64,000 bases of DNA, taken from the sequence record ON212266.1. One strand, given 5' to 3'. The notes beneath the pieces were generated by a model that saw nothing but the letters and a program-made list of their open reading frames with translations, was not told where the DNA came from and made no database searches. The DNA comes from Enterobacter phage fGh-Ecl02. The position numbers and the translations under genes are program-made. Numbering within the stretch: the first letter of the stretch is position 1; each line of letters opens with the position of its first letter. Shown one piece after another: positions 1 through 64,000 of this stretch.

Positions 1-444
1 CGTCTGACTATCGGAGACCTTGTACTCCTAACCCGTAACATCCACGACTTCAGTATACCAGGAGTGTACTCCGAAGGCATCGATGGTCCGTCTCCTGGTG
101 ACGTACTGGTTTCTATACCTTCAGAGCGTTTAACCTATGATCCCGTCGTATTTACTTTCGTTATAGACGAGGACTGGAAATCATGGTTACAGATCCACCA
201 ATGGATTACCAGCAACGTCGGCAAGGATTTGCCTGTCAGCAAGGACATTACCATTGAATTGCTGGATAACCTCAACCGACCGATTGGCCTCACTCTCGTG
301 CTGGAGGAAGCCCGCCCGACTGCTTTGGACAACGTACTGGTGGACGTAGACGCGGCTGTACCTCAGCTAGTGACGACAGTGACCTTCAAGTTCCAACAGC
401 TGGTTCCACTATCTGTTGGGAAGGCGATTGATTCTAATCCATGA
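1..444 (+). CDS. hypothetical protein, 5'-truncated (frame open from window start)
   Basis: ORF in frame 1 has no stop from position 1 to 444, so the N-terminus lies upstream of the window. Confidence 0.4.
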   Translation, partial: RLTIGDLVLLTRNIHDFSIPGVYSEGIDGPSPGDVLVSIPSERLTYDPVVFTFVIDEDWKSWLQIHQWITSNVGKDLPVSKDITIELLDNLNRPIGLTLVLEEARPTALDNVLVDVDAAVPQLVTTVTFKFQQLVPLSVGKAIDSNP

Positions 445-486
445 AATGCGGTATAATTCTATGACATTGACAAGCTGGGATATTTT

Positions 487-939
487 ATGAAAGAACAACT
501 ACAGACAATGGCCACCGAGGACATCATGAACGAACTGGAGCCACTGATCACAGTGGACCCAGAAGACATGAACCTTGACCAGATCTCACTGAAAATTGGG
601 CGCTCTTGGATGGCTGTACAGCGGCATTATCTGCGCGAGGGACGTTATCTTGAATTTCTCAACGGGCGCTTCCGCCAAATCGATCTCTATCTGCGCCGCT
701 ACTATGCAGGGGAGTTACCCCCTAACATCTACGCAGATCGCCCCCTGAAGGTTCGCCCCCTGAAGTCTGACCTAGATACATGGGTCAAAGCAGACGATGA
801 CTATGTGGAGTTGTCTGTTCTGTTACAAGAACAAAAAGCAAAAGTCAAGTTCATAGAGACTTGTTTGGATCGCCTGAACAAACTGGGATACGAAGTGAAA
901 AATGCTATTGAATGGAGAAAGTATCTCGATGGTGTATAA
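487..939 (+). CDS. hypothetical protein
   Basis: 150 aa ORF, plus-strand operon context, no recognisable motif. Confidence 0.45.
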   Translation: MKEQLQTMATEDIMNELEPLITVDPEDMNLDQISLKIGRSWMAVQRHYLREGRYLEFLNGRFRQIDLYLRRYYAGELPPNIYADRPLKVRPLKSDLDTWVKADDDYVELSVLLQEQKAKVKFIETCLDRLNKLGYEVKNAIEWRKYLDGV

Positions 940-954
940 CAAGGATCACACATA

Positions 955-1701
955 ATGGCATCTCTCCAGGATCTACGCAAGCTGAATGACTTCGAAAACC
1001 GTCATTACACATTCCAGCAGTACGAACTTCCTTACAAGGAACTGGAGTGTGTGACGACGGAAAACGGTCGTCATTATGTATCGCCGACTGGTGTCAAGCT
1101 GACATCCGTCACGACTATGCTGGGGCGTACTGGTGATCATGAATGGCTTGAGGCTTGGAGGAAGAAGCTAGGTGCAGAGGCCGCCGACCTTGAGACCATG
1201 CGTTGCGCTGACCGAGGGGAGAAGCTGCACCTTGCGTGCGAACTGTATTTGAAGAACCGCCCAATGAAAGAAGTGTTGGAAGCGGCTGGCGAATACATGT
1301 TCATGTTCAAGCAGCTGTTCCCTTACCTGAACAAGATGACAAAGATCTATGCTCAGGAGATCCCATTATATAGCGAGGTGCTTGGTCTTGCAGGTCGAGT
1401 AGACCTTATCGGGATTTATGAGGGTAAACCTGCTATCATCGACTTCAAGACATCGAACACCATGAAGACGCGGGGCATGATCGAGGATTACAGTATCCAG
1501 CTGTGCTTATATTCGGTCATGTTCCAGCAGATGTTCGGCGTCAAGATCACCCGCCTCATCAACGTGATTGCCAACGAGTCTTCCCCTCTACCAACCGTAA
1601 TTGAGTTCAACCGTGATGACATTCTGACAAAGATGTTTGAGCGTGTTCGTCTGTATCATCGCATGGATAAAGAACAAAACGGAGTCTGGCCAGATCACTA
1701 A
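955..1701 (+). CDS. PD-(D/E)XK family nuclease (Cas4/RecB/YqaJ-like exonuclease fold)
   Basis: AAGGA SD upstream. GRVDLIG...IIDFKTS matches the D-x(n)-(D/E)xK catalytic arrangement, with an upstream SVTT motif typical of lambda-exo-like enzymes. Confidence 0.5.
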   Translation: MASLQDLRKLNDFENRHYTFQQYELPYKELECVTTENGRHYVSPTGVKLTSVTTMLGRTGDHEWLEAWRKKLGAEAADLETMRCADRGEKLHLACELYLKNRPMKEVLEAAGEYMFMFKQLFPYLNKMTKIYAQEIPLYSEVLGLAGRVDLIGIYEGKPAIIDFKTSNTMKTRGMIEDYSIQLCLYSVMFQQMFGVKITRLINVIANESSPLPTVIEFNRDDILTKMFERVRLYHRMDKEQNGVWPDH

Positions 1702-1729
1702 ATACCCCATAATTCTTGGGAGATTTTGT

Positions 1730-3238
1730 ATGGCAGACATCCAGATTGTTAAGGTTAACGAAGTCCGCATGCGTTGCATCGCAGATCTTTCTATCAGGGA
1801 AGAACTGAATGACTACTTCAAATTCGAAGACCCGAACTTCGTTCCCAACCCCTTCTCTAAATGGGACGGGGTTGTTCGCTTGTTCGCCAAGTCATCCGGC
1901 CTGATTGATATCGGCCTACTGTTTGAGGTGTTCAAGTTCTGCAAGAACAACAACTACACCATTGAACTGGATCCGGCTCTGAAGTACATTCAGGACATCC
2001 CAGATCAAGAAATCCATGACTTCATCGACAGTCTGCATCCAAAGATCCGCACCGAAAATCACGAATATATCGATGCCGAGACTCGTGACTACCAGTACGA
2101 CACCATCGCCAAGGCTATGCGTCAAACCAGATGCGTCTGTGAACTGGCTACGAGTGCCGGTAAGTCCTTTATTCTGTATGTCATGGCGCGGTACTACAGG
2201 CGACGCAGAGAAGCTCTCGAAAGTCCTCTGAAGACGCTTATCGTGGTGCCGTCAATCCACCTAGTCACTCAGCTGTACGACAACTTCGAAGAGTATGCGC
2301 ATGGCAGTGATTGGAAGCCCGTTGTTAACACCCAGCTGATTTTTGAGGGCGCGACAAAGGAGATCAGCAAACCAATCGTCATCAGTACATGGCAAGGCAT
2401 TCAAGATCAACCGAAGGAATGGTTCCACCAGTTCGGTGATATCGTGGTGGATGAAGTGCACACCTCCAAGTCTGAGAAACTGTCTTACATCCTAAACAAC
2501 TGCATCTATGCCGACCAGCGCCTGGGGGTTACAGGTACGCTGGCGAATACCAAAGTTGCCGGGCTTCAGGTGGTGGCTCACTTCGGGGCGTACCATAAGA
2601 TCATCACGGCTCGCGATCTTATCAATCTCGGGTACGCCACTGACATCAAAGTGAAGATGATTCAGCTGAAGCACACTCCGGCGGATGCTGTTGGTCTGGA
2701 CGGGGATTATTCCAAGGAAATAGAATACCTTATTACACACCAGTCCCGCAACGAACTGATCGCCAAGATGGCACTGAATCTGAAAGGAAACGTGGCCATC
2801 ATGTTCGAGCGTATTGATGGTCACATGATGGTCGTGTATGATATGCTGAGCGCAGTCAAGCCCAACGTGTTTGTCATCAACGGGGAAGTGAAGATCGAAG
2901 ACCGCCGCCGCATACAGAAAGCGATGGAGGATGGAGAGGACATCACCCTGTTGGCATCATACGGGACAATGCAGCAGGGAGTGTCGATCAAGAAGCTACA
3001 CCACCTTGTACTGGCACACCCGAGCAAGTCATATATCCGCGTCATACAGACATTGGGTCGTCTGATGCGTCAGCACTCCTCTAAGGACGTCGCGTGGATA
3101 TGGGACTTAGTGGATGATGCATCGTACAACGCCAGCACGAACCACGCTCTTAGGCACTCTCATGAGCGTTACAAGTTTTACCTGGCAGAGCGCCACCCTG
3201 TGGAGTTCATGAAGGTGGCGCTGGGTAATCACGATTAA
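1730..3238 (+). CDS. uvsW: UvsW-like SF2 DNA helicase (recombination/repair helicase)
   Basis: Track ORF 1637 trimmed to Met32 after the upstream stop, with GGGAG SD. Blocks ELATSAGKSF, TLIVVPS, TWQGIQDQPKEWFHQFGDIVVDEVH and KLHHLVLAHPSKSYIRVIQTLGRLMRQHSSKDVAWIWDLVDD are near-identical to T4 UvsW motifs. Confidence 0.85.
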   Translation: MADIQIVKVNEVRMRCIADLSIREELNDYFKFEDPNFVPNPFSKWDGVVRLFAKSSGLIDIGLLFEVFKFCKNNNYTIELDPALKYIQDIPDQEIHDFIDSLHPKIRTENHEYIDAETRDYQYDTIAKAMRQTRCVCELATSAGKSFILYVMARYYRRRREALESPLKTLIVVPSIHLVTQLYDNFEEYAHGSDWKPVVNTQLIFEGATKEISKPIVISTWQGIQDQPKEWFHQFGDIVVDEVHTSKSEKLSYILNNCIYADQRLGVTGTLANTKVAGLQVVAHFGAYHKIITARDLINLGYATDIKVKMIQLKHTPADAVGLDGDYSKEIEYLITHQSRNELIAKMALNLKGNVAIMFERIDGHMMVVYDMLSAVKPNVFVINGEVKIEDRRRIQKAMEDGEDITLLASYGTMQQGVSIKKLHHLVLAHPSKSYIRVIQTLGRLMRQHSSKDVAWIWDLVDDASYNASTNHALRHSHERYKFYLAERHPVEFMKVALGNHD

Positions 3239-3606
3239 TCTTGATTCACATAGGCGGGGGTGGCCTCGCCTTCATCAGTTACTACACCGAACAATTTGTC
3301 CAGAGAAGCCAGACATTGTGAGTTCAGGTGTTCACTGATCGTATCCTTCAGCATTTGTTCACTACCCAATTTGAATGGCAGAACCTTCGCTTCGATGCCG
3401 TTTTCAAACGTCACAACACCGACATACAGACCAACTTTCAGGCCTGTCATCAACCCCAGAGGGACAAATCGCGGCTCCGATGGTAAGTTCTTGTCTGACG
3501 CCAGCTGTGTCAGATAAACTGGGGTGCCTGTGGTAAATTGATCTGTGGTGAGGTTGGCGTCTGGTTTACTACACCCAACTGCGTATAATCCTACGAACTG
3601 TTTCAT
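3235..3606 (-). CDS. hypothetical protein
   Basis: 123 aa minus-strand ORF with GAGAG SD, divergent from the gene 45 regulatory region. Confidence 0.4.
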   Translation of the reverse strand: MKQFVGLYAVGCSKPDANLTTDQFTTGTPVYLTQLASDKNLPSEPRFVPLGLMTGLKVGLYVGVVTFENGIEAKVLPFKLGSEQMLKDTISEHLNSQCLASLDKLFGVVTDEGEATPAYVNQD

Positions 3607-3950
3607 ATATTACTCTCGTGTGTTGGTTAACATGACATACATATTATTTCGCGTGCATGTTTAGACCAAATAAATTAATTTTGCTGTTGAATAAAAACTG
3701 CTTTCTTGTTGAACAATAGCGTGGTATTATACGAGTTGTGAGCGTTAGCGAACAACGAGTATTTGTTTTATGAGCGAAGCGAATAGGATTAATAAAGATT
3801 ATTATCTTTAATAAAGTCCATAAATGCCGAAGGCATTTATTAATAACGCGTAGCGCAATTTGCCACTTGTTCTATAAGCAAAACACAGCGATACTAGATT
3901 GCGTCAAATATGACTTGAACCCCCCCACTATATTTTGAGGATACATACAA

Positions 3951-4619
3951 ATGCAAGAGATCACTCTCTCCGAACGCACACTTCAGTTGCTGGCTAACTT
4001 TGAGACCATCAACCCATCTATCGTCCTGACACCAGGCAAGATGCTGCGCAGCATTAACGATTCGTCTACTGTTATCGCCGTGGCACAGATCGAAGAAGAC
4101 TTCCCGTTTGAGTTCCCGATTCTGGACCTGACCAAACTTCTGGCCATCCAGCGCCTACCTTCCTTCAAAGGTGCCAAAGCCGAATTCCATCAGGACTACA
4201 TCCTGTTGAAAGGCGAAAGCTCTCAGCTGCAATTCTGGCGTTCTGCTAAAGAACTCACGGTCGTCCCGGCTGATACTATTGAACTGCCGTCTGTTGACTT
4301 TGAAGCTATCATCACTCCAGAGAAGATGAAAGAACTGACCCGCGCCTGTTCTACCCTCGGACACAAGACTGTGCGCTTGGTTGCTCAGGGTGGCAAAACT
4401 CGCCTGGTTGCAACCACCACTACCTTGGATAACTCCAACAACTACACCGTTGAGCTGGGCGAAACCGCGCTGCCGGACTTCGTAATGCCGCTGGATGTTG
4501 CCAACCTGAAAATGATCGAAGGCAACTACACTCTGCGTGCCTGTGCTGATCTACAGATGGTGAACTTCCAATCATCCGACGCGACGATCAATTACTTCGT
4601 CGGCGCACAGATTGAGTAA
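3951..4619 (+). CDS. 45: DNA polymerase sliding clamp (gp45 family)
   Basis: 222 aa, GAGGA SD, T4 gp45-like length and sequence, immediately upstream of the clamp-loader genes. Confidence 0.8.
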   Translation: MQEITLSERTLQLLANFETINPSIVLTPGKMLRSINDSSTVIAVAQIEEDFPFEFPILDLTKLLAIQRLPSFKGAKAEFHQDYILLKGESSQLQFWRSAKELTVVPADTIELPSVDFEAIITPEKMKELTRACSTLGHKTVRLVAQGGKTRLVATTTTLDNSNNYTVELGETALPDFVMPLDVANLKMIEGNYTLRACADLQMVNFQSSDATINYFVGAQIE

Positions 4620-4635
4620 TCAATCTCCAGCCTGA

Positions 4636-4644
4636 TGCTATAAT
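4636..4644 (+). promoter_or_regulatory. extended -10 promoter TGcTATAAT between genes 45 and 44
   Basis: TGnTATAAT consensus. Confidence 0.45.
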
Positions 4645-4699
4645 GTGTGGGCGGGGCGTTCCCCGCCTATTTGAAATGATTCTTCTACACGAGGCTGAA

Positions 4700-5689
4700 A
4701 TGTCTAATATCACTATCGTTTCCGACCAGTACGCATGGGAAAACAAGTACCGCCCTGACAACCTGGACGAGATTATCATCCCTCAAGACGTCCGCGCTAA
4801 AATCCATGGCTACATCACCAGCGGCAACGGCAACATCCCGTCTATGCTGTTCTACTCCCCTCAGCCTGGTACTGGCAAGACTACCTCCGCCCTGGCCGTG
4901 TGTAATGAAATCGGTTGTAAGCAACCACTGATGATCAACGCATCCCTGGACAACAGCATCGACGTTATCCGTGACCGCGTGATTCAGTATTCTACTGGTG
5001 TGAGCGTATTCGGCGGCCGCAAAGTTGTTATCCTTGACGAAGTAGAACGTCTGTCTATGGCGGCACAGGAGTCGCTGAAGGGTATTGTGGAGAAGGTCTC
5101 CAAGAACTGTTCATTCATCCTGACCACCAACGCCAAGCAACGTGTGAACGAACCTCTGCGCTCTCGTTGCCGTGAAATCGACTTTATCTGGAATGAGACC
5201 GAGGCTGATGAGGTAAAACTTCAGTTCATGCGCCGCTGTGCTGAAATCCTTCGCTGCGAAGGTGTTGAGTATGACCCTCCTGTGTTGGCTGCTATTGTCA
5301 AGCGCCATTTCCCCGATAACCGCCGCATCATGGGTGTTCTACAGGATAACGTCACCACTTACGGCAAGATCGACGAACGTGCACTGGCTGTGTTAAAATC
5401 GGCCGATATGGGCATGTTGGTGAATATGTTGAAGGATAATGACTGGGCTGGGATGAAGCAGTGGGTGACCGACAACCAGAACTATATCACTGAAGACTTC
5501 TATTCCCGCTTCTTCCAGTTCTGTGTACCACAGGATAAAGAGAAGCAAATGTTGGTTCAGAATGAGTCTATCCCTGATCTGGTATGCGTATGTGGTCAGT
5601 CTCAGATTGAACACCGTCAAGTCGGCGATGTCTGGCTGCATGCTGTGTTTTTCCTGACCAATGTCATGCTCAACATCAAGTGGAAGTGA
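4700..5689 (+). CDS. 44: clamp loader large subunit (gp44, AAA+)
   Basis: Start moved to Met20 of the track ORF (GAGG SD). ENKYRPDNLDEIIIPQD...YSPQPGTGKTTSA Walker A matches T4 gp44 (EQKYRP...HSPSPGTGKTT). Confidence 0.85.
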   Translation: MSNITIVSDQYAWENKYRPDNLDEIIIPQDVRAKIHGYITSGNGNIPSMLFYSPQPGTGKTTSALAVCNEIGCKQPLMINASLDNSIDVIRDRVIQYSTGVSVFGGRKVVILDEVERLSMAAQESLKGIVEKVSKNCSFILTTNAKQRVNEPLRSRCREIDFIWNETEADEVKLQFMRRCAEILRCEGVEYDPPVLAAIVKRHFPDNRRIMGVLQDNVTTYGKIDERALAVLKSADMGMLVNMLKDNDWAGMKQWVTDNQNYITEDFYSRFFQFCVPQDKEKQMLVQNESIPDLVCVCGQSQIEHRQVGDVWLHAVFFLTNVMLNIKWK

Positions 5690-5693
5690 TATT

Positions 5694-6116
5694 ATGGCCG
5701 CTCTTGGATTGTTCGATTACCTGGCTGCTCTGAACAGCAGCAAAGAAAACCTTTTGCGGTCTGATGACCCAGAAGTGTTGAAAGGATTCGACCCGTTTAT
5801 GACGCGGCGTGGTTTAGCTCAGAGCAAAGACACTCTAGTGGCTGCGCAACAGATGAATAAGCTACATGCTATCACTCCATGGATGCAATGGTCATATGCC
5901 TTTTACACCATTCCGGCTCGGAAACGCTACGACAAATGGTCTAAGAAAGGTCCGATTGATCCTGACGTGAAGTTACTCTCCGAGTACTTCTACATCAGCA
6001 TGGAGAAGGCATCGGAGTACGTCCGTTTCTTGCCGAAGGAAGTCCTGGCCGAAATACGCGAGAAGATGAGACGCACTGAGCTGAACGCCAAAGCGAAACC
6101 GCGCAAGGCTAAGTAG
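5694..6116 (+). CDS. 62: clamp loader small subunit (gp62-like)
   Basis: Position after gp44 and RKRYDKWSK resembling T4 gp62 RGKRYGKWAK. Start at the ATG just after the gp44 stop. Confidence 0.65.
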   Translation: MAALGLFDYLAALNSSKENLLRSDDPEVLKGFDPFMTRRGLAQSKDTLVAAQQMNKLHAITPWMQWSYAFYTIPARKRYDKWSKKGPIDPDVKLLSEYFYISMEKASEYVRFLPKEVLAEIREKMRRTELNAKAKPRKAK

Positions 6117-6145
6117 TTCAAACTATTGTAAAAGGGGAATGAGTC

Positions 6146-6610
6146 ATGGCGCGTAATACGCTAGACATATTGAATATTTCAGCAGTCAACGATGAGGCCA
6201 GCATCGTTGACTGTATGGTTGAAGTTCAATTGAACCAAGATCGGCCAGGTATATTCCTGGGGATCAAGGAAACACTGAGTCGAATTGGGGTAAACACGCG
6301 CCAAGAGCCGAATACTCTGTATCAGACTTGCCATATTCTTCATAAGTGTGGCAAGTATTATATCGTCCACTTTAAGCATCTATTTATGCTGGACGGGCAT
6401 TACAACGGATTTAACCGCGAAGATGTCCTGAGGATGAACCGAATCATCAAGCTGCTGGAGCAGTGGAACATGGTGAAGGTCATTCATCCTGAGCAGGTCA
6501 CCGAAGCCGCCGATATGTCTCGCATTAAAGTGGTTAAACACGATCAGGTTCCTGAATGGAAGCTGGTTCCAAAATACATCATCCGGCCTACGAAGGCAAA
6601 AAGCGAATAA
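6146..6610 (+). CDS. regA: RegA translational repressor
   Basis: YQTCHILHKCGKYYIVHFKHLFMLDG and C-terminal EWKLVPKYIIRP closely match T4 RegA (YQSCHILQKKGLYYIVHFKEM...EWKLVPKYTI). Confidence 0.85.
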   Translation: MARNTLDILNISAVNDEASIVDCMVEVQLNQDRPGIFLGIKETLSRIGVNTRQEPNTLYQTCHILHKCGKYYIVHFKHLFMLDGHYNGFNREDVLRMNRIIKLLEQWNMVKVIHPEQVTEAADMSRIKVVKHDQVPEWKLVPKYIIRPTKAKSE

Positions 6611-6626
6611 CTGGAGTCGCTAAATC

Positions 6627-7499
6627 ATGACAACTACATTTTCTAAGAACGTGAATCTGAATCTGGCTTTCGGTAATGCAAAGGGCGACGTCACATCGCC
6701 CGACTTTGGCAAGATCCGCAATCAGGCGAAACTGGTGCTGGAAGAAACCCGTGAACTGCTGGAAGCGGCGTATTTCGACCACGAGGTGAAAATTGAGTTC
6801 ACTGCATCTCCGCGAGTCCTGAAAGAACCCGTTGTTGTCGACATCAAAGACATTATGCGCCAGATCATGGATGCCCAGGGTGACATCACAACAGTCAACG
6901 ACGGCGTGGCTCATATTGCTGGTTTCGACGGTGACGAATGCCTACAGCGCGTGTATGCCTCTAACATGAGCAAGTTCATTCGTAATGAAGGTGAAGTTGT
7001 GCCTGCACTGGATTACTACTACAACAAAGGCTTCCCACGCGAAAGTCTACGCATCGAAGGGGAATTCCCTCAGGCGTGCATCAAAGTGGTAGACACCATC
7101 ACCGTCGACGGCAAAGAATACCCGGCTGGCAAGTTCCTGAAGAACATGGCAACCTTCAAAGAGCCTGACTTCTCTGATATGTTGACCGCCGAGCCTAAGC
7201 GCCAGATCACCGAAATCATTCTGACAGGTACGGCTACCCCAGGTCGACTCGGATGCAACGAACATGCTGGTGTTGCCTACGCGCCGTTCGATTTTATTGA
7301 CGAGATCGTGGGATACACCAAGATGGGCTTCCAGGCGTTCTCTGGCGAAACAGTCGAGAGCTACATTCCTGTGTTTGTTTTCAATGAAGATAACTTTCCA
7401 ACTCTACCGTTGATCTGGGGTGAATGGAAAGCCAACGTCCGTATCTATGTGGCCAGCCCAGTGCAATCATCTATAACCCAACTGACCCGTATCGATTAA
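6627..7499 (+). CDS. hypothetical protein (possible MazG/HisE-like all-alpha NTP-pyrophosphatase N-terminal region)
   Basis: 290 aa, GGAG SD. N-terminal helical region with a KLVLEETRELLEAA...D...E pattern, assignment weak. Confidence 0.45.
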   Translation: MTTTFSKNVNLNLAFGNAKGDVTSPDFGKIRNQAKLVLEETRELLEAAYFDHEVKIEFTASPRVLKEPVVVDIKDIMRQIMDAQGDITTVNDGVAHIAGFDGDECLQRVYASNMSKFIRNEGEVVPALDYYYNKGFPRESLRIEGEFPQACIKVVDTITVDGKEYPAGKFLKNMATFKEPDFSDMLTAEPKRQITEIILTGTATPGRLGCNEHAGVAYAPFDFIDEIVGYTKMGFQAFSGETVESYIPVFVFNEDNFPTLPLIWGEWKANVRIYVASPVQSSITQLTRID

Positions 7500-7523
7500 G
7501 ATATACGGTTATTCACTAAACAA

Positions 7524-7550
7524 CAGAGGCTATAATGGCCTCTGTTTTCG
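7524..7550 (+). terminator. intrinsic terminator cagaggc-TATAATG-gcctctg + TTTTCG
   Basis: 7-bp GC stem + T-run. Confidence 0.7.
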
Positions 7551-7567
7551 TATTCTAAGAGGATACC

Positions 7568-8791
7568 ATGAAAGATAAACCATATGACATCCCATATTGC
7601 GGTGTCCGTGAAACCAAAATCAAATCAGCCCATCCTATGTTAAGTTCATTCCACCGCCAGCTGGCATATGAATGGATGAGGGATCGTTATGCGATACATG
7701 TCAAGAAGGACGTGCAATGTCTTCCAGCGCCATGGACGGATAATCCGGTATTACGCCAAGTCAAGTTTTGTAACGTGCGGAGAGAGCACGATAGACAGTC
7801 TCGAAATTTGATCAATAATATCATCCTCAATCAGGATCTCACGCTATCTGACAAAATGTTCAACTGTGTATTGTTCCGCATGTACAACATGTGGGAACCT
7901 ATACAGGCTTTGGGTGGTCCATGGACGATCGAAGAATTCGGAAACATAAATCTTGAATGGTGTCGAAATGTTCTTCAGGAATTCGAATCTAAAGGTGGCA
8001 AAGTTTTCACCAATGCGTTTAATACAGGCGGTCTGAAACAATGCCTGGCTTTCCCCGAACTAGTTGTCAACCACAAGGAGCAGTGCTTCGGTGGGATGAT
8101 GGTGAATCTGATCTGTAAAGACGGTTCAACCCAGAACATGGATTACAAGAAAGCCAAGGCCATCGCTGAAGCAGAGCCGGACTTCTACACCATCGAAGGT
8201 TGGGAACCGTACATGCCAATGCGTGTCATCCGCTCCCTGAAGGCATTCGTCAACAAACACCCTCATTACTTTGATCGCCTCAGGGAATTTAGCCGTCCCG
8301 ACTCTGTTTACCAGGCGATGTATGACGACATTGAGGGGCTTGGACCATTCTTGGCATACCAGATTTGGGTTGATTTTACGTACATCGATGAATATCCATT
8401 CAGTGAAAACCACTTCACTATCGCTGGTCCCGGTTGCCGTGCTGGTATCGATCTGTTATTTTTGGACAAGGACGGCATGACGCATGAAGAATGCATATTC
8501 TGGGTTCGTGATCATCAAGATCAATTGTTCGCTCAGTATGGGTATAAACGTAATGAATTTTGGTCGGCAGAAGAACCGGAAGATCGTTGCATGAATGTTA
8601 TGCAGCTGGAGAACATGTTCTGTGAACTTCAGAAATATACCCGCTGCGTTGAGGCGGTGATGCGCGGGGAGAAACCTCGAGGAAAGGTGGGGTATGACGG
8701 GAATGGCAGTGCGTATAAGCAACGTTGTGATGAAGTCGTGCTCAAACGTGGTTCCGTCAATTTGCTGGACCGTTTGAAGAAACCTGAATAA
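7568..8791 (+). CDS. hypothetical protein (407 aa; candidate DNA base-modification enzyme)
   Basis: AGAGGA SD, preceded by a terminator. No confident motif. Sits where T4 has gene 43. Confidence 0.5.
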   Translation: MKDKPYDIPYCGVRETKIKSAHPMLSSFHRQLAYEWMRDRYAIHVKKDVQCLPAPWTDNPVLRQVKFCNVRREHDRQSRNLINNIILNQDLTLSDKMFNCVLFRMYNMWEPIQALGGPWTIEEFGNINLEWCRNVLQEFESKGGKVFTNAFNTGGLKQCLAFPELVVNHKEQCFGGMMVNLICKDGSTQNMDYKKAKAIAEAEPDFYTIEGWEPYMPMRVIRSLKAFVNKHPHYFDRLREFSRPDSVYQAMYDDIEGLGPFLAYQIWVDFTYIDEYPFSENHFTIAGPGCRAGIDLLFLDKDGMTHEECIFWVRDHQDQLFAQYGYKRNEFWSAEEPEDRCMNVMQLENMFCELQKYTRCVEAVMRGEKPRGKVGYDGNGSAYKQRCDEVVLKRGSVNLLDRLKKPE

Positions 8792-8905
8792 AGATTCCCT
8801 TTACTTCGTTCTTCAATAACTCAATCCAGCGTATATTAACCTCACTTAAACGAAGCGCCCTGACAAACGGGGCGCACATTTGAACTGAAACAGGAAGACT
8901 ACATC

Positions 8906-10924
8906 ATGTCAGAATTTAAGCCCTTCGCAGTAGCTGTCAACAATAACGTGCTGGCCATGTCAGCAACTGGTCTGTTCATGACCAACATCGATAAAGATGC
9001 TCTGTGGGATCTGTATCTGTCTTCTTTCCCTGCTGGCACTAACCCGCTTTATCGTGAGCGTACCGAGCACGACTGTACCTGCTGTAAACAATTCATCCGT
9101 AATATCGGCGGTGTGGTCACCATCGACTCCGACCTGAACGTGATCTCTATCTGGGATAACATTCAGCTGGGTAACGAATACGACGTTGTCGCTTCGGCGC
9201 TGTCAGCGTATGTTAAGCAGCACGCAATCGTCGACGTGTACTTCAACGACACCAAGAAAGTTGGTGTTGAGTCGAATCACGAAATGAAAGACGGTATTGT
9301 CCGCACCTACAACCACTTCCACACCGACCTGCTGGGCAGCTATGTTCTGCGGGCAGATACCATCGCTTCTAAGAAGGGTGAAATCCGCCAGGCGATTGAA
9401 GTGTTTGAGCGCGGCCTGCGTGAACTGTCTCTGGAATCGGCTGAAATCGTTCTTGAATTGATTGACCAGAATTCTCTGTATCGCGGTGAAGAGCACAAAG
9501 CGGCAGTGCAGGCGTTCGTGGTGAACAAGACCCTGTACGAACAAACTGCAGAAGAGAAACGCGCTCTGTGGGCTTGGCGCACTGGCTACCGTGCAAACGG
9601 TCATACCCCTCACGGCATTCGTAATACCGTGATTGGCTCTCTGCTGGTAGACCTCAATGAAGGTCGTGATCTGGAAACCGCCGTGAAGTCCTTTGAAGCC
9701 AAAGTCGCTCCGACGAACTACAAGCGCCCAACCGCGCTGGTCACGAAGTCCATGATTGAAAACGCGCAGAAAGAAGTCGAAGCGCTGGGTCTGACCGATT
9801 CACTGGGTCGCCGTTATGCCGTGTATGACGATCTGACCATCAACAACGTTCTGTTCGCCGATCTGGCAGTTCAGAAGAAGATGGACCCGTTTGCTCAGCT
9901 GGCGTCTGAAGTGAAGACTCCGACCAAGTCCCTGGACAAGGTTGAAGAGATCACGATCGACGACTTCCTGACCAACGTGTTGCCAAAGGCGCATTCCCTG
10001 GAAGTACTGGTCGAAAACTCTCACATTGGCAACCTGATGTCCCTGATCGCTCCGGCTACCGCAGGCGCTCCTAACCTGTTCAAGTGGAACAACGGCTTCA
10101 GCTGGTCGTACAATGGCGAAGTGGCCGACTCCATCAAAGAGCGCGTGAAGACCGCAGGCGGTAATGTCGACAGTTTCCTCCGTGTGTCACTGGCTTGGCA
10201 TAACAACGACGACCTGGATCTGAGCATGAACGATCCTCTTCACAACCACGTATATTTTCGCAACCGTCGTTCGTCAACTGGCGCAACTCTGGACATCGAT
10301 ATGAACGGTATGGATGGGATTGATCCAAACCGCCGTCCGGTGGAGAACATCTTCTTCAGCGATGAACGCAAGCTGCGTGACGGGAATTATGAGTTCTATG
10401 TCACCAACTTCAACAAGCGTGAAACCTGTGACGTTGGTTTCGAAATCGAAGTTGAATACAAAGGCCAGACTAAGCGCTTCTCACACCCTGGCCTGGGTAA
10501 CAAAGATCGCACGTTGGCTGTTGTGGTTCAGGTTCGCGCTGGTCAGGTGGTCAACATCAGTTCTACCCTGAAAGACGACGCTCGCTCTCAGGAAATCTGG
10601 GGCATCAAGACCTCCGTCTTCCAGAAGGTACAGCTGGTTCTGAACTCACCAAACCATTGGGACGGCGAGCAGACTGGCAACAAGCACGTGTTCTTCATCC
10701 TGGAAGGTTGCGCCAACCCTGTCGGCACCCGTGGTTTCTATAACGAATATCTGAAGCCGGAACTTGATAAACACCGCAAGGTTTTTGAAATGTTAGGTGG
10801 TAAGATTAAAGTACAGCCAAGCACTGAGCAGCTGTCCGGTCTGGGCTTCTCTACCACCCAACGCAACCACGTGTTCGTGAAGGTGAGCGGCTCTTTCAAC
10901 CGCACTGTGAAAGTTGTGTTCTAA
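8906..10924 (+). CDS. hypothetical large protein (672 aa) with N-terminal HDCTCC cysteine cluster
   Basis: AGGAAG SD. No P-loop and no polymerase or ligase motifs found. Confidence 0.5.
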   Translation: MSEFKPFAVAVNNNVLAMSATGLFMTNIDKDALWDLYLSSFPAGTNPLYRERTEHDCTCCKQFIRNIGGVVTIDSDLNVISIWDNIQLGNEYDVVASALSAYVKQHAIVDVYFNDTKKVGVESNHEMKDGIVRTYNHFHTDLLGSYVLRADTIASKKGEIRQAIEVFERGLRELSLESAEIVLELIDQNSLYRGEEHKAAVQAFVVNKTLYEQTAEEKRALWAWRTGYRANGHTPHGIRNTVIGSLLVDLNEGRDLETAVKSFEAKVAPTNYKRPTALVTKSMIENAQKEVEALGLTDSLGRRYAVYDDLTINNVLFADLAVQKKMDPFAQLASEVKTPTKSLDKVEEITIDDFLTNVLPKAHSLEVLVENSHIGNLMSLIAPATAGAPNLFKWNNGFSWSYNGEVADSIKERVKTAGGNVDSFLRVSLAWHNNDDLDLSMNDPLHNHVYFRNRRSSTGATLDIDMNGMDGIDPNRRPVENIFFSDERKLRDGNYEFYVTNFNKRETCDVGFEIEVEYKGQTKRFSHPGLGNKDRTLAVVVQVRAGQVVNISSTLKDDARSQEIWGIKTSVFQKVQLVLNSPNHWDGEQTGNKHVFFILEGCANPVGTRGFYNEYLKPELDKHRKVFEMLGGKIKVQPSTEQLSGLGFSTTQRNHVFVKVSGSFNRTVKVVF

Positions 10925-10968
10925 ACCTGATTTGAAATTGTGACCCATTCATCATTGAGGATAGTAAA

Positions 10969-11340
10969 ATGTTTGATAAAGCAACCCGTATGAAACTGCG
11001 CTTCGAGTCTAACAAAGGCCTGTTGTCTGTTGAGCAGGTCTGGGACCTGAGCCTGACTGCCCTGAACGAAATGGCGAAAGGTCTGAGCCGCCAGGTGAAA
11101 GCAGCAGAAACCGATGAAGAAGATTTCATTGGCACCAAAAGTAACGTTGACTCCGAACTGCAGCTGCGCTTCGACGTTGTCAAGCACATCATCGGCGTTA
11201 AGCTGAAAGAACGTGACGACAGCAGAGACGCGGCAGAGCGTAAGGCGAACAACCAGATTATCCTGGAGCTGATCCAGCGTAAGAAACAGCAAGAGCTGGA
11301 AAGCAAATCTGTTGAAGAACTGGAAGCGCTGCTGAAATAA
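10969..11340 (+). CDS. hypothetical charged/coiled-coil protein
   Basis: 123 aa, K/E-rich, followed by a strong intrinsic terminator. Confidence 0.5.
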   Translation: MFDKATRMKLRFESNKGLLSVEQVWDLSLTALNEMAKGLSRQVKAAETDEEDFIGTKSNVDSELQLRFDVVKHIIGVKLKERDDSRDAAERKANNQIILELIQRKKQQELESKSVEELEALLK

Positions 11341-11362
11341 CCCTGTTGGCCTCGGCCTGAGC

Positions 11363-11390
11363 AACCCCGCCATGTGCGGGGTTTCTTTTG
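11363..11390 (+). terminator. intrinsic terminator
   Basis: aaccccgc-catgt-gcggggtt + tcttttg. Confidence 0.75.
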
Positions 11391-11400
11391 GACAAAGAAT

Positions 11401-11811
11401 ATGAAACCTGTTATATGTGATTACTGTGGCCTCCCAGCCGAATTCGTCGGTGGTGATGTTCTCTACCCTCATCGCCCTGACCTCCGCAATCTGAAGTTCT
11501 GGGTGTGCACTCCATGTGATGCCCGTGTCGGTTGCCATGCCCATGGCGACGGCAGACAACCTTTGGGAAGGATGGCGAATGCCGCTCTCCGTGCTGCTAA
11601 GCAGGAAGCCCATAGATCGTTTGACCCATTGTGGAAAAGCGGAGAGAGGAGCAGGAGCGACGCTTACAGTTGGCTGGCGCATAAGCTGGGGATAAAGAAG
11701 CGTGAGTGTCATATTGGCTTGTTCGATATCGACATGTGCCGTAAAGTAGTTGTTGTCTGTCAACAATACGAGGTACATATCAATGTCAAAGGAAATACAA
11801 GAAGCGTTTGA
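11401..11811 (+). CDS. zinc-finger (CxxC...CxxC) domain protein
   Basis: Start at Met10 of the track ORF. CDYCG...CTPCDARVGCH cysteine pattern. Confidence 0.45.
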   Translation: MKPVICDYCGLPAEFVGGDVLYPHRPDLRNLKFWVCTPCDARVGCHAHGDGRQPLGRMANAALRAAKQEAHRSFDPLWKSGERSRSDAYSWLAHKLGIKKRECHIGLFDIDMCRKVVVVCQQYEVHINVKGNTRSV

Positions 11812-12088
11812 GAATCTAACTCAGGCGCTCACCAACTGCAACCGTCTCAACTATTGCAACGACCCATTGCAAAAGCTGAAGTCCCTGGTAGAATCAGAAC
11901 TGGCTAAACTGGCCGAATACAACGCCATCCAAGAAGACGTGGTGTTCATGTCGGACACGGTCGTAGACACCCTTCCGCGCGAAGTGTACAATGTATTGGG
12001 TCGCATCGCAAAGGTGGGTTTCCGTGAACCACAAGACGCCAAACCCACCCCCGAAATTCTTACATCCATCGTTGACTCGTTTAAGTGA
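11783..12088 (+). CDS. hypothetical protein
   Basis: 101 aa (MSKEIQ...), overlaps the end of the upstream gene. Confidence 0.4.
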   Translation: MSKEIQEAFENLTQALTNCNRLNYCNDPLQKLKSLVESELAKLAEYNAIQEDVVFMSDTVVDTLPREVYNVLGRIAKVGFREPQDAKPTPEILTSIVDSFK

Positions 12089-12095
12089 GACCACC

Positions 12096-12329
12096 ATGTC
12101 TAAAGAGATTATTTTTACCGGGGCGGCGCTTGACACCATGTATGCCCTGTACAATCGTGGTCCACTGAGCATTGGCGATATCCCGTCTAAGTCAGGTCTG
12201 GACTTCCTGTTGCGACATAAGCTGGTTGTGGCTGTGGTAGTCAGGGGTGAAACGCAATACGCCGGGTCGATGGCCATGGCTTCCCACTACAAACGTCAGA
12301 CATGGAAGGGCGCTTCCTCCAAATCCTGA
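12096..12329 (+). CDS. hypothetical protein
   Basis: 77 aa (MSKEIIF...), internal Met of the track ORF just after the upstream stop. Confidence 0.35.
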   Translation: MSKEIIFTGAALDTMYALYNRGPLSIGDIPSKSGLDFLLRHKLVVAVVVRGETQYAGSMAMASHYKRQTWKGASSKS

Positions 12330-12397
12330 GTTTGTCAAAACCTTTTCAATATCAATAACGTCCAGCGTAAATGCTGGGCGTTTCAATTAGCAGTACA

Positions 12398-12406
12398 TGG
12401 TATAAT
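12398..12406 (+). promoter_or_regulatory. extended -10 promoter TGgTATAAT
   Basis: TGnTATAAT 29 nt before the ATG at 12435. Confidence 0.45.
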
Positions 12407-12434
12407 GGGACTGCTGACGAATACGAGGTGTATC

Positions 12435-12797
12435 ATGTCTGTGAAGATGAAAGGTGCTGAGTTCAAAACCTATTATCACGATGACCAATATTGGGTACAA
12501 GACGCCTGGCACGAAGATCACGTCATCAAAGTGAATGGCGAATATGTCGAAGATGTAATCGACGATGAGATCCCTAACGATGCTGATGTCGTGATCGAGT
12601 CTGGAGTTGTCTATATTCCGTCTCAAACTGATAGCGGTCGTGTTGAAAAGGAAGTGTCGCTTGTTACTCACTTCAAGAACTGGCGCAAGCAGAACAAATT
12701 CTCCTTCATCGTCGTGACGGTGGAGAAGGACAAGGTCGCCGATGTTCGCCAAGCCCTGCGGTCGATCCCTGGCGTTACTGAAGTCAAGGGCGGCTGA
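12435..12797 (+). CDS. hypothetical protein
   Basis: 120 aa downstream of an extended -10 promoter TGgTATAAT, with GAGG SD. Confidence 0.5.
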   Translation: MSVKMKGAEFKTYYHDDQYWVQDAWHEDHVIKVNGEYVEDVIDDEIPNDADVVIESGVVYIPSQTDSGRVEKEVSLVTHFKNWRKQNKFSFIVVTVEKDKVADVRQALRSIPGVTEVKGG

Positions 12798-12798
12798 T

Positions 12799-12969
12799 AT
12801 GGCCAAACCATTTGAACGTGTGGGCGTCGACAACCTCGACCGCCGCTTTAGCCCATCGGAAACGCTGATGAGTCAGATTGAACTCAATCGCGACTTCCTT
12901 GAATATATGCTGGTCAAGCCGGAAGGTGAGGCCGAAGACAACCCTGAAGAAGGCAATAACGATGATTGA
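12799..12969 (+). CDS. hypothetical small acidic protein
   Basis: 56 aa, overlaps the vWA gene start by 8 nt. Confidence 0.3.
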   Translation: MAKPFERVGVDNLDRRFSPSETLMSQIELNRDFLEYMLVKPEGEAEDNPEEGNNDD

Positions 12970-15163
12970 ATCATTAGAATTTAAGAATGCGGTTGCGACT
13001 GCTGCCCCGTCCAACCATGTAATCGTTGTAGACATTTCCGGCTCGATGTACCGTGCGCTCCCTGAAGTCCGTAAGCACCTGAAGGAGAACCTGCCTTCCT
13101 TGGTGAAGCCAGAAGACACTGTGAGTGTTCTATACTTCTCATCCAAAGGCGACTTTGGCACTGTGTTCGCTGGCCGTCAGATCAATGCAGCATCCGACCT
13201 GAGCGAAATCAACAATCTAATTGACCGCTTCCTGAAACCGTCTGGTTGCACTGGCTTTGTTGAGCCGTTGAAACTGGCGATGGACACTGCTCGTGGCCTG
13301 AAGAAGCCTGGCTATGTCAACAACCTGGCGTTCATGACTGACGGGTATGACAACTGCTGGCGTACCAACGAAATTCTACTGGTTGCTGAGACCCTGCCAT
13401 TTGCTTTCGATAACATTACATTTATCGAATACGGCTGGCACTGTAACCGTGAACTGCTGGCGCAGATGGCCGAACACTCTGGTGCTACTCACGTGTTTGC
13501 CGAAGGTCAGACCGAATACCAGACCGAACTGGAAAACGTGCTGAAGTCATCAGTACCGAAGGTGGTTGTTGATGTGCCTCTGCTATACACCCACGCTATC
13601 TATGTTGAAAACGGCGTAGCAACTGTGCTGGCGGTACAGCCGGATGAAGACCATCCTATCGGCCACGTGAGCATCCCTGAGAGCGTCACCAAGCTGTGGG
13701 TTGTAAACCCTAACATGATCGACCAGATGGATAGCCTGACGGAAATCCAGGCGGCATACGTGCTGGCGTTCTACGGTGTACACACTATGGACGCAGATCT
13801 GGTTTGGGCTGCGCTGAAGAAGACTGGCGACGTTCGCTTCATCAAACAGTACAGCAACTGCTTCACCAAGCAGGACTACTCCAACATCAAGAACGATCTG
13901 GTACAGGCGATTGTTGACGACCAGCTGCGTGGTGTTGACGGTATTGACTATGACCTGGTTCCGGCCGAAGACGCGACCACCGTCGTTGATGTGCTGACGT
14001 ACCTGGCTGAAGCTGGTGTGCCTGTTGCTACCAAGCATCCGATGTTCTCCTATAAGAGTATCGGGCGCGGTACTGTGCAGAAAACCGACGACACCGAAGA
14101 CAAGCTGGCAGAACAGATCGCGAATGCTCAGTCCAAAGAAGAGCGTAAAGCCCTGGCTCTCAAGCTGGCAGAACACGAAGAGTGGAACCCGACGTTCGAA
14201 CCTACCAACGACCTGGGTGTTGTGCCAATCAGCGATTTGGTCTATAACTCCGAGCGCCCGAACATCAGTGTGCGCACTATTCAGCATGGTACTGTGACTG
14301 TCCCTGAGTTCGCACAGAAGAAGTTTGGTCTGCCTGAAGAACTGGATACTTTCCAGTGGCGCAACTACACCATCGTCAAAGACGGTATCATTAACGTGAA
14401 GACTCTGCCGTTCAAGGCTGATATCGAAGTTGTACAGAAGCTGATCGAAATGGGTGTCCACGTGTTTGGTGGTCCGGAAGTGTTTGTCCTGAACCTGGAA
14501 AGCGTACCGCTGGTCAACCGCGCCATGGTCAAGAACATCAGTGCTGCTCAGTTCTTTGCGGATAATGTCCGTCTGGAAGCCCTGAAAGGCAAGCAGAAGG
14601 TGCTGAAGTTCTATCGAGACGCCCTGGTTGGTAAGGGTAACGCCAAAGGCCTGGCAGTACAGTACGGCGCTGAGGCGGCCGAGTTCCTGTCCTCCTACGG
14701 CATCCGCGATTACGGCTTCTCACCGAAGACTGAGACCAAAGAGTCTACCGACTTCTACATGAGCCGTGAGCTGAACGTTAAGATTGCCGGGGCGTCTTCC
14801 CTACCGAGCATCGCGACAGTACAGAAGAAGATTGCTGAGAACAAGAAACTCAATGCGGGTGACTTGTTCATCGCCAATGCGCTGAAGGAGTACGATGCAT
14901 TCGTGAAGTCTCCTATGATCACTGCCGTGCCTGAAGCCTTACAGAAACAGCTGATCGAAAACTGGATCGACGCTGCTGCCAAGGCGGCCATCACCGAAGT
15001 CCGTGCCCTGAACAAGACACTGTCTAAAGTGGTGTATGGTATCGTTGCTGGCCACGGCTGGTTCACCGACCTCGACCTGGAAGAGTCCACCATGGAAGTT
15101 GAAGTGGATGGCGTGAAGTACAAGGTCACTGCCGAACTGACAGAGAAAGAAATCAAAATCTAA
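12962..15163 (+). CDS. von Willebrand factor A (vWA) domain protein with N-terminal MIDAS motif, 733 aa
   Basis: VIVVDISGSM (DxSxS MIDAS) at residues ~25-35 followed by a typical vWA beta-alpha pattern (SVLYFSS...TGFVEPL). The long C-terminal region is unassigned. Confidence 0.7.
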   Translation: MIESLEFKNAVATAAPSNHVIVVDISGSMYRALPEVRKHLKENLPSLVKPEDTVSVLYFSSKGDFGTVFAGRQINAASDLSEINNLIDRFLKPSGCTGFVEPLKLAMDTARGLKKPGYVNNLAFMTDGYDNCWRTNEILLVAETLPFAFDNITFIEYGWHCNRELLAQMAEHSGATHVFAEGQTEYQTELENVLKSSVPKVVVDVPLLYTHAIYVENGVATVLAVQPDEDHPIGHVSIPESVTKLWVVNPNMIDQMDSLTEIQAAYVLAFYGVHTMDADLVWAALKKTGDVRFIKQYSNCFTKQDYSNIKNDLVQAIVDDQLRGVDGIDYDLVPAEDATTVVDVLTYLAEAGVPVATKHPMFSYKSIGRGTVQKTDDTEDKLAEQIANAQSKEERKALALKLAEHEEWNPTFEPTNDLGVVPISDLVYNSERPNISVRTIQHGTVTVPEFAQKKFGLPEELDTFQWRNYTIVKDGIINVKTLPFKADIEVVQKLIEMGVHVFGGPEVFVLNLESVPLVNRAMVKNISAAQFFADNVRLEALKGKQKVLKFYRDALVGKGNAKGLAVQYGAEAAEFLSSYGIRDYGFSPKTETKESTDFYMSRELNVKIAGASSLPSIATVQKKIAENKKLNAGDLFIANALKEYDAFVKSPMITAVPEALQKQLIENWIDAAAKAAITEVRALNKTLSKVVYGIVAGHGWFTDLDLEESTMEVEVDGVKYKVTAELTEKEIKI

Positions 15164-15168
15164 TCCAA

Positions 15169-15194
15169 CGGGCGGGGCAACCCGCCTTTCTTTG
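15169..15194 (+). terminator. intrinsic terminator after the vWA gene
   Basis: ggcggg-gcaa-cccgcc + tttcttt. Confidence 0.65.
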
Positions 15195-15205
15195 GGAGAA
15201 GTAGC

Positions 15206-15529
15206 ATGAGCAGTAAACCAACATATGTTGAAGTCATGCGTCATCTGGCTCAGTACGCCACTGACAATCTGAATATGGATCTGTGGCGTGACGATGACAA
15301 GCGCAAATTGCTGGACGACGTGGCATCTCAGAACGAGGACGCCCTGGACAAGCTGGCTGGCCTCCGTACCAAGAAAGACCTCGGTGGTGACGAACTGGAT
15401 GCCATCGAAATCGTAATGGAACTAGAAGAAGAGTTTCAGGTCGAAATCGACGACGGGTGGCTAGGTAGTAAAGGCGATGACCCGACCATGGGTGAACTCG
15501 CTGAACTCGTGGTTGCCCTGCGCAAATAA
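15206..15529 (+). CDS. acyl carrier protein-like protein lacking the phosphopantetheine-acceptor serine (Ser->Glu)
   Basis: DLGGDELDAIEIVMELEEEFQVEI versus E. coli ACP [24 protein letters not shown]. The DSL serine is replaced by E. GGGAG SD. Terminators on both sides. Confidence 0.6.
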   Translation: MSSKPTYVEVMRHLAQYATDNLNMDLWRDDDKRKLLDDVASQNEDALDKLAGLRTKKDLGGDELDAIEIVMELEEEFQVEIDDGWLGSKGDDPTMGELAELVVALRK

Positions 15530-15533
15530 CAGA

Positions 15534-15565
15534 AGTCCCCAACAAACGTTGGGGATTTTTACTTT
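15534..15565 (+). terminator. intrinsic terminator after the ACP-like gene
   Basis: tccccaac-aaac-gttgggga + ttttt. Confidence 0.75.
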
Positions 15566-15572
15566 TAGGGGG

Positions 15573-15601
15573 TTTACTTCCTCTAAGGAATGTCCTATTA
15601 T
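15573..15601 (+). promoter_or_regulatory. T4-type early (sigma70-like) promoter gTTTACT-N17-TATTAT
   Basis: Exact 17-nt spacing, one of five copies of the same architecture. Confidence 0.55.
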
Positions 15602-15652
15602 TCAATAACTGGCGAACGATGGGTTCACCGGGTTGAAAGGTAAGATTATATC

Positions 15653-15892
15653 ATGAAGAACAAAATGGTCGAAACTTCAGTAGAGATTGATCGCAATTGG
15701 GGATTGCTCCGCGCTAAAGGGTTCCGTCGTGTGTATGCGACCAAAGAAGTCTACGCACAGCGTCGTGACGTTATCATCAGCAAGAAAGGCAAAGAGTGGG
15801 TTGCTGAAGAAGTTGATGTCGAGACAGGCATCGTAGGAAAGGTAAAGGCCAAGGCCGTGATCCTCTTCGCTCTTCTGAAGCACATCAGTTAA
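15653..15892 (+). CDS. hypothetical protein
   Basis: 79 aa, start embedded in the TATATCATG motif, downstream of a TTTACT-N17-TATTAT promoter. Confidence 0.45.
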   Translation: MKNKMVETSVEIDRNWGLLRAKGFRRVYATKEVYAQRRDVIISKKGKEWVAEEVDVETGIVGKVKAKAVILFALLKHIS

Positions 15893-15907
15893 TTCTATAA
15901 CTTTGGG

Positions 15908-15925
15908 CGGGGTATGATTACCCCG
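15908..15925 (+). repeat. hairpin repeat copy A cggggta-TGAT-taccccg
   Basis: Near-identical to copies at 16466 and 50583. Confidence 0.6.
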
Positions 15926-15951
15926 TCTATTTGAAATGCAGGAACTATACC

Positions 15952-16458
15952 ATGACCGATCAACAAATTCAAGATTTATTTTACCTCGTCCATGATAAGT
16001 CCCACATCATGCGCCCCGGTACTGTTTCCCCTGCCGTCCGTGATCTGGTGCAAGAATTGCGCGAACCGCAGACGACCACACTTTATCGCGGGCTGCCTAA
16101 AGAGGACGTTGCGCGTTTAGAGATGATGTTTGAACGAGGCGACATGTTCCAGACATGGGATTCTTGTCTTAGCTTCAGTGAACTGAAGCATGTGGCCAAA
16201 AAATTTTCTAAATCGTACGGGACCAAAGCTGTTGCCCGCATTTGTTACAAACATCGAATCGGACTCCCGGAAGGGCTTAACGTCTATGGTTCTCTAGAAA
16301 AATTTGTGAACAAAGGCGATGAATCAGAAATGGATATGCTGGACTTGGCGTCCATGGAGAAAGAATGGATATTCTGCCAGCCTCGCGTCATACCAGTTTC
16401 AAGAAAAATGGCAACAGACGGGACGATGGTTTTTACCGTATCACTTGTTACCCTATAA
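15952..16458 (+). CDS. hypothetical protein
   Basis: 169 aa, Met8 of the track ORF, start motif GGAACTATACCATG after hairpin repeat copy A. Confidence 0.5.
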   Translation: MTDQQIQDLFYLVHDKSHIMRPGTVSPAVRDLVQELREPQTTTLYRGLPKEDVARLEMMFERGDMFQTWDSCLSFSELKHVAKKFSKSYGTKAVARICYKHRIGLPEGLNVYGSLEKFVNKGDESEMDMLDLASMEKEWIFCQPRVIPVSRKMATDGTMVFTVSLVTL

Positions 16459-16465
16459 ACCCACG

Positions 16466-16487
16466 GCGGGGTATGATTACCCCGCCC
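16466..16487 (+). repeat. hairpin repeat copy B ggcggggta-TGAT-taccccgcc
   Basis: See copy A. Confidence 0.6.
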
Positions 16488-16510
16488 ATTTGAAACCAAG
16501 AGACTATATC

Positions 16511-16885
16511 ATGAAAAAGTTAATCCTCGCTGTTGCCCTGCTGGGCGCTTCCTTTGCTGCTGTTTCCGCCCCTCCTGTCATCACCGGAGTGTCTACCAAC
16601 GGTGTTTATGCTTTCAAGGCGTATGGCCAAGACCTCGTTCTGTATAAGAACGGGAAGATGATTGAGCGCTGCGTATCAGACGACGTGAATCGTGGGATCG
16701 ACAATCAGGGTAGCCCATACGTCCTGGACATCTATTCCTGCTCCAACGGGACGAAGTCCTTTGGCGTCAAAACCTTTGGCAACGTCGCCGACGGTGGCTG
16801 GGGCTTCATGTTCGAAACCCGCAACCACCACCCGGTCAAGACCATGCAAGAAGAGTTCTTGATCTCTGTCGGGGGTACGTTATGA
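16511..16885 (+). CDS. secreted protein (cleavable signal peptide)
   Basis: MKKLILAVALLGASFAAVSA signal peptide. Start motif ACTATATCATG after hairpin repeat copy B. Confidence 0.5.
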   Translation: MKKLILAVALLGASFAAVSAPPVITGVSTNGVYAFKAYGQDLVLYKNGKMIERCVSDDVNRGIDNQGSPYVLDIYSCSNGTKSFGVKTFGNVADGGWGFMFETRNHHPVKTMQEEFLISVGGTL

Positions 16886-17169
16886 CACCATCCGAGAGAA
16901 GTTCTATCAAGGAGATGATCAGAGACAAGGCGTGTGTTGGCCATACTCAGTCAGAGAACATCTTGCGCCTGATGGTAATAAAGAACGATATCGATAACAG
17001 CCGATTCCAATCAGCGCTCTACGGGCTTCTCGAGTTCGTTCTCCGCCAGGCTGATCTTGGTCCTGTCGGTACTCTTGATGATCTAACCAAGCTGTTGAAC
17101 ACGGGCGGGGAAACTTTCGACACCGCTCGTATCCTGATTGACGGTGGACCTGAAGAAGACGAGGTATAA
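16882..17169 (+). CDS. hypothetical protein
   Basis: 95 aa, translationally coupled (ATGA overlap). Confidence 0.4.
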   Translation: MTPSERSSIKEMIRDKACVGHTQSENILRLMVIKNDIDNSRFQSALYGLLEFVLRQADLGPVGTLDDLTKLLNTGGETFDTARILIDGGPEEDEV

Positions 17170-17329
17170 TTTGGATAAAGAATTAGTTTGGGAAATTGTG
17201 AAGGGTGTCCTAGTAATAATCGCGGTGGTTTTCATCTTGGGTGGGAACTTCTTCTATTGGTTATTCCGATCCGACCAGAAACGTCGCGAACGCAAGGAGA
17301 AAGAGAGAAAGGATCGATGGATGCGCTAA
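17138..17329 (+). CDS. small membrane protein (1 TM)
   Basis: VLVIIAVVFILGGNFFYWLF hydrophobic helix followed by an RRERKEKERK tail. Start uncertain. Confidence 0.3.
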   Translation: MTVDLKKTRYNLDKELVWEIVKGVLVIIAVVFILGGNFFYWLFRSDQKRRERKEKERKDRWMR

Positions 17330-17361
17330 CTAAGGGATAACCCTATATCCCGAGGTGTGTC

Positions 17362-17811
17362 ATGTTCCTTACATCTTTTATTGACTGGTTGAACATCATT
17401 AACGGCCTGAGGATTCCTGTTGGGAACCTCGGGCTTTCTCGTTCTTCTATGCCGCAAATCGATGCCGACAAACAAGAAGATTTTCACAAATATCTTGAAG
17501 ACAACGGCGTGTCCATAGATGCTGTGCAAGTGCCCATCAAAATGCTTCGTCTTACCCAGAACGAAATCAATAAAATGAAGGTCTGGAAGATTATGAAGCA
17601 GATCAGAAATAAGAAACCTATGGGTCGAGTTTGGGTGTCTTCTGACAATTACGTTGTTGACGGTTCTCACCGATTTGTCGCTGCGTTGAACATGGACGGC
17701 AAACAGCGCATGAAGGTCTACAAAGTTGATTTGCCAGCGATGGAATTTGTTAAACTCGCTAAACAGTTTCAGGGTGTGCGATACAGAACGGTCAGCGATA
17801 CCCGTTTCTGA
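17362..17811 (+). CDS. ParB/sulfiredoxin-like nuclease domain protein
   Basis: VVDGSHRFVAAL matches the ParB-N DGxHR motif. Confidence 0.45.
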   Translation: MFLTSFIDWLNIINGLRIPVGNLGLSRSSMPQIDADKQEDFHKYLEDNGVSIDAVQVPIKMLRLTQNEINKMKVWKIMKQIRNKKPMGRVWVSSDNYVVDGSHRFVAALNMDGKQRMKVYKVDLPAMEFVKLAKQFQGVRYRTVSDTRF

Positions 17812-17833
17812 ATACGATAGTTTATTGAATCCC

Positions 17834-17862
17834 TTTACTCAACATGGTGAGCCGCCTATCAT
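17834..17862 (+). promoter_or_regulatory. early promoter TTTACT-N17-TATCAT
   Basis: Same family, upstream of the exported-protein gene. Confidence 0.5.
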
Positions 17863-17890
17863 TTCATCCAATGAAATAAGGAGAATCACC

Positions 17891-18577
17891 ATGAAACGTT
17901 TAATCCTCGGGGTCGTGCTGGCTGGTCTGGCATTACCCGCCGCTGCCAAGCTGAACTCCACAGGTGATAAACTGTGGTCCGATCTTTCCTATTGTGCTGG
18001 GTTCTCCCAGGCGGTTGCCATCGACAAGTCTGGTTCCATAGAGAACTTCGCTGAACTCTGGAACACAGGCAACGTCTCCACTGCTGTCGTCAATGCCGGA
18101 ATTGAGTTCAACCGTTACAAACAGGGAGCCTATAACCTCAAGGGCTACCTCAATGACGACGAATTTAACCGTGGAGGCATGGAGGCTGGCGATTTAATCA
18201 TGACTGGCCGAATGGGCACCCAAGGCCGAATGACAGTCAGACAGTGCCGTTCGCTCCCTTCTCCGGCATTACAGAAGGGTGTGCAGATAGGCCGCCGACA
18301 CCTGAACCTTATCAACGATGGTAACCAGTGCATCAAAGTATTCGAATACAGCGCTACGCAGACCTCTGATCGCGTCCTGAAGAAGGAATGGCGCACCCGC
18401 GCTCTTGGTCTCAGAGCCTGGCTGGTTGAGAACGATTATTATTTTGAGGATCGTGTTCAGAACGGTCTGAAAGACCTGGCCACGAATCTGAGCGTGAACC
18501 TTGATGATCCCCGCATGTCGCGCGAACTCCAGCAGACTCGTGTTGACTGCGACAATATGATGAAGGAGAACGAGTGA
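17891..18577 (+). CDS. exported protein (signal peptide), 228 aa
   Basis: MKRLILGVVLAGLALPAAA signal peptide. AGGAG SD. Downstream of a TTTACT-N17-TATCAT promoter. Confidence 0.5.
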   Translation: MKRLILGVVLAGLALPAAAKLNSTGDKLWSDLSYCAGFSQAVAIDKSGSIENFAELWNTGNVSTAVVNAGIEFNRYKQGAYNLKGYLNDDEFNRGGMEAGDLIMTGRMGTQGRMTVRQCRSLPSPALQKGVQIGRRHLNLINDGNQCIKVFEYSATQTSDRVLKKEWRTRALGLRAWLVENDYYFEDRVQNGLKDLATNLSVNLDDPRMSRELQQTRVDCDNMMKENE

Positions 18578-18903
18578 TGAAATGTAAAATCCTGCTCTTG
18601 TTGGTACTGATAGCCGGGTGTGTAAACGCCACGCCACCGTCCAAACTGAACACATGTGTGGCATGGATGGAGACGTATCAGCAGTTCCACCCAGATGACA
18701 AAGATACATCTATCCTCCTGTCTGACTTCGAGGGAGAGCTGAAGCGCCTTGATCTGTTCAGTGTTGATCAGATAGAGAATGCACTGGACCTTCCCATGAT
18801 GCTGACTGCGGCTGACAACAGTCCACAAACGAAGAAAGACCTGATGTATTGCCGGGGGATTGCCCAGGACTTTGTCGGATTTCAAAATAAAGTTTCGGGT
18901 TAA
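18574..18903 (+). CDS. lipoprotein (lipobox LIAGC)
   Basis: MMKCKILLLLVLIAGC lipobox. ATGA overlap with the upstream exported protein. Confidence 0.5.
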   Translation: MMKCKILLLLVLIAGCVNATPPSKLNTCVAWMETYQQFHPDDKDTSILLSDFEGELKRLDLFSVDQIENALDLPMMLTAADNSPQTKKDLMYCRGIAQDFVGFQNKVSG

Positions 18904-18942
18904 AATTTAGCCCTACAATGTGAACTGAAGGAATACACTGTG

Positions 18943-19809
18943 ATGCTCCTGACCAAAACAATCGCTGCGGCGATTATCGAAAAGAATAAGGCTTTTGCCC
19001 CCAACGCAGCCAAAGTTATGTTGGTACACGAAGACGCTCGCGTGATCTTCGCCGAGAAGTTCGAGATGGGCGCGAAGTTCTGGTATGCCGACAACTTACG
19101 TGAGAGCAAACTTCAGGGTATCATCCACAAACTGACTCTGGTGGCCAAGCGTAATGACCAGGGTGACTGGGTCGGCGTTTCTGACTTCAGTACGAAGATC
19201 ACCCCAAAGGCTCCGCTTTCTCGTCAAGAGCGCATTCTGAAAGCCCAGGAAAAGCTGCGTGCGGCTCGGAGTACCCCAAAGGCGAAACCAGATGCAAGCC
19301 CTGTCATCAAGCCAGCGGTTGTTCCTAAGTCCAAATACCTCCCGCCCGTGAGTCAAAAGGCTGTGAAGCAATTGGTTGAGAAGCGCAAGGGTGATGTTGT
19401 GATGAAGTCTGACTCTTCAGTGGAGTCGTTCAAGCCGGATCCAGCAGAAGTACAGGCGCTGGCAGAAAAGGTAAAGAATTCACAATTCATTTCCCTGCGT
19501 GAACTTGAACCGCCTACTCGCCGTCGTATCGCCAACGAGCTGTTTGTGTCGTTCAGGTCGGATGGCAAGATCGTCCTGTGCAAAGCCTTGCGTGACATCA
19601 TTCCGTGGACCACGTTGAACATGATGGTCACTCGCGACTTCAAGCGTTTTGGTATCATGCAAGGCAAGGACTACAACGTCAACCAGAGCGGGACTTATGT
19701 TAATCGCGCCATGTGTGACAAACTGACCTTCCCAGAAGATACCGGAACGATCCGTGTCGTTCTGAATTGGGACGACAAGCTGAACATGTATGTTGGCGAT
19801 TTCCAATAA
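18943..19809 (+). CDS. hypothetical protein
   Basis: 288 aa with a basic Lys/Pro-rich central region. Confidence 0.45.
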   Translation: MLLTKTIAAAIIEKNKAFAPNAAKVMLVHEDARVIFAEKFEMGAKFWYADNLRESKLQGIIHKLTLVAKRNDQGDWVGVSDFSTKITPKAPLSRQERILKAQEKLRAARSTPKAKPDASPVIKPAVVPKSKYLPPVSQKAVKQLVEKRKGDVVMKSDSSVESFKPDPAEVQALAEKVKNSQFISLRELEPPTRRRIANELFVSFRSDGKIVLCKALRDIIPWTTLNMMVTRDFKRFGIMQGKDYNVNQSGTYVNRAMCDKLTFPEDTGTIRVVLNWDDKLNMYVGDFQ

Positions 19810-19865
19810 TCAATAACCTCGGGCGGCTTATCATAAAGCTGCCCTTTCATTTGAGTGACTATATC

Positions 19866-20528
19866 ATGGAAAAACTTTATTCTATTATCGTCGGTCCTGA
19901 TCCTGACGGATTATTCTTCGCCCCGTTGTCTTATATTGCCCACGCCCGTATCGGTAGCCATTACGCATATTGCACACGTGGCCACGACGGTTCCAATGTC
20001 CTCCATTATAGCCGCCTGAACGATTTCCTGGCACTTCAACCAGAAGATGTTGTGCTGGCGCGTCGCGTGTTCATCGACTTCAACGCGATGCACAACAACG
20101 AAATCGACGCTCGCTATCATGCCATGCGTTCTATGGAAGGGGGAGACTGCATTTATCGTATCGACCATTTTAGTGAGTTTACCGAATGTATTGATTGGTT
20201 TATCTCTGATAAAGTGATGGGTGAAAGAATCGTCACAACTCCGTGGGCACATGCGGAACAACTTCGTGTGTCTACCGATGCGTACAAAGAAGTCGACAAT
20301 CTGTGCAACAAGTTCCGCATCTCGGTGACCTGTAATCAAGACCTGGGCGAAGAGATACAATGGACAGCTGAGTCTCCTCATTTCAGTGGCCTGGTGATGA
20401 CGGCCAAAACCCGTTCCCGTGCTGTTGTCCAGTTAGTACTCTGGGCGTTCTACCAGCGCACCCCGTTCTCATACATGGGACAGAAAGAGATTGATGAACT
20501 CCTGAAGTCTCACGCGGTGGAGGTGTAA
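19866..20528 (+). CDS. hypothetical protein
   Basis: 220 aa, Met34 of the track ORF, start motif GACTATATCATG after a terminator hairpin. Confidence 0.5.
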   Translation: MEKLYSIIVGPDPDGLFFAPLSYIAHARIGSHYAYCTRGHDGSNVLHYSRLNDFLALQPEDVVLARRVFIDFNAMHNNEIDARYHAMRSMEGGDCIYRIDHFSEFTECIDWFISDKVMGERIVTTPWAHAEQLRVSTDAYKEVDNLCNKFRISVTCNQDLGEEIQWTAESPHFSGLVMTAKTRSRAVVQLVLWAFYQRTPFSYMGQKEIDELLKSHAVEV

Positions 20529-20529
20529 T

Positions 20530-20970
20530 ATGGCTGGTGTATGGTGTGATGTCTTGCTGGTTCGTTACAGCGTAAATGGGTGTGTTCAAGTGCGTTCCGC
20601 CTTCTATCCAGTACCGTTCTCCTCTGGTGGTCTTACAGCTCAGAGGGTGTTAAGTATCGAAGCAGAACTGAACGCGAAGACATATATCGGCGATACACAA
20701 GTGTTGGGATACGATCTTCTGAACGAAATGTTGATCGATGAAGATAAGGTAGAAACCATTATTGTTAGCCGTCAAGAAATGGAGGTCTTGATGAAACCGG
20801 AAGGCACCGAAAAGACTGAAGTTCAAACGGTGTCTGTGCCTGTCACACCAACACAGGAACGCCTTGATGCCATTGCTGGATTATTCACGTATGGATTTTG
20901 TGATGATCGCATGGCTCGTGGTATCTATGCCGCCGCACTGGGCGTTGAGAAACAAACGGAGCAAATATGA
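20530..20970 (+). CDS. hypothetical protein
   Basis: 146 aa, coupled to the upstream gene. Confidence 0.4.
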   Translation: MAGVWCDVLLVRYSVNGCVQVRSAFYPVPFSSGGLTAQRVLSIEAELNAKTYIGDTQVLGYDLLNEMLIDEDKVETIIVSRQEMEVLMKPEGTEKTEVQTVSVPVTPTQERLDAIAGLFTYGFCDDRMARGIYAAALGVEKQTEQI

Positions 20971-21095
20971 GCACAAAGACTGTAATCGTGGTGAAAGGCT
21001 ATTAATTCCGCTTTATTCAATAAAATTTGTTAGTTAAACTGTAGTCCTCTTGTAGTGAACATGAAAGTAAACATTAACCCAACGGAGAAATCCAG

Positions 21096-21374
21096 ATGAA
21101 TCGTACTGAATTTGTTGCCCACATTGCTTCGACCCAGAATATCACCAAAGGCGAAGCGGAGAAAGTAGTGGCATCCTTTATCGACGGTGTTAAAACTGCA
21201 GTTGCTGCAGGCGCATCTGTACAGCTGGTCGGCTTCGGTGCGTTCGAAGTGAAACACCAAGAAGCGCGTGAAGGTCGCAACCCTCTGAACGGCCAGACCA
21301 TTCAGATCGCGGCGAAAAACGTTGTGAAATTCAAAGTGGGCGAAGGTCTGAAGAACGCTGCCAACGGCAAGTAA
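21096..21374 (+). CDS. HU-like histone-like DNA-binding protein
   Basis: MNRTEF...VQLVGFGAFEVKHQEAREGRNPLNGQTIQIAAKNVVKFKVGEGLK aligns along its whole length with bacterial HU. Terminator downstream. Confidence 0.85.
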   Translation: MNRTEFVAHIASTQNITKGEAEKVVASFIDGVKTAVAAGASVQLVGFGAFEVKHQEAREGRNPLNGQTIQIAAKNVVKFKVGEGLKNAANGK

Positions 21375-21423
21375 TTCTATCTGACGCGCGGCCAGGCTCT
21401 GCAATCAGGGCATGGCAAAAGAG

Positions 21424-21457
21424 AAAGCCGGAGTACAATGCTCCGGCTTTTTCGTTC
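21424..21457 (+). terminator. intrinsic terminator after the HU gene
   Basis: aaagccggag-tacaatg-ctccggcttt + tttcg. Confidence 0.8.
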
Positions 21458-21502
21458 TTGGGGATCGGGTAAACTATAGGCGAATCCCATAGGAGGAAGA
21501 AA

Positions 21503-23221
21503 GTGACAGCATTCAACCAATATACCAAGGCGCTTGACGGCGTCGGACCAGTCAGCATAGACCGCATCAAGTCTCTTGCCACTGAGTTCTTCCCGTATGA
21601 CACCGCCAACCCCGGCCAGATGGAATGCATCGTTGAAGCCATTGATGCCCTTGTGAATAAGAAATTCAAACACGTGATCATCGAGGCTCCGACTGGTGTG
21701 GGTAAATCCCTCATTGGCACAACCATCCATAACGTTCTTCGCCATCTGGTTCTTGAGCACAACCCGTATGGTCAGTTCCGCACGTCTATCACGACGCCGA
21801 CCAAAGGTTTGCAGGATCAGTATGCAGCAGAGAAAGCCGTGGCAATAGACATCCTGAAGGGCAAGAAGAACTACCGTTGCCACATCAGTCCCGACCTATA
21901 CTACAACGCCATTCAGTGCCGTATGGCATGCCGTGATGGCCACTGTAGTAAGAATCGTTGCCCATATGTTCAGGCGCGTCGACAGTGGACCGACGTCTCC
22001 TCCCTGCGCTGCACCAACGCCGCCATGATGGTGGAGATGTGTACGACGATTTGTATGAAGCCGGAAAACCGTGCCGATATGCTGATCCTTGACGAGTGTC
22101 ATAAAATGCCCTCTACGCTCCTAGAGCATACTATCATGGAATACAACATAAAGGCTGTGGAAGGGTTACTTACGATCCCCGAGGGAGTGCCTATCGTGGA
22201 GACCATCAAGGATATCATCATCCGCACAGAGAACTATGAATTGGGCAAGCTGTATTCCCTGTCTGGTGAGATGCATGCGATATTTGATGAACTACACGGC
22301 AAGGTTGAAGCCCTGTTGGAAACTCTTGAGGAACTGGTAGAGGACGAGCGCCTGACTGAAGCCCAGGTGATGAAGCTGTCTGATATTATTGATAATCTTC
22401 ACAACCTCAGCGACTACTGTGGTATCATGGGGCAGACCAACGCCAGCACTTTCATCGTACAGGAGAAGGACAAGGGTATGATTCAGTTCAAGCCTGTCAT
22501 CGCCTCTGATGTATCCCAGTTCGGCCTGTTCCGCAAGGGTGACTACCACGTTCACATGTCGGCTACCATTTGTGGGATTGACTCGTACGCCCGGTCACTG
22601 GGTATCCGCGAGGGTGAGTACCACAAGATACAGATCGGCAACCCTATCCCGATTGAGAACCGGAAAGTCAACTACATGCCCATCATGAAGATGACAGCGA
22701 ACATGGGTGACTACGAGATGAAGAAGCTGGCTGAATACGTGGATGAAATTATCGCGTTCCACCCTGGGCAGTCTGGCATCATTCACACAGTCAGTTATGA
22801 CCGCGCCCTGGCTCTACAAAAGTTCAGTAAGTACCGGAATATGATTCACGTTCCTCGTACCCGTAAGGCTCTGATGGACATCATGGAACATGCGTTCAGG
22901 ACGAAGACGCCTTGTGTCATCGCCAGTCCGGCCATGGAAGAGGGGTATGACTTCAAAGGCGATTATAGTCGATTTCAGATCTTGATCAAGGTGCCATACG
23001 ATTACCTTGGTGATCCTCTGGTGGCCCACGTCAACAGTGTGGACCCATCGGCGTACTTCAGGATGGCGGTACTGCGTATCGTTCAGATGTGTGGGCGTTC
23101 GGTCAGGGGCGTGAATGACTGGGCTGCGACGTACATCCTTGATTCTTCTTTTGAATCACTGATGATGCGCAACCCAGAGTTCTTCCCCGCTTGGTTCACT
23201 GATGCCGTGTTTGAGGTTTAG
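21503..23221 (+). CDS. XPD/DinG-family Fe-S DNA helicase
   Basis: GTG start with AGGAGG SD. FFPYD..NPGQMECIVEA, IIEAPTGVGKS Walker A, LDECH (DEAH box) and a 4-Cys cluster CRMACRDGHCSKNRCPY typical of the XPD Fe-S domain. Confidence 0.7.
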   Translation: MTAFNQYTKALDGVGPVSIDRIKSLATEFFPYDTANPGQMECIVEAIDALVNKKFKHVIIEAPTGVGKSLIGTTIHNVLRHLVLEHNPYGQFRTSITTPTKGLQDQYAAEKAVAIDILKGKKNYRCHISPDLYYNAIQCRMACRDGHCSKNRCPYVQARRQWTDVSSLRCTNAAMMVEMCTTICMKPENRADMLILDECHKMPSTLLEHTIMEYNIKAVEGLLTIPEGVPIVETIKDIIIRTENYELGKLYSLSGEMHAIFDELHGKVEALLETLEELVEDERLTEAQVMKLSDIIDNLHNLSDYCGIMGQTNASTFIVQEKDKGMIQFKPVIASDVSQFGLFRKGDYHVHMSATICGIDSYARSLGIREGEYHKIQIGNPIPIENRKVNYMPIMKMTANMGDYEMKKLAEYVDEIIAFHPGQSGIIHTVSYDRALALQKFSKYRNMIHVPRTRKALMDIMEHAFRTKTPCVIASPAMEEGYDFKGDYSRFQILIKVPYDYLGDPLVAHVNSVDPSAYFRMAVLRIVQMCGRSVRGVNDWAATYILDSSFESLMMRNPEFFPAWFTDAVFEV

Positions 23222-23985
23222 TAACCCGCAACGAAGGACAGATGGCACTTGACATTCGGTTCCAACGACGTCACAGAAACCGTCATATTGTCCGTATCTT
23301 GGCTGAAGTCAATGGTGGCGAGAGGTTTGGTCTGAATATGGTTGTATACACTGTAGATCAGATCCTCGCCACGATACCCTACCTTCCCGTCTGTGTCTTG
23401 CCAATGACCCAGTGTCTCATCGTAGACATGCACTCTGAACTCGATCATATGGAAGAGTGCCTTGGGGATGTCCTTGAGTACGCTGGTGCCAACCACGGGA
23501 ATCTCTATGCTGGAATCATTGGAGTTCCCTTCATAGACCGAAGCCCATGCAAAGGTAGGATCACCCCCAGCAACAGGGGTTCGCTTCCAGTATTGGAATT
23601 CTGGGTTGCCTGAAGCGTTCTTCTGAAGTAGAATGACCTCACCACCTTTGAAGTTCGAAGTATCGATGTCGCCTCGCTGAAGTTCATCTGCTGGAGATCC
23701 AATAAATTTCCAACCTTCGCGATCCAGTAAAGACTTATAATAGTCGGTGAACACGTTGCTGTCTTCTGCATCGTTGATGGCATCTTTGAGACCTTGGCCT
23801 GTCACCATCTCGTTGAGCTTCAACCACATGTTCTTGACAGCAGAAGCTGCTGCGACTTGTCCAGCAGTCCCACCTGCAGCATAATCATAGATGATATCTT
23901 CTGACTTGATAGCATCATAGATAGAGAGGAGCAATTGCTCAATCTGCGGGGCGGTGAGACTGAAACGATATGCGCGGGGTGCCAT
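23218..23985 (-). CDS. hypothetical late protein (possible virion component)
   Basis: Start set at Met54 of the track ORF so it does not overlap rnh. AGAGGA SD. TATAAATA late promoter 39 nt upstream on the minus strand. Confidence 0.5.
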   Translation of the reverse strand: MAPRAYRFSLTAPQIEQLLLSIYDAIKSEDIIYDYAAGGTAGQVAAASAVKNMWLKLNEMVTGQGLKDAINDAEDSNVFTDYYKSLLDREGWKFIGSPADELQRGDIDTSNFKGGEVILLQKNASGNPEFQYWKRTPVAGGDPTFAWASVYEGNSNDSSIEIPVVGTSVLKDIPKALFHMIEFRVHVYDETLGHWQDTDGKVGYRGEDLIYSVYNHIQTKPLATIDFSQDTDNMTVSVTSLEPNVKCHLSFVAGY

Positions 23986-24020
23986 AGTTTCATTCCTCTT
24001 TCTATAAAACCAGTTTGGGA

Positions 24021-24028
24021 TATTTATA
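24021..24028 (-). promoter_or_regulatory. T4-type late promoter TATAAATA (minus strand) for the 23985 gene; overlaps the rnh start region
   Basis: Reverse complement of tatttata. Confidence 0.5.
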
Positions 24029-24030
24029 TC

Positions 24031-24558
24031 ATGATAGAAATTTATTCTGACGGGGGTTCTAACCCGAAGACCAACCAGGCCGCAGGCTGGGCATTTGTCA
24101 TCAGGCCAATAACGGGTATGCAATGGAAGGTGTTCTTCGGCCATCTACCTCCCCCGTCCACTAACAATATCGCCGAGTTGTTGGGTGTGACCAACGCATT
24201 GAAGCTGCTGTGGGCATTCTCAGGAAAGGGTGAGCGCAGAATACCAAAGGCAACAATTTGGTCTGACAGCCAATATGCCATCAAGAGTGTCACCGAATGG
24301 CGAACGAAGTGGGAGTATCAGGGTTTCCCAGAAAAGAACGTTGAACTCATCAAAGAACTGTTCAGAATCTATGATCTCGTTTGTTCAATTTGTGATGTTG
24401 AACTAAAATGGGTTAAGGGTCATGCGGGGCACGAAGGCAACGAACTTGCCGATGACTGGGCCACAGCAGCCAAAAACGACAGCAACTTCCTGATTGAGAA
24501 TGACAAGATCTCGGTGAAGAAGGTTGTTGGATCTTTTGATGAATTTATCGGTATCTGA
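24031..24558 (+). CDS. rnhA: Ribonuclease HI
   Basis: IEIYSDGGS...GWAFVI, NNIAELLGVTNAL, IWSDSQYAI and KWVKGHAGHEGNELAD match the RNase HI catalytic DEDD and HxxN regions. Start motif TATATCATG. Confidence 0.8.
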   Translation: MIEIYSDGGSNPKTNQAAGWAFVIRPITGMQWKVFFGHLPPPSTNNIAELLGVTNALKLLWAFSGKGERRIPKATIWSDSQYAIKSVTEWRTKWEYQGFPEKNVELIKELFRIYDLVCSICDVELKWVKGHAGHEGNELADDWATAAKNDSNFLIENDKISVKKVVGSFDEFIGI

Positions 24559-24569
24559 GGGCTATCATA

Positions 24570-25361
24570 ATGGGAATGAACTTCGTGGACAGAGGGGAGA
24601 ATGTCGTCAAATATTTCACAGACGAAGATAACGAGCGTGTCATCAGCATCCTGCGTGATTGGATCCCTGCTCGTAAGAAGGCTCTGGCTGAAGGCACCAG
24701 GCTTCCAAAGATCCCCAACTATGTTGCTCTACAGGTCCAGCGCATCATCACCAAGATGAGCACCCGCTACAACTATCGCGACTATCCCTTCCGTGAAGAC
24801 ATGGTCTCTGAAGCAATAGTCAACATATTGCGCTACCTCCACACATTTGACGTCGAACACATTGGAAAGAAAGGGAAGATCAACTTCTTCTCTTGGGTGA
24901 CCATGTGTGCTGATCGATCATTCGCTCGTAAACTGAATATCGAAGAAGAACACACGTACATCAAATTGCGCTCATTTGAAGAGGCGGGTGGGTTCGCAGG
25001 CCTGGCAGACGATCCCGACTTCAAACAAGAGATCTTTGTTGACGCGACAGGGATTGGCATGGACTTCCGTGAACGTATCGGTAACTTTGAGAACAAAAAG
25101 GACGCTCAAAGGCAGAAGGAACGAGAGAAGGTGGAGGCAGCTCGTCTCGCAGAATCGAATAAAAAGATTGCGAAAGGCATACTTCAATACATGGCGCAGG
25201 CTAAGAATACGGTAACAGCGCAGGCCGAAGACAATTCAGATCAGGACTTCGGCAAAACCCAATTCAATCTGGAAGATGATATCTGTGCGATGGAACCAGA
25301 TTGGGAAGCCCTCAAACAAAGATTAGAAGAACGGGAGAAAAAGAACAATGGCGATTGCTAA
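24570..25361 (+). CDS. 55: late-transcription sigma factor (gp55 family)
   Basis: MSTRYNYRDYPFREDMVSEAIVNILRYLHTFDVE aligns with T4 gp55 [35 protein letters not shown]. Sits before 47/46 as in T4. Confidence 0.65.
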   Translation: MGMNFVDRGENVVKYFTDEDNERVISILRDWIPARKKALAEGTRLPKIPNYVALQVQRIITKMSTRYNYRDYPFREDMVSEAIVNILRYLHTFDVEHIGKKGKINFFSWVTMCADRSFARKLNIEEEHTYIKLRSFEEAGGFAGLADDPDFKQEIFVDATGIGMDFRERIGNFENKKDAQRQKEREKVEAARLAESNKKIAKGILQYMAQAKNTVTAQAEDNSDQDFGKTQFNLEDDICAMEPDWEALKQRLEEREKKNNGDC

Positions 25362-26463
25362 AATTGGCGATCTGCATATCGGGAGCCGTAATGGTTCTCG
25401 ATACGTTCGCGACTTCATCAAGAACTATCTCATCAATTATTTCATTCCTGAACTTGCCGACTCTGATATCAAAGAGGTCTGGCAGTTCGGTGATATGTTT
25501 GATGTCCGCAAATTCATGTACGGTCGTGACAAAGACTGGCTGAAGGATGAACTCACTCCTGCGCTGAAAGCCGCTGGTATCAAGTGGAACGGCATCGTGG
25601 GCAACCATGACATCACCCTGGAAGAGTCCAACCGCATCAACTGGCCGTCCTATCTGAATGAACTCGATCCTGATGTCTACTGCTATTACAGCGAGCCGAC
25701 CGAGGTGATGATCGAGGGTGTCAAGACTCTGTTGTTGCCTTGGATCAACAAGGAGAACTATGATGCGTCTATTAAAGCGATACAAGATACAGACGCCGAG
25801 TACTGTTTTGCGCATCTGGAGCTGGCGGGGTTCAAAATGTACCAGTCTTCTACTTGTGATCACGGTCAGATAGACGTTGCGCTGCTTTCCAAGTTTACCA
25901 GGGTCGACACGGGCCATTTCCATACCCGTTCGATGGAAGGTAACATTCAATATATTGGGACTCCGTATCACCTGAACTGGGAAGACTACAAAGACGGCAC
26001 CAATCGTGGCTTCTATGTGGACGACATGCGCGGCGGTGAGGTCTTTATCCCGAACGCCGAGAATCAGACGCTGTTCCGCTATGTGGAATATGATTACACC
26101 AAGTTGTCCTCCGATGAAGAAGGCAATTGGATAGACCCGGAATGGTTGAACACAGGCTTGGGTATTGAAGGGCAAATCGTTAAGGTTATTGTACAGAACC
26201 GCGACAATGCTAAGCATTATGAAAAGTTCTGTGATGCCATGAAGCGCTGCAAGTGCATTGACTACAACTTCATCGACCGGACGATTACTGTTGCTGCCGA
26301 GAAGGTTGAGGTCACCGAAGAGATGGTGGCAACCGATGCGGTGGAAGTCCTAAAGAAGGATATCCGCGCCGGGAACAACATCCAGCGCCCTGAAAACGTC
26401 TGCAAGCTGGCAGAGCACTTCTACAACGCTGCCCAACAACGCCTGAATACACTGGATGCATAA
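25348..26463 (+). CDS. 47: recombination endonuclease subunit gp47 (Mre11-like phosphoesterase)
   Basis: GDLHIG...GNHD calcineurin-like motifs. Overlaps the 55 stop and the 46 start. Confidence 0.8.
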   Translation: MAIAKIGDLHIGSRNGSRYVRDFIKNYLINYFIPELADSDIKEVWQFGDMFDVRKFMYGRDKDWLKDELTPALKAAGIKWNGIVGNHDITLEESNRINWPSYLNELDPDVYCYYSEPTEVMIEGVKTLLLPWINKENYDASIKAIQDTDAEYCFAHLELAGFKMYQSSTCDHGQIDVALLSKFTRVDTGHFHTRSMEGNIQYIGTPYHLNWEDYKDGTNRGFYVDDMRGGEVFIPNAENQTLFRYVEYDYTKLSSDEEGNWIDPEWLNTGLGIEGQIVKVIVQNRDNAKHYEKFCDAMKRCKCIDYNFIDRTITVAAEKVEVTEEMVATDAVEVLKKDIRAGNNIQRPENVCKLAEHFYNAAQQRLNTLDA

Positions 26464-28801
26464 CATGACTCAAAGTACAGATATCCTGGCCAAATTTGGC
26501 AATCTTTTGAAGGAAGCTGACGCCCCGGTAGAGGTGGAAGTCCCATTTGAAGTGCGTGATAACGTTACGCACAAACTAACTTTCCGCAAAGGCCGCGCTA
26601 AAAACTTCCGTTCCATCGGCAATCAGTTCATGGAGATTGATTATCAGCGCAACCCAGCCACCCTTGTCACGTCTGATGACAACGGCGCGGGTAAATCCAC
26701 GATGTTGGTATGGCTGCTGTTCTTCGTACTGTACAACACCACGTACAGTAAGAAGGAGAAGAAGGCAGGCCTGGTTAACTCACAAAGCCGCAAGGAATGT
26801 GTGGGTGAGGTAGAGTTTGCCTGTCGTGGTAGTGAATGGAAAGTTCGCCGGGGCATCAAGCCCGACTTTGTTGAAGTCTACCAGATGGTAGACGGTAAGT
26901 GGTTGCAGATAGATAACGAAGCAGCCAAGGCCGACATGAACAAGTACATCGTGAACCTCATCGGTGTAGACCAGAAGATGTTTGAGAACTCTCTGGTGCT
27001 GGGTAAAGAGAAGTTCATTCCGTTTACGGAGATGTACACTGCCGACCGTCGCGCCATGGTGGAGACAATTTGGGACTTGGGCTTCTTCAGCCTGATGAAC
27101 GAAGATGTCAAGGCCGCCATCAAAAAGGCAAATGCAACTCTGGACTCCATATCTAACGAATGCGCACTGAAGGTTATTGACCACACCAACAAGAAGACGC
27201 AGCTTCAGCAGATCGAACAATCCAACGCCCTGATCCAACAGCAGTCGGCCGATATCCTTGTACAGCAACAGGAAGCCCTGAATTCCCTAGATGCTGACAT
27301 CGCTTCCCAGAACGAAGAGCGCACCCGCCTCACTGCGGTTGAGTTCGAAGCCACCCAGGAAATGAAGACGGTGGAAAGCCGCCTGCATGATGAATCAATG
27401 GTGGAGATCGAGGCTATCAAGAAAGACTTTGATGCCAAGATCCAGGCGGTGAAGAATGCCGCTCAGGAAAAGGCCGATGATTATGAGCGTATCGAAGTGT
27501 CTATTGCGGAGCATGATCTTCAGGTCTTGCGTGACCGTGCCTTTACAGTGGCCGAAAGCAAGAACACTCTGATCACCGAGCGCAACACAAACCTGGACGC
27601 CCTGAACGCTGCTATCCAGCGCCGCCAGCAGGGTGAGAACTTCCGCATCAAGTTCCAGACCGAAATGGATGGACATCAGTCGGCCATCAAGCGCTTCCAC
27701 GACATGGGGACTTGTCCAACATGCACCCAACTGGTGTCCGACGATACCAAGGCACGTATTGAAAGCGAGTACAATCCTCAGATTCAGGAACTGCAATCGA
27801 AGTTAGATCAACTGGACAAAGTTACCGCCGATATCAATGTCCTGATCGATGATCACAAGGCTCAGGACGATAAGTTGGTTGCTGACATTGCTGTGTTGGA
27901 TGCTGAATTGGATGCAATGCGCAAGCAGGCCGACGAAATCGTTGACAACATCAAGCAGCTGCGCCGTGATATTCAGGGGTTCCATGACGCCGCCACGATT
28001 GAATGCAACTCCCTGAACCGTGAATGCCAACAGAAGATCCTTGACATCCGCAAGGCGCTGAATGTTCGTTTTGAAGATATCACTGCGTCGCTGCAACAGA
28101 CGCGAGAGAATGCCGTCAGCGGGATTAAAGCCGTCGATGATAAGATCGCCGAGCTGAAAGCTCGTCGTGCTCCTCTCGTGGCGTCTATTGCCGATCTGGA
28201 GCGCAAACTGGCTGTACAACCAACACCCACCACCGACCTAGAGAACTCTATCACTGTGTTGGAGGGTGAACTAGAGGATCTATACCAGCGCCGCGAGGAT
28301 GCCGACCAGGAACTCCAGGACTTACAGCACCTGCTGTTCTTCTTGAAAGATGACCAGACCAAGGCGCGTATCATCGCCCTGTATCTGCCATTCCTCAATA
28401 GCAAGATCAACGAGTATCTTGAAGCCCTCAACATGTTCTTGGACATCGTTGTTGACGATACCTTTGAGATCACCATGAGCGCAGCAGGTCGCAAAGGACA
28501 GAGTATATTCTCCCTGTCTACTGGCCAGCGCAGTCGTCTGAACCTGGCGGTGACATTAGCTCTGCGCGATGTAGCTAACCTCAAGGCGTCTGTACAATGT
28601 AACCTGTTCGTTCTGGACGAGATCCTTGAGAACATGAGCGAGCGCGGGGTGCAGGAATCGGTTGAGATGTTGAAGCATAAGTTCGGCGGGAACAACCTGT
28701 TTGTTATTAGCCAGCGCGAACAGGAGTTCCAAGAATACTTCCAACACAACATTCGCTACGGCCTGCGAAACGGCCTGACTGAAGTTATCAAGAAGGATTG
28801 A
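26456..28801 (+). CDS. 46: recombination protein gp46 (Rad50/SbcC-like ATPase)
   Basis: SDDNGAGKST Walker A, long central coiled coil, C-terminal signature/D-loop region (LSTGQRSRLNLAV...LFVLDEI). Confidence 0.8.
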   Translation: MHNMTQSTDILAKFGNLLKEADAPVEVEVPFEVRDNVTHKLTFRKGRAKNFRSIGNQFMEIDYQRNPATLVTSDDNGAGKSTMLVWLLFFVLYNTTYSKKEKKAGLVNSQSRKECVGEVEFACRGSEWKVRRGIKPDFVEVYQMVDGKWLQIDNEAAKADMNKYIVNLIGVDQKMFENSLVLGKEKFIPFTEMYTADRRAMVETIWDLGFFSLMNEDVKAAIKKANATLDSISNECALKVIDHTNKKTQLQQIEQSNALIQQQSADILVQQQEALNSLDADIASQNEERTRLTAVEFEATQEMKTVESRLHDESMVEIEAIKKDFDAKIQAVKNAAQEKADDYERIEVSIAEHDLQVLRDRAFTVAESKNTLITERNTNLDALNAAIQRRQQGENFRIKFQTEMDGHQSAIKRFHDMGTCPTCTQLVSDDTKARIESEYNPQIQELQSKLDQLDKVTADINVLIDDHKAQDDKLVADIAVLDAELDAMRKQADEIVDNIKQLRRDIQGFHDAATIECNSLNRECQQKILDIRKALNVRFEDITASLQQTRENAVSGIKAVDDKIAELKARRAPLVASIADLERKLAVQPTPTTDLENSITVLEGELEDLYQRREDADQELQDLQHLLFFLKDDQTKARIIALYLPFLNSKINEYLEALNMFLDIVVDDTFEITMSAAGRKGQSIFSLSTGQRSRLNLAVTLALRDVANLKASVQCNLFVLDEILENMSERGVQESVEMLKHKFGGNNLFVISQREQEFQEYFQHNIRYGLRNGLTEVIKKD

Positions 28802-28803
28802 TC

Positions 28804-28953
28804 ATGAACTACGAACAAATTAAACTCGCAATACTGATCTTTGCATGCATCATTGACATCGTTGCATTTTCTCGTGAAGTCGAAAGGAAAAACTACCTGA
28901 AATCACTGGGATATCTCGGGTTCTCTGTCTGGTTCTGTTATCTACTTGCAGGT
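28804..28953 (+). CDS. small hydrophobic membrane peptide (49 aa), below ORF-track cutoff
   Basis: ATG 2 nt after the gp46 stop, MNYEQIKLAILIFACIIDIVAF..., read manually. Confidence 0.3.
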
Positions 28954-28964
28954 CAAATCCTGAA

Positions 28965-29294
28965 ATGAAAGTCGTACACTTCAAGAAGGAGCCATATGAC
29001 GTCTACATTGGTCGGCCTGGTAAATGGGGGAACCCGTTTGAGGTCAAAGACCATGGACGAGGCGTCTGTATCGAACTGTTTGAGGACGTCCTGTATGTGC
29101 GCCTGATTGAAGGGGATATCACTGAGGATGAACTCCTTGATCTTGACGGGAAGGTATTGGGGTGCTGGTGTAAGCCGCGCCCCTGCCACGGAGATGTTTA
29201 CGTCAAAGTCGTCGGGCGTATTAAACTATTCCGCAAGCTGGGTAAATCCTTTACCGAACATCTGAGACAAACGTATGTCAGAAAACAAAGATGA
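28965..29294 (+). CDS. DUF4326-like protein
   Basis: YIGRPGKWGNPF and LGCWCKPRPCHGDV are hallmark motifs of this phage-associated family. Confidence 0.5.
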   Translation: MKVVHFKKEPYDVYIGRPGKWGNPFEVKDHGRGVCIELFEDVLYVRLIEGDITEDELLDLDGKVLGCWCKPRPCHGDVYVKVVGRIKLFRKLGKSFTEHLRQTYVRKQR

Positions 29295-29559
29295 AATTCA
29301 GGAATCCTGTGACATTGCTGTGGAGATATGGAATCGCAGGAATCCTCATTACCAAGTAACCGTCACTCCGAATCGTTATCTTGAGCAGGGCGGCCTGATT
29401 GTGGTTGATGCTGTACTCGCTTTCAACAAGTACCAAGATATGCAGATCCTGGACGGCAACTTTACCGTCGCGACCAAGACGGCATGGGATGACCCTCTAC
29501 AGTTCGTCTATGGCTGGCTGGAGTGTATCGAGGAATCCTACCACCTCATCTACGAATGA
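29275..29559 (+). CDS. hypothetical protein
   Basis: 94 aa, followed by an intrinsic terminator. Confidence 0.4.
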   Translation: MSENKDEIQESCDIAVEIWNRRNPHYQVTVTPNRYLEQGGLIVVDAVLAFNKYQDMQILDGNFTVATKTAWDDPLQFVYGWLECIEESYHLIYE

Positions 29560-29563
29560 GGCT

Positions 29564-29598
29564 GAAGGGCACTAAATACCACGTGCCCTTTATCTTTT
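29564..29598 (+). terminator. intrinsic terminator
   Basis: agggcac-taaatacc-gtgccct + ttatctttt. Confidence 0.65.
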
Positions 29599-29656
29599 AA
29601 CCCCTGTCAGGAGGCTCAAGCGAGCTGCAAGTCGACAAAACATAAGGAACGCCATC

Positions 29657-30271
29657 ATGACGATGACAACGTTGAAGGCCATGGCCTTGTCCGTGACCTT
29701 TACCATTGCCAGCGGGAATGTGCACGCTTCCCAAAGTACCACCCAATGTGATTATAATTTCTCCGAGCAACAACTTAATACGTTGGCAACCGCCTATCAC
29801 GTAGGCAAGACACAAGACCTTGGTTACACCCTGGCTGCCATATCCTGGCGAGAGAGCCGCGCTGGTGAAGATGTAGTGTCAATGCGATACGATCTCAAGG
29901 CGGCCAACATGGGAGCCTTTCAGAACAAGGTGAAGACAGTTGGTGATCGCGAAGGTTGTAAGAATCGCAAGTGCTATGCCAATGTCGCCATAAAGTTGCT
30001 GACCGACCAAGAATATGCCGCGCAAGCCGCCCTCGATGAGATGCAGTTCTGGCTGACCTATCACAATCAGAATATCCGCAAATCCCTCTCCTCTTACAAT
30101 GCTGGCTTCGCCCGTAATCCCGCATCGAACGCTTATGCTGCCGACGTCGTGAAGAAAGCTAAATATCTTCAGAAATGTGTGTCTTTCGAAGGCCGGACCA
30201 TCTCCGAGGTAGATCCTCAGGTGATCGCCATGAACAAGCACACAATAGAGAAACTGAAGAGGACAAGATAA
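29657..30271 (+). CDS. secreted lytic transglycosylase (SLT domain) with signal peptide
   Basis: N-terminal signal peptide MTMTTLKAMALSVTFTIASGNVHA. ISWRES (catalytic Glu), GAFQ and SYNAG match SLT family-1 motifs. Confidence 0.6.
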   Translation: MTMTTLKAMALSVTFTIASGNVHASQSTTQCDYNFSEQQLNTLATAYHVGKTQDLGYTLAAISWRESRAGEDVVSMRYDLKAANMGAFQNKVKTVGDREGCKNRKCYANVAIKLLTDQEYAAQAALDEMQFWLTYHNQNIRKSLSSYNAGFARNPASNAYAADVVKKAKYLQKCVSFEGRTISEVDPQVIAMNKHTIEKLKRTR

Positions 30272-30909
30272 TGAACATCACTCCATCTCAGGCCGGATAT
30301 GAACATATCTTGGTCTTCATTGCTCTACAGGGTGCGAAGGAAGGCATCATCGTATCCGAGTACTCAGGCACGGTTCGCCTTGCCGATTATGTCGCACCAG
30401 AGGCATTTATCAAGAAGTGTATTGACGCATGGTGCCTCTATGCCCTCGGCACGTATCCTGCTCCTCCTGATGGCGAGCTGTTGTTTACTGTGCCGACTCC
30501 GGCTGCTGGCGATACGGACGCGATCTTTGCCGATATGCTGGCCAAGGGGTATCTGGTTTATGACATCACCCACGATGTCTACTCCTTTACTTCGCTGAAC
30601 ACCGTGTTTGGATTCACCATCACATCTGAAGCCAACATCCCTGACTGGGGTATCTTGGCATGGGGTGTTGACGGCCTGGGTGCAACCTACGCATCGTCTG
30701 ACGTCGGTGCAGTTCTGATTGATGAGGGTGTCACCATGGAGCAGTACCTTGCCCAGTTCCCTCAGCACAATATCACAGGCAGCGACATCATTTTGGTCCA
30801 GCCTGGCGCTATCGCTCTCCCCCGTTTGGTGGGTGGATGGAATCCTCGGCTGAAGGATATCATCGCAGGTATTCGATCCCACATTCCGGTTGTGAATCCG
30901 ACGCCGTAA
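30271..30909 (+). CDS. hypothetical protein
   Basis: 212 aa, Met33 of the track ORF with GAGGA SD, coupled to the SLT gene. Confidence 0.45.
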   Translation: MNITPSQAGYEHILVFIALQGAKEGIIVSEYSGTVRLADYVAPEAFIKKCIDAWCLYALGTYPAPPDGELLFTVPTPAAGDTDAIFADMLAKGYLVYDITHDVYSFTSLNTVFGFTITSEANIPDWGILAWGVDGLGATYASSDVGAVLIDEGVTMEQYLAQFPQHNITGSDIILVQPGAIALPRLVGGWNPRLKDIIAGIRSHIPVVNPTP

Positions 30910-30938
30910 AAATAATTCAATAAAAGGGGCTTTGCCCC

Positions 30939-30967
30939 TTTACTTCTTCAATATCCTTCCCTATACT
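30939..30967 (+). promoter_or_regulatory. early promoter TTTACT-N17-TATACT fused to the upstream terminator hairpin
   Basis: Stem-loop aaaaggggctttgcccctt overlaps the -35 element. Confidence 0.6.
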
Positions 30968-31015
30968 TCATTCCATAAGCAGTACGACACCAACTTGAAT
31001 AGCAGGAACTATATC

Positions 31016-31351
31016 ATGACACAACTCAAGAACTTCACCGCCGATGACATGTTTGCCTTCCAGGGTGCTGAGCACTTTGCTGACGGCTCCGTACCTCGCA
31101 TCTACTACTTCTCCGACGAAGAAATGGAAGATTTCTTCTCCCTGATGGAAAAGGACTACGAACCAGACGACTTCGTTTATATCATCCATCACGCTGAAGG
31201 ACTGACCTTGGGTTGGACGGCCAACAATGAACCAGAAGAAGTAAACTTCCCTGAAGGTATCATGTCAGAGCGCGTCGAATATCTACTGGAAGCCCTGGAC
31301 CCCCACACCCTCCCGCTCTGGGCGATGTCTGTAGCCCAAGTTCAAAAATAA
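31016..31351 (+). CDS. hypothetical acidic protein
   Basis: 111 aa. Early promoter TTTACT-N17-TATACT at 30939-30967 and GGAACTATATCATG start motif. Confidence 0.45.
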   Translation: MTQLKNFTADDMFAFQGAEHFADGSVPRIYYFSDEEMEDFFSLMEKDYEPDDFVYIIHHAEGLTLGWTANNEPEEVNFPEGIMSERVEYLLEALDPHTLPLWAMSVAQVQK

Positions 31352-31354
31352 GAT

Positions 31355-31382
31355 AAGGGGGCTGACGCTCCCTTTTGGTTTC
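31355..31382 (+). terminator. intrinsic terminator
   Basis: gggggc-tgac-gctccc + ttttggtt. Confidence 0.65.
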
Positions 31383-31426
31383 GCTAATTAGAAGAAACCG
31401 CCATTAATTCAATCAGGAGATATAAA

Positions 31427-34168
31427 ATGTCAAAGCTAAGTTTCCTCCAGTTCATGCAGGAAAGAGATCAGTTGGACGAAGCGTTCAACTCCGCTCCGTA
31501 TGAGCTGACCATGGGTAAGAAGAACGCAGGCGATGTGTTCTTCACCTTCGTCGACGAAGATGAAAAGGAATACCGCATTCAGTTCTATACTCCTCAGGGG
31601 CTGGGTAAGAGTGTTCGTCAGGTTTTCATCGGCCAGAAGCGCGGCTCCGTCTATCCTGACGCCATCGCTCGCTTCAAGAACCCAATGCGCGTTATCGCTT
31701 CCATGATCGAAGCGACCAAACAATTCATGGCGACTCCTCTGGGCAAGACCATCGATGGCTTTGCTGTCAACTTCTCTAAGAAAGCGCTGGATCGTGGGAT
31801 GACCCTGATCCCGAAAATCATCCGCCAATCCGGCCTGAAGCAGAAACTGAATGTCATGGACCTGACCTACGCGCCTGTCCCTGACCGTGGTTATGTGTGG
31901 CTGGTACGCAAGGGTAAAGATCCGGCTCAGGTATTTGACGGTCCGAAGATGCAGGGCATCACCTGGGATGATCCAGATAAGGTCGGCGACGTTCCGGTTC
32001 AGAACAATGCTCCGGATGTGGGTGTGTCATCTTCTGTTGATAATTCCAACGGATGGAAATTAACTTCAAACGGGGATCAGCCCATGTTGATATGGGCTGG
32101 TAAGGAGAGAGGCCGCATGAACACGGCAAATATCGCTCCCCACTACAATGAGCCGGGCGTGTATGTTGGCGCATACATGAATGAGAAACCTGTGCGTGGG
32201 CAAAGTGCTGATTTCATTACTCGTCAGTTGAAATTACCACAAGTCCCTATCAGTATCCTGAATGATTTCACCGCAGCGTCCACAAAATTCTGGAAAGGTT
32301 CTCAACAGAAATCTGCGCCTGTTGTACCGGCAGGTTCAGACAGAAATAACCCAGCTAACATTATCGGTTCTGGAACTGCTGTTATTGATGCCAAACGACT
32401 TGGTGCTCGAGAAGTAAACGTGGAACGATTCAAAAACGGTGTTCGCATGCGTTCTCAAAACGGTGACGTCGACATCAGTATTTCTGACCCAGACTTTTCA
32501 AATGCAGCAAGTGCTACTGATGCTGCTACTGCCTCTGTTGTGGTCAAGAACGGGCGTTACGAAGGTGCCATCAATTCAAAGCGCAAGATTGCCCGCACCT
32601 CGAACGAGCAGGGTACTGAATGGGATATCATCGGTGTCAACGGGGAAACCCTTGTCTCTATCAAGTTGAACAAAGTGTCTAAATCCGCATCGGATTCGAC
32701 CGAGAGTGCAACCAGTGTTGATCAATTACGTGACAGCGGTTTCATCGCTCGTGTTCTGGGTATCATTGATACCAACGTTGGGCTGGACACTTCTATCCTT
32801 CCTGGTGAAAACATCCGTCGCGTGGGTGCTGGTCGTTACACGACGGCAGGCGGGTTGGTTATCATTGTCAACTTCACAAACGTCCTCGCTGGTTTCGTTC
32901 AATACTCAGTTTTCAGCGAAATTGCTGAAGAGGAGAACGTGGCCAAAGGTAGCGCCCGTGACGTCGCCAAGGCGGTAATTGCGTCCATCTTTGAGGTTGC
33001 TAAGACCCAGTACACTGGCAAATGGGAAATTAGCGCAGTGCCAACAAGCGCTCCATATCCTATCAAAGCCATTCGCCGTTCTCGGGGCTGGGGTTATGTG
33101 GAAACCGCAAACTGGACTCTGACAGTGTCCGACGCTGTCCTGAACCGCGTGAAGCCAGGGAACACTGCTCTACTGGAACTCAACAAAGAGCCTCTGCGCG
33201 GCAAGCACCTGCTGGAAATCATCCCAGAGAAGGGCGACAAGACCCTGATGCTGAAAGATCGTAGCGGGACCATCTATGGTTCTATCGACCTGAATGCCCA
33301 GGGTGCTGATCTGGTCAACTCTGGAACCCTGAAGATGCCACGCAACGCCATGGTGTTTGGTGAGACTGTCAACGGTATGTCCATCACTTGGTCTGGTGTC
33401 AATTTCCCGAAAACTGGGAAGTATGATGGTGCTGTATTGACCACGAATGTGACCTATTACTACGACAAAGGAAAGGTCGCATTCACGCCTATGGTATCCA
33501 ATAAAGGTCGTACCCTGAACAATCCGAAGACATATGAACTTACTTTGAAGAAAGATATTGTTCAGGCCGTGATCGATGAAATTTCTTCTAACATGGAAAT
33601 GATATCTCGGAATATGCAAACTCTGAAAAGCACGTCGTATAATCCGAAACAAGTATTTTTGGACGACATTTCTGTTGACAACAACGGTTCAGTCCTTTGG
33701 CGCGGGTACGACATGGCGGATCGCCGCACTAATGATTTTATGTTGGGTATCCTATCCAAAGAAACCGAGAGACTGGAGAAAGAGTCGAGTACTGCGAAGA
33801 AGACTGGTGCCGACCTTGCGGCATACGCTGACTCCATCCGCGACAACGCACCAAAAGGCCGCGACCTGGATTGGCAGATCTATGCAAGCCGTGATGGTCA
33901 GACTCTGAACGTGGACTGGGATATCACCTTCCGCCGCAACACAACTGAAGGGGCATATCGCGAGTTCAAATCTCAGATTGACCGCGCCAACCAGTACCTG
34001 CAGACTCTGTACCGGGATGCGAAGTCCAAGGGTTACAACCCGACTGAACCAAACCTGATGACTCTGGATAGCGCCCAGCAGTCTGACCAGTGGGCACGAG
34101 ACTACGGGGAAGGCGCATACAGCGAGTACGAGCAGTCCCTGGGTGGTAACATGCAGATTAAGATCTGA
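31427..34168 (+). CDS. hypothetical large protein (913 aa), no recognisable domain
   Basis: Long uninterrupted ORF with AGGAG SD, terminators on both sides. Confidence 0.6.
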   Translation: MSKLSFLQFMQERDQLDEAFNSAPYELTMGKKNAGDVFFTFVDEDEKEYRIQFYTPQGLGKSVRQVFIGQKRGSVYPDAIARFKNPMRVIASMIEATKQFMATPLGKTIDGFAVNFSKKALDRGMTLIPKIIRQSGLKQKLNVMDLTYAPVPDRGYVWLVRKGKDPAQVFDGPKMQGITWDDPDKVGDVPVQNNAPDVGVSSSVDNSNGWKLTSNGDQPMLIWAGKERGRMNTANIAPHYNEPGVYVGAYMNEKPVRGQSADFITRQLKLPQVPISILNDFTAASTKFWKGSQQKSAPVVPAGSDRNNPANIIGSGTAVIDAKRLGAREVNVERFKNGVRMRSQNGDVDISISDPDFSNAASATDAATASVVVKNGRYEGAINSKRKIARTSNEQGTEWDIIGVNGETLVSIKLNKVSKSASDSTESATSVDQLRDSGFIARVLGIIDTNVGLDTSILPGENIRRVGAGRYTTAGGLVIIVNFTNVLAGFVQYSVFSEIAEEENVAKGSARDVAKAVIASIFEVAKTQYTGKWEISAVPTSAPYPIKAIRRSRGWGYVETANWTLTVSDAVLNRVKPGNTALLELNKEPLRGKHLLEIIPEKGDKTLMLKDRSGTIYGSIDLNAQGADLVNSGTLKMPRNAMVFGETVNGMSITWSGVNFPKTGKYDGAVLTTNVTYYYDKGKVAFTPMVSNKGRTLNNPKTYELTLKKDIVQAVIDEISSNMEMISRNMQTLKSTSYNPKQVFLDDISVDNNGSVLWRGYDMADRRTNDFMLGILSKETERLEKESSTAKKTGADLAAYADSIRDNAPKGRDLDWQIYASRDGQTLNVDWDITFRRNTTEGAYREFKSQIDRANQYLQTLYRDAKSKGYNPTEPNLMTLDSAQQSDQWARDYGEGAYSEYEQSLGGNMQIKI

Positions 34169-34192
34169 TCATCGAAAGCCCCTTCGGGGGCT

Positions 34193-34200
34193 TATAAATA
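34193..34200 (+). promoter_or_regulatory. T4-type late promoter TATAAATA
   Basis: Exact 8-mer, 24 nt upstream of the 34225 ATG. gp55 encoded in the window. Confidence 0.55.
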
Positions 34201-34224
34201 ACTGAAATCCCCGAGGAGATTAAG

Positions 34225-34794
34225 ATGAAACCGTTTATCGAATATTTTAAAGAACAAGCCGCTAAACCTCAGACCCATGCTGGTGTCCAGGGTAAGACCG
34301 TATCCATCACCAAGCAAGCTGACGGCACCCAGTGGTGTTCCGGCGCTACCGTGACCCAGATCACTCCTGACAATCAGGCGGATGTCTACAACCTGGAGTT
34401 AACCAACGGCAATACCATCAAGGTGAAGCTGACCCCAGACCAGACTCACGGTATCTCCCAAGGTCAGGAAGTCGTTGCTGTCCATGACGGTTTCGAATTC
34501 TTCTTTGGCAAGTCTGCCGACAAAGGCCAGGTGACTGAATCCTATGCTCAGGAACTGGCGAACATGGACAAGATGATCGGTAAAGCACTGGGTGCTGGCA
34601 AGTCTCGCAAGAGTGGTCGTACTGAGTTCGAATACTCTGGCATCCCTGGCATCGGCAAGGCGATCACCGTGAACTTCGGTGGTGAAGATGATCCGTATGT
34701 GATCGTCACCTGCAACGGCAAGGAGCATGATATCAGCAAGGGTAAAAACCTGGCTGCTGACATTGCCAAGTTCCTCGGTGTTAAGCCTGTCTAG
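34225..34794 (+). CDS. late protein, 189 aa (possible abundant virion or decoration protein)
   Basis: Exact T4 late-promoter motif TATAAATA at 34193-34200, 24 nt before the ATG. High-expression codon usage. Strong terminator downstream. Confidence 0.55.
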   Translation: MKPFIEYFKEQAAKPQTHAGVQGKTVSITKQADGTQWCSGATVTQITPDNQADVYNLELTNGNTIKVKLTPDQTHGISQGQEVVAVHDGFEFFFGKSADKGQVTESYAQELANMDKMIGKALGAGKSRKSGRTEFEYSGIPGIGKAITVNFGGEDDPYVIVTCNGKEHDISKGKNLAADIAKFLGVKPV

Positions 34795-34843
34795 GAGGTT
34801 GCACTAGACGACGCCAGGGCGAAAGAACTTGGTCTGTAACTGG

Positions 34844-34875
34844 ATCCCCCTAAATACAGGGGGATTTCTTTTTCT
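34844..34875 (+). terminator. intrinsic terminator after the late 189-aa gene
   Basis: atccccc-taaataca-gggggat + ttctttttc. Confidence 0.8.
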
Positions 34876-34888
34876 GAGGAAACAAATC

Positions 34889-35242
34889 ATGGTTAACGCG
34901 AGTATTTTCATCAACCGTGGACTGCTTGCTATAGCCCACTCTCATGCCTTGCACTTCGTTACAACATCCTATTCCAAGCACAAGGCACTCGGGGAGTTCT
35001 ACGGGGAATTGGAGGGCTTGCTGGACACGTTTACCGAAGCATACATCGGTGCGGGTGGTCAGTATGTTCCATCATTCGAGAATATCAAATTGTACAACCC
35101 AGACCCTATCTCCTATATTAACAGTGTGGTGATAGACGTCGACGGCATCTACAGGCAGTGCGACTCCCACCTTCAGAGCACTCTTGACGATATCAAGACA
35201 CTGTGCTATCAGACGATCTACAAACTGAAGCAGCTGTCGTAA
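34889..35242 (+). CDS. hypothetical protein
   Basis: 117 aa, Met21 of the track ORF after a terminator. Confidence 0.4.
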   Translation: MVNASIFINRGLLAIAHSHALHFVTTSYSKHKALGEFYGELEGLLDTFTEAYIGAGGQYVPSFENIKLYNPDPISYINSVVIDVDGIYRQCDSHLQSTLDDIKTLCYQTIYKLKQLS

Positions 35243-35298
35243 GTCAATACGAAATAAAGGCATATAATTTGCTCATTATTCACCGAAAGGAAAGGACA

Positions 35299-35910
35299 AT
35301 GAGCAAAATCTTTATCCCGTCACACCGCGAAGGATGTGAAATCGCGGCCAACTACCTGCGCGGTCGGATGAACTGCGGCGCTGTCTTCATAGAGCCAAAT
35401 TCGTTTGACAACAAAGAATCACCTGATGCCATCGGGTTCCGTTCCGGCGGTTGCTCTATCCTGATGGAAGTGAAGGTGTCTCGCTCTGATTTCCTTACCG
35501 ACAAGAAGAAGCCTCATCGCATGGATCCGACGACGGGTATGGGCGCATACCGCTTTTATGTCTGTCCTCAGGATATGATCAGGGTTGAAGACCTACCACC
35601 AAAGTGGGGGTTGTTCTACTTCACACCCCGCAAGTCCCTGATGCCAGTTCATGTGCCAAACATGCGGTACTCTTTATTGTCATCACCAGAGCATTATCAG
35701 AAGTACCTTGATGAACAGATCAAGAGAGGAAGAACCGTTACCCGGCATATGCGCAGCTACATGGAACTCCTCGACGGCTTCGCCCACTTTGAGCGCAACA
35801 CGGCTGGGGAACAGAATATCCTGTATGGGGCTTGGCGTCAACTGTGTATAGCTCAAAGTCGTGGTGTAGACTATACTGTGACCGAAGTGTTCCAGAGGCC
35901 GAAGATCTAA
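35299..35910 (+). CDS. putative PD-(D/E)XK-like nuclease
   Basis: DAIGFRSGGCSILMEVKVS matches a D...E-x-K arrangement. AAAGGA SD. Weak. Confidence 0.35.
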   Translation: MSKIFIPSHREGCEIAANYLRGRMNCGAVFIEPNSFDNKESPDAIGFRSGGCSILMEVKVSRSDFLTDKKKPHRMDPTTGMGAYRFYVCPQDMIRVEDLPPKWGLFYFTPRKSLMPVHVPNMRYSLLSSPEHYQKYLDEQIKRGRTVTRHMRSYMELLDGFAHFERNTAGEQNILYGAWRQLCIAQSRGVDYTVTEVFQRPKI

Positions 35911-36968
35911 TGAAATTTCTTGACGAGCAATTTATCAACAACGTGTCGCCCCGCCTTGACAAGTTCAAGTGGGAGCGCGTTGGTACTGTCGCAAACTTCC
36001 GTTGTCCCCTGTGTGGTGACTCCACGAAGTCTGCTAACAAGCGCCGTGGATACTTCTTCTATGATCGGGATCATGACTGCTTCCGGTTCAAGTGCCACAA
36101 CTGCAACCAGATGAATGGCTGGTCATTTGAGTTCTGGCTGAAGAAGTTCGATGAGCGCCTCTCAACAGAGTACAACATGGAGAAGTTCCGCCTGCTGGGT
36201 GATACGTCGGGCAGACCACTTCCTTCCCTGAAGCCGTTGCCAAAGCTGACACAGACCGCCCGTATTGGCTCAGTGGCGGCAAAACGCGACGAGAGCCTCC
36301 TCGGCAATATGCTACGGCTTGATCTACTACCGCCTGACCATAAGGCTCGGCAGTACGTACAGTGGCGGGGGCTGCCGGAGAGCACTTGGTCCTTACTGTA
36401 CTACACACAGCGCTTTCGTGAAGACCTGAAGCTGTTTGAAACAGACCCCGAAAAGCAACTGAAGATCCCTGATGACGAGCGCCTGGTAATTCCATTCTGG
36501 ACACAAGACGGGCGGATGAAGGTCGTTCAGGGGCGTGCATTCGACAAGAACGCGACCCTGCGATACGCGACAGTCAAGCCCAAGGACGAGGACACCAAAG
36601 TCTATGGGGAAGACCGGGTGAACATTCACAAGACCAAGCTGGTGGTGGAAGGTCCGATTGATAGCCTCTTCCTGCCGAATTGTATGGCGTCAGCAGATGC
36701 CGACTTGTTGAGCGTGAAGGGCGACATCTATATCCCTGATAATCAGTACCGGAACCCGCAGGTCTGTGACGGTATTCAGAAGATGATAGATAAAGGTGTC
36801 AAGGTCGTGCTGTTCCCACCGGACGTTCCGTGGAAGGATATCAACGACATGGTCATGCCATCAAAGGGCAACATGCCGATACAAGACCTCCTGAAGCTGA
36901 TCGCCAAGAACGTCTACCAGGGTATGGCCGCTTCATTGCAATTCGCTGAACTGAGGAAAGTGAAATGA
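35910..36968 (+). CDS. 61: DNA primase (gp61 family)
   Basis: Zn ribbon RCPLCGDS...KCHNCN, VVEGPIDSLFLPN (Toprim) and DNQYRNPQVCDGIQKMIDKGVKVVLFP...WKDINDMV align with T4 gp61. Confidence 0.8.
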   Translation: MKFLDEQFINNVSPRLDKFKWERVGTVANFRCPLCGDSTKSANKRRGYFFYDRDHDCFRFKCHNCNQMNGWSFEFWLKKFDERLSTEYNMEKFRLLGDTSGRPLPSLKPLPKLTQTARIGSVAAKRDESLLGNMLRLDLLPPDHKARQYVQWRGLPESTWSLLYYTQRFREDLKLFETDPEKQLKIPDDERLVIPFWTQDGRMKVVQGRAFDKNATLRYATVKPKDEDTKVYGEDRVNIHKTKLVVEGPIDSLFLPNCMASADADLLSVKGDIYIPDNQYRNPQVCDGIQKMIDKGVKVVLFPPDVPWKDINDMVMPSKGNMPIQDLLKLIAKNVYQGMAASLQFAELRKVK

Positions 36969-37171
36969 CGTTAGAAGAACTGAACAAACTGGACGACGGG
37001 GAGATCGTGCGGGGGTACTTGAAATCTCGTGAGGGGTATGTCTTATCTGGGGAAGAGTCTCCGAGTTTCATCCACGGCTGGAAGAATGGTCAGGTGGACT
37101 TTCATGGGGAACCGATCAGTGCTGAACAGGCCGAATTGGCTCGCGAGTTTGTAAGATTTCGCCCGAGCTAA
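36965..37171 (+). CDS. hypothetical protein
   Basis: 68 aa, coupled to the primase, terminator downstream. Confidence 0.4.
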   Translation: MTLEELNKLDDGEIVRGYLKSREGYVLSGEESPSFIHGWKNGQVDFHGEPISAEQAELAREFVRFRPS

Positions 37172-37199
37172 AACTTTTTAATTCACATCACCTCCCTCC

Positions 37200-37227
37200 A
37201 GGCCTCATCGAATGAGGCCTTTTAAAA
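37200..37227 (+). terminator. intrinsic terminator after the primase operon
   Basis: aggcctcat-cgaa-tgaggcct + tttaaaa. Confidence 0.7.
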
Positions 37228-37264
37228 TACTTCAAAAATATTTTAAAAAATTATTGAAAAAGAC

Positions 37265-37293
37265 TTTACTCTTCAATAATGATGCACTATTAT
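37265..37293 (+). promoter_or_regulatory. early promoter TTTACT-N17-TATTAT with A/T-rich UP element (37224-37262)
   Basis: tttaaaatacttcaaaaatattttaaaaaattattgaaaaag lies upstream of the -35. Confidence 0.6.
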
Positions 37294-37366
37294 AGTTCAC
37301 ATAGGGCGGCAACACACCGCCGAATGAAAAGTGAAATGAACCAACTACATTATGAGGAATTATATC

Positions 37367-37855
37367 ATGGCTACCACCAAAACTCTGATCACCAACGGCA
37401 CCATCTCTTTCGAACTGAACACCGAAGTTGCTAAAGTTGAAATGTTCCGCATCGCTCAGGCAGCTGGCTTCACTGGTGGCAAAACTTCCTTCATGAACCT
37501 GCTGAACGGTAAAGTGAAAGCGACTAACGGCTTCACCCTGGTAGAGCAGGTTGTGGTTGATAAAGCTGTGGTTGCTAAGACTGCTGATAAAGTTGGTATG
37601 CTGAAAAACCTGGGTCACGACATCCACATTGTCGAAGCAAACACCGAAACTTACGGCACCATCGTAGTCGGTAAAGGTCGCATCCAGCTGAACCCGCTGA
37701 ACAACGGTTCCTTCTCTGTGATGGTCTTCCCTAAGAAGGGGTACGACAACACCGACATCGTGAAAGCTGTTGGCGGCGAAGCAAAAGCTCAGTACGTCAA
37801 AATGGGTAAACTGAGCGCCGACGCAGTTGAAGCTCTGGTGAGCAAACTGGCCTAA
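37367..37855 (+). CDS. hypothetical abundant early protein, 162 aa
   Basis: Strong UP-element plus TTTACT-N17-TATTAT promoter at 37265-37293, GAGGAATTATATCATG start, highly biased codon usage. Confidence 0.5.
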   Translation: MATTKTLITNGTISFELNTEVAKVEMFRIAQAAGFTGGKTSFMNLLNGKVKATNGFTLVEQVVVDKAVVAKTADKVGMLKNLGHDIHIVEANTETYGTIVVGKGRIQLNPLNNGSFSVMVFPKKGYDNTDIVKAVGGEAKAQYVKMGKLSADAVEALVSKLA

Positions 37856-38039
37856 TCCAGACGTGTAACATAGGGGAGGCAACTCCCCCTATCAGGTCTT
37901 GGGAGGAGATCACAGTCATTCAATCCTCTTTAGGCGCTCTCTGGGTTGCTGACACATTCCGAACAAAGTTTTCCCTCAGTTTCTCGAGTAGTTCACTTTC
38001 ACTTTAAATACCTCTGCATTCATTGTGGAGGTATTTCTT

Positions 38040-38834
38040 ATGGCCATTCTAAAACTTGGCAACCGTGGCACTGAAGTGAAGGCACTTCAGAATAGCCTCA
38101 ACAAAATCGGCTTCACCCTCGTCGCTGATGGTATCTTTGGCAAGGCAACAGAGAACGCCGTCAAGACGGTTCAGGCGGGTGCGGGGCTTGTCATTGATGG
38201 TATCGTAGGTCCAAAGACCTCCTATGCTATTCGCAACGCCGGAGACGCCCATCAGGATCATCTAACTGAGTCAGACCTGATTGATGCTGCTAATGATCTG
38301 GGTGTTGACCTTGCCTCTGTCAAGGCGGTGAATCAGGTTGAGTCGCGCGGCACGGGCTTCACCAAGTCAGGTAAGATCAAGACATTGTTTGAGCGCCACA
38401 TCATGTATAAGAAGCTGATGGCAAAGTTCGGACAGGCTCGGGCGAATGCCATGGGGCATATGTACCCGACGTTGGTCAGCCCGACTGCAGGTGGGTACAC
38501 GGGTGGTGACGCGGAGTTGGATCGACTTCATGCGGCCATCAACATCGATGAGGATTGTGCGTACGAGAGCGCCTCTTACGGTCTCTTCCAGATCATGGGA
38601 TTCAACTGCCAGGTCTGTGGATACGCCAACGCCAAGGAGATGTTCAACGACTTCCTGACAGGAGAACGTGCTCATTTGATGGCATTCGTAAAGTTCATCA
38701 AGGCTGACGCCAAGCTCTGGCAGGCTCTGAAGGACAAGAACTGGTCTGAATTTGCACGGCGCTATAATGGTCCGGCGTATGCCAAGAACCAGTACGACAA
38801 GAAGCTCGCAGCAGCATACAAGAGTTTCAGTTAA
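38040..38834 (+). CDS. endolysin: N-terminal peptidoglycan-binding domain + C-terminal N-acetylmuramidase (DUF3380-like)
   Basis: GxxVxxLQxxLxxxGFxxxxDGIFGxxTxxAV PG_binding_1 repeat. C-terminal GLFQIMGFN block as in Salmonella phage Gp110-type endolysins. No signal peptide. Confidence 0.65.
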   Translation: MAILKLGNRGTEVKALQNSLNKIGFTLVADGIFGKATENAVKTVQAGAGLVIDGIVGPKTSYAIRNAGDAHQDHLTESDLIDAANDLGVDLASVKAVNQVESRGTGFTKSGKIKTLFERHIMYKKLMAKFGQARANAMGHMYPTLVSPTAGGYTGGDAELDRLHAAINIDEDCAYESASYGLFQIMGFNCQVCGYANAKEMFNDFLTGERAHLMAFVKFIKADAKLWQALKDKNWSEFARRYNGPAYAKNQYDKKLAAAYKSFS

Positions 38835-38838
38835 CTCA

Positions 38839-38864
38839 AAGGCCGGAAACGGCCTTTTCTTTAT
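38839..38864 (+). terminator. intrinsic terminator after the endolysin
   Basis: aaggccg-gaaa-cggcctt + ttctttat. Confidence 0.8.
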
Positions 38865-38936
38865 CCAATCCTCAGGTATGCTGGGGTTGTCACCTTAATT
38901 AGAGGTGATGACACCCTGAGATATAGGAAGGTTCCC

Positions 38937-39779
38937 ATGCAATCTGCCACCAAAGTTGTAAGTAAGAAGCCAGCGGGTAAGACCAAGTCAGCACGTAAGA
39001 AGGAGACAATCCAGAAAGAAGATGACTGGATGAAGTTCTCTAAAGGTGACTTCAGAATCGCTCCGTTCAATGGCCTCTCAGAAAATCAGAACCTCGCATA
39101 TCAATCTGCTCTTGTAGAAAACCTCACCATCGCAATCGGTCCGGCAGGCACGGGTAAATCGTACTGTGGTGCCTCAGCTGCCGCCAAGCTCCTGATCGAT
39201 AAAGTGGTCAGTAAGATCGTCATCACGCGCTCTCCGCTGCCGACAGGCCAGACTGCAGGCTTCCGCCCTGGCGACACATACGAAAAGCTGATGCCATATC
39301 TGATGCCCCTGATTCAGACGCTGAAGAAGGTGCTGAAGACTGACACAGGTAGCGACGGTTTCTTCAACTATCTGTGGGAGAAGCGGATCATTGAGATCCA
39401 GGATCTGGAGACCATCAAGGGGATGACCTTTGACGACACCTTCCTGATCATTGAAGAAGCACAGGAATGTGATATGGAGCAGCTGAAGAACCTACTGACC
39501 CGCGCATCTGACTCGACTTACATCTTCGTCAACGGTGACATCAAACAGTCCAACAAGCGCCTGCGCGACAGCGCCCTTGAAAAGTACGTCAGTTCCTTCC
39601 GCGACTTCAACGCCAAGCTGGAGGCCGGAACCCTGAAGATCGATGGTGTTGGCGTCGGTGATGAGTACCCTGAATGGGTTCAGCCGTTCAGCATCATCGA
39701 GTTCGACAAGTCTGACCGCAACGGGCGCGGCGACTTCACCCGCCTGATGCTGGAAGTCAACGATCTGTACGACATTTAA
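38937..39779 (+). CDS. phoH: PhoH-like ATPase
   Basis: GPAGTGKSY Walker A, VITRSP, FLIIEEAQ, VNGDIKQSN motifs. Confidence 0.8.
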   Translation: MQSATKVVSKKPAGKTKSARKKETIQKEDDWMKFSKGDFRIAPFNGLSENQNLAYQSALVENLTIAIGPAGTGKSYCGASAAAKLLIDKVVSKIVITRSPLPTGQTAGFRPGDTYEKLMPYLMPLIQTLKKVLKTDTGSDGFFNYLWEKRIIEIQDLETIKGMTFDDTFLIIEEAQECDMEQLKNLLTRASDSTYIFVNGDIKQSNKRLRDSALEKYVSSFRDFNAKLEAGTLKIDGVGVGDEYPEWVQPFSIIEFDKSDRNGRGDFTRLMLEVNDLYDI

Positions 39780-39862
39780 GTAACTCGCCAACCCTCCCCG
39801 CCGCCTTCAATCTACGAGGGCGGCGTATAATAAAACCTGCGTAAACAAACCCGAGGAACACC

Positions 39863-42145
39863 ATGATTAACGTTATAAAACGTGACGGATCTTCTGTCCC
39901 ATTTGATATTGAGAAACTACACGCAGTCGTAGACCGCGCCTGTGATGGCCTGTCTGGTGTGTCAATGTCAGAGGTGATCGCTGCATCGAAGATTCAGTTC
40001 ACCGACAACATGAGAACAGATCGCATTCAGGATATCCTCATCCAGGCTGCGGCTTCACTGATCTCTGTAGACAAACCCAATTACCAGTATGTGGCTGCTC
40101 GTCTGAAGTCGTATGATCTGCGCAAGGCTGTCTACGGTCAGTACAAGCCGCCTCACCTGCTGGACATCTTCGTCAAGAACATCAAACAGCGCGTGTATGA
40201 TCGTGAGTTCCTTGATCTCTACACGACCGAAGAGTTCAACGAGCTGAACGATGTCATCAATCACAAACGCGATAAGAACTTCACGTGGGCGGCCATGGGT
40301 CAGCTGACTGAGAAGTACCTGTTGCGCGACCGTTCCAAGAAAGACAGCAAGATCTTCTACGAAACCCCTCAGGTCATGTACATGGGCATCGCCATGGCGT
40401 TGTTCTCTAACTGGGACAAAGCCAGCCGCCTGGAGATGGTGAAAAAGTTCTATGAATATGCCAGCACAGGCAAGTTCAGTCTTCCCACCCCGATTATGGC
40501 AGGTGTTCGTACTCCTACCCGTCAGTTCAGTTCCTGTGTGTTAATCAAGACTGATGACACCCTGAACTCTATCAACGCAACAGCCAAGACCATCGTTGAC
40601 TATGTGTCCAAACGTGCGGGTATCGGCTTCGATGTCGGGGCAATCCGTGGGATTGGTAGTCCTATTCGCGGCGGAGAGATGGTTCACACAGGCCTGATCC
40701 CGTTCATCAAGTATCTCACTGGGGCACTCAAATCGTGCTCTCAGGGCGGCATTCGTGGTGGTGCAGCAACAGCGTACATCCCTCTGTGGCATTACCAGTT
40801 CGATGACGTCGTTGTTCTGAAGAACAACCGTGGTACTGAAGAAAACCGCGAACGCCGTATCGACTATGGCATTCAGATCAACCGCGTGATGTTTGAGCGC
40901 CTGGTTGCCAAGCAGCCTCTGTATCTGTTCGACCCGAAAGACAACCGCGAAATGTATGAAGCATACTTCGCTGACGTTGACAAGTTCCGTACTCTGTATG
41001 AGAACATGATCAAGGCCGCCGATGCCGGTTTGGTTCGTGCTAAGAAGTTACAGGCAGAAGAGGTGTTCCAGATGCTGTTAGACCAGCGTTCAGACACAGG
41101 CCGCATCTACATCGCATTTGTCGATCACATGAATGAATACAGTCCATTCAACCTAGACACGATTTATTCTTCAAATCTTTGTTTAGAAATCGCCCTGCCG
41201 ACCCGTGAGTTTGAGCAGTACAACGATGAAAACGGGCGCGTGGCTCTGTGCACCCTGGCTTCCTTCAACCTGACGGCGTTCGAAGATCCTACGGAAATGG
41301 AAGACGTGGCGTTCGTGTTGGTGTCTGCGCTGGACATGCTGTTGGAATATCAGGACTATCCAGCGATTCAGGCTCGCAAGGCTGTTGAAGACTATCGTCC
41401 TCTGGGTGTTGGTATCGTGAATGTGGCTCACTTCCTGGCCAAGAACTTCACGGGCTATGGCTCACCAGCTGGTCTTGAAATGCTGGATGCGTGGATGGCA
41501 CACCTGCACTTCTATCTGGTCAAGGCATCCAACCGTCTGGCTATGAAGTTCGGGGCTTGCAAACGCGGAACCATCCACAATAATGGGCAGGTCACCGCCG
41601 ATCTTCAGCCGCTTCCACTTGATATCCTACCAAATGGTAAGAAGCCGGAAGGGATGGCATACGGGCTGGATTGGGATGGGTTGAAGGATAATCTGAAGAC
41701 CTATGGTATCCGCAACGCTACTCTGCTGGCAGTAGCCCCTACCGAAAGCTCCTCACAGGTCCTCAACGCAACGAACGGCATTGAGCCACCGAAGGGCTTG
41801 GTGAGCATCAAGGGTAGCAAGGACGGCACTTATAAGCAGGTCGTCCCGGACGTTGAGACCCTTGGACCGATGTATGACCTCAAGTGGGACCTGGACTGTA
41901 TTGAGTACCTGAAGACCGCTGCTGTAATCCAGCGCTGGGTTGACCAGTCCATCAGTACCAACACTTGGTATGACCCAGAGAAGTACCCTGACAGCAAGAT
42001 CCCTCGCGCCAAGATGATGCAGGATATCCTGTCGTTCTATATGTGGGGTGGCAAGACTCTGTATTACAACACAAACAAGGACGCCAAGGAAGACGAAGAG
42101 CTGAAGCAGGCTGAGGAAACTCAGTGCGATAGCTGTGTTGTATAA
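39863..42145 (+). CDS. nrdA: ribonucleotide reductase class Ia alpha subunit
   Basis: ATP-cone VIKRDGSSVPFDIEKL, catalytic NLCLEIALP and C-terminal Cys pair. 760 aa. Confidence 0.9.
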   Translation: MINVIKRDGSSVPFDIEKLHAVVDRACDGLSGVSMSEVIAASKIQFTDNMRTDRIQDILIQAAASLISVDKPNYQYVAARLKSYDLRKAVYGQYKPPHLLDIFVKNIKQRVYDREFLDLYTTEEFNELNDVINHKRDKNFTWAAMGQLTEKYLLRDRSKKDSKIFYETPQVMYMGIAMALFSNWDKASRLEMVKKFYEYASTGKFSLPTPIMAGVRTPTRQFSSCVLIKTDDTLNSINATAKTIVDYVSKRAGIGFDVGAIRGIGSPIRGGEMVHTGLIPFIKYLTGALKSCSQGGIRGGAATAYIPLWHYQFDDVVVLKNNRGTEENRERRIDYGIQINRVMFERLVAKQPLYLFDPKDNREMYEAYFADVDKFRTLYENMIKAADAGLVRAKKLQAEEVFQMLLDQRSDTGRIYIAFVDHMNEYSPFNLDTIYSSNLCLEIALPTREFEQYNDENGRVALCTLASFNLTAFEDPTEMEDVAFVLVSALDMLLEYQDYPAIQARKAVEDYRPLGVGIVNVAHFLAKNFTGYGSPAGLEMLDAWMAHLHFYLVKASNRLAMKFGACKRGTIHNNGQVTADLQPLPLDILPNGKKPEGMAYGLDWDGLKDNLKTYGIRNATLLAVAPTESSSQVLNATNGIEPPKGLVSIKGSKDGTYKQVVPDVETLGPMYDLKWDLDCIEYLKTAAVIQRWVDQSISTNTWYDPEKYPDSKIPRAKMMQDILSFYMWGGKTLYYNTNKDAKEDEELKQAEETQCDSCVV

Positions 42146-42215
42146 ATTGGTCTAAACCTACTACCGTTATATCATCAGGGGTGAGAGATCACCCCTTATT
42201 AATCAGGAAAGAAAC

Positions 42216-43319
42216 ATGAGCGAACAGAAACAATTCTCCGTATTCGACCCAAGCTCGGACAACACTGGTCTACCGTTCTTCGGTGACCCAGTGAGCATTC
42301 AGCGTTACGATGTCGTGGCCTGGCCATTCGTACAGAAGTGGTATGAGAAAGGTCTCAGTCAGTTCTGGCGTCCTGAAGAGGTGGACATCACCAAGGACAA
42401 GGCAGACTTCTCTACTCTGAACGAAGCAGAGAAACACGTCTACTTCAGCAACCTGAAGCGCCAGACCATGCTGGACTCTATCCAGGGTGCGGCTCCGTTC
42501 GAGGCGTTTGGTCCATGGGCGTCTACCCCTGAAATGCAGTTTGCTGTCCTTGAATGGACGCGCCAGGAAGCCATTCACTCTTTATCGTACACCCACATTT
42601 TGCGCAACACTGTGAACGATCCAGGTATCGTGTTTGACCACGTACTGGATGTTGTGGAGATCGTGGACTGTGCTCACCAGATCAGTGTGTACTACGATGA
42701 CATGGTACAGTACAGTGGCATGCGTATGGCCGGACGCATCTTCACCCGAGAAGATCTGATGAATGCCAAACGCGCATTCTGGCGTGCTCTGTTTGCTGCC
42801 AACACACTAGAAGGCATCCGCTTCTACGTGTCCTTTGCATGCTCTTGGGCATTCACACAGTTCCAGAAGAAGATGGAAGGCAATGCCAAAATCATTCGAC
42901 AGATCGCCCGTGATGAGCAGGATCACCTGATCCTGACCCAGACGCTGCTAAACCGCCTGCCTGGTATGGACCCCGACTTTGCAATCATCCGTGAGGAACT
43001 GCGTGGTGAGATGACCCAGATGTTCCTGGACGTGGTTCATCAGGAGAAGGAGTGGGCGAACTACCTATTCAAAGACGGTTCCATCCTGGGGCTGAACGCC
43101 AAGATCCTTCATCAGATGGTAGACTGGCTGGCAACCCACCGAATGGGCGCTATCGGGCATCCATATCCCGGTGAACCTCGCAAGGAGAACCCAGTCCCAT
43201 GGATTAATGACTGGCTAGATAATAAGGCAATGCAGTACGCGTTGCAGGAAGCGGAAGCTCCTGATTATCTGATGGGTGTACTGACTGGTTCGGTATCCGA
43301 TGGCCTCAAATTCGCTTAA
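42216..43319 (+). CDS. nrdB: ribonucleotide reductase beta subunit
   Basis: Ferritin-like di-iron motifs (EAIHSLSYTHIL, QDEQDHL) at standard spacing. 367 aa. Confidence 0.85.
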   Translation: MSEQKQFSVFDPSSDNTGLPFFGDPVSIQRYDVVAWPFVQKWYEKGLSQFWRPEEVDITKDKADFSTLNEAEKHVYFSNLKRQTMLDSIQGAAPFEAFGPWASTPEMQFAVLEWTRQEAIHSLSYTHILRNTVNDPGIVFDHVLDVVEIVDCAHQISVYYDDMVQYSGMRMAGRIFTREDLMNAKRAFWRALFAANTLEGIRFYVSFACSWAFTQFQKKMEGNAKIIRQIARDEQDHLILTQTLLNRLPGMDPDFAIIREELRGEMTQMFLDVVHQEKEWANYLFKDGSILGLNAKILHQMVDWLATHRMGAIGHPYPGEPRKENPVPWINDWLDNKAMQYALQEAEAPDYLMGVLTGSVSDGLKFA

Positions 43320-43328
43320 AGGTGAGAA

Positions 43329-43553
43329 ATGATTACGATCTATTCCAAACAAGGTTGCGCTCAGTGTGTAACAGCCGAAAATCTGTGCAAAATGAAAGGG
43401 CTGGAACACAAGATCCTCAAGCTGGACAAAGATTACCGGCTGGAAGAACTTCAGCAGTTGACGGGTAAGCCGCGCGTGTCGATGCCTGTAATCGTCCTCG
43501 CTGACCAGACCGTGACCGACGTTAATGGACTCGCCGCCAGCCTTAAACGCTGA
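43329..43553 (+). CDS. nrdC: glutaredoxin/thioredoxin-like protein (NrdC-like)
   Basis: 74 aa, IYSKQGCAQCV CxxC active site, immediately after nrdAB. Confidence 0.55.
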   Translation: MITIYSKQGCAQCVTAENLCKMKGLEHKILKLDKDYRLEELQQLTGKPRVSMPVIVLADQTVTDVNGLAASLKR

Positions 43554-43579
43554 CAAGCCAAAGCCCCTCAATGAGGGGC

Positions 43580-43608
43580 TTTACTTCTATAATCCCTGCG
43601 CTTATACT
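43580..43608 (+). promoter_or_regulatory. early promoter TTTACT-N17-TATACT fused to the nrdC terminator hairpin
   Basis: Same architecture as 30939. Confidence 0.6.
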
Positions 43609-43658
43609 TCCCAGTAATTCATTGGCATTCGCCACAAATTGAAAGCGGGAACTATATC

Positions 43659-44120
43659 ATGACAAACAAAGTACTCACCAACCCACTGCACAACTTCGGT
43701 TACATTCAACTCCCTCTGGTGATCGACACCCTGTACGCCGACGACAAAGAAGAGATCTGCTGGTCACCCACCGCACTGATTGAACGCGAAATCTTCAAGT
43801 CTGTTGTTGATGTCATGTTCCGTATCGGTCGCAATGGACCTCTGGTCTACCTCGGCAAGGTGACTGAGTTGAAGACAAGCCACAACGAACGCTTCCTTCG
43901 TATCGATACAACGGGGTGTTCTCATCAGGACTTCAACACATTGCGCAATTATGTTCTGGTCAACCGCCCGGTCAGTCAACACCGCCCGTATCTGACTTCA
44001 ATGCACATCGACAATTTCATCACCGACGTGCACCTCCGCGCCGAAACCCTCCATGAAGAGGAAACAGGCCGAGCTATCGACACAGTCTTAAATATGGTTG
44101 TGATCACCCTGGCGGAGTAG
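43659..44120 (+). CDS. hypothetical protein
   Basis: 153 aa. Terminator + TTTACT-N17-TATACT promoter + GGGAACTATATCATG start. Confidence 0.45.
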   Translation: MTNKVLTNPLHNFGYIQLPLVIDTLYADDKEEICWSPTALIEREIFKSVVDVMFRIGRNGPLVYLGKVTELKTSHNERFLRIDTTGCSHQDFNTLRNYVLVNRPVSQHRPYLTSMHIDNFITDVHLRAETLHEEETGRAIDTVLNMVVITLAE

Positions 44121-44125
44121 TCCTC

Positions 44126-44476
44126 ATGCAAGATTACAAAGAGTTGAGAATGCAGCTGGCAGTCCCCATACCAGACAAAGGTTTATACCAGAACCTGCAT
44201 CATCTGATGTCTGAAGGGCATATGCTGCCCTTGCGGTCTGAGGATGGATCTCAGATCGGTTATGCCACCAGTTGCGTGGTCTACGACAAACCAGGAGACG
44301 AAGAGCGCGGAAAGGTCAGTGTGGGTTCCAGATTTGTGTTGAACAAGAAGCTGGAGGGATCAGTGGTTGACGTCAGGCCGATGATTATCCTCTACCAATT
44401 CAACGGCAAAGAAATGTTCAGGTTATTGAGCCACTTCATGTTAGTCGTGGCTCCGGCATTCAGGACGAAATTCTAA
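44126..44476 (+). CDS. hypothetical protein
   Basis: 116 aa. Confidence 0.4.
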   Translation: MQDYKELRMQLAVPIPDKGLYQNLHHLMSEGHMLPLRSEDGSQIGYATSCVVYDKPGDEERGKVSVGSRFVLNKKLEGSVVDVRPMIILYQFNGKEMFRLLSHFMLVVAPAFRTKF

Positions 44477-44853
44477 TTCGTCCTTTTCAACCACACGGTG
44501 TCTGTTATTGGATCTGGATTGTTGACCACATAGAATGTGATGGTAACGCCCAGAGAATGGTAATCCTCTGACAGACTCACCGTGACTTCTTCTACCTCTG
44601 CTCTGGGTTCATACAAGGCGATAGCGTCCTCTACTTTGTTCTTCACATCTACCTGGATAGTCGGTGTCGTGTTTTCACCCAGCAGCCCATAAAGCCCCGC
44701 GCCGATCCCAGGATAAGTGGGCCAGTCCCCGACTGAAGACATGACGATATTCCGCACGGATTGTAAGACAGCATACACACCTGATTTCATGGTGACATCT
44801 TTGGTCACCGGATGCATGCCGAACTTCAGATCGACATCTTTATACTCTTTCAT
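44473..44853 (-). CDS. 25: baseplate wedge protein gp25-like (GPW/gp25 family)
   Basis: YEPRAEVEEVTV and VVNNPDPI match T4 gp25 YEPRIDKLAVNV and VIDNPDDI. 126 aa. Confidence 0.65.
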   Translation of the reverse strand: MKEYKDVDLKFGMHPVTKDVTMKSGVYAVLQSVRNIVMSSVGDWPTYPGIGAGLYGLLGENTTPTIQVDVKNKVEDAIALYEPRAEVEEVTVSLSEDYHSLGVTITFYVVNNPDPITDTVWLKRTN

Positions 44854-44926
44854 TTCGCGATCCTCTCAGGATGCCTATAAGGAGCAGAGAGACGTGCTGT
44901 CCCTCTGCCACTAAACTTATACCAAC

Positions 44927-46537
44927 TTACTCTTTGGTGCCGAAATTACCACCATTGTCTTTTAATTCTGCCTTGATGTCAATCTCACCCGGACCCGTAG
45001 GGGATGCAGGGGTTGCACCTGACAGAGAAGAAGCGCGACCAGCACCTTCGGCATATATGATGTTACCATTGATCGTCTGAGCGACAGTCAGTTTGTCAGC
45101 GATGATCTCAGTCGTTAGAATCTTAGGAACCTTCAATGTCCCGCCGACCTCCAGAGTCTCGCAGATAATGCGCAGAATATTCTGCGCTTGCATTTCCGCT
45201 AGGTCACTGAATTTCATCAGCGCTGTGCCCGCAACCACATTTGAGTAATTGTTGGAATGCAAATGATAGACCTCACCTGTCTTGCGCTGAACTTCAGTTC
45301 CTTTGACCGTCAGGTTGTGGTCCCCGCCGACATAATAACGCTTGTTGAACATCGTCAGGTCATAGTGGTCTTTGACGGACTTGTTGACCACATCACCATC
45401 CGGCAACATTTGCTTGTAAGACCCAGACTTATGCATCCAGTGAAGACGTTCACCGCCAGGGGTGTCATCCACTTCCATAATATGCCCAGCTCGGGACACC
45501 ATGACGTTATTGTACGGGTATTTGGAGCCACCCGCAGCCGGAACCATGGTTTCTCCAGTGTTGTCAATATCCTGTACTCGCCCAGTAGGAGCCGGAGTCG
45601 GTTGTTCCTTTGGAGTACGATCTGGGATAGGTTCTGACCATTTACCATTCTGCTGCGCAGGCGCGGCTGTGGCTGTGTTAGCAGGACCAGGCCAACGATA
45701 TCCCAAGACCGAAGAACGTCTGAAACGACTGACCTTCACTGAATCGGATTGGTTACCACCAATACACCAGACATAGTTTGCATCGAACTTCTGCACAAAC
45801 GCTACGTGTCCAAATGTGGGGTTGTTACCACGCCGGAAGACTACGATAGCGCCATATTGTGGTGCTGACAGTGGAGTGCCCCATGTAAGGTAAGATCGGG
45901 CAAGAGCGGAGCGCGTAGACGTGTATCCAGCCTGTATCATAACCCAACCCACGAACGCCGCACACCACGACACTTCATCTTCAGAAGCACCAAGGGAGGT
46001 TGTCTTGTGATATTCTATAATGCGCGGGTTGTTGTTGAACTTTCCGGCATACTCCTTGATACCCAATTCACCACGAGCGATTGTCATCCACTTCTCTGGA
46101 TCATACCCACCAACAGGTGGTTGTGGATCTGGTTGTGGTTCGTCTTCTTGTTTCACAGGAACGTCGGTGACGGCGTTGTACGCCTGACGTTCCACAGATT
46201 GAACGACCTGCCCGAGGGCCAGTGGGTTTGTGTCGGCACCATCAGTAGGACTTGAACCAGTCCAAGTCCAGGTGATGCGTAAATTCTGGTATGCTTCGTC
46301 AAGGGCGAACCCCATAACCTCAGTACCAGGAATGATACCCGTTGGAGACCAACCTAAACCAGCAGAGGAGGCGTTTGAAGCAGGCATCAGTACCTTCGCC
46401 CATGGGAGTTTGTCCGTAGGCAGGAGGACGGGATCGTCGGTGTGTACGCCATATATGCGGACGGCGACGCGCCCGTTTTGGTCTGGATCGTTGACATCTT
46501 CAACGGTGCCGTAAAACCATCTCATATTGTCTAACAT
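44927..46537 (-). CDS. 5: baseplate hub/central spike protein gp5-like with CHAP-type peptidoglycan hydrolase domain
   Basis: N-terminal WFYGTVEDVNDPDQNGRVAVRIYGVHTDDP...LPWAKVLMPASNASSAGLG matches the T4 gp5 OB domain. Central SWCAAFVGW...GHVAFV Cys/His pair is CHAP-like. C-terminal beta-helix-like segment. Confidence 0.7.
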   Translation of the reverse strand: MLDNMRWFYGTVEDVNDPDQNGRVAVRIYGVHTDDPVLLPTDKLPWAKVLMPASNASSAGLGWSPTGIIPGTEVMGFALDEAYQNLRITWTWTGSSPTDGADTNPLALGQVVQSVERQAYNAVTDVPVKQEDEPQPDPQPPVGGYDPEKWMTIARGELGIKEYAGKFNNNPRIIEYHKTTSLGASEDEVSWCAAFVGWVMIQAGYTSTRSALARSYLTWGTPLSAPQYGAIVVFRRGNNPTFGHVAFVQKFDANYVWCIGGNQSDSVKVSRFRRSSVLGYRWPGPANTATAAPAQQNGKWSEPIPDRTPKEQPTPAPTGRVQDIDNTGETMVPAAGGSKYPYNNVMVSRAGHIMEVDDTPGGERLHWMHKSGSYKQMLPDGDVVNKSVKDHYDLTMFNKRYYVGGDHNLTVKGTEVQRKTGEVYHLHSNNYSNVVAGTALMKFSDLAEMQAQNILRIICETLEVGGTLKVPKILTTEIIADKLTVAQTINGNIIYAEGAGRASSLSGATPASPTGPGEIDIKAELKDNGGNFGTKE

Positions 46538-46873
46538 ATTGAGTTCCGGTTGTCAAACAAGGATTTGAAGGTATTTATGCGCAGCTGATTTTGCCTTATA
46601 TACTATAGGAAGCTCTGCTTCCGTTCATTTTATTTGTTTTATTCGATCCTATTCGCTTCGCTCATCAAACCGCCCTATGCGGGCAGCACCATTCCAATGC
46701 CATGGAGGCATAAGGGCGAGGCAATAACTGTACACCCCAGAACACTCCTTGAAAAATGGTATTTTACTGACAATCTGATTCAAAATAAACAAACACCAAC
46801 AAATGACTCGGGAACAAGCCCATTATAGCAATTTCAGGTAAAGAAAGTTCGTGTTAACCGATTTTACAGTTAA

Positions 46874-46902
46874 GCCAATAAAAATCCCGCCGAAGCGGGA
46901 TT
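46874..46902 (-). terminator. intrinsic terminator (minus strand) downstream of the 47050 gene
   Basis: aatcccgc-cgaa-gcgggatt with tttttattgg on the minus strand. Confidence 0.65.
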
Positions 46903-47049
46903 ACTGTTTCTTAGACAACCTGACCTTGAGGGCTTCGGTTAACAAGTCAAGATGCCATGGCATCGACTCGTTGATTTCAAATATGCTATAGCCGTGTAAC
47001 TTCAATTCATCACACATCACGAAGTAGGATAATAAATCAGTTTCAAACA

Positions 47050-47856
47050 TTAAATGAAAATTTCATTAATACTATTGAATTCGATTTTGTGCTCCTTACC
47101 ACATTTCGGACACTTGATCGAACTCTTGTAGTGGATGCGCGGTATTTTGTGGAAGAAGTTCTTCGTAATGCTGTCAATAACATCTGATTCGATGTTATCC
47201 TTCACCCACTCAACAAACGCTTCTTTCACACGGCGGCGCTCAGTAGCCTCTTCCGGAGTGATTCCGATTTCTTCAGGATTCTCAACCTTCCACACCTGAC
47301 CGTCATCATCGTACAGACAGTCGATAAAGGTGGCCAGCATCATCTCAACGCTTGCAGCATCAGACAGTGCCGTAGCGTCCGAGAAGGAAGGTTGGCGCAT
47401 CTTGAGGTGATATCCACCTGGCAGGTCAAACGTCTCCCGGAAGCCGTCCTGAGCAATGCATTTGACGTTGTTCAACGGGATAGGTAGAGTCAGTTCCTGC
47501 TCACAGGGAACCATCTGGTGCTTTTCTTGACCATCTCCCAGATCGATCGTTTCTTCAATCTGATTATTACACTTATAACGAATCTTCATCAATTCACCGA
47601 TGGAGATCATGCGCATGCGGATGAACACTTCCTCAACAACGCCGATTGGCAGTTTACTGAAAGGTGCGCCTGCATTTACACACTCGCTAAAGAGACTCTC
47701 CATCATGGCCGCGCGTTCTTCAATCGGCGTTTGCGGATCTGACACCTGAAGTAATAAAGTTTGTTGCCCCGCAGTAAAGGCGCGATATTTGATCACAGTA
47801 GGCCAAAAGTCGCTTTTATATGTCTTTTCTGTTCTGGGCAATGATGGTAAATTCAT
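47050..47856 (-). CDS. hypothetical protein with C-terminal CPKCG zinc ribbon (baseplate-region gene)
   Basis: Start at Met39 of the track ORF, GGAG SD. Adjacent to baseplate genes. Confidence 0.45.
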   Translation of the reverse strand: MNLPSLPRTEKTYKSDFWPTVIKYRAFTAGQQTLLLQVSDPQTPIEERAAMMESLFSECVNAGAPFSKLPIGVVEEVFIRMRMISIGELMKIRYKCNNQIEETIDLGDGQEKHQMVPCEQELTLPIPLNNVKCIAQDGFRETFDLPGGYHLKMRQPSFSDATALSDAASVEMMLATFIDCLYDDDGQVWKVENPEEIGITPEEATERRRVKEAFVEWVKDNIESDVIDSITKNFFHKIPRIHYKSSIKCPKCGKEHKIEFNSINEIFI

Positions 47857-47905
47857 AATGTATCTCCACGGTATATTGTAAGAGTAATTATAACGAGGAA
47901 TGAAA

Positions 47906-48430
47906 ATGCGCGGATTTTGTTTTAGTGAAATAGGCAAAGAACTGTCTATACAATATCCCGATCCCAACACAGACTTCTTTATCTTCCTGACCGATTATGC
48001 CAAGAAAGAGAATATCCTCCATGTGGCAATGAAACACGAAGATTATAAGTTCTGTCGGCTGGGTGTCAAAGACCTGCTGCGTTATGGTCTACAAGTGGTC
48101 ATCGTAGACCCATACTACAGCCCTATCGACGATGAAGAAGTTCTACCCGTATATGTTCACCGCAACATCAATACATTGGAAAAGCATTATCCAGATTGTA
48201 TTGTCATCGGCGAACTCATCTCGTATTATCATCGTGGGCGAAAGCTGGAACAGATTAAAAGTTATTTTCAAGAGGGTGTTGGTCAATATAAGATGAATGC
48301 CCTTAGTAGTGGATGGATGGTACTGTCTTCAGCAGGCAGTGCTGACTATATTAAGATGCGTGTCTACCAATACGTTGTGGAGCGCGATTATGAACTGGAG
48401 AAAAGTAATGCAAAACGAAAAACCCGTTGA
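47906..48430 (+). CDS. hypothetical protein
   Basis: Second ATG chosen for SD spacing (GAGGA). Confidence 0.4.
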   Translation: MRGFCFSEIGKELSIQYPDPNTDFFIFLTDYAKKENILHVAMKHEDYKFCRLGVKDLLRYGLQVVIVDPYYSPIDDEEVLPVYVHRNINTLEKHYPDCIVIGELISYYHRGRKLEQIKSYFQEGVGQYKMNALSSGWMVLSSAGSADYIKMRVYQYVVERDYELEKSNAKRKTR

Positions 48431-48899
48431 ACGTGCTCCGATTGAGGAAGTACAACAACACGTCCTGGACCTTATGAAACACACAGTTTCTGATGCCGAA
48501 GGTAAAGTGCCGGATGAGTTCATCGGTGCGTTCGATCAGGTGGCTTTCGATACCGAGGGAGTTCCTTTGATCCAGACGATCGCTGGTATGGTTTTGTTTG
48601 AACCAAAAGCAGTAGAAAATGGCGTAATCGTCTACTCAGCCAACATCGGTGTGGACGGTGAGTCCCTGTCTCTCGAAGTTAGTAACATTGCTAAGTACCT
48701 GATCAAGTGTGGTTATGATCTGCAGGTTGTGACAGCCCACTACATCGATCCTCAGGGGCAGATCTCCTACGGTGATGAAGCGCGCAAAGTGAAACGCCAC
48801 ATCGACACTACCGTGATCCTGCAGAGTATCCAACAGATGCAGAAGAACCTGGACCACCCTGGTCTGATCCTGCCTGATAGCAAAATCATCACCCGTTAA
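48408..48899 (+). CDS. hypothetical protein
   Basis: Met38 of the track ORF with GGAGA SD, overlaps the upstream gene by 23 nt. Confidence 0.4.
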   Translation: MQNEKPVERAPIEEVQQHVLDLMKHTVSDAEGKVPDEFIGAFDQVAFDTEGVPLIQTIAGMVLFEPKAVENGVIVYSANIGVDGESLSLEVSNIAKYLIKCGYDLQVVTAHYIDPQGQISYGDEARKVKRHIDTTVILQSIQQMQKNLDHPGLILPDSKIITR

Positions 48900-48950
48900 C
48901 CCGGCGTAAATAGCCCATACACCAATGAAACTTCGTTATGGGCTATTTAC

Positions 48951-49541
48951 ATGAAATATTGCGGAATCGACTACTCCTATGGCTGTCCATCCCTGTGCTT
49001 CTGGGATGATAAAGACCCTCTTGATTTTGATCATCTGCGCTTCTACGCATATTATACTGTGGAGAAGTACTGCACTCAGATTCGTCAGAACATCCTTATC
49101 ATGAAGCAACCGAAGTGGGAGACCCCAGAAGAACGCTTCTATAACATCTGTAAATGGGCTGAGGCTGTCCTGTTGACTGAGAAGCCGGATGTGATCACTC
49201 TTGAAGGGTATGCTATGGGCAACTCTAAGAACTCCAACAACATATGCCAGACCGCAGAGAATACCTCACTGTTGAAGCAAGCCCTGCGCCGTAACAATTT
49301 CGACTTCCAGATCGTGACGCCATCCCATGTGAAGAAGATGTTCACCGACAAGGGCAACGCGGATAAACACGCCATGATCGCTCACTTCGAGTCACTGTTC
49401 AATGTTAGCATGCGCGGTATAATGGATATGTTGGAAGTTAAGGATCCCAAGCCAATCGATGACCTCGTGGATTCGTTTGCGATAATGGCTTGTGGCTCTT
49501 ACTTCATTGAGAATAATCCAGACTTCAACAGAGGTATATGA
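48951..49541 (+). CDS. RuvC-like Holliday junction resolvase
   Basis: N-terminal MKYCGIDYSYG (RuvC LGIDPG-like catalytic Asp region) and C-terminal PKPIDDLVDSFAIMACG resembling the RuvC DAADALAIA motif. Confidence 0.5.
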   Translation: MKYCGIDYSYGCPSLCFWDDKDPLDFDHLRFYAYYTVEKYCTQIRQNILIMKQPKWETPEERFYNICKWAEAVLLTEKPDVITLEGYAMGNSKNSNNICQTAENTSLLKQALRRNNFDFQIVTPSHVKKMFTDKGNADKHAMIAHFESLFNVSMRGIMDMLEVKDPKPIDDLVDSFAIMACGSYFIENNPDFNRGI

Positions 49542-49852
49542 TGGTCGATTATTGGTTGTTGGCGAACTTCCTGACGTTCGCTTTGTTGTTAGTGGTTGTC
49601 TTGGTCTGGGTGAAGTCGTTCTTCACTTTGGTTCATGCGTATGTGTACCAGATCAACTTCTACACACTGTCCCCACATCGTGACACGAACGTTCGTGCCG
49701 ATCAACAGGCCGAGGCTATCCTCTCATATCAGTTCATCCACATGCGCGATAAAATGATCAAGCGTGTAGTGTTTTCTACAGTGATGTTGCTGGTTATCAT
49801 TATGGTACGTTTCGTGCTGACAACCGTGGGGGTGTTCCATGCCGCTGTATGA
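49538..49852 (+). CDS. membrane protein (2 TM)
   Basis: LLANFLTFALLLVVVLVWV and VMLLVIIMVRFVLTTVGVF hydrophobic helices. ATGA coupling. Confidence 0.4.
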   Translation: MMVDYWLLANFLTFALLLVVVLVWVKSFFTLVHAYVYQINFYTLSPHRDTNVRADQQAEAILSYQFIHMRDKMIKRVVFSTVMLLVIIMVRFVLTTVGVFHAAV

Positions 49853-50084
49853 TTATCAATGCAAGGGCTGTGGTAACGCGATGACACTGCGTAAATCTAT
49901 TGCAGATCGCCATGAGCCTGAATCCAACCCCTGCACTGAGTGCGGAGGGGAGATTAAAATGATCGTGGGTGCTCCCAAGATTGTCTCTGGGGTGAAGGGA
50001 CCACAATCAGCTCCAGACGGCTTCAAGGACGTCTTGCGTACGATAAAGAAGGGTTCGGGTAAGGGGAACACAATCGATGTCTGA
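49839..50084 (+). CDS. FmdB-family zinc-ribbon protein
   Basis: MPLYDYQCKGCG...CTECGG pattern. Confidence 0.5.
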   Translation: MPLYDYQCKGCGNAMTLRKSIADRHEPESNPCTECGGEIKMIVGAPKIVSGVKGPQSAPDGFKDVLRTIKKGSGKGNTIDV

Positions 50085-50322
50085 CGAAAAACAGCCAGCG
50101 CTTGTGATGACACCAGAATTATTTTCTGAAATCGTCCTACTACGCGCCGCCCAAACCAAGGATAGTATCCTTGAGACTTTGGCAGCTGTCTGTGAAGAGA
50201 ACGACATAGACGAGACCAAAGTCAAAAAGATGATTACAGCACCATTGTTGTCACGACTGACAGCTGAGTGCTCCGATGCGCGCCTGATCAAAGACGCGCT
50301 AAAGTCTAAGAAATTAGTGTAG
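50077..50322 (+). CDS. hypothetical protein
   Basis: 81 aa, coupled. Confidence 0.4.
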   Translation: MSDEKQPALVMTPELFSEIVLLRAAQTKDSILETLAAVCEENDIDETKVKKMITAPLLSRLTAECSDARLIKDALKSKKLV

Positions 50323-50329
50323 GTCTATT

Positions 50330-50569
50330 ATGAGCAAAGAATCAATTTACAGCGCAATGAAAGCTGCCGAGTTTCTTCCTGGCGCAATGCGCTGGCGTGT
50401 GGGTAGCCTGAACGAGAATGCTGACCAGACGGATCGTATTCGTTACGTTACCCCTGATGGTCGCTCATATGTTGTTGAGTATCACACGCACGACGAAGGC
50501 AAGAAGACGTTTTCGGACGTGTTCGACATTATTGAAATTGACCCAGCAAATCAAGTGCTTAAAGGTTAA
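50330..50569 (+). CDS. hypothetical protein
   Basis: 79 aa, followed by hairpin repeat copy C. Confidence 0.4.
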   Translation: MSKESIYSAMKAAEFLPGAMRWRVGSLNENADQTDRIRYVTPDGRSYVVEYHTHDEGKKTFSDVFDIIEIDPANQVLKG

Positions 50570-50582
50570 TTCAATGTAAGAT

Positions 50583-50600
50583 CGGGGTATAATTACCCCG
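50583..50600 (+). repeat. hairpin repeat copy C cggggta-TAAT-taccccg
   Basis: See copy A. Confidence 0.6.
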
Positions 50601-50668
50601 CTTTGTAGCAAACTGAAAATACATGTAACAGAATAGCCCTGAGGGGCGGAAACAGAGGAAATTAAGAA

Positions 50669-51679
50669 ATGGGTAATTTATTCGAACGTCTGAAAGCGTC
50701 CCGTGGTCAGCAAACTGAAGCAATGCAGGCGCGTCTTGCACAGCAAGGCCAGAAGTCCGGTTTCCAGAAGGATCCTCGCATCTGGAAATGGACTTGGAAC
50801 AAAGATGGTATCTCCGAGAATATCATCCGCTTCCTGCCAGTCCCGCTGGTAGACCTCAAGGCACAGGAAGAAGGGACGATCGATAAAGATCAGATCCTCA
50901 CCCCTTGTGCCATGATCATGAAGCATCAGTTCCAGGGACCTGGTGGTTGGTACATTGAGAACTCACCTCAGACGTTCGGCAACGACGATCCGGTGCGCGA
51001 CCATGACCGTCCGCTGTGGGCGCAGCAGAAAGAAACGAACGACGAAAAGCTGAAGGACATCCTGAAGAAACGTCTACCCGACACCAAATACTACGCTAAC
51101 ATCCTGGTGATCAAAGATGTCAACGTACCGGAAAACAACGGCAAGGTCTTCCTGCTGGAATTTGGTAACGCCATCAAGAAAATCCTGGATCAGGCGCAGA
51201 ATCCTAAGTTCCCAACCGACCCTAAATTCGATCCGTTCGATCTGTGGGAAGGTGCCAACCTGAACCTGAAGCTCTTTGGCGAGCAGAAGAAGTTTGGGAA
51301 CTGGGAAGGTCTGGTGGCAAACTTCAGTAAGGTGGTGTGGGAGAACCCTGCCCCGCTGAGTGATGACGAAGCGTATATGGAAGACGTCTGGTCTCGTGAG
51401 CATAGCCTGTTTGAATTCTTCAATCCGGCTAACTTCAAAGACTACGACACCCTGGAAAAGCGCCTGCGCAAAGTTCTGGCAATTCCTGATGACCAGCCTC
51501 TGGTTGAAGGTGGTGCAGCCACGATGGCTCATGCTCCTAGCACCCAGACTACACATCAGCCAACTGCTCAAGACAGCTTGAAACAGCAACAGGCCGCGCC
51601 ATCGCAGGCTCAGACTCAACCGGATGCCAGAAACACGGCTACCATTGATGAATTCGAGCAGTATCTCAAGTCTAACTGA
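50669..51679 (+). CDS. 32: single-stranded DNA-binding protein gp32
   Basis: IIRFLPVP, YANILVIKDVNVPENNGKVF and WEGANLNLK match T4 gp32 ([37 protein letters not shown]). Acidic C-terminal tail. Confidence 0.85.
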   Translation: MGNLFERLKASRGQQTEAMQARLAQQGQKSGFQKDPRIWKWTWNKDGISENIIRFLPVPLVDLKAQEEGTIDKDQILTPCAMIMKHQFQGPGGWYIENSPQTFGNDDPVRDHDRPLWAQQKETNDEKLKDILKKRLPDTKYYANILVIKDVNVPENNGKVFLLEFGNAIKKILDQAQNPKFPTDPKFDPFDLWEGANLNLKLFGEQKKFGNWEGLVANFSKVVWENPAPLSDDEAYMEDVWSREHSLFEFFNPANFKDYDTLEKRLRKVLAIPDDQPLVEGGAATMAHAPSTQTTHQPTAQDSLKQQQAAPSQAQTQPDARNTATIDEFEQYLKSN

Positions 51680-51685
51680 TCAAAC

Positions 51686-51712
51686 AAGCCATCTTCGGAT
51701 GGCTTTTATTTT
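51686..51712 (+). terminator. bidirectional intrinsic terminator between gene 32 and the convergent baseplate gene
   Basis: aagccatc-ttcg-gatggctt + ttatttt. Confidence 0.75.
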
Positions 51713-52650
51713 CCCATCACGTCTTTCAATATCCCCAACAGGCTTGTCTTCTCCGCCGCCGTCAGGTTATCGTTGCCCATGATGTCACGAGAGATACCTA
51801 CCGAGATGCGCTCGAAGTCCTGTATGCTTATCCCAGCCAGGTTATTTACAAGTTGGTCAAGCTGTTTGTAAGCCAGGAGAGCCTCTCCTGTGAAGTTCCC
51901 TTCTTTCAACTTGCGATAAAGCTGTCCAGCTTTTGAGGCCGCAGTTTCCCAGTCACCACTGGTAAGAGCGTCAGCAATGCCGAGAGGAAGAAAATCGCTG
52001 GAAAGGCTGCGTGTTTCATATTCTGTCTCCGAAAGCACTTTGTTGTAAGAGAAAGAAATGTTGTACTGGTTGAACTGGTCTGTGGCACCTTTATCCAGCT
52101 CAATAGAACTGAAATTTATTGGGTGAGCCTCGACGATGTAGACGCGGTGGACCACTTGATCTTCGGTGTCAAGCTGTTCAATGCATATGTCAGTCACGAA
52201 GTCTTCGTAATATCCCATTTTGGTGGTGTGTGGATCAAAGATCAGACTCTTCCACTTGTCCATCACAGACTTCTCGTAATAGTCATTAGCTAATAAGAAT
52301 GACAATTCGAGGTCGACGTTGGACTTGTTGTTCGGCATCTTGATGTGATTACCGTTGTTTGTCATTGGAGTGGTGTCGATACCAACCCCTGGCAATGAGG
52401 CAACCATACACATCATCTGAAGGGAACGGGACGTCTGGTTTGTCCCTCCAAAGAAAGCGTTTACAATACGGGCTGACTGCTTAAATAAGTCACCGAAAGA
52501 TGAATTGGTGCTGTACGCCTTTCCGTCATTAGCCAGAGTGGCATTGGAGTCAAAGATCCCTGGTGGTAGAGGGATGGTCACTCTGAAGCGGTTCTTGCGC
52601 GACAAGCCCCGCTGTAATATCTGTGTGATAAAATTGCGATAGTCTTCCAC
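51706..52650 (-). CDS. baseplate/tail-tube junction protein (gp54/gp48 family)
   Basis: N-terminal NRFRVTIPLPPG (gp19/48/54 fold) and EAHPINFSSIELDKGATDQFNQYNISFSY resembling T4 gp54 GCIPISVSAPELSYDGDNQITTFDVTFAY. TATAAATA late promoter 35 nt upstream. Confidence 0.55.
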   Translation of the reverse strand: MEDYRNFITQILQRGLSRKNRFRVTIPLPPGIFDSNATLANDGKAYSTNSSFGDLFKQSARIVNAFFGGTNQTSRSLQMMCMVASLPGVGIDTTPMTNNGNHIKMPNNKSNVDLELSFLLANDYYEKSVMDKWKSLIFDPHTTKMGYYEDFVTDICIEQLDTEDQVVHRVYIVEAHPINFSSIELDKGATDQFNQYNISFSYNKVLSETEYETRSLSSDFLPLGIADALTSGDWETAASKAGQLYRKLKEGNFTGEALLAYKQLDQLVNNLAGISIQDFERISVGISRDIMGNDNLTAAEKTSLLGILKDVMGK

Positions 52651-52684
52651 GGTGAGGACTCCACTTAAATAAAATAACTGTTGT

Positions 52685-52692
52685 TATTTATA
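52685..52692 (-). promoter_or_regulatory. T4-type late promoter TATAAATA (minus strand) for the gp54/48-like gene
   Basis: Reverse complement of tatttata, 35 nt upstream of the start at 52650. Confidence 0.5.
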
Positions 52693-52703
52693 GGAGTTGA
52701 CAA

Positions 52704-53408
52704 ATGGCGAAGAATGCAGCTGGCGAAGAAGATCCGTTGCTGTTTCCGGCCGAGATGGACGCCCCCGAGCTGGTCAAGCGTTACATCCGCAAGTACCGTC
52801 AACACTTCGGCCCAGAGGCGAAGCGTAACATCCGTCGTTCGCATGTGTGGTTCATGGAGCGTGTGTCTAAGGACGCCAACCTGAGTCCCAACCATATGAA
52901 ACAGGCGTTTGCTGATCACAAACGTCCGGTACAAGGTGTGCGGTATATAGTCGGGCGTATGTTCTATTTCAAATATGATGCTCTGACGAAGAATGAACTA
53001 CCCTACTGGGATATGTACCCTCTGGTGTTCTTCTTCAACTTTGTCAAGGGTGATGGTATCACCTTTGGAGAGAAGGGTGTGACATACCTCTGGGGACTCA
53101 ACATGCACTACCTGCCACCGAAGCTCAGGCTGTTGGTGTTTGAGGATCTGATTAAGTTGCGTAACGAACGGGCATACCGCTCAAAGACGCGTCTGAAGCT
53201 CACCTGGGAAGCCCTGAAGCGCTTCGCCAACCATCCGCTGTACAATCACTGTGTGAAGCTGTACCGCGCCGATCAGTTCCGTTCACAGCTTTACGAGATT
53301 GAGCCACAGTACTGGGAGATCGTTCTCTTCATGCGCACGGCTCGCTTCCAGAAACAGAGCCAGATGTCTGTGTGGAAAGATGCACGTCGTATGCATAAGA
53401 AGAAATAG
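52704..53408 (+). CDS. hypothetical protein with strongly basic C-terminus (possible gp2-like DNA-end protector)
   Basis: LPYWDMYPL...GLNMHYLPP motif pair and RRMHKKK tail. Assignment from memory only. Confidence 0.4.
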   Translation: MAKNAAGEEDPLLFPAEMDAPELVKRYIRKYRQHFGPEAKRNIRRSHVWFMERVSKDANLSPNHMKQAFADHKRPVQGVRYIVGRMFYFKYDALTKNELPYWDMYPLVFFFNFVKGDGITFGEKGVTYLWGLNMHYLPPKLRLLVFEDLIKLRNERAYRSKTRLKLTWEALKRFANHPLYNHCVKLYRADQFRSQLYEIEPQYWEIVLFMRTARFQKQSQMSVWKDARRMHKKK

Positions 53409-53471
53409 TTCTATAACCCGTTCCGAGGGATAATTCGTGAACGGGTAATCCTTCAACAATGAGGCTATAAC

Positions 53472-54221
53472 ATGTCACAAATGTATCGTTTGTTCGGTCT
53501 GGAGTTTACGCCAGCCCGTCTTGAAATGAAACTCCCAAACTTTGAAAAGAGCGGGTTCGAAGTCGGTTGCGTCCTGGGGTTCGATCGCAATGGCAGATCT
53601 GTCCGTGAACACAATATCTTCGACGTGCTGGGTCTGAAAGAAGACAGCGAAACCGCAATTCAGTTCAGCGAAGACATTCGTTTTGGTCATGCCGACCTGT
53701 ACGATTATATCCGTGATGTGATCGCTGGATATGAACATGCCAAAGCGCATATGAAGATGGCGACAGAGGCTTGCCTGAAGCTGGCGCATTGTCTATACTT
53801 CTTTGGTCGCAAGCGCCAGAATCTCGATATGGTATTCCCATCGGAACTGCTTGAACGCTTCTCTGAAACCGAATTCCTGCTGAAGCAAGCTGACGGAGTT
53901 GCTGTCAAATCTAGTGAAGTATTCAAACACCCGATAAATCTGGTGTCTGGGCATCTGCTGGTAGGGCGTGATCAGGTCGACCTGGCGATTCATCCGGATA
54001 TGGAGTATGATCAGAACTCCTGTCGTGCCATCCACAACTACGTAGGTGTCATTCTAGAAAACTTGTACTCAGCCATGGAAGAAGTGATGGCAGCAGAACA
54101 ACAAGAAGAAGTGATTCGTCGTATCCGCGAAGATATCGAAGGGAAGGTGAAACAGGATGTTCTGGGGGAATATCCACCAGAGCATTTCCCTGAAGTTCCA
54201 AACTTCTACCTGTCCAAATAA
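53472..54221 (+). CDS. hypothetical protein
   Basis: 249 aa. Confidence 0.45.
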   Translation: MSQMYRLFGLEFTPARLEMKLPNFEKSGFEVGCVLGFDRNGRSVREHNIFDVLGLKEDSETAIQFSEDIRFGHADLYDYIRDVIAGYEHAKAHMKMATEACLKLAHCLYFFGRKRQNLDMVFPSELLERFSETEFLLKQADGVAVKSSEVFKHPINLVSGHLLVGRDQVDLAIHPDMEYDQNSCRAIHNYVGVILENLYSAMEEVMAAEQQEEVIRRIREDIEGKVKQDVLGEYPPEHFPEVPNFYLSK

Positions 54222-54241
54222 CTCCACTGTGAGAGGTGTGT

Positions 54242-54517
54242 ATGAAACGTTATCTGAAGCTGACGACCGCCCTTGAGTCGATCATAGAGTATTTCATCAT
54301 GCAACACCTCCGCGCCGACAACATGCATTTAGACGGTTGCCTGACGTATGACCACAAGATCATTATCCATTCTGTTGAAGTGGTGGATGAGGATCTGATG
54401 ATTGCAAATGTAGAACACTGTCTGTTTGATGAGTCGGTTGATGCGTACTGCCAACCACGGTTCGCAAAAGTCGAGCTAACAAATTGTTGGCCACCGGAAA
54501 TGGTTTTTCTATATTGA
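54242..54517 (+). CDS. hypothetical protein
   Basis: 91 aa, GAGAGG SD. Confidence 0.4.
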   Translation: MKRYLKLTTALESIIEYFIMQHLRADNMHLDGCLTYDHKIIIHSVEVVDEDLMIANVEHCLFDESVDAYCQPRFAKVELTNCWPPEMVFLY

Positions 54518-54607
54518 CGTAGAAAGTTAATATTCACGCAAGTTCGCGCTCCGCTTGGTCGCGCACCTTATAACACTAAGGTGTTAACTTTCTTTTCAAT
54601 AAAAAGT

Positions 54608-54635
54608 AGTTTACATCTATGAAAATGCAGTATAT
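54608..54635 (+). promoter_or_regulatory. T4-type early promoter GTTTAC-N16-TATATT with upstream A-tract
   Basis: Matches T4 early -35 GTTTAC. Confidence 0.5.
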
Positions 54636-54706
54636 TATGTTCTCACTACACAGTCAGAACAACAATATGCCGCGGATACGGTCTTAATAACGAAAGGGTT
54701 TTTATT

Positions 54707-55543
54707 ATGTCATATATTCTTCATGTGGATTCTGGAACCAAAATTGAAATTGAAGGCAAAGACGTTGCTGCTATTCAGGCTGAAATCAAAGAAGCAGGTC
54801 TGATCATCGGAAACGTTACCCTGCGCCGTATGGTTGAAGGTGTTCTTCAGGCTGCCAACGGCTTCGAACTGATTGAAGGTCTGAGCGCCGAAGAGAAGGA
54901 AGAAACCCAGCAGGCTCTGGCGCAAGCCCAAGAGCAAGCCCAAGCTGAAGTATCCCTGAAAGTCGCTGAAACCGTCGATGCTGAAGCACCGATCTCTGCC
55001 GATGCATGTGAAGCCCCAGTGTCCGACGCCCCGGTAGACGCGGTTGAAGATGCAGTCAACGCGGCGCTGGAAGAAGGCAATCAGCCGTCCGACGCGAAAA
55101 TCGGTTCCTTAGCGTCTTCTATGCTGAAAGAAGCATCGAAGGGTAAGACCCTGACCCCGCAGGCGGCGCTGGTAGAGCGTAAACGCCGTCACACCAAACG
55201 TGAGGAAATGGTTGACTTGGCTCGCGCTTCTAATCACGGTCCGGTCTTGGCGGCGATTGAAGCTGGTGTTGTTCCCGGCGTGTTCCTGAGCTACGTGAAC
55301 CCAGACATGCGTTGGTTCCAGTTCCCGGTCACCGAACTGGCTAACCCTGAAAACCTTCACGCCCGCACCAATACGTATGTCGACGTTGCGCCTATCGTTT
55401 CCGGTGGCTGGGGCTTCAGTCTGTACGTGAACGGCAAGTCCTTCACCAAACGTCAGAAGATCAAAGAGTCTGATGCTGAGTCTCTGGTTAAGGCGATCAA
55501 TGAATGGCTTCCACAGGCTCTGGCTGAAGCGAAAGCTGTGTAA
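54707..55543 (+). CDS. hypothetical acidic Ala/Glu-rich protein, 278 aa
   Basis: Downstream of GTTTAC-N16-TATATT T4-type early promoter. N-terminus resembles that of the 37367 gene product. Confidence 0.5.
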   Translation: MSYILHVDSGTKIEIEGKDVAAIQAEIKEAGLIIGNVTLRRMVEGVLQAANGFELIEGLSAEEKEETQQALAQAQEQAQAEVSLKVAETVDAEAPISADACEAPVSDAPVDAVEDAVNAALEEGNQPSDAKIGSLASSMLKEASKGKTLTPQAALVERKRRHTKREEMVDLARASNHGPVLAAIEAGVVPGVFLSYVNPDMRWFQFPVTELANPENLHARTNTYVDVAPIVSGGWGFSLYVNGKSFTKRQKIKESDAESLVKAINEWLPQALAEAKAV

Positions 55544-55579
55544 ATTTAAGTTCAGAAACTGTTCAATAGATGAAGGGGT

Positions 55580-55588
55580 TGCTATAAT
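55580..55588 (+). promoter_or_regulatory. extended -10 promoter TGcTATAAT upstream of the kinase-hydroxymethylase operon
   Basis: TGnTATAAT 31 nt before the ATG at 55619. Confidence 0.45.
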
Positions 55589-55618
55589 AGCAGCTCCTTT
55601 TGTTTATCGGAGCAGTTT

Positions 55619-56278
55619 ATGTCCTACTCCCTGAAGGGGCTGATGAAGCGCCCCGTCCACACATTCTTTAAACCACCCGTCGTAAAGGGGATCTACCCAG
55701 CACGAGGGCAAATCTACTACGTCAAAGGCTCCAATGGTAGCGGTAAATCCACTGTGCCGTCTCAGCTGGCGGAGAGGGATCCTCAGGCGTATGTCGTGAC
55801 CCATAACGGCAAGGTCATGCTGACTGTCTGTCCTTCGTTCAACGTGGTGTGTATCGGTAAATATGACAAGTCGAAGTCCAAGGGGGTTGATTCCCTGAAG
55901 GACACTGAGCAGATGTTGTTCGCGTTGTCTATTGCTGACCAACCAGAATACTTGAAATATGATGTGATTTTCGAAGGTATCATTCCATCAACATTATTGA
56001 GTTCTTGGATCCCCCGCCTGACACGCCCACCACGTGAATTGGTTGTGCTCTTTATGGACACTCCCCTTGAAACGTGTATCTCCCGCGTTAAATCACGTAA
56101 CGGTGGTGTGGACTTCAATGAAGGTCTGGTGGTCGAGAAGTGGGAGAGAGTTCATGACCATCGTCAACGACATAAAGACTTGTTCCCTACGGTGGCTGCG
56201 GGTATGATGAAGTCTCACGGCCTAACGGTAGACCAGGCTGTGATGGCATTCCTCTGTCGTGATTTTGGGAGTATCTGA
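55619..56278 (+). CDS. P-loop kinase (candidate 5-hydroxymethyl-pyrimidine DNA kinase / polynucleotide-kinase-like)
   Basis: YYVKGSNGSGKSTVPSQLAE Walker A. 219 aa, kinase domain only. 1-nt overlap (TGATG) with the hydroxymethylase gene. Extended -10 TGcTATAAT upstream. Confidence 0.55.
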   Translation: MSYSLKGLMKRPVHTFFKPPVVKGIYPARGQIYYVKGSNGSGKSTVPSQLAERDPQAYVVTHNGKVMLTVCPSFNVVCIGKYDKSKSKGVDSLKDTEQMLFALSIADQPEYLKYDVIFEGIIPSTLLSSWIPRLTRPPRELVVLFMDTPLETCISRVKSRNGGVDFNEGLVVEKWERVHDHRQRHKDLFPTVAAGMMKSHGLTVDQAVMAFLCRDFGSI

Positions 56279-57324
56279 TGGAAATCAAATCAATTAACAA
56301 TAATGACATGCTGAAGCAGGCTGTCTTGGCTATCCGTGAATTCGGGATCGAATCTGATCCTGGTAATGCTGAAATCAATACTGATAGCACCCGCTTCCTT
56401 GATGGTGTGACGATCACTGTTTCCGATATTCGTGACCGCTGGCTCTCCGTTGAAGGTCGCAACTCATCGGCTATCGCTGCCATCGGCGAGACCTTCTGGG
56501 TGTTGTCAGGTCGCAACGACATAAAGTTCCTGTCACGTGTATTGCCTCGCGCTGCTAACTTTTCGGATGATGGGGTAACATGGCGAGCTGCTTATGGTCC
56601 GCGTCTGTACGCCCATGGCCAGCTGGATAGCGTTATCAACCGCCTGCGCAAGAACCCAAACACTCGCCAGGCGTACCTCACTATTTATGATCCGGCTTTG
56701 GATTCGGATGCTGGTCTGGCGAAGTTCAGCGAGAGCGGCGAAGCAAAGACTAAGGACATGGTGTGTAACCTGGCTCTGTTGTTCGCCATCGTTGAAGGTC
56801 GTCTGAACCTGACGGTCATCAATCGCTCACAGGATGTTCTGTGGGGGATGAGTTCAATTAACTTCATTGAGTTCTCTATTCTTCAGGAAGTGATTGCTCG
56901 GGTGCTGGATGTTGATGTCGGTCAGTACAAGCTATTCTCTAACAATCTTCATTACTACAACAATGAAGTCAGCCAGAAGCAGCTGGGCAAGATCACGAAG
57001 GACACCAAAGTAGAAGCTGGGTTCATCAACTCCATGATTCACTTCACGAACGTGACCAACCAGAACCATATCCGCAATCTGTTCACTGGTGTGCTTCATC
57101 ACTGTGATATCGGTAGCCCGTGGGAAACTGTGGTCGCTCACCTGAAGGAATACGATGCGGATCGCGGTCTGATTTTGCAGATGGCATACTGCCTGCACTG
57201 CAAATTGAATAACAAGCTCATTAACCTGGACCTGATTCAGGATCATGGCTTGAACACCGCGCTCACCCATTCCCCGGTTGACCGCAAGATCATTGATCCT
57301 AAGTTCCTGGAAGGTGTAGTATGA
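56278..57324 (+). CDS. deoxypyrimidine-nucleotide hydroxymethylase (thymidylate synthase superfamily, T4 gp42-like)
   Basis: RQAYLTIYDP versus gp42 RRGIMIYTRP. KDMVCNLALLFAIVEGRLNLTVINRSQDVLWGM versus gp42 DFMCTNTVQYLIRDKKINAVVNMRSNDVVFGF, including the catalytic Cys. Confidence 0.75.
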   Translation: MEIKSINNNDMLKQAVLAIREFGIESDPGNAEINTDSTRFLDGVTITVSDIRDRWLSVEGRNSSAIAAIGETFWVLSGRNDIKFLSRVLPRAANFSDDGVTWRAAYGPRLYAHGQLDSVINRLRKNPNTRQAYLTIYDPALDSDAGLAKFSESGEAKTKDMVCNLALLFAIVEGRLNLTVINRSQDVLWGMSSINFIEFSILQEVIARVLDVDVGQYKLFSNNLHYYNNEVSQKQLGKITKDTKVEAGFINSMIHFTNVTNQNHIRNLFTGVLHHCDIGSPWETVVAHLKEYDADRGLILQMAYCLHCKLNNKLINLDLIQDHGLNTALTHSPVDRKIIDPKFLEGVV

Positions 57325-57890
57325 TGTACCCAAATCTTGAATTCTTTACGGGGCGCAAGCGCTCCGGTAAGGACTTCTGTTTGGAGTCCCTGATCAGTTA
57401 CCACCACTTACAGGGTGATATGGACATACAGCGCCTTTCTTTCTCTGATGAACTGCGCCGTGTAGCCAACTACATCTACCCATGGCTCCCAGCGGAGGTA
57501 GAGGATGCCGTGAAGGACGTTCCTTACGTGCACCCTGATAACCCCAAGGGCTTAACTCCACGGCAGATCTGGCTTCATCTAGGCAGCGATACGGGCTTGC
57601 GTTACGTACAACCTGATCTGTTCCTGGCATTCTTCAAGCGCTTCCAGCTTCCTCTGGTAGAGCAGAACCCCCACGTCCATTATATCGTGAGCGATCTGCG
57701 TACCCCTCAGGAATATGAATGGGCGCTGAGTACGAAATGTCCTATCACCCGTATTTCAAAGGCCGACCGTGCTGGTATCATAGAGGACGATATAGAGGCT
57801 TTCATTGACCAAATGAAAGTGGACTACGAATTCCTCAATCCATTTGATGGTTGGGAACCGTTCGTTAAATTCTACGGAGAACGTAAATGA
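57321..57890 (+). CDS. 1: deoxynucleoside monophosphate kinase (T4 gene 1-like)
   Basis: FTGRKRSGKDF versus T4 gp1 SGVKRSGKDT. SDLRTPQEYEWA versus PDTRQDHEMDAA. ATGA overlap with the upstream gene. Confidence 0.7.
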   Translation: MMYPNLEFFTGRKRSGKDFCLESLISYHHLQGDMDIQRLSFSDELRRVANYIYPWLPAEVEDAVKDVPYVHPDNPKGLTPRQIWLHLGSDTGLRYVQPDLFLAFFKRFQLPLVEQNPHVHYIVSDLRTPQEYEWALSTKCPITRISKADRAGIIEDDIEAFIDQMKVDYEFLNPFDGWEPFVKFYGERK

Positions 57891-58441
57891 TCACAGCAGG
57901 GCATATCCAAAGCCTGCTCGAACTCCAAAAGGCCACCAACGTGGCCTACTTTGGGGAAGAGTGGAAGAATGTATGGAGTCAGAATGCAGTCATCAACTCT
58001 ATCTATCGTGAGTGGGCAGAGTTCCTTGATGAAACCACCCGTGACTGGAAGGTCTATGGCAACGACATCGGGTTTGACCATACGAACGCAGTTTATGAAC
58101 TGGTGGACGTGGTACACTTCATGTTGTGCTTCATCCTTGTGGACCGCACCAAAGGTGAGATCGAAGAAGAATTTGAAGTCCTTAGTAATCGCGAATTCAC
58201 CCCATCTGCTTTGGGTGTTGTAGGGCATCGTAATGTTACGTACCGCCTTGGGCAATTCATGAACGACCCTTGCGTTGAGACTCTCATGTTCTTCCTGTCG
58301 TCTGCGTGTTCTTATATGGAGATCGACATTGAGACTTACATACTGGCACACAAACGCAAGAACGATCGCAATCGTCTGCGTGCTTCTGGTGGCGCGGATT
58401 ACGACAAGTCCGCAGAAACCCCTCTGACCTTGGAGTTCTAA
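57887..58441 (+). CDS. all-alpha dimeric dUTPase/dCTPase (T4 gp56-like, MazG-type)
   Basis: AVYELVDVVHFMLCFIL versus T4 gp56 IKFELVDIFHFVLNMFV. 184 aa. ATGA overlap. Confidence 0.65.
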   Translation: MITAGHIQSLLELQKATNVAYFGEEWKNVWSQNAVINSIYREWAEFLDETTRDWKVYGNDIGFDHTNAVYELVDVVHFMLCFILVDRTKGEIEEEFEVLSNREFTPSALGVVGHRNVTYRLGQFMNDPCVETLMFFLSSACSYMEIDIETYILAHKRKNDRNRLRASGGADYDKSAETPLTLEF

Positions 58442-58986
58442 TGTTTACAGTCGTCGTTTCATACCATGCGGAGAACGCTGCTCAGGCATCCTCCAAATTC
58501 GCCGAGCACATCATCGGCGGCGGCCATAATGTATTCCTTACTGAATACAACAGGCCTGTTAAACCGGGCGACGGTCTTTCGGCGACTGTTACGCATAAGA
58601 TCGCCAGCGAGCAACCAGAGTCTCTGTTCAGAATGATCGAAGAATATGCCGGTGGTGGTGGCACCAAGATACCAGATGAACTGGTAGACGTCTATTTTGA
58701 AGGCTCGATCTATTACATCCACGCTATGCCAAAGGATATAACCATTGAACAGATGATGTATATCCTGAATATAGCACTGAACACTGCGTGCATCAACCGC
58801 ACGAACTACAACAATCTGCGCAATATGTACCTAACCGACCGGCATAATGACGCATCGTCACTTGTTGAGACAATGTCCCTGAAGAGCATCCAAGAGGCGG
58901 TTAACATTTTGTCCCAGAAGGTTATGGGTGTAGACTTACTAACGACGATTAACAACAAAGAGGAAGTGAAATGGCCAGTTCATTAA
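58441..58986 (+). CDS. hypothetical protein
   Basis: 181 aa, coupled between the dUTPase and uvsX. Confidence 0.45.
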   Translation: MFTVVVSYHAENAAQASSKFAEHIIGGGHNVFLTEYNRPVKPGDGLSATVTHKIASEQPESLFRMIEEYAGGGGTKIPDELVDVYFEGSIYYIHAMPKDITIEQMMYILNIALNTACINRTNYNNLRNMYLTDRHNDASSLVETMSLKSIQEAVNILSQKVMGVDLLTTINNKEEVKWPVH

Positions 58987-60056
58987 TGGACCGCATGCTG
59001 AAGGTTGCTAAGAAACACGATGACCAGGCTTCAGTGCTGTCCCAATCAGACGCTCTGGAACCGTCTATCATCTGTTCTACTGGTATTCCCCTGATCGACA
59101 TCGCATGGTCTGGGCGTATTGACGGCGGCCTGATCTCCGGTATCAAGATGATGGTGGGTGATTCCCGTACCTTCAAAACGATGTTCGGTCTGGTGGACGT
59201 CAAGGCGTACATGGACAAGTTCCCTGATGCTATCTGCGTCTTTGCGGACTCAGAAAAGGGTGCCAACGCTGATTACTGGACCTCTATGGGCATTGACATG
59301 GACCGCGTCCTGTACGTACCGATCGACAACGTTGAACAGACCAAGATCCGCTTGCTGCAGATCCTACAGGAAGTCAAGAAAGGCGACCATGTTATAATCT
59401 TCATCGACTCTATCAGCCAACTTCCCTCCACCAAGGAAGTTGAAGATGCGATCAAAGGGAACGACACTCAAGACATGACCCGCGCCCGTGCCCTCAACAG
59501 CTTCTGGCGTGTCATGACTCCTGAAATCAACAGCAAAAATCTCGTGTGTGTTTGGATCAACTCCTATTACGATGAGATCGGCAACCAGTATGCCGAGCCA
59601 AACATCAAAGGCGGCAAGCAGGGCTTCTTATCCTCCAACTTGATCTGGTTTATCACCCGTTCTCAGGTGAAGGAAGACAAAGATCTGCTGGGCTGGAACT
59701 TCAACATAAGCATCATGAAAGGTCGCCATGTCAAAGAGAAAGCCAAGCTCCCTGTGACGGTACTGTACAACGGCGGCATTGATCGCTGGAGCGGCCTGCT
59801 TGAGATCGCTCGTGCTCTGGGTTATGTTGATATGCCGTCTTCCGGCTGGTATGTGCGTACAGCCAAGGGTGGTTTCGATCCTGAGAAGGAAAAGAAATAT
59901 CAGAAGCGTCAGATGGGTGATGATTTCTGGTATCCGCTGCTGGAGAATGTCAACTTCGCCGATGACGTGAAGAAGATGTTCGGTGTTTCTAACGGTACTG
60001 TTATGCCTGCGAACATGCTGGAGCAAATGGACCATGTTATTAACACAAGCGAATAA
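58971..60056 (+). CDS. uvsX: UvsX recombinase (RecA/Rad51 family)
   Basis: GIPLIDIAWSG...GDSRTFKT Walker A, FPDAICVFADSE, VIIFIDSISQL and MTRARALNSFWRV parallel T4 UvsX blocks. Confidence 0.85.
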   Translation: MASSLMDRMLKVAKKHDDQASVLSQSDALEPSIICSTGIPLIDIAWSGRIDGGLISGIKMMVGDSRTFKTMFGLVDVKAYMDKFPDAICVFADSEKGANADYWTSMGIDMDRVLYVPIDNVEQTKIRLLQILQEVKKGDHVIIFIDSISQLPSTKEVEDAIKGNDTQDMTRARALNSFWRVMTPEINSKNLVCVWINSYYDEIGNQYAEPNIKGGKQGFLSSNLIWFITRSQVKEDKDLLGWNFNISIMKGRHVKEKAKLPVTVLYNGGIDRWSGLLEIARALGYVDMPSSGWYVRTAKGGFDPEKEKKYQKRQMGDDFWYPLLENVNFADDVKKMFGVSNGTVMPANMLEQMDHVINTSE

Positions 60057-60369
60057 CAGTGGAGGGGGAGGAGACTCCCCCAATAACTACACAATCATCG
60101 ACCCTGGTGCTGATCAGCTGGCGATCATCAAGATTACTTCTGGCAAATTCCGTGGTGTTCAATTCCGGTTCGGCAAAGTGGCTATTAACGAAGTGGACGG
60201 CGAACCCCGCCTGTCTTTCGTGACTGATATATTGAAGAAACCATTGCGTCTGATGTTTGTGAATTTGAAAGAAAATGACTTGTTCACTGAGGTGTCAGGG
60301 GATATCCTTGTAGACCTCATGCAGCGTAATGCTCAGGAATATAATAAATTTTTGGTGGGGTAGTGGCCA

Positions 60370-61794
60370 ATGTTACTCGAATCTGTCGTGCTTTCACAGT
60401 TGATTTACAATGAAGATTACCAAAGAAAGATCCTGCCGTACCTGAAAGCCGATTATTTTGACAACGAAGGCGAAAAGGTCATCTTTGGTCTGATTGACAG
60501 TTATACCTCAGAGTACAATGCCCGCCCGTCTGTCGAAGCACTATCTATAATTCTTGAACGGACAAAGCTGAACGAATATGTGTTTGACCAGGCGGTATCT
60601 GCCCTGGAGAACATCAACGACAACACCTTCAATGAAGAGTGGCTGGCGAAGGAAACCGAGGCTTGGGCGCGGCAAAAGGCCGTACACAACGCAATCAAGA
60701 CCGCCGTCAACATCTACGGTGACGAGAAGCGCAAGGACGAGATGAACAACATCCCGACCATGTTGCAGGAAGCCCTGGCGATCCGGTTTGATTCATACCT
60801 CGGTCACATCTATTGGGAGATGGCGGCAGAGCAGTATGACCACATGAACTCCAACGAGGCCAAGATCCCGTTCGCAGTTGAGATATTCAATAAGGCGACA
60901 CGTGGTGGCGTTGGTAAGAAGACACTGAACATCGTAACAGGCGCGATCAACGCAGGTAAGACCACAACGCTGATTGACCTGACCGCAGGGTACTCGGAGC
61001 AGGGACTGAACGTCTTTGTCTTCACCCTTGAAGTGGCCGAGAACGTCTGGCGACACCGTCTTGATGCCCGTATCATGCGACGCGACTTTGAGTCTTTAGA
61101 GAAACTCACAAGGCACGAGTATATTGCAACGATAGAGAAGCTCCGCAGTCGCCAAGACGGTGCGCCCAAGGGTGATATCGTCATCAAGGAATATCCTTCC
61201 GGTGCTGGACACACAGGTTTATTCCGCCGCGATATCCTTGAGTACATCCAGGCAACTGGTCGTGCTCCCGATGTTATCGTTATTGACTATCTTGGCGAAG
61301 CTGCTTCCTCGCGCTTGCCTGCCCACCTGATGCAGAACACGAACGTCTATTACACGTCTGTGGCTCGTGAGTTTCGTGCGCTGGGATTTGAGTTTGATGT
61401 CCCTGTATGGACTGGTATGCAGTTCAATCGTGAGAATCAGAATAGCACTGATGGCGGAATCAGTGATTTGGCAGATGCTATCGGTATTCCGAAGGTGGCC
61501 GACTTCATCATGGCATTCTATGCTCCTGACGAACTGGCGGCGGTCAAGAAAGCCCGAGCCTCAATACTCAAGAACCGTTATGCCAACAAGCAGAAGCTGA
61601 AATCATTCCTGTTTGGTATGGACCAAGACAAACAGATCCTGTTTGACCTGGACTGGAACGAAGTTAAGAAGGACCTGACTGAGGCTGAGGCCAAATATGT
61701 CGAAAACGTACACATCAAACATGACCTCAACAAGTCCGGGGCTACTGCCAGCGATGAGCAGAAAGCTCAAACAGTCAATAATTGGAAATTCTAG
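60370..61794 (+). CDS. 41: replicative DNA helicase gp41 (DnaB family)
   Basis: DnaB N-terminal domain, GAINAGKTT Walker A, VIVIDYLGE Walker B. 474 aa. Confidence 0.85.
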   Translation: MLLESVVLSQLIYNEDYQRKILPYLKADYFDNEGEKVIFGLIDSYTSEYNARPSVEALSIILERTKLNEYVFDQAVSALENINDNTFNEEWLAKETEAWARQKAVHNAIKTAVNIYGDEKRKDEMNNIPTMLQEALAIRFDSYLGHIYWEMAAEQYDHMNSNEAKIPFAVEIFNKATRGGVGKKTLNIVTGAINAGKTTTLIDLTAGYSEQGLNVFVFTLEVAENVWRHRLDARIMRRDFESLEKLTRHEYIATIEKLRSRQDGAPKGDIVIKEYPSGAGHTGLFRRDILEYIQATGRAPDVIVIDYLGEAASSRLPAHLMQNTNVYYTSVAREFRALGFEFDVPVWTGMQFNRENQNSTDGGISDLADAIGIPKVADFIMAFYAPDELAAVKKARASILKNRYANKQKLKSFLFGMDQDKQILFDLDWNEVKKDLTEAEAKYVENVHIKHDLNKSGATASDEQKAQTVNNWKF

Positions 61795-61858
61795 GCAATT
61801 CAATAAGGCGGGTCATAGGGTATAATTCTATGATCTGAATGTAAACCAGGAGCACATC

Positions 61859-62194
61859 ATGTCACACAATGATTTTATGGCTGGCCTGGTGCAGGCCGCC
61901 AAACAGGTGTGCCACACCAAACAAGCGATTGAGCTGAGTCCGGAGCAGACTCTGGAGTTCTTCAACAATCGTAAAATCTGGGAGGAATATGGAATTGGTA
62001 TGATATGCCAAGAGGGTGAACTCGTACAGCTGGATCTGCCGTCATTTCCCCTTCCAGTGCGCACCAACACAGTGGAATGGTATACGACGGAAGATGGTGT
62101 AGAGATCATCCCGAAGTTCCAGTATCACTCAATCGTAAACTTCTTTTTACGCCGTTGTGGGACTAATCTGATCCCACAAGGTATGAGATCTTAA
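61859..62194 (+). CDS. hypothetical protein
   Basis: 111 aa, AGGAG SD. Confidence 0.4.
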   Translation: MSHNDFMAGLVQAAKQVCHTKQAIELSPEQTLEFFNNRKIWEEYGIGMICQEGELVQLDLPSFPLPVRTNTVEWYTTEDGVEIIPKFQYHSIVNFFLRRCGTNLIPQGMRS

Positions 62195-62209
62195 CAAGAG
62201 GAACACCAA

Positions 62210-62524
62210 ATGTCTGTAGAACAAATCGGCTTTTATGTACTACCATCTGATCCTGAATCCCGTCGCAAGCTGATAGGTGCAATTGAAAACTGTCGTGCCG
62301 CCCAGGTCCGCATCAAGTCGGAACAGACTTTCATTACTGAGACTCTGGCCGAGCTGGCGAAAGACACGGGTATCAAGGCCAGCGACTTGCGCAAGGTTGT
62401 ATCCGACCGCGCCAATGGAACTTACCATAAGACGATCGAAACGAGCGAGAAATATCAAGACTTATACGAGTCTCTATTCCCGAACGCCAAGCCCGATCGA
62501 GATCCGAATGCCAGTGGCGAATAA
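62210..62524 (+). CDS. hypothetical protein
   Basis: 104 aa, terminator downstream. Confidence 0.4.
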   Translation: MSVEQIGFYVLPSDPESRRKLIGAIENCRAAQVRIKSEQTFITETLAELAKDTGIKASDLRKVVSDRANGTYHKTIETSEKYQDLYESLFPNAKPDRDPNASGE

Positions 62525-62541
62525 GTCAATAGAACACCAAG

Positions 62542-62568
62542 AAGCCCAGTACTTGACTGGGCTTTTTA
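62542..62568 (+). terminator. intrinsic terminator
   Basis: aagcccagt-acttg-actgggctt + ttt. Confidence 0.75.
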
Positions 62569-62639
62569 ACTTCAATAACTTTACTTTCAAGAAATAATCG
62601 CCTAATATTTAATCTGTATTGAAGAGTTACAACTACATC

Positions 62640-63845
62640 ATGAGGCTGGAAATGAACGTCAAAACATTCAATATTCCGATCGACAATGAAGGGTTGGTAG
62701 TTGAGCGACTGAAGAAGCTCGAGCGCACTGCCGAAAGGTTGGGTGTTCCGTTTCCGACTGTGACTTATGGTGAACCCTTCAAAACCCACACCCGCGACTT
62801 CACTGGTGAGATCCTTACCCACTGGTGGAAACCTGTTACTCTCGAAGGCGAAGGCATTGACCGCCCCATCTCTTATGGTGGCTGGAAGATCATCGGTCAG
62901 TTCAATCACGAATATCCAAAGGTTATTATTAACCGCCTGTCCGACAACATCAATCCTGACTTCATCCGTCGCTTCGAGACAGAGAACGTCTCTTGGTGTC
63001 AGCATTGCAATCTAGCCATCCGTCGCAAGAACACGTATGTGATTGAAAATGAGGAAACGCATACCCAGATGCTGATTGGTAGCACCTGTATGCATCATTA
63101 TGTGCCTCATCAGAAGTCCCTTGACGCGATTATGTCTTACTATCTGGAAATCCAAGAGTTCTTCATGCCAGACGAGGACGACCCAGAGGGTATATATCGC
63201 GTCCAAAATGAGCGCTTCACCGACACCCACAGTTACCTGCGCGCATGCTTCCAGGTGATGCTGGCAGGCGTGGATATCAAGTCTGAACTGTTTGATAAAG
63301 TACTGGGCTATGTCCGGTCTCACCAGAAACCAAAAGCAGGTTCCGATGAAGAGTATTTCGTAAACAAGGCACACGAATACCGTGAAGATGCCGAGTCGGA
63401 AATGTACCATATGAAGCTTTTCATCAGTGCGCTGTCCGAATCTAATGAGTTCAATGTTCGCCTGAAACGCATGTGTGAACCCGGCTATCACCTCATCAAG
63501 GATAACAACACAGTCCGCTGGGGTGCCAAGAAGTATTACGATTACATCCATCGTCCTCGTACTGACCGCAAGGTGGAGAACAAATGGGTGGGTGAAGTCG
63601 GTGAAATGCTGGAAGTGCAAGTCAGGTTCGATAAGCGCACCTTCCTCTTCTCCAATGAATATGGTGATAGCTACCTGTTTACTTTCAAAACAGCAGAAGG
63701 CAATACAATTACCTGGAAGACCTCTTATATGGATACAGAGTTCTTGCAGGGCGATATGATCATCCGTGGTCGTGTCAAAGAACTGACTGAGTACAACGGC
63801 GTTAAACAAACTCAGGTCACCAGAGCCAAATTGAGGAAATTATGA
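62640..63845 (+). CDS. hypothetical protein, 401 aa
   Basis: Start at Met8 of the track ORF, CAACTACATCATG variant of the start motif preceded by TTGAAG. Confidence 0.5.
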   Translation: MRLEMNVKTFNIPIDNEGLVVERLKKLERTAERLGVPFPTVTYGEPFKTHTRDFTGEILTHWWKPVTLEGEGIDRPISYGGWKIIGQFNHEYPKVIINRLSDNINPDFIRRFETENVSWCQHCNLAIRRKNTYVIENEETHTQMLIGSTCMHHYVPHQKSLDAIMSYYLEIQEFFMPDEDDPEGIYRVQNERFTDTHSYLRACFQVMLAGVDIKSELFDKVLGYVRSHQKPKAGSDEEYFVNKAHEYREDAESEMYHMKLFISALSESNEFNVRLKRMCEPGYHLIKDNNTVRWGAKKYYDYIHRPRTDRKVENKWVGEVGEMLEVQVRFDKRTFLFSNEYGDSYLFTFKTAEGNTITWKTSYMDTEFLQGDMIIRGRVKELTEYNGVKQTQVTRAKLRKL

Positions 63846-63961
63846 ATTTGATTGAGTTTGTTCTGAAGTCGTTCGCCTTTGGTCTGATAGCATGTGGGAT
63901 GATTACAGCTATGCTTCTCATCATAGCCCTGGTCATCCCCTTTAAGAGGAAGAATGAATGA
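63842..63961 (+). CDS. small membrane peptide (39 aa), below ORF-track cutoff
   Basis: ATGA overlap with the upstream stop, MNLIEFVLKSFAFGLIACGMITAMLLIIALVIPF..., read manually. Confidence 0.3.
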   Translation: MNLIEFVLKSFAFGLIACGMITAMLLIIALVIPFKRKNE

Positions 63962-64000
63962 AACGTGAAATCATGGATGTATACAAACCGGGATCTTGTT

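Follow-up and report, generated by a model that had tools for sequence, protein, structure and literature searches.

An exact inverted 20-mer in an Ackermannviridae phage probably marks two oriented copies of a hairpin from a conserved family of structured non-coding elements

We analysed a window of 64,000 nucleotides from Enterobacter phage fGh-Ecl02 (ON212266.1), an Ackermannviridae phage with Escherichia phage AV101 as its nearest relative. Two intergenic regions of the window are here called r1 and r2; r1 lies ahead of gp45, the gene for the sliding clamp, and r2 ahead of gp5, the gene for the baseplate hub, and a third region, r3, lies ahead of gp6. In the AV101 annotation r1 and r3 are found between divergent genes and r2 adjoins gp5. 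The first-pass annotation had described r1 and r2 as the two largest ORF-free regions, which holds in the AV101 annotation (gaps of 342 bp and 363 bp). The single ORF of at least 50 codons in the r2 region (46634-46828) is broken by indels of lengths not divisible by three. The features of the three loci are collected in Table 1.

Table 1. Features of the three loci, with positions in the window.
Feature	Position	Strand	Remarks
r1 locus	about 3702-3845	+	upstream of sliding-clamp gene gp45; modules Y' and X'
Putative r1 promoter (TTTCTT, 17 nt, TATTAT)	3702..3730	+	predicted; (near-)invariant between genera
Hairpin Y' (ACGAGUUGUGAGC GUUA GCGAACAACGAGU)	3731..3760	+	includes the extra core copy, 3740-3752
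11-mer TATTTGTTTTA, site 1	3760..3770	+	linker that joins Y' to X' in the predicted r1 transcript; lineage-specific
20-mer, site 1	3770..3789	+	X' = 3770-3784 (AUGAGC GAA GCGAAU); 3' flank AGGAU = 3785-3789
A+T-rich imperfect palindrome	3790-3816	+	after X', within 3790..3845
Hairpin AUAAAUGCC GAA GGCAUUUAU	3820-3840	+	likely 3' end of the predicted r1 transcript
r2 locus	about 46830-46600	-	upstream of baseplate hub gene gp5; modules pseudoknot, helix P2, X'
Putative extended -10 (TGC TATAAT), r2	46822..46830	-	predicted; TTATA invariant, TGn in 4/5 genus representatives
H-type pseudoknot, r2	46689..46711	-	S1 AUGCC/GGCAU; S2 = loop CCAU with AUGG four nucleotides downstream
Helix P2 (GCUGCCC GCAUA GGGCGGU)	46669..46687	-	7 bp including two G·U
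20-mer, site 2	46646..46665	-	X' = 46665-46651; flank = 46650-46646
11-mer, site 2	46631..46641	+	folded (-) strand reads UAAAACAAAUA; in A-rich linker between X' and hairpin
Hairpin GGAAGC AGA GCUUCC	46608..46622	-	downstream of X'; possible 3' end of the predicted r2 transcript
T4-type late promoter CATAAATA for gp5	46572..46579	-	LIMEstone1 annotation
r3 locus	outside window	with gp6	upstream of gp6; modules Y', pseudoknot, P2, X'

The r1 and r2 regions share the 20-mer ATGAGCGAAGCGAATAGGAT, of which one exact copy lies on each strand, 42.9 kb apart. No further match was found in the window at up to three mismatches, and none of 100 shuffled windows held any 20-mer match. A search for further copies, which the first-pass annotation had proposed, was run on the complete genome of AV101 and returned the same two copies only, even at up to five mismatches. 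Both positions of the claimed inverted match were thereby confirmed, and chance is practically excluded by the shuffles. The direct 11-mer match next to it is also present, on the + strand at both sites. However, at site 1 the last A of the 11-mer is the first base of the 20-mer, so that the independent shared flank is only 10 nt long, and a match of at least 10 nt was found in 39 of 5000 mononucleotide shuffles of 40-nt flanks. The 11-mer is not conserved in LIMEstone1 or other genera, and its positions at the two sites are not homologous. The first-pass annotation had also counted two more direct copies of the core in r1; gagcgaagcgaa belongs to the 20-mer itself, and gagcgttagcgaa, within Y', is the sole extra copy.

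The 20-mer was found to consist of a 15-nt hairpin, X', and five flanking bases. The X' consensus is A-Y-G-A-G-C / loop / G-C-G-A-R-U, with two Watson-Crick pairs, a tandem G·A/A·G and two G:C pairs; at site 1 the pairs are A:U, U:A, G·A, A·G, G:C and C:G, closed by a GAA loop. The tandem G·A is invariant, the Y:R pair covaries and the loop is free (GAA, GUA, AUA, AAC, AAA or UUCA), with an extra helix, GAGGG...CCCUC, in place of the loop in Kuttervirus r3. RNAalifold recovered X' in the r1 alignment, where pair 43:55 is C:G in six sequences and U:A in four, and the G·A and A·G cells are unchanged in 10/10 sequences. At site 2 (helix 4) 15 sequences have C:G and four have U:A at pair 61:88. 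The related hairpin Y' holds the C-GA-G / C-GA-G motif twice, with GUUGU/ACAAC in between; its pair 13:18 is C:G in seven sequences and U:A in three, its pair 9:22 is U·G in eight and U:A in two, and its G·A cells are invariant (4/4). Tandem G·A pairs in a C-GA-G context are thermodynamically favourable, and X' and Y' are like known tandem G·A loops in that 5'-(C/U)GAG-3' faces 5'-CGA(G/A)-3'. However, GCGAAGC and tandem G·A are structural motifs and not functional families, and the loop is here not fixed as GAA. A kink-turn or K-loop was rejected, as the tandem G·A has Watson-Crick pairs on both sides and no bulge.

The other modules of r2 and r3 also fold. In the pseudoknot half of the 20 sequences (10) carry both-side changes at S1 pairs 9:23 and 10:22, S2 pair 17:29 occurs as A:U (14 sequences) or C:G (six), and every pseudoknot cell is paired. 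Helix P2 varies at pairs 33:52 (G·U in 11, A:U in nine), 35:50 (U·G in 18, C:G in two), 38:48 (C:G in 17, U:A in three) and 40:46 (U:A in 13, C:G in five, U·G in two). Over the 20 distinct r2/r3 sequences, standard pairs were present in 99.5% of 380 pair cells and both-side changes at six pairs. The covariation score was 0.302, as compared to 0.134 for shuffled alignments (0/500 shuffles reached 0.302) and at most 0.053 with the partners slid, although the sequences come from few clades and the signal is partly shared ancestry or gene conversion between paralogues, so that not all changes are independent events. In Taipeivirus a pseudoknot pair switches from A:U to C:G in r2 and r3 together. 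The r1 sequence, folded as RNA from 3733 to 3848, gave -32.8 kcal/mol (z = -5.32), and none of 200 shuffles was equally stable.

Pairing was lower on the opposite strand, both for r2/r3 (91.6% vs 99.5%) and for r1 (93.8% vs 100%). The G·U and G·A pairs suit only the strand of the downstream gene, and as gp45 and gp5 are on opposite strands, this explains why their two 20-mer copies are inverted. G·T and G·A also pair in single-stranded DNA, and the hairpin could instead form in DNA, for instance at an origin.

The three intergenic regions are kept, ORF-free, in 270-277 Ackermannviridae records, and the elements are fixed in position across five genera, which speaks against the suggestion that they are relics of a homing event. 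In AV101, r3 carries an r2-like 52-mer joined to an r1-like 28-mer. Miltonvirus phage Kevin, from a distant genus, shows the same pattern, but there the X' segment that is identical in r1 and r2 is 29 nt long and of another sequence. A covariance model search of 157 kb found r2 (97.5 bits), r3 (84.9 bits) and the X' of r1 (22.7 bits) and nothing beyond these. A search of the window against Rfam 15 gave no family that reached its gathering threshold; relaxing the cut-off to E = 10 added sub-threshold hits only, which lie over terminator hairpins. No paper describing these elements was found in the literature. An Hfq-type base-pairing small RNA fits poorly, as the conserved bases lie nearly all within helices and not in a single-stranded seed; no other AV101 site is complementary to the 20-mer with five or fewer mismatches.

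Based on predicted signals, each locus may be transcribed separately, as a short unit that runs from its own sigma-70-like promoter to a terminal hairpin. Each is placed just ahead of the promoter of the downstream gene and shares the orientation of this gene. The r1 locus has a conserved -10 element plus a strong hairpin; the predicted -35 elements are weak. With a predicted start near 3737, the outer motif half of Y' would be outside the r1 RNA. In Taipeivirus the sequence differs at the position of the r1 terminal hairpin and a hairpin is still formed, and the r2 end hairpin reads GGAUGC...GCAUCC. The hairpins of r2 and r3 have poor U-tracts and are therefore perhaps not real terminators. 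In phage Ag3, late promoters have been predicted for gp5 and gp6. The late promoter of gp5 lies downstream of the r2 element, so X' would not be in the late gp5 mRNA. The putative r1 promoter resembles TTTACT-N17-TATnnT sites that recur in the window.

Taken as a whole, the 20-mer is probably the conserved X' hairpin of paralogous structured non-coding elements and not a recombination site. As the stem, G·A pairs included, is invariant and the loop is free or replaceable by a helix, X' and Y' look like recognition sites on RNA for a common partner, which is most probably a phage or a host protein, and our best guess for their function is that they serve protein recognition within small non-coding transcripts. 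No function is known for the neighbouring proteins, and no candidate partner was found. The paralogues may be held alike through selection, short-patch gene conversion, or both. Only tentatively would we extend this to the proposal that every enterobacterial member of the Ackermannviridae sampled encodes three paralogous small RNAs made up of a pseudoknot, a helix and tandem-G·A hairpins, which bind one phage or host factor in common, thereby couple expression or replication at gp45, gp5 and gp6, and are kept matched by intragenomic gene conversion.

The proposed RNAs can be compared with other systems. The T4 species 1 and 2 RNAs are small stable RNAs of unknown function, and CsrB and 6S RNA sequester proteins; the elements are like them in being small, structured and without coding capacity, with repeated hairpins that are presumed to be recognised by a protein. 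They show no homology to these RNAs, would have only one to three hairpin copies per RNA, and have no conserved GGA motif. The pseudoknot of the T4 gene 32 leader is likewise small, H-type and non-coding, and is followed by an unstructured A/U-rich stretch, whereas the present pseudoknot lies upstream of gp5 and gp6, has a dissimilar sequence, and falls outside the late mRNA leader, as the late promoters are downstream. Ackermannviridae (ViI, CBA120, Ag3 and LIMEstone-like phages) are common in biocontrol and typing, and their regulation is known only via pattern matching to T4. Their largest non-coding regions now have concrete content, namely an RNA-like fold with a pseudoknot at three loci. 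If transcribed, the elements would be a new phage RNA family and would show clearly how RNA modules evolve in concert within a virus genome.

It seems unlikely that r1, r2 and r3 act as replication origins of the T4 oriF/oriG/oriE type, in which a promoter transcript would persist as an R-loop within an A+T-rich unwinding element and prime the leading strand. The conserved hairpins would then form in the RNA or in the displaced DNA strand. The two readings could coexist, as an RNA would be made in either case. In T4, repEA is located in the gene 5 region, and the GCGAAGC mini-hairpin is an unusually stable DNA hairpin in some phage origins. X' contains this mini-hairpin and is followed directly by a 20-30 nt A+T-rich stretch at all three loci. 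A predicted promoter plus an A+T-rich stretch at all three loci would suit an origin, but the same features suit a small RNA gene. T4 origins pair a promoter with an A+T-rich unwinding element downstream of it, often lie where the direction of transcription switches, and include oriE near the small ORF repEA. The present loci are similar in having a predicted promoter and an A+T-rich stretch, in being intergenic and near replication or baseplate genes, and in lying at direction switches; r1 and r3 are between divergent genes and r2 is beside gp5. T4 origins have no motif in common, and their R-loop formation is independent of specific sequence or RNA structure, which leaves the covarying pseudoknot and the conserved hairpins unexplained. 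Iterons of fixed spacing were not present, and GC skew in the window tracks gene orientation only, with no origin signal. If the loci were origins, they would be the first candidates for Ackermannviridae.

We find it doubtful, too, and slightly more so, that the elements are processive antitermination sites of the lambda nutL/nutR or HK022 putL/putR type, where a hairpin formed soon after the promoter would be bound by a factor or by RNA polymerase and allow read-through into gp45, gp5, gp6 and beyond. Lambda nutL and nutR hold a near-identical hairpin, inverted relative to each other, and boxB is recognised via a GNRA-like loop. The present elements are similar to nut and put RNAs as short hairpins in several copies per genome, oriented with transcription and placed in the order predicted promoter, element, terminator-like hairpin and gene cluster. 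At least seven strong co-directional terminator-like hairpins follow in the + strand cluster after r1, and concerted evolution of the copies suits a single shared factor, which is presumed to read the hairpin as RNA. However, there is no similarity in sequence or structure, the loop is free, the stem has a tandem G·A, and no boxA-like sequence was seen by eye. Read-through is also not obviously needed, as the downstream genes have their own promoters, with late ones for gp5 and gp6, a TTGTTC-N17-GATACT candidate for gp45 and TTTACT-N17-TATnnT sites within the cluster.

A role in duplex DNA, as an operator for a phage DNA-binding protein or within a T4-like middle promoter that reads the other strand, is very unlikely. 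The motif does sit in regulatory intergenic DNA, and a 'putative middle promoter' (CTT box, TAATAC) is annotated in LIMEstone1 over the complement of X' in r1, but this annotation came from a comparison of patterns with T4 consensus sequences. Read in that orientation at r2, the motif leads into no gene, and for the - strand gene at r1 there is a better promoter candidate at 3669-3641. T4 MotA-dependent middle promoters have a fixed spacing, with the box about 12 nt upstream of the sigma-70 -10. The gap between the CTT box and AATACT was variable, at 10 nt in Kuttervirus, 13 nt in the window, 14 nt in LIMEstone1 and 15 nt in Taipeivirus. A duplex site also predicts no compensatory changes, no strand-specific G·U and no free loop that tolerates a helix. 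The earlier idea of paired sites for a regulatory protein therefore survives only for an RNA (or single-strand) hairpin in three paralogous elements, and not for a duplex DNA operator, as the stem covaries and G·U and G·A pair on one strand only.

That the two copies are crossover sites for a 43-kb inversion, or relics of homing or mobile elements, is highly improbable: the 20-nt inverted repeat is exact, as in Hin/Gin/Cin-type inversion, and homing endonucleases are numerous in these phages, but none of the 204 annotated features of AV101 is an integrase, invertase or resolvase, which extends the reported lack of a recombinase from the window to the AV101 annotation, the elements stay in place, and the r1 and r2 regions match on the same strand as each other, collinear with the window, in all 15 distinct phages listed in both searches, so that no inversion isomer is deposited among these genomes. 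A striking inverted 20-mer can thus mean two oriented copies of an RNA hairpin instead of a recombination site. What remains of the recombination idea is the exchange of short patches between paralogues. The loci show patchy concerted evolution, which is consistent with short-patch gene conversion.

The 20-nt segment (20-mer) that the first-pass annotation had described in inverted orientation at two distant non-coding sites (3770-3789, +, site 1; 46646-46665, -, site 2) is a real pair, and its orientation is explained by the structure that it encodes. Even with 3 mismatches allowed, exactly two matches were found in the window, one per strand, and a chance origin was ruled out as none of 100 shuffles gave a match. 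A search for further copies in the complete 157-kb genome of the closest relative, Escherichia phage AV101, returned the same two copies only, even at 5 mismatches. Of two additional copies of the core said to lie near site 1, just one is a separate copy (GAGCGTTAGCGAA at 3740-3752); apart from this and the two sites, neither the window nor the complete AV101 genome contained copies of the 20-mer or its core. The accompanying 11-mer is indeed present at both sites, but it is weak evidence because its last base overlaps the 20-mer, because shuffled 40-nt flanks had at least 10 nt in common in 39 of 5000 trials and because no conservation of it was found in relatives. A loose regular expression (GAG[CT]-loop-[GA]CGA) matched too freely to be informative, and a 14-mer scan of viral contigs gave chance matches only.

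The two regions containing these sites (r1, upstream of gp45, and r2, upstream of gp5) both matched Ackermannviridae phages, with AV101 closest (97-99% identity), followed for both by Ag3, SKML-39 and the LIMEstone-like Dickeya phages, and more distantly by Kuttervirus and Taipeivirus. In the AV101 annotation, no other intergenic gap of the stretch corresponding to the window is as large as either of them, in line with what had been noted from the sequence. Local BLAST of both regions against AV101 revealed a third intergenic locus (r3, upstream of gp6), in which a 52-nt r2-like stretch is joined to a 28-nt r1-like stretch. Conservation of the three loci extended to 270-277 phage records (roughly 70-99% identity), most of them without an annotated ORF there. 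The ORF at 46634-46828 was rejected as a gene, as one- and two-base indels in relatives break its frame; the tiny ORFs of 13 and 8 codons that begin at the 20-mer ATG were also rejected, having no ribosome-binding site and ACG in place of ATG in other genera. In r1, the otherwise near-identical metagenomic IMG/VR contig 3300045988_107072 (about 3950-3990) carries a 19-bp tandem duplication of the A+T-rich palindrome just after the 20-mer hairpin (equivalent to window 3790-3816), and isolates show this length difference too, with matches of about 1018 vs 999 bp.

Coordinates of the sites, loci and predicted signals (window positions unless stated)
Feature	Position	Strand	Description
r1 region	3607-3950		flanked by a - strand gene of unknown function (3235-3606) on one side and gp45, the sliding-clamp gene (3951-4619), on the other
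r1 predicted promoter	3702-3730	+	TTTCTT-N17-TATTAT; conserved; followed by Y', linker, X'
Site 1, 11-mer and 20-mer	3760-3789	+	tatttgtttt-ATGAGCGAAGCGAATAGGAT
r1 3' part	3820-3840 (hairpin)		after X': A+T-rich palindrome, then strong hairpin
Separate site ahead of gp45	3867-3895		TTGTTC-N17-GATACT
r2 region	46538-46900		between gp5 (baseplate hub/lysozyme, -, 44927-46537) and a 49-codon ORF and gp26
Terminator of operon upstream of r2	46902-46883	-	
r2 predicted extended -10	46830-46822	-	TGC-TATAAT
Site 2, 11-mer and 20-mer	46631-46665	-	tatttgtttta-ttcg-ATCCTATTCGCTTCGCTCAT (read on +; 11-mer on +, 20-mer on -)
r2 covarying hairpin	46622-46608	-	beyond A-rich linker after X'
Late promoter for gp5	46579-46572	-	CATAAATA; downstream of r2 hairpin
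r3	AV101 153,746-154,110 (3746-4110 of the AV101 stretch L006)		outside the window; flanked by gp6 and a gene of unknown function

The modules were named on the sense strand, that is, in the direction of the downstream gene of each locus. They are Y' and X' in r1, a pseudoknot, P2 and X' in r2, and Y', pseudoknot, P2 and X' in r3. X' is the hairpin formed by the 20-mer (A-Y-G-A-G-C, loop, G-C-G-A-R-U); its G·A and A·G cells are invariant, the Y:R pair is C:G except in the window and the LIMEstone-like phages, which have U:A, and the loop varies (GAA, GUA, AUA, AAC, AAA, UUCA). In Kuttervirus r3 an extra helix, GAGGG...CCCUC, takes the place of the X' loop, and the loop is likewise replaced in AV101 r3. 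Y', a second tandem-G·A hairpin, carries the X' motif twice around a GUUGU/ACAAC helix; the inner pair is C:G in some sequences and U:A in others. The H-type pseudoknot of r2 and r3 has AUGCC/GGCAT (r2) or CAGCC/GGCTG (r3) as stem S1, while its loop bases CCAU pair with AUGG, both sides being changed in Taipeivirus (CCCU/AGGG). P2 is a 7-bp helix in r2 and r3. Across 20 distinct r2/r3 sequences, standard pairs were found in 99.5% of 380 pair cells and both-sided changes at 6 pairs, counts that overstate the independent events, given the relatedness of the sequences and the exchange between paralogues. The covariation score was 0.302 as compared to 0.134 after shuffling, with none of 500 shuffles reaching the observed value, and at most 0.053 when the partners were slid.

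With a covariance model built from the r2/r3 module, r2 scored 97.5 bits, r3 84.9 bits and the r1 copy of X' 22.7 bits, and nothing else in the window or AV101 came out below E = 1. At least 120 loci in bacterial genomes exactly matched the 18-base pseudoknot core; the 100 of them that were scored were rejected as homologues, none exceeding 26.6 bits vs 85-97 for true members. Rfam 15 gave no match at gathering thresholds and, at E up to 10, only sub-threshold, terminator-driven matches; ARAGORN found no tRNA or tmRNA. The genome papers of Ag3 and LIMEstone1 gave nothing beyond lists of promoters and terminators identified by pattern matching, and no literature on Ackermannviridae transcriptomes or small RNAs was found. 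The elements behind the 20-mer form a conserved, apparently undescribed family of structured non-coding elements.

Pairing also distinguished the two strands. At P2 pairs 33:52, 35:50 and 40:46, G·U alternates with A:U, C:G or U:A, and G·U becomes an A·C mismatch on the complementary strand; the invariant G·A pairs become C·T. The pairs formed were 99.5% on the sense strand and 91.6% on the opposite strand for r2/r3, and 100% and 93.8% for r1. Since G·U and G·A pairing is available on the sense strand only, the folded strand is + at site 1 and - at site 2, and the 20-mer appears inverted because its two copies are oriented with gp45 and gp5, respectively.

The transcription and function of the elements are predicted only. 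Conserved bases were nearly all within helices, with the loops free, and no target complementary to the 20-mer was found elsewhere in the AV101 genome, which makes an antisense seed less likely and favours recognition of a hairpin by its shape. With moderate confidence, we propose that a common partner would recognise the shaped X' hairpin; the neighbouring proteins, as candidate partners, had no known domains. In a single-sequence fold of the window r1 RNA (3733-3786, +), the X' hairpin was replaced by pairing of its 3' half (GAAGCGAAUA) to the linker 11-mer UAUUUGUUUU, an alternative that other genera do not conserve. RNA-RNA pairing between r1 and r2 via the 11-mer, possible in this lineage, was rejected as it is elsewhere neither conserved nor compensated. 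One rival that we kept, and which is compatible with an RNA, is that the loci are R-loop origins of the T4 type, which consist of a promoter and an A+T-rich element; GC skew was uninformative as an origin signal. Antitermination sites resembling nut or put were kept likewise. Also retained was the reading of the 20-mer as an operator in duplex DNA or as the middle promoter that the LIMEstone1 annotation places on the opposite strand, a reading weakened by the variable spacing and by the covariation. The suggested recombination or inversion sites were not supported: in all genomes listed among the matches to both regions, r1 and r2 shared one strand, no large-scale inversion between them was seen among these matches, and no site-specific recombinase is annotated in AV101.

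We compared the paralogues by their longest exact shared word per genus, with Serratia phage Kevin included for Miltonvirus. In X', r1 and r2 shared 20 nt in this lineage (Agtrevirus-like), 17 nt in Limestonevirus and 29 nt, with differing flanks, in Kevin, and r1 and r3 shared 28 nt in Taipeivirus; the other words were 19 nt in Y' (r1-r3, Limestonevirus) and 20 nt in pseudoknot-P2 (r2-r3, Kuttervirus). Such a distribution is consistent with short-patch gene conversion, with selection keeping the copies matched, or with the two together. AV101 r3 shared 95% identity with Kuttervirus r3, but a P2 patch of ~20 nt instead resembles the r2 of AV101 itself (19/20 bases; L006 about 3870-3895 vs window 46669-46687), suggestive of short-patch gene conversion across the roughly 90 kb that separate the two loci. 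As AV101 r3 was only about 80% identical to Agtrevirus relatives, the genome is mosaic in this part. In Kevin, from a distant genus, r2 has no pseudoknot or P2 (L369 592-700 (-) and L368 460-530) and instead carries two tandem-G·A hairpins behind r1-like upstream sequence (GTTGAATAAAAAC...), so the module content of the loci was reshuffled during the evolution of the family.

Both r1 and r2 are likely transcription units of their own, judging from the signals in the table. The r1 promoter candidate is similar to the TTTACT-N17-TATnnT sites that recur in the window; a weak point is that, with the start predicted from it, the transcript would lack the outer half of Y'. In r2, about 95 less conserved bases separate the extended -10 from the pseudoknot, P2 and X'. 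Folding energy was -32.8 kcal/mol (z = -5.32) for 3733-3848 of r1, and z was -2.28 for 46596-46815 of r2. The poor -35 elements also count against the predicted units, as do the poor U-tracts in r2 and r3.

TTTACT-N17-TAT(T/A/C)(A/C)T occurs in intergenic positions at 15573, 17834, 30939, 37265, 43580 and 62580 (+), often directly after a terminator hairpin, and may be the main early or middle promoter class of the phage. Strong terminator-like hairpins on the + strand (7522-7546, 11363-11383, 15170-15187, 19821-19844, 31355-31374, 34842-34867, 38838-38857), at least seven in number, run with the 40-kb + strand gene cluster starting at gp45, so that this cluster is either split into numerous small units or dependent on read-through. 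The 49-codon ORF between the r2 element and gp26 (46901-47050, -) matched phrog_9633 (unknown function) and weakly phrog_634 (the 'baseplate hub assembly catalyst' family; E = 4e-4); its product may be a gp51-like assembly factor. A TTGGTC-N17-TAATAT site at 3641-3669 (-) sits inside the invariant block TGTTTAGACCAA, and is a better promoter candidate for the gene at 3606-3235 (-) than the LIMEstone1 'middle promoter' over X'.

Follow-up and report, generated by a model that had tools for sequence, protein, structure and literature searches.

Genes downstream of regA

The window (the whole stretch of 64,000 nucleotides that was analysed) contains three neighbouring open reading frames on the plus strand, each with an ATG start, which encode proteins of 290, 407 and 672 amino acid residues (positions 6627–7499, 7568–8791 and 8906–10924, respectively). 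Upstream of the first of them lie the genes for the gp45 clamp (3951–4619), gp44 (4643–5689), gp62 (5661–6116) and regA (6146–6610), all identified with Pfam and PHROGs, which confirms the coordinates and the gene order given in a preliminary description of this DNA. Hundreds to thousands of full-length homologues were found for each of the three proteins, and therefore all three open reading frames are real genes. The window DNA is 90–94% identical to Agtrevirus and related genomes and, as judged from its sequence, represents an Agtrevirus-like genome of the Ackermannviridae. Enterobacter phage fGh-Ecl02 encodes proteins with 100% identity to those of 290 and 407 residues. The intergenic region between the 290- and 407-residue reading frames carries a terminator-like hairpin (7522–7546, plus strand; an 11-pair stem followed by a T-rich tail), identified by a match to the consensus only.

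The three genes had been described as occupying the position of T4 gene 43 and as lacking polymerase, ligase and P-loop motifs. The motifs are indeed missing: Walker A, DxxSLYPS, YGDTDS and KxDG were found in none of the three proteins, and the family B polymerase motifs of T4 gp43 (DxxSLYPS, KxxxNSxYG and YGDTDS) were found neither in these proteins nor in any of the six frames of the 64-kb window. The statement on the position is true as synteny, but the arrangement is not unusual, as the polymerase gene of ViI (Vi01_190) is located about 55 kb from regA. Gene organisation in the Ackermannviridae has been described as scattered (PMC11721090), and the lack of a polymerase gene after regA is normal in this family. 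Nor are the genes unassigned, as had been thought, since GenBank, RefSeq and published work already name two of them in close relatives. All three are known, conserved genes of ViI-like phages (Ackermannviridae).

The 290-residue MazG-like protein

The proposal that the 290-residue protein (6627–7499) has a MazG-like N-terminus was supported by profile searches. In PHROGs the protein matched phrog_2144 'MazG-like pyrophosphatase' (E=6.6e-133) and phrog_671 'nucleotide pyrophosphohydrolase' (E=2.8e-20), and when a diverse profile of the N-terminal region was compared with the PDB, the top matches were all to the MazG-like NTP-PPase DR2231, with marginal E-values (0.0026–0.09). Pfam models gave no match, even at E≤5. 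The protein retains three of the four canonical acids of the EExxE ... ExxD metal motifs: in EETRE (residues 39–43) E40 and E43 are invariant, and in the second motif, DAQGD, D86 is invariant and the first acid is replaced by Gln. DR2231 of Deinococcus radiodurans and stand-alone phage MazG-like proteins such as gp091 of Pectobacterium phage CB4 align with the N-terminal 110–190 residues or so, across the helices that carry EExxE and GD and across the SNxSK motif, whereas the additional C-terminal segment of about 100 residues and the Gln in the second metal motif set the 290-residue protein apart from them. These comparisons support the presence of an all-alpha NTP-PPase-like domain in the N-terminal ~190 residues. 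The protein is 59% identical to Vi01_131c of ViI, with the divergence mostly after residue 190, and the C-terminal ~100 residues are a lineage-specific, fast-evolving extension.

An enzyme of the MazG type would use the EExxE/D metal site to cleave a (d)NTP to monophosphate and pyrophosphate, and the 290-residue protein may serve in grooming of the dNTP pool, with dUTP or dTTP as possible substrates. A role in hypermodification is not implied, because the same MazG domain occurs alone in phages without hmdU. N4-like and Pseudomonas phages have it as a stand-alone domain.

The 407-residue protein, the orthologue of ViI gp160

The 407-residue protein (7568–8791) was assigned to aGPT-Pplase clade 1 (PF18723; 280.2 bits with a Pfam cut-off of 25, model positions 5–278 of 281) as the orthologue of ViI gp160 (Vi01_130c, YP_004327501.1), to which it is 79% identical over the full length. 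The correspondence of ViI gpN to orf000N was verified via gp226, which is both YP_004327553 and orf00226, and therefore gp160 is Vi01_130c. This protein ('aG/PT-PPlase1' of Lee et al. 2018) belongs to the same PF18723 family and has the same place after regA and the MazG gene, and nothing of substance differs between the two. Lysate experiments identified gp160 among five ViI gene products sufficient for the formation of 5-NeOmdU (PMC5889632), and the Agtrevirus orthologue has already been termed aGPT-Pplase1 in the SW16-7 paper (PMC10458263). The earlier guess that an aGPT-Pplase is encoded here was thus correct as to the family, but the protein belongs to clade 1 and not to the characterised clade 2 transferases (PF18724). 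We found no published report of enzymatic activity for any PF18723 protein.

In the current release of Pfam, the former aGPT-Pplase clade 1 is called '5-hmdU DNA kinase helical domain' (HMUDK_hel), a name that hides the old designation. The domain has a glycosylase-like fold and a conserved Glu/Cys/Glu cluster. Despite the Pfam name, the 407-residue protein has neither a Walker A motif nor a match to PF18748, and so no kinase domain. Its predicted model has a helix-hairpin-helix DNA-glycosylase-like fold, and the PDB entry that it matches second best is the solved clade 2 enzyme.

The clade 2 enzymes, amino-acid:DNA transferases (ADDT), include ViI gp247, M6 gp51 and PaMx11 gp46 (PDB 8Z2M). 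No match of the 407-residue protein to PF18724 was found in Pfam, and a profile–profile comparison of the two clades (hhalign, with an alignment of gp46 and the TSW001 and Vibrio ADDT proteins) gave a probability of 0.2%, that is, no sequence relationship. The protein is about 110 residues longer than clade 2 ADDT, and the Thr metal ligand of the latter is replaced by an Asn that is not conserved. E348 and C352 are invariant, are kept in SP10 and have the same spacing as the metal ligand E243 and the catalytic C247 of gp46, a likeness that concerns a short motif and the overall fold. The Cys-Glu pair, the Glu four residues upstream and many polar residues are invariant down to 23% identity (SP10).

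Association with the 5-hmdU DNA kinase and possible function

PF18723 is associated in genomes with the 5-hmdU DNA kinase (PF18748), and a kinase of this kind is also encoded in the window. In SP10 gp186 and metagenomic P0358 the two domains are fused, in opposite orders, and the PF18723 domain of both aligns end to end with the 407-residue protein, with the invariant motifs kept. In PaMx11 the PF18723 gene adjoins the kinase gene, and in Aeromonas phage TSW001 and Vibrio phage 207E48.1 it lies beside the ADDT gene, at most about 2 kb from the kinase. Unlike in the fusions, the 407-residue protein is separate and the kinase gene lies about 47 kb away (55619–56278, plus strand; PF18748 HMUDK_HMUD1, E=1.1e-108). 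The predicted product of that gene, a P-loop protein (5-HMUDK), is the actual 5-hmdU DNA kinase and the functional partner of the 407-residue protein. It is followed on the same strand by a gene for a thymidylate-synthase-like protein (56278–57324; PF00303, E=1.2e-15), a candidate for the dUMP hydroxymethylase from which 5-hmdU would come, and by a gene for a dimeric all-alpha dUTPase-family protein (57887–58441, plus strand; PF08761 dUTPase_2, E=6.7e-09), a candidate dUTPase or dTTPase of the hmdU module. The order of the kinase, thymidylate-synthase-like, kinase-like and dUTPase_2 genes is the same as in Aeromonas phage TSW001.

The 407-residue protein would most likely bind newly replicated phage DNA and flip out 5-hydroxymethyl-dU, or the form phosphorylated by the 55619–56278 kinase, and the invariant Glu348/Cys352/Glu353 cluster would then act on the flipped base. 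Amino acids can be transferred in vitro without a clade 1 protein: M6 reactions without gp55 still yielded glycinyl-T, and ViI needed gp247 (PMC8989533). From its synteny with PaMx11 gp50, M6 gp55 appears to be a PF18723 protein. Because homologues are dispensable in vitro for the hypermodified base, we infer that the clade 1 protein directs 5-hmdU to another fate or has a guiding role for the kinase in vivo. For the former, a tentative possibility is that the part of 5-hmdU left unmodified is turned into thymine, and a PF18723 protein is a reasonable candidate for this unexplained step.

In a rival reading, the 407-residue protein would be a non-catalytic accessory, no more than a DNA-binding or base-flipping helper with which the 5-hmdU DNA kinase finds its substrate or has it presented. 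We regard this as conceivable though rather doubtful. The fusions in two domain orders, the adjacency in PaMx11 and the present Pfam name agree with it, as do the dispensability of clade 1 for product formation in vitro and the fact that the SP10 kinase domain is active on its own. However, a Glu and a Cys-Glu pair that are invariant, together with polar residues, at such low identity resemble an active site rather than a scaffold, and SP10, for which no second Pplase is listed in Table 3 of PMC5889632, makes glutamyl-T, suggesting that clade 1 can be catalytic.

The 672-residue protein and its partner

The 672-residue protein (8906–10924) matched phrog_1735 over residues 1–672 (E=0), and homologues 96–99% identical to it bear a precomputed PF26675 assignment, which places it in the DUF8224 (PF26675)/phrog_1735 family. 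Its architecture, in an AF2 model with a pLDDT of 82.6, comprises an N-terminal module of about 400 residues, a beta-sandwich like that of TerD and, at the C-terminus, a conserved beta domain. The HDCTCC cysteine cluster that had been pointed out earlier is present at residues 55–60; D56, C57, C60 and H137 of the N-terminal module are invariant, and its 400 residues matched nothing that was searched. The likeness of the beta-sandwich to TerD exists at the fold level only, and the Pfam TerD model gave no match to residues 401–560 at E≤5. In comparison with TerD of tellurite resistance (PDB 2kxt, 2qz7), the sandwich is one domain within a large phage protein and lacks the ter operon context. Its invariant Asp, Asn and Glu residues suggest that it probably binds Ca2+. 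PLP, radical-SAM and glycosylase features were absent from the protein.

With clustering at 50%, the N-terminal 400 residues of DUF8224 yielded 3122 representatives; these ~3,000 lineages extend from Bacillus to Caulobacter phages, and a faint structural relative was found in a giant virus. Relatives 40–50% identical occur in Caulobacter phiCbK-like, Ralstonia phiRSL1, Bacillus Bastille-like, Klebsiella/Cronobacter and cyanophage genomes, where the gene lies away from any hmdU genes. Since DUF8224 occurs in many groups of phages for which no thymidine hypermodification is known, a hypermodification label for the 672-residue protein is unsupported.

The gene that follows (10969–11340, plus strand) encodes a small helical protein of 123 residues (phrog_2018, E=1.5e-47), which is 33–47% identical to the products of open reading frames after DUF8224 in Caulobacter Ccr10, Bacillus BCP78, Klebsiella phage DP and a 210-kb metagenomic contig. 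phrog_2018 is found in 431 phage records and adjoins DUF8224 in all six in which both coordinates were compared. The two genes form a module conserved in several groups of large phages that are not related to one another, and nothing links it to thymidine hypermodification.

The genes near DUF8224 code for RNR, Pnkp and ligase in Xp12, for ThyX and Pnk in SP-15 and for DnaB in Klebsiella phage DP. Xp12, SP-15 and a metagenomic phage have genes for a polynucleotide kinase, ligase or 3'-phosphoesterase close to it. It may be, though we consider it fairly unlikely, that DUF8224 and phrog_2018 make up an unrecognised two-protein enzyme of large phages for nucleic-acid end-processing or repair, with a TerD-like Ca2+ domain and a Cys/His metal site. 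That the two proteins are virion components and not enzymes appears improbable. The Ig/pilin-like matches of the beta-sandwich are of a kind often seen among structural proteins, but the neighbours (here the clamp loader and regA, elsewhere the genes of Xp12, SP-15 and Klebsiella phage DP) belong to replication, recombination and nucleotide metabolism, no T4-type late-promoter motif (TATAAATA) was found between positions 6 and 12 kb of the window, and 40–50% identity over a host range from Bacillus to Caulobacter is unusually high for structural accessory proteins. The residual interest of this gene pair lies in its very wide distribution and strong conservation.

Relationship among the genes of the block

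The preliminary description had proposed a module of three enzymes that takes the place of the polymerase and hypermodifies thymidine after replication. Of the three, the 407-residue protein does belong to the hypermodification gene set; such a role is not implied for the 290-residue protein and is unsupported for the 672-residue protein. The three genes (MazG, Pplase1 and DUF8224) lie side by side in the same orientation in enterobacterial Ackermannviridae, and DUF8224 relatives are present in SP-15 and Xp12, phages that have modified pyrimidines. Against a common module stands the phyletic pattern, by which it is largely refuted and made very improbable: DUF8224 at 40–50% identity in many phages away from hmdU genes, and the MazG domain alone in N4-like and Pseudomonas phages. 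Moreover, in 207E48.1 and TSW001 Pplase1 accompanies the ADDT, kinase and thymidylate-synthase-like genes and is not beside MazG or DUF8224, the MazG gene of Vibrio phage 207E48.1 being about 50 kb from Pplase1, and both the MazG and the DUF8224 genes are outside the published five-gene set of ViI (PMC5889632).

Most probably the block is not one system: its four genes, all conserved in the Ackermannviridae, are independent of one another and lie in a non-late region. In the form first put forward, the finding is an ordinary one: these are conserved genes of previously sequenced Ackermannviridae, and the member of the pathway is the already identified ViI gp160.

A DNA-directed RNA polymerase, as the 672-residue protein is labelled in ChubbyThor, Gloob, Se-B and Arace01, can practically be dismissed, as no similarity in sequence or fold to single- or multi-subunit RNA polymerases was found and the label is unsupported. 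One record labels a homologue of this protein a serine protease. Wrong public labels on the genes of the block ('RNA polymerase', 'serine protease', 'terminase small subunit' and 'ABC transporter') could mislead automated pipelines.

Genes downstream of regA

Downstream of the genes for the gp45 sliding clamp (3951-4619), the clamp loader proteins gp44 (4643-5689) and gp62 (5661-6116) and RegA (6146-6610), all identified with Pfam and PHROGs, lie three plus-strand genes with ATG starts, which encode a MazG-like protein of 290 aa (6627-7499), an aGPT-Pplase clade 1 protein of 407 aa (7568-8791) and a DUF8224 protein of 672 aa (8906-10924). These coordinates are exactly those of the preliminary description, and a regex check agreed with its claim that the three proteins lack Pol B, Walker A and KxDG motifs; the HDCTCC cluster it reported in the 672-aa protein was found at residues 55-60, and the same check placed EETRE at residues 39-43 of the 290-aa protein. 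Across the whole 64-kb window, no frame contained a Pol B motif. NCBIfam and PADLOC searches gave zero matches for the three proteins, and single-sequence PDB searches returned only noise.

The three genes are already known and not newly discovered. The DNA of the block is 90-94% identical to that of vB_EcoM-ZQ1, LHE287, SKML-39, Ag3 and P46FS4 (Agtrevirus and related Ackermannviridae), the 290- and 407-aa proteins match Enterobacter phage fGh-Ecl02 proteins with 100% identity, and the gene order is identical in ViI (clamp, clamp loader, regA, MazG-like Vi01_131c, Vi01_130c, Vi01_129c/128c). Since ViI has its DNA polymerase gene, Vi01_190, ~55 kb away and the gene organisation of Ackermannviridae is scattered relative to that of T-even phages (PMC11721090, a review), the missing gene 43 after regA is a family trait and reflects no replacement event in this genome. 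The proposal that all three genes encode thymidine-hypermodification enzymes held in that one product is aGPT-Pplase-like and another carries a MazG-like domain; however, of the three only the 407-aa gene is part of the hypermodification pathway, to which the family of the 672-aa protein has no link. Continuing interest lies in the chemistry of the clade 1 Pplase and in the very widespread pair of DUF8224 and phrog_2018 genes.

GC-rich hairpins are present in both intergenic gaps (7522-7546 and 8860-8885), the first scoring as terminator-like, which suggests that the three genes do not form one tight operon. No T4-type late promoter motif was found in the 6-12 kb region of the window. In the Salmonella phages Marshall and Maynard the block is interrupted by an HNH homing endonuclease gene, which breaks the DNA match in two.

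The 407-aa protein and the 5-hmdU DNA kinase

The 407-aa protein matched the entire PF18723 model (HMUDK_hel, 5-hmdU DNA kinase, helical domain; E=2.4e-83, 280 bits), and neither Pfam nor a motif regex detected a P-loop or kinase domain in it. PF18723 is the family first named aGPT-Pplase clade 1; one homologue is called 'aGPT-Pplase1 domain-containing protein' in a GenBank record, an Agtrevirus orthologue is called aGPT-Pplase1 in the SW16-7 genome paper (PMC10458263), and clade 2 appears in Pfam under ADDT (PF18724). The published 'gp' numbers of ViI correspond to orf numbers (checked for gp226 = YP_004327553.1 = orf00226) and Vi01_130c carries the note orf00160, which makes ViI gp160 the orthologue of the 407-aa protein, with 79% identity across 407 aa. 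In PMC5889632, where ViI gp160 appears as aG/PT-PPlase1, 5-NeOmdU was reconstituted from lysates of five gene products, gp160 among them. Another Pplase1 homologue bears the misleading public name 'phospholipid-lipopolysaccharide ABC transporter'.

The PF18723 family is tightly tied to the 5-hmdU DNA kinase. The two are fused in SP10 gp186, where the kinase comes first and the PF18723 domain second, and in the opposite order in the metagenomic protein P0358. In PaMx11 the PF18723 gene, gp50, lies directly 3' of the kinase gene, gp49, and in Aeromonas phage TSW001 and Vibrio phage 207E48.1 it adjoins the ADDT gene, with the kinase gene ~2 kb downstream. RefSeq labels both SP10 gp186 (1541-3454 of the SP10 locus) and PaMx11 gp49 (14218-14787 of the PaMx11 locus) 'terminase small subunit'. 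In the window, the kinase gene (55619-56278; PF18748, E=1e-108) adjoins thymidylate-synthase-like, kinase-like and dUTPase_2 genes. The module as a whole (55619-58986) runs kinase, TS-like, P-mevalonate/dNMP-kinase-like, dUTPase_2 and phage ACT-like genes, followed by UvsX; its TS-like gene is a candidate dUMP hydroxymethylase gene, and the same compact order is also found in TSW001.

Two readings of the function of the 407-aa protein were considered; the literature consulted gave no activity assigned to a clade 1 aGPT-Pplase. The amino acid is transferred by the clade 2 enzyme and not by clade 1; M6 reactions without gp55, which from synteny we take to be the equivalent of PaMx11 gp50, still gave glycinyl-T, and gp247 was needed for ViI (PMC8989533). 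These phages turn non-hypermodified 5-hmdU into thymine, and the M6 gp51 intermediate yields thymidine on borohydride treatment; it is therefore plausible, although we hold the idea only tentatively, that the clade 1 Pplase forms thymine from 5-hmdU. The other reading, a non-catalytic accessory of the kinase, we hold just as tentatively. Invariant residues of the family include a GPGC hairpin (287-290), E348, C352 and E353, and are kept in SP10 at 23% identity. In the clade 2 enzyme PaMx11 gp46, Cys247 acts as the nucleophile and Glu243, four residues upstream, binds metal (PMC11472151), so that the Glu-x-x-x-Cys spacing is common to both. Since hhalign detected no similarity between the clade 1 and clade 2 Pplase profiles, a correspondence of E348/C352 with E243/C247 is offered as a lead from motif spacing, and no equivalence at the level of residues or of the catalytic Cys is claimed. 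PDB searches with the profiles of the 407- and 672-aa families gave only noise, and the matches returned (a RING-finger protein and WDR24) were dismissed as such.

The 290-aa MazG-like protein

The suggestion that the 290-aa protein begins with a MazG-like region was supported. The protein matched phrog_2144 'MazG-like pyrophosphatase' (E=6.6e-133) and its first 193 residues matched phrog_671 'nucleotide pyrophosphohydrolase' (E=2.8e-20), with no match in Pfam. When a diverse six-sequence profile of the N-terminal part was searched against the PDB, the only coherent matches were to the MazG-like NTP pyrophosphohydrolase DR2231 (seven entries, best E=0.0026), in an alignment that spans the EExxE helix, the GD helix and the SNxSK motif. 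Assignment to the MazG-like NTP pyrophosphatases appears fairly secure. By tblastn, N4-like phages (Pectobacterium phage CB4), Pseudomonas phages and the Vibrio Ackermannviridae phage 207E48.1 encode a stand-alone counterpart of the N-terminal ~186 residues. Overall identity to the ViI protein is 59%, the N-terminal 190 residues being almost invariant; the last ~100 residues evolve rapidly and are present only in the enterobacterial lineage.

DR2231 prefers dUTP. The 290-aa protein may serve specifically to exclude dTTP or dUTP for the hmdU pathway, of which the phyletic pattern gives no indication; the hmdU module of the window has a separate dUTPase_2 gene. The MazG-like gene also lies 3' of regA in Vibrio phage 207E48.1 and Erwinia phage Bue1, and in the former ~50 kb separate it from the Pplase1 gene.

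DUF8224 and its partner gene

The 672-aa protein belongs to phrog_1735, and its close homologues carry PF26675 (DUF8224), for which a literature search found nothing. The family is very large: clustering at 90% leaves more than 5,394 clusters, and a search with the N-terminal 400 aa alone gave 3,122 representatives at 50%; tblastn located it in 557 phage records. Members with 40-55% identity occur in ~145-kb Klebsiella/Cronobacter phages, Caulobacter phiCbK-like siphoviruses, Ralstonia phiRSL1, Bacillus Bastille-like phages and Vibrio phages; remoter ones occur in a cyanophage, Cellulophaga phages and SP-15, and the N-terminal 400 aa alone match Xp12-like and jumbo phages. Most representatives among the matches listed have the ~670-aa architecture, and the 150 matches listed for the N-terminal 400 aa were all full-length (~660-715 aa) or shorter, too short for an additional fused domain. 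Most of the carrier phages are not known hmdU phages and no hypermodification genes were found beside DUF8224 in the contexts inspected, which argues against the proposed role of this widespread family in hypermodification.

D56, C57, C60 and H137 are invariant, C57 and C60 lying in the HDCTCC cluster, and this conservation suggests a putative metal site. A BFVD fold search with the DUF8224 model returned only uncharacterised proteins. A weak structural match of the model to A0A1V0SEF2 of the giant virus Indivirus ILV1 (E=2e-6, 12% identity) hints that the fold may also exist outside phages. In the ViI reference record the gene (7301-9320 of the ViI locus) appears as two overlapping ORFs, Vi01_129c and Vi01_128c (491 and 183 aa), with the break inside a TerD-like domain near residue 481; the split is a frameshift or sequencing error, and PHROGs holds such fragments as families of their own (phrog_23228, phrog_25920). 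The public labels 'DNA-directed RNA polymerase' and 'serine protease' for DUF8224 are misleading.

Directly downstream lies a gene for a 123-aa phrog_2018 protein (10969-11340). A homologue is found directly 3' of DUF8224 in Caulobacter phage Ccr10, Bacillus phage BCP78, Klebsiella phage DP and a 210-kb metagenomic contig, with 33-47% identity (pairwise E of 9e-18 for BCP78 and 2e-21 for Ccr10). In total, 431 phage records carry phrog_2018, and it adjoins DUF8224 in all six with coordinates compared. From this adjacency it follows that the unit of interest is 8906-11340 rather than the three genes first singled out. The small ORFs 3' of the divergent Xp12 and SP-15 relatives were not detectably phrog_2018, and the partner is thus not universal. 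Near DUF8224 lie a polynucleotide kinase/phosphatase and a ligase in Xp12, a polynucleotide kinase in SP-15, and a LigD-type phosphoesterase/ligase and an RNA ligase in the metagenomic contig, an anecdotal hint that the family may act in nucleic-acid end processing.

Several further genes were noted around the DUF8224 module and elsewhere. A 285-aa antisense ORF without a family match (10921-11778, minus strand) overlaps the partner and DUF3268 genes and is probably spurious; the RefSeq entry for P46FS4 places an ORF on the minus strand at a site where Pfam backs a plus-strand DUF3268 gene (E=2.7e-37). A 913-aa ORF at 31427-34168 belongs to phrog_3867 and is without a Pfam match. Between their DUF3268 zinc-finger and vWA genes, the relatives ChubbyThor and P46FS4 have genes for ribose-phosphate pyrophosphokinase and nicotinamide phosphoribosyltransferase (12700-15215 and 20685-23200 of the two loci compared), and the window has only small ORFs at this position (11750-12880); according to a review, the presence of these NAD-salvage genes is variable in Agtrevirus. 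Lying 1.5 kb downstream of this module, the vWA gene of the window (12878-15163) encodes 761 aa (phrog_2426) with a von Willebrand factor A domain at the N-terminus. In BCP78 an AAA ATPase gene follows the DUF8224 partner gene; a vWA/AAA link is possible.

Follow-up and report, generated by a model that had tools for sequence, protein, structure and literature searches.

The gene at positions 15206 to 15529 of the DNA analysed here (64,000 nt of Enterobacter phage fGh-Ecl02, record ON212266.1, hereafter the window) encodes a 107-aa acyl carrier protein (ACP)-like protein that is a non-acylatable paralogue of bacterial AcpP. The serine that carries 4'-phosphopantetheine in AcpP is replaced by a carboxylate residue throughout the relatives examined, while the acidic surface around it is kept. 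Since a protein without this serine cannot shuttle acyl groups, the ACP-like protein most likely acts by binding other proteins. Over 2 kb, the region shares 97.5% identity with Escherichia phage AV101, and it shares 93% with Shigella phage MK-13 (Ackermannviridae, Aglimvirinae, Agtrevirus), which assigns the gene to a virulent myovirus of enterobacteria of approximately 155 kb.

The ACP-like core and its modification site

The following features were assigned to the gene.

15194–15199, plus strand: Shine-Dalgarno sequence GGGAGA, 6 nt 5' of the ATG, read from the sequence
15206–15529, plus strand: coding sequence (ATG to TAA) of the 107-aa ACP-like protein
15206–15274, plus strand: family-specific N-terminal extension (residues 1-23, predicted helix 7-21) with no AcpP counterpart, from the gap in the AcpP alignment, the invariant residues and AlphaFold2 (AF2)
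15374–15454, plus strand: residues 57-83, comprising the end of loop I, helix II and the start of loop II, the sole segment with clear AcpP identity (63%), from BLASTP, NCBIfam and the family invariants
15392–15394, plus strand: codon GAA for Glu63, the residue aligned with Ser36, which bears the phosphopantetheine in AcpP, from alignments to the B. subtilis and E. coli ACPs
15458–15496, plus strand: motif W-x-G-x3-DDPT-x-GE (residues 85-97) in place of the AcpP helix-III region, from the family invariants

The core DLGGDELDAIEIVMELEEEFQVEI is identical to E. coli AcpP at 16 of 24 positions (67%), in agreement with the match of about 70% to the ACP helix-II region reported in the earlier note on this DNA. 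BLASTP against E. coli AcpP aligned residues 57-83 with 17/27 identities (63%, E 5e-9). The Pfam PP-binding model PF00550 was matched with 26.0 bits, above its gathering cutoff of 20.8 (E 1.1e-5), and a phmmer search of the PDB matched approximately 100 ACP chains (best E 5.5e-6), placing Glu63 opposite the Ser of the D-S-L motif. Residues 1-107 matched positions 1-108 of the 108-position profile of PHROG 4154, 'acyl carrier protein', at E 2.4e-57, and PHROG 5934 was also matched (8.4e-10). A family profile search retrieved 796 proteins at E<=1e-3, and among the best 150 of these 796 the matches from outside the family were mostly Ser-bearing ACP-like sequences. As judged from these comparisons, the similarity of the protein to ACPs is well above chance. 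The NCBIfam AcpP equivalog cutoffs (models TIGR00517 and PRK00982) were not reached, the best score being 34.6 versus 70.45 bits and covering residues 54-83 only. The resemblance to AcpP is confined to about 30 residues, divergence having affected the N-terminal extension, helix I and the helix-III region.

An AF2 model based on a 30-sequence family alignment was all-helical (mean pLDDT 74), with helices at residues 7-21, 30-41, 44-51, 65-77, 83-88 and 95-105. The protein is thus predicted to adopt a compact four-helix ACP bundle and not another fold.

Conversion of the GAA codon for Glu63 into any Ser codon takes at least 2 nucleotide changes. In approximately 70 relatives checked, down to about 30% identity, the site was always Glu or Asp and never Ser. 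Forty family clusters (55-97% identity) drawn from a collection of 5.8 billion proteins carried Glu in 38 cases and Asp in 2. Eight more divergent relatives, seven of them full-length (P0042-P0047, P0049) and one aligned over its C-terminal two-thirds (P0062), came from a profile search run exhaustively over 1.84 billion representatives, and in all of these most divergent sequences the site was again Glu or Asp. A scan of IMG/VR, which returned Ackermannviridae-sized contigs only and so did not widen the family, yielded 17 genomes with GGDELD in 11 and GGDDLD in 6, the latter being the Vi01-type 103-aa form. The deepest branches found, in Erwinia phage Bue1 and Serratia phage 3M, read MDELD and FDELD, with Glu at the site. 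The von Willebrand factor A (vWA) proteins encoded in the neighbourhood of these two genes, described below, are just 50-56% identical to that of the window.

A sequencing error or recent mutation at this codon was rejected, because it is at least two changes away from Ser and because the whole lineage has settled on Glu or Asp. The family alignment contains no column with an invariant or 90%-conserved Ser, and Ser2, Ser3, Ser41 and Ser88 were dismissed as alternative attachment sites since all four are variable. Phosphopantetheinyl transferases (PPTases) require the DSL serine. The ACP-like protein cannot, then, be phosphopantetheinylated or carry fatty acids. This bears out the earlier note, which had recognized a Glu in place of the invariant Ser and had called the protein non-acylatable; the retained Ser that it had considered for homologues in related phages was seen in none of the relatives examined. 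The exclusive occurrence of Glu and Asp points to selection for a carboxylate and not to simple decay of the site, and it fits the idea, put forward in the same note, that the residue is phosphomimetic.

Phage ACPs of another type have kept the serine. The ACPs of the Pseudomonas jumbo phage HRDY3 (PHROG 5934 type) are likewise small ACP-fold proteins with an AcpP-like helix II, but they retain GGDSLD or HMDSLD and are presumably loadable, whereas the Ackermannviridae family (PHROG 4154) lacks the Ser throughout the relatives examined. The existence of Ser-bearing ACPs in other phages implies that the loss is lineage-specific and selectively maintained. Neither the N-terminal signature nor the DDPT motif is present in the homologues of Bue1 and 3M, whose C-terminal half is more AcpP-like. 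As these homologues nevertheless carry Glu at the site, the change from Ser to Glu appears to be older than the other features of the family.

These data bear on the possibility that the protein is a genuine carrier, loaded by a different chemistry or at another residue. Many records label it 'acyl carrier protein' and the Pfam PP-binding threshold is passed. However, conservation of Ser is lacking at every position, the DSL serine needed by PPTases is gone and the AcpP equivalog models are not satisfied. Moreover, no PPTase, ketosynthase, acyl-ACP synthetase or acyltransferase is annotated within the 26 kb around the MK-13 orthologue, and no Pfam or PHROG match indicating an association with PPTase, FAS, PKS or NRPS functions was found among the neighbours in the window. 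We therefore regard a carrier function as extremely improbable.

The segment around the substituted site is rigidly kept. Residues 57-83 retain equivalents of AcpP D35, L37, D38, E41, M44, E47, E49, I54 and D56. Across the family, R54, K56, L59, G60, G61, D62, L64, D65, I67, E68, E74, E76 and D83 are invariant in the end of loop I and helix II; the helix-II invariants correspond to AcpP D35, L37, D38, V40, E41, E47, E49 and D56, and M71, the equivalent of AcpP M44, is at least 90% conserved. In ACP-enzyme complexes these helix-II residues dock AcpP on basic patches of its clients. The AcpP docking surface is retained in the phage family, with D62, D65, E68, E74 and D83 being invariant. Retention of the acidic helix II of AcpP, as read from the single sequence in the earlier note, hence extends to the equivalents of D35, D38, E41, E47 and D56 in the whole family.

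Two further conserved elements are specific to the family. The N-terminal extension contains the invariant residues Y7, V10, L14, A18, N21 and L22, and the W-x-G-x3-DDPT-x-GE motif is defined by W85, G87, D91, D92, P93, T94, G96 and E97, with T94 aligned to the helix-IV N-cap Thr of AcpP. Residues 24-46, by comparison, are highly variable and occur in discrete types. Within the same contigs, identity to the window amounts to 34-49% for the ACP-like protein versus 71-74% for the vWA protein and 76-85% for the product of a 149-aa gene. Compared to MK-13, the ACP-like protein is 80% identical, most of its neighbours 92-99%. The sequence comparisons thus depict a small, fast-evolving protein that combines one rigidly preserved AcpP-like surface with surfaces peculiar to its family.

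The protein is very acidic, with a pI of 4.26, 27 Asp and Glu versus 13 Lys and Arg residues and a net charge of about -14. Together with its fast evolution and the presence of an Alt/Mod-like ADP-ribosyltransferase gene in the same region, this could suggest an acidic DNA mimic or anti-restriction decoy comparable to Ocr or ArdA, for which the ACP fold would be a mere charge scaffold. We consider this very unlikely. E. coli AcpP is itself equally acidic (pI 4.05), the predicted fold is a compact four-helix ACP bundle and not an elongated charge array, and selection acts on a single helix and a single residue and not on overall charge. For the ACP-like protein PADLOC yielded a single negligible match (PDC-M32A, E 0.023, 11.6 bits); the vWA protein had no match. 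A search of the anti-defence literature found nothing.

Transcription unit and the vWA/MIDAS neighbour

In the annotated relative MK-13, the surroundings of the gene consist mostly of replication and nucleotide-metabolism genes, including those for a clamp loader, regA, MazG, a helicase and a late sigma factor. The immediate neighbourhood in the window comprises the following features.

12799–12969, plus strand: 56-aa open reading frame, first of a tightly packed string of genes, its stop overlapping the vWA start (ATGATTGA), from the sequence
12962–15163, plus strand: upstream gene for a 733-aa protein that begins with a vWA domain and has an intact metal ion-dependent adhesion site (MIDAS; D25-x-S27-x-S29, T98, D128), PHROG 2426, candidate partner of the ACP-like protein
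15170–15187, plus strand: GC-rich hairpin followed by TTTCTTT, between the vWA stop and the ACP-like start, from a scan
15536–15562, plus strand: terminator-like hairpin TCCCCAAC-AAAC-GTTGGGGA (15536-15555) followed by TTTTTAC, the putative end of the vWA/ACP-like transcript, from a scan and RNAfold (-18.5 kcal/mol)
15573–15601, plus strand: sigma-70-like promoter (TTTACT, 17 nt, TATTAT) for the downstream genes, the putative start of the next unit, from a scan

The 42-nt spacer between the end of the vWA gene (15163) and the start of the ACP-like gene (15206) contains the upstream hairpin and the Shine-Dalgarno sequence. Between this hairpin and the ATG there are 18 nt, holding just the Shine-Dalgarno sequence. 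As this leaves no room for a promoter, the ACP-like gene must share the vWA transcript. The 56-aa open reading frame, 96% identical to MK-13 gp150, is probably translationally coupled to the vWA gene via the ATGATTGA overlap. The ACP-like gene is the last gene of a transcript that runs from the 56-aa frame through the vWA gene. No T4-type late promoter TATAAATA was found near the ACP-like gene. The terminator-like hairpin downstream was detected in most relatives examined, and in distant relatives the GGTTTACTTC box is again found 3' of the terminator. GC-rich hairpins thus flank the gene, in keeping with the terminator-flanked unit of the earlier note, but an autonomous transcription unit of its own was rejected, since neither a promoter-like site nor the space for one exists between the upstream hairpin and the ATG.

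In distant relatives a hairpin occupies the same place between the two genes with different stem sequences and predicted energies of -14 to -19 kcal/mol. That the hairpin is kept despite different stems suggests a conserved attenuator or RNA-stability element, and the upstream hairpin is likely a partial terminator or an element of the latter kind. A read-through fusion of the vWA and ACP-like proteins was also considered, as the two genes lie in the same frame in the window with 14 sense codons between them. It was ruled out by gaps of 40, 41, 43, 44 or 52 nt in relatives, which are often not multiples of three.

Close spacing of the two genes is a regular property of the lineage. The gap measures 40-53 nt in Bue1 and in each of 26 examined loci of AG3/Vi01-type phages and related metagenomic contigs, and in the five divergent contigs that were read (P0042, P0043, P0046, P0049, P0062) the ACP-like gene invariably lies directly 3' of the vWA gene. 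The ACP-like open reading frame of Bue1 is missing from the gene list of the Bue1 record. In Serratia phage 3M, three genes separate the vWA and ACP-like genes. The MIDAS residues D25, S27, S29, T98 and D128 are conserved in 27 diverse vWA homologues, and an AF2 model of the vWA protein reached a pLDDT of 86.

This arrangement raises the possibility that the ACP-like protein is a dedicated partner of the vWA protein, be it a subunit, a regulator or a plug, with the Glu or Asp at the N-terminus of helix II completing the metal coordination of the MIDAS. Ligand carboxylates coordinate the MIDAS metal in integrin I-domains and in CbbO-type vWA adaptors. Since the ligand of a MIDAS has to be Glu or Asp, such a role would account for the tolerance of these two residues, and of no other, at the site. 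The known integrin I-domain/ligand Glu and CbbO-Rubisco pairs resemble the putative phage pair in combining a complete-MIDAS vWA protein with an exposed invariant Glu or Asp. They differ from it in that the phage vWA family mostly lacks an ACP-like partner. Tight linkage without promoter room in the 26 loci and Bue1, the maintenance of an intergenic hairpin with changing stems and the conservation of the MIDAS across the vWA family all speak for such a partnership. One peptide each of the vWA and ACP-like orthologues was reported in the virion/lysate proteome of the Vi01-like phage Sajous1 (PMC10892097), also in favour of a partnership; the peptides show translation, not virion association.

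Several observations weaken this view. The vWA family is far wider than the ACP-like family. It comprises 503 phage records and is widespread in large myoviruses, with members in the Straboviridae phages RB43, Miro and Mm5, Pseudomonas phage pf16, Bacillus phage AR9 and Rhizobium phages, while the 276 phage records of the ACP-like family belong essentially to the Ackermannviridae. No ACP-like open reading frame was found within 4 kb of the vWA gene in RB43, Miro, Mm5, pf16, AR9 and one Rhizobium phage. Conversely, four Glu-type ACP-like proteins (P0053, P0055, P0057, P0291) with a canonical AcpP-like N-terminal half and a DDP(T) motif after helix II are encoded on phage-like contigs with ThyX, HNH and many small genes and no vWA gene, indicating that the Glu-type design works without the vWA protein. 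Furthermore, the pair is interrupted by three genes in 3M, the whole block is colinear in these phages so that adjacency may be inherited synteny, and divergence is far more rapid in the ACP-like than in the vWA protein. We consequently judge a dedicated MIDAS partnership to be unlikely. The idea of an obligate vWA/ACP-like two-gene module was likewise weakened by the vWA-only phages and by the Glu-type proteins found without vWA. Co-occurrence with the vWA protein is not obligate, and adjacency holds in the Ackermannviridae-like lineage with the exception of 3M. From these gene arrangements, the pairing is best described as a conserved operon in one lineage and not as an obligatory two-component module.

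Proposed mimicry of AcpP

The reading we favour is that the ACP-like protein is a mimic which occupies the ACP-binding site on a host protein, a narrower form of the decoy idea of the earlier note. We put this forward tentatively, as a serious possibility that falls somewhat short of an even chance. In its favour, the helix-II docking residues stay fixed although the protein as a whole changes faster than its neighbours. Both the identity of the partner as a host ACP client and an inhibitory effect are inferred. The protein would sit on the basic patch with which one or more such clients bind ACP, and there it would be a competitive or dead-end ligand beyond conversion by AcpS. The carboxylate of Glu or Asp would stand in for the phosphodiester of the 4'-phosphopantetheine attached to Ser36, and the N-terminal helix together with the W-x-G-x3-DDPT motif would supply target specificity. 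The mimic would be made from the same transcript as the vWA/MIDAS protein.

Some considerations argue against mimicry. The likeness to AcpP covers just about 30 residues, with all NCBIfam AcpP models below cutoff. The AcpP helix-III region, another contact to FAS enzymes, is replaced in the phage protein, and a partner within the phage is suggested by the conserved operon that the gene forms with that of a MIDAS-bearing vWA protein. Conservation of helix II could in part stem from constraints of the fold and from ancestry. AcpP makes up 0.25% of the soluble protein of E. coli (PMC3896788), and given this abundance a simple competitor would need very high expression or a much higher affinity. 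SpoT was reported not to bind apo-ACP, which implies that not every ACP client is a plausible target.

Alternatively, the protein may serve as a structural or adaptor subunit of another phage or host complex, in the manner of mitochondrial ACP-fold subunits that lack the Ser or act independently of acylation, without any mimicry or inhibition. A precedent is the mitochondrial ACP of Plasmodium falciparum, which lacks the phosphopantetheine-bearing serine and still binds Isd11-Nfs1 (PMC8547962). A dedicated partner is also suggested by the strong conservation of surfaces peculiar to the family, namely the N-terminal helix and the W85/DDPT region. On the other hand, the Pfam and PHROG scans of the neighbours were uninformative, revealing no LYR-motif protein or other candidate partner, and an adaptor role by itself leaves unexplained why the acidic AcpP docking residues are invariant amid drift. 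We consider an adaptor without mimicry decidedly unlikely.

In its fullest form, the mimicry reading describes a 'holo-mimic' of AcpP used by the Ackermannviridae and a few other phage lineages. In such a non-convertible protein, Glu or Asp would take the part of the phosphodiester. By blocking one particular ACP client of the host, such as PlsB, LpxA/D, MukB or the ISC machinery, the protein would redirect lipid, envelope or chromosome metabolism during infection. It might act alone or be delivered or regulated by the vWA/MIDAS protein. This extended version is speculative, and as a whole it is rather less than probable.

Relation to known ACPs and implications

Bacterial AcpP of type II FAS (PF00550, TIGR00517) differs from the phage protein in several respects. 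The latter has Glu or Asp instead of Ser36 and no phosphopantetheine, carries an N-terminal extension of 25-30 residues, has W-x-G-x3-DDPT in place of the helix-III region, remains below every NCBIfam AcpP cutoff and has no FAS, PKS or PPTase neighbours (26 kb in MK-13). Closer to the proposed function is E. coli apo-ACP, the unmodified form that docks on ACP clients and blocks them and which serves as the template for the decoy hypothesis. Apo-ACP inhibits PlsB and cell growth in E. coli (PMC3896788). It is, however, the host's own protein and is converted to holo-ACP by AcpS, whereas the phage protein can never be converted and bears a carboxylate at the site.

The mitochondrial ACP of Plasmodium and related ACP-like mitochondrial subunits share with the phage protein the retention of the ACP fold and the loss of the modification site. 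Their function is reduced to partner binding, which for the phage protein is the presumed mode of action. The Plasmodium protein reportedly has a hydrophobic Phe at the Ser site and not a carboxylate. The Ser-less mitochondrial ACPs are eukaryotic organellar proteins that bind LYR-motif proteins, but no LYR-type partner is evident among the phage neighbours. Ser-less ACP-fold binders in eukaryotic organelles and the toxicity of apo-ACP in E. coli are thus already known. In the open-access literature we found no paper on a phage ACP mimic or on the change from Ser to Glu or Asp in this family, in line with the statement of the earlier note that such mimics are not a described class. Searches for phage ACP mimics, Ser-less phage ACPs and Ackermannviridae transcriptomics returned just the annotation 'putative acyl carrier protein' and the one proteome peptide.

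Among bacterial and metagenomic proteins, too, ACP-like domains with Glu or Asp instead of Ser recur; the N-termini of several of these proteins resemble signal peptides or those of lipoproteins, and some of the proteins contain tandem domains. Their recurrence in unrelated ACP-like proteins suggests a general, little-noticed route from carrier to binder.

PHROG 4154 and many GenBank records list the family as 'acyl carrier protein' or 'auxiliary metabolic gene'. Because the Ser is absent and the AcpP equivalog thresholds are missed, the protein should not be filed as an acyl carrier protein. For approximately 270 phage records these labels are misleading and should be changed. If the protein is an AcpP mimic, these phages would attack the ACP hub that links fatty-acid, lipid A, lipoate/biotin, Fe-S and condensin functions, and the protein would represent a naturally optimised, non-convertible ligand for the ACP-binding site that may be of use as a probe or antibacterial lead. 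Should the 'holo-mimic' reading be true, the family would constitute a previously undescribed class of phage host-takeover protein.

Gene content upstream of the ACP-like gene

The vWA gene precedes the ACP-like gene in the same operon, and the space before this operon differs from that of close relatives.

Features of the upstream region
11374-11811: DUF3268 zinc-finger gene
12962-15163, + strand: gene of the vWA protein (733 aa, intact MIDAS motif)

Homologues of the vWA protein occur in about 500 phage records, among them Ackermannviridae, Straboviridae (RB43, Miro), Pseudomonas phage pf16, Bacillus phage AR9 and Rhizobium phages. For the 733-aa protein AF2 gives a confident model (pLDDT 86), and no PDB match was found to its C-terminal ~480 residues. 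Some records name the family 'tail protein' or 'minor tail protein'; its proteomic support consists of one peptide from the Vi01-like phage Sajous1 (PMC10892097), the sole proteomic record found.

Just upstream of the vWA operon, genes for a ribose-phosphate pyrophosphokinase and a nicotinamide phosphoribosyltransferase, a pair of the NAD-salvage type, are present in the close relatives MK-13 and AV101 and in the metagenomic contig L018. The regions compared were 11374-12800 of the window, 6476-10298 and 1-1152 of the related sequences L001 and L002, respectively, and 987-3502 of L018. Neither gene was found in the entire 64-kb window by tblastn with the MK-13 proteins as queries, and the equivalent space is occupied by the DUF3268 gene together with small ORFs.

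Variable segment and reading frame of the ACP-like gene

Features of the ACP-like gene and its homologue
15275-15343: hypervariable segment (ACP-like residues 24-46) between the N-terminal helix and helix I
~5314-5612 of MG973030.1 (Erwinia phage vB_EamM-Bue1), + strand: ACP-like ORF (MKRKDLIL...MDELD...)

The ACP-like protein is 80% identical to its MK-13 counterpart, most neighbours reaching 92-99%; its gene is among the most divergent of its block because of the hypervariable segment, for which phages that are otherwise close show a small number of discrete sequence types. In Bue1 the ACP-like ORF lies directly 3' of the vWA gene as well, and the gene list returned for the record omits it, showing a 440-nt 'gap' instead.

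In the window the vWA and ACP-like ORFs share a frame (15161-15208), with 14 sense codons following the TAA stop, so that readthrough of this stop would yield a fusion protein. As this frame relationship differs among relatives, the shared frame looks accidental.

Promoter element and downstream genes

Features 3' of the ACP-like gene
15571-15601: GGTTTACTTC box, followed ~17 nt on by TATTAT, immediately past the ACP-like terminator
15952-16458, + strand: Alt/Mod-like ADP-ribosyltransferase gene (168 aa, PHROG 832 match)
17362-17811, + strand: gene of a 149-aa protein

Box and TATTAT recur at equivalent positions in relatives (L001-L005, L018 and Bue1) despite strong divergence of the coding sequences; given this persistence, the element is probably a conserved promoter of early or middle genes. 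Variants with at most one mismatch number 8 in the window, compared to ~3 expected by chance.

The Alt/Mod-like gene lies two genes 3' of the ACP-like gene, where the next transcription unit begins. Its product matches the C-terminal part of PHROG 832, 'RNA polymerase ADP-ribosylase', and the orthologue in contig L003 matches Pfam Mod_ADP_RT. The 149-aa protein is strongly conserved (76-85% identity, distant contigs included); no Pfam match to it was found, and its VDGSHRF motif is reminiscent of ParB/sulfiredoxin-type domains.

Altered Ser sites in non-phage ACP-like domains

Glu or Asp also stands at the position of AcpP Ser36, with Gly, Pro, Thr, Trp or Phe as rare alternatives, in many non-phage ACP-like domains, from metagenomes and Streptomyces bacillaris (P0056, P0074, P0076, P0077, P0089, P0097, P0102, P0115, P0122, P0147, P0162, P0180, P0366 and P0369 of the profile search). 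Several of these proteins begin with a signal-peptide- or lipobox-like segment or contain ACP-like repeats in tandem. They may constitute a class of non-carrier ACP-fold proteins that are exported and have gone unrecognised.
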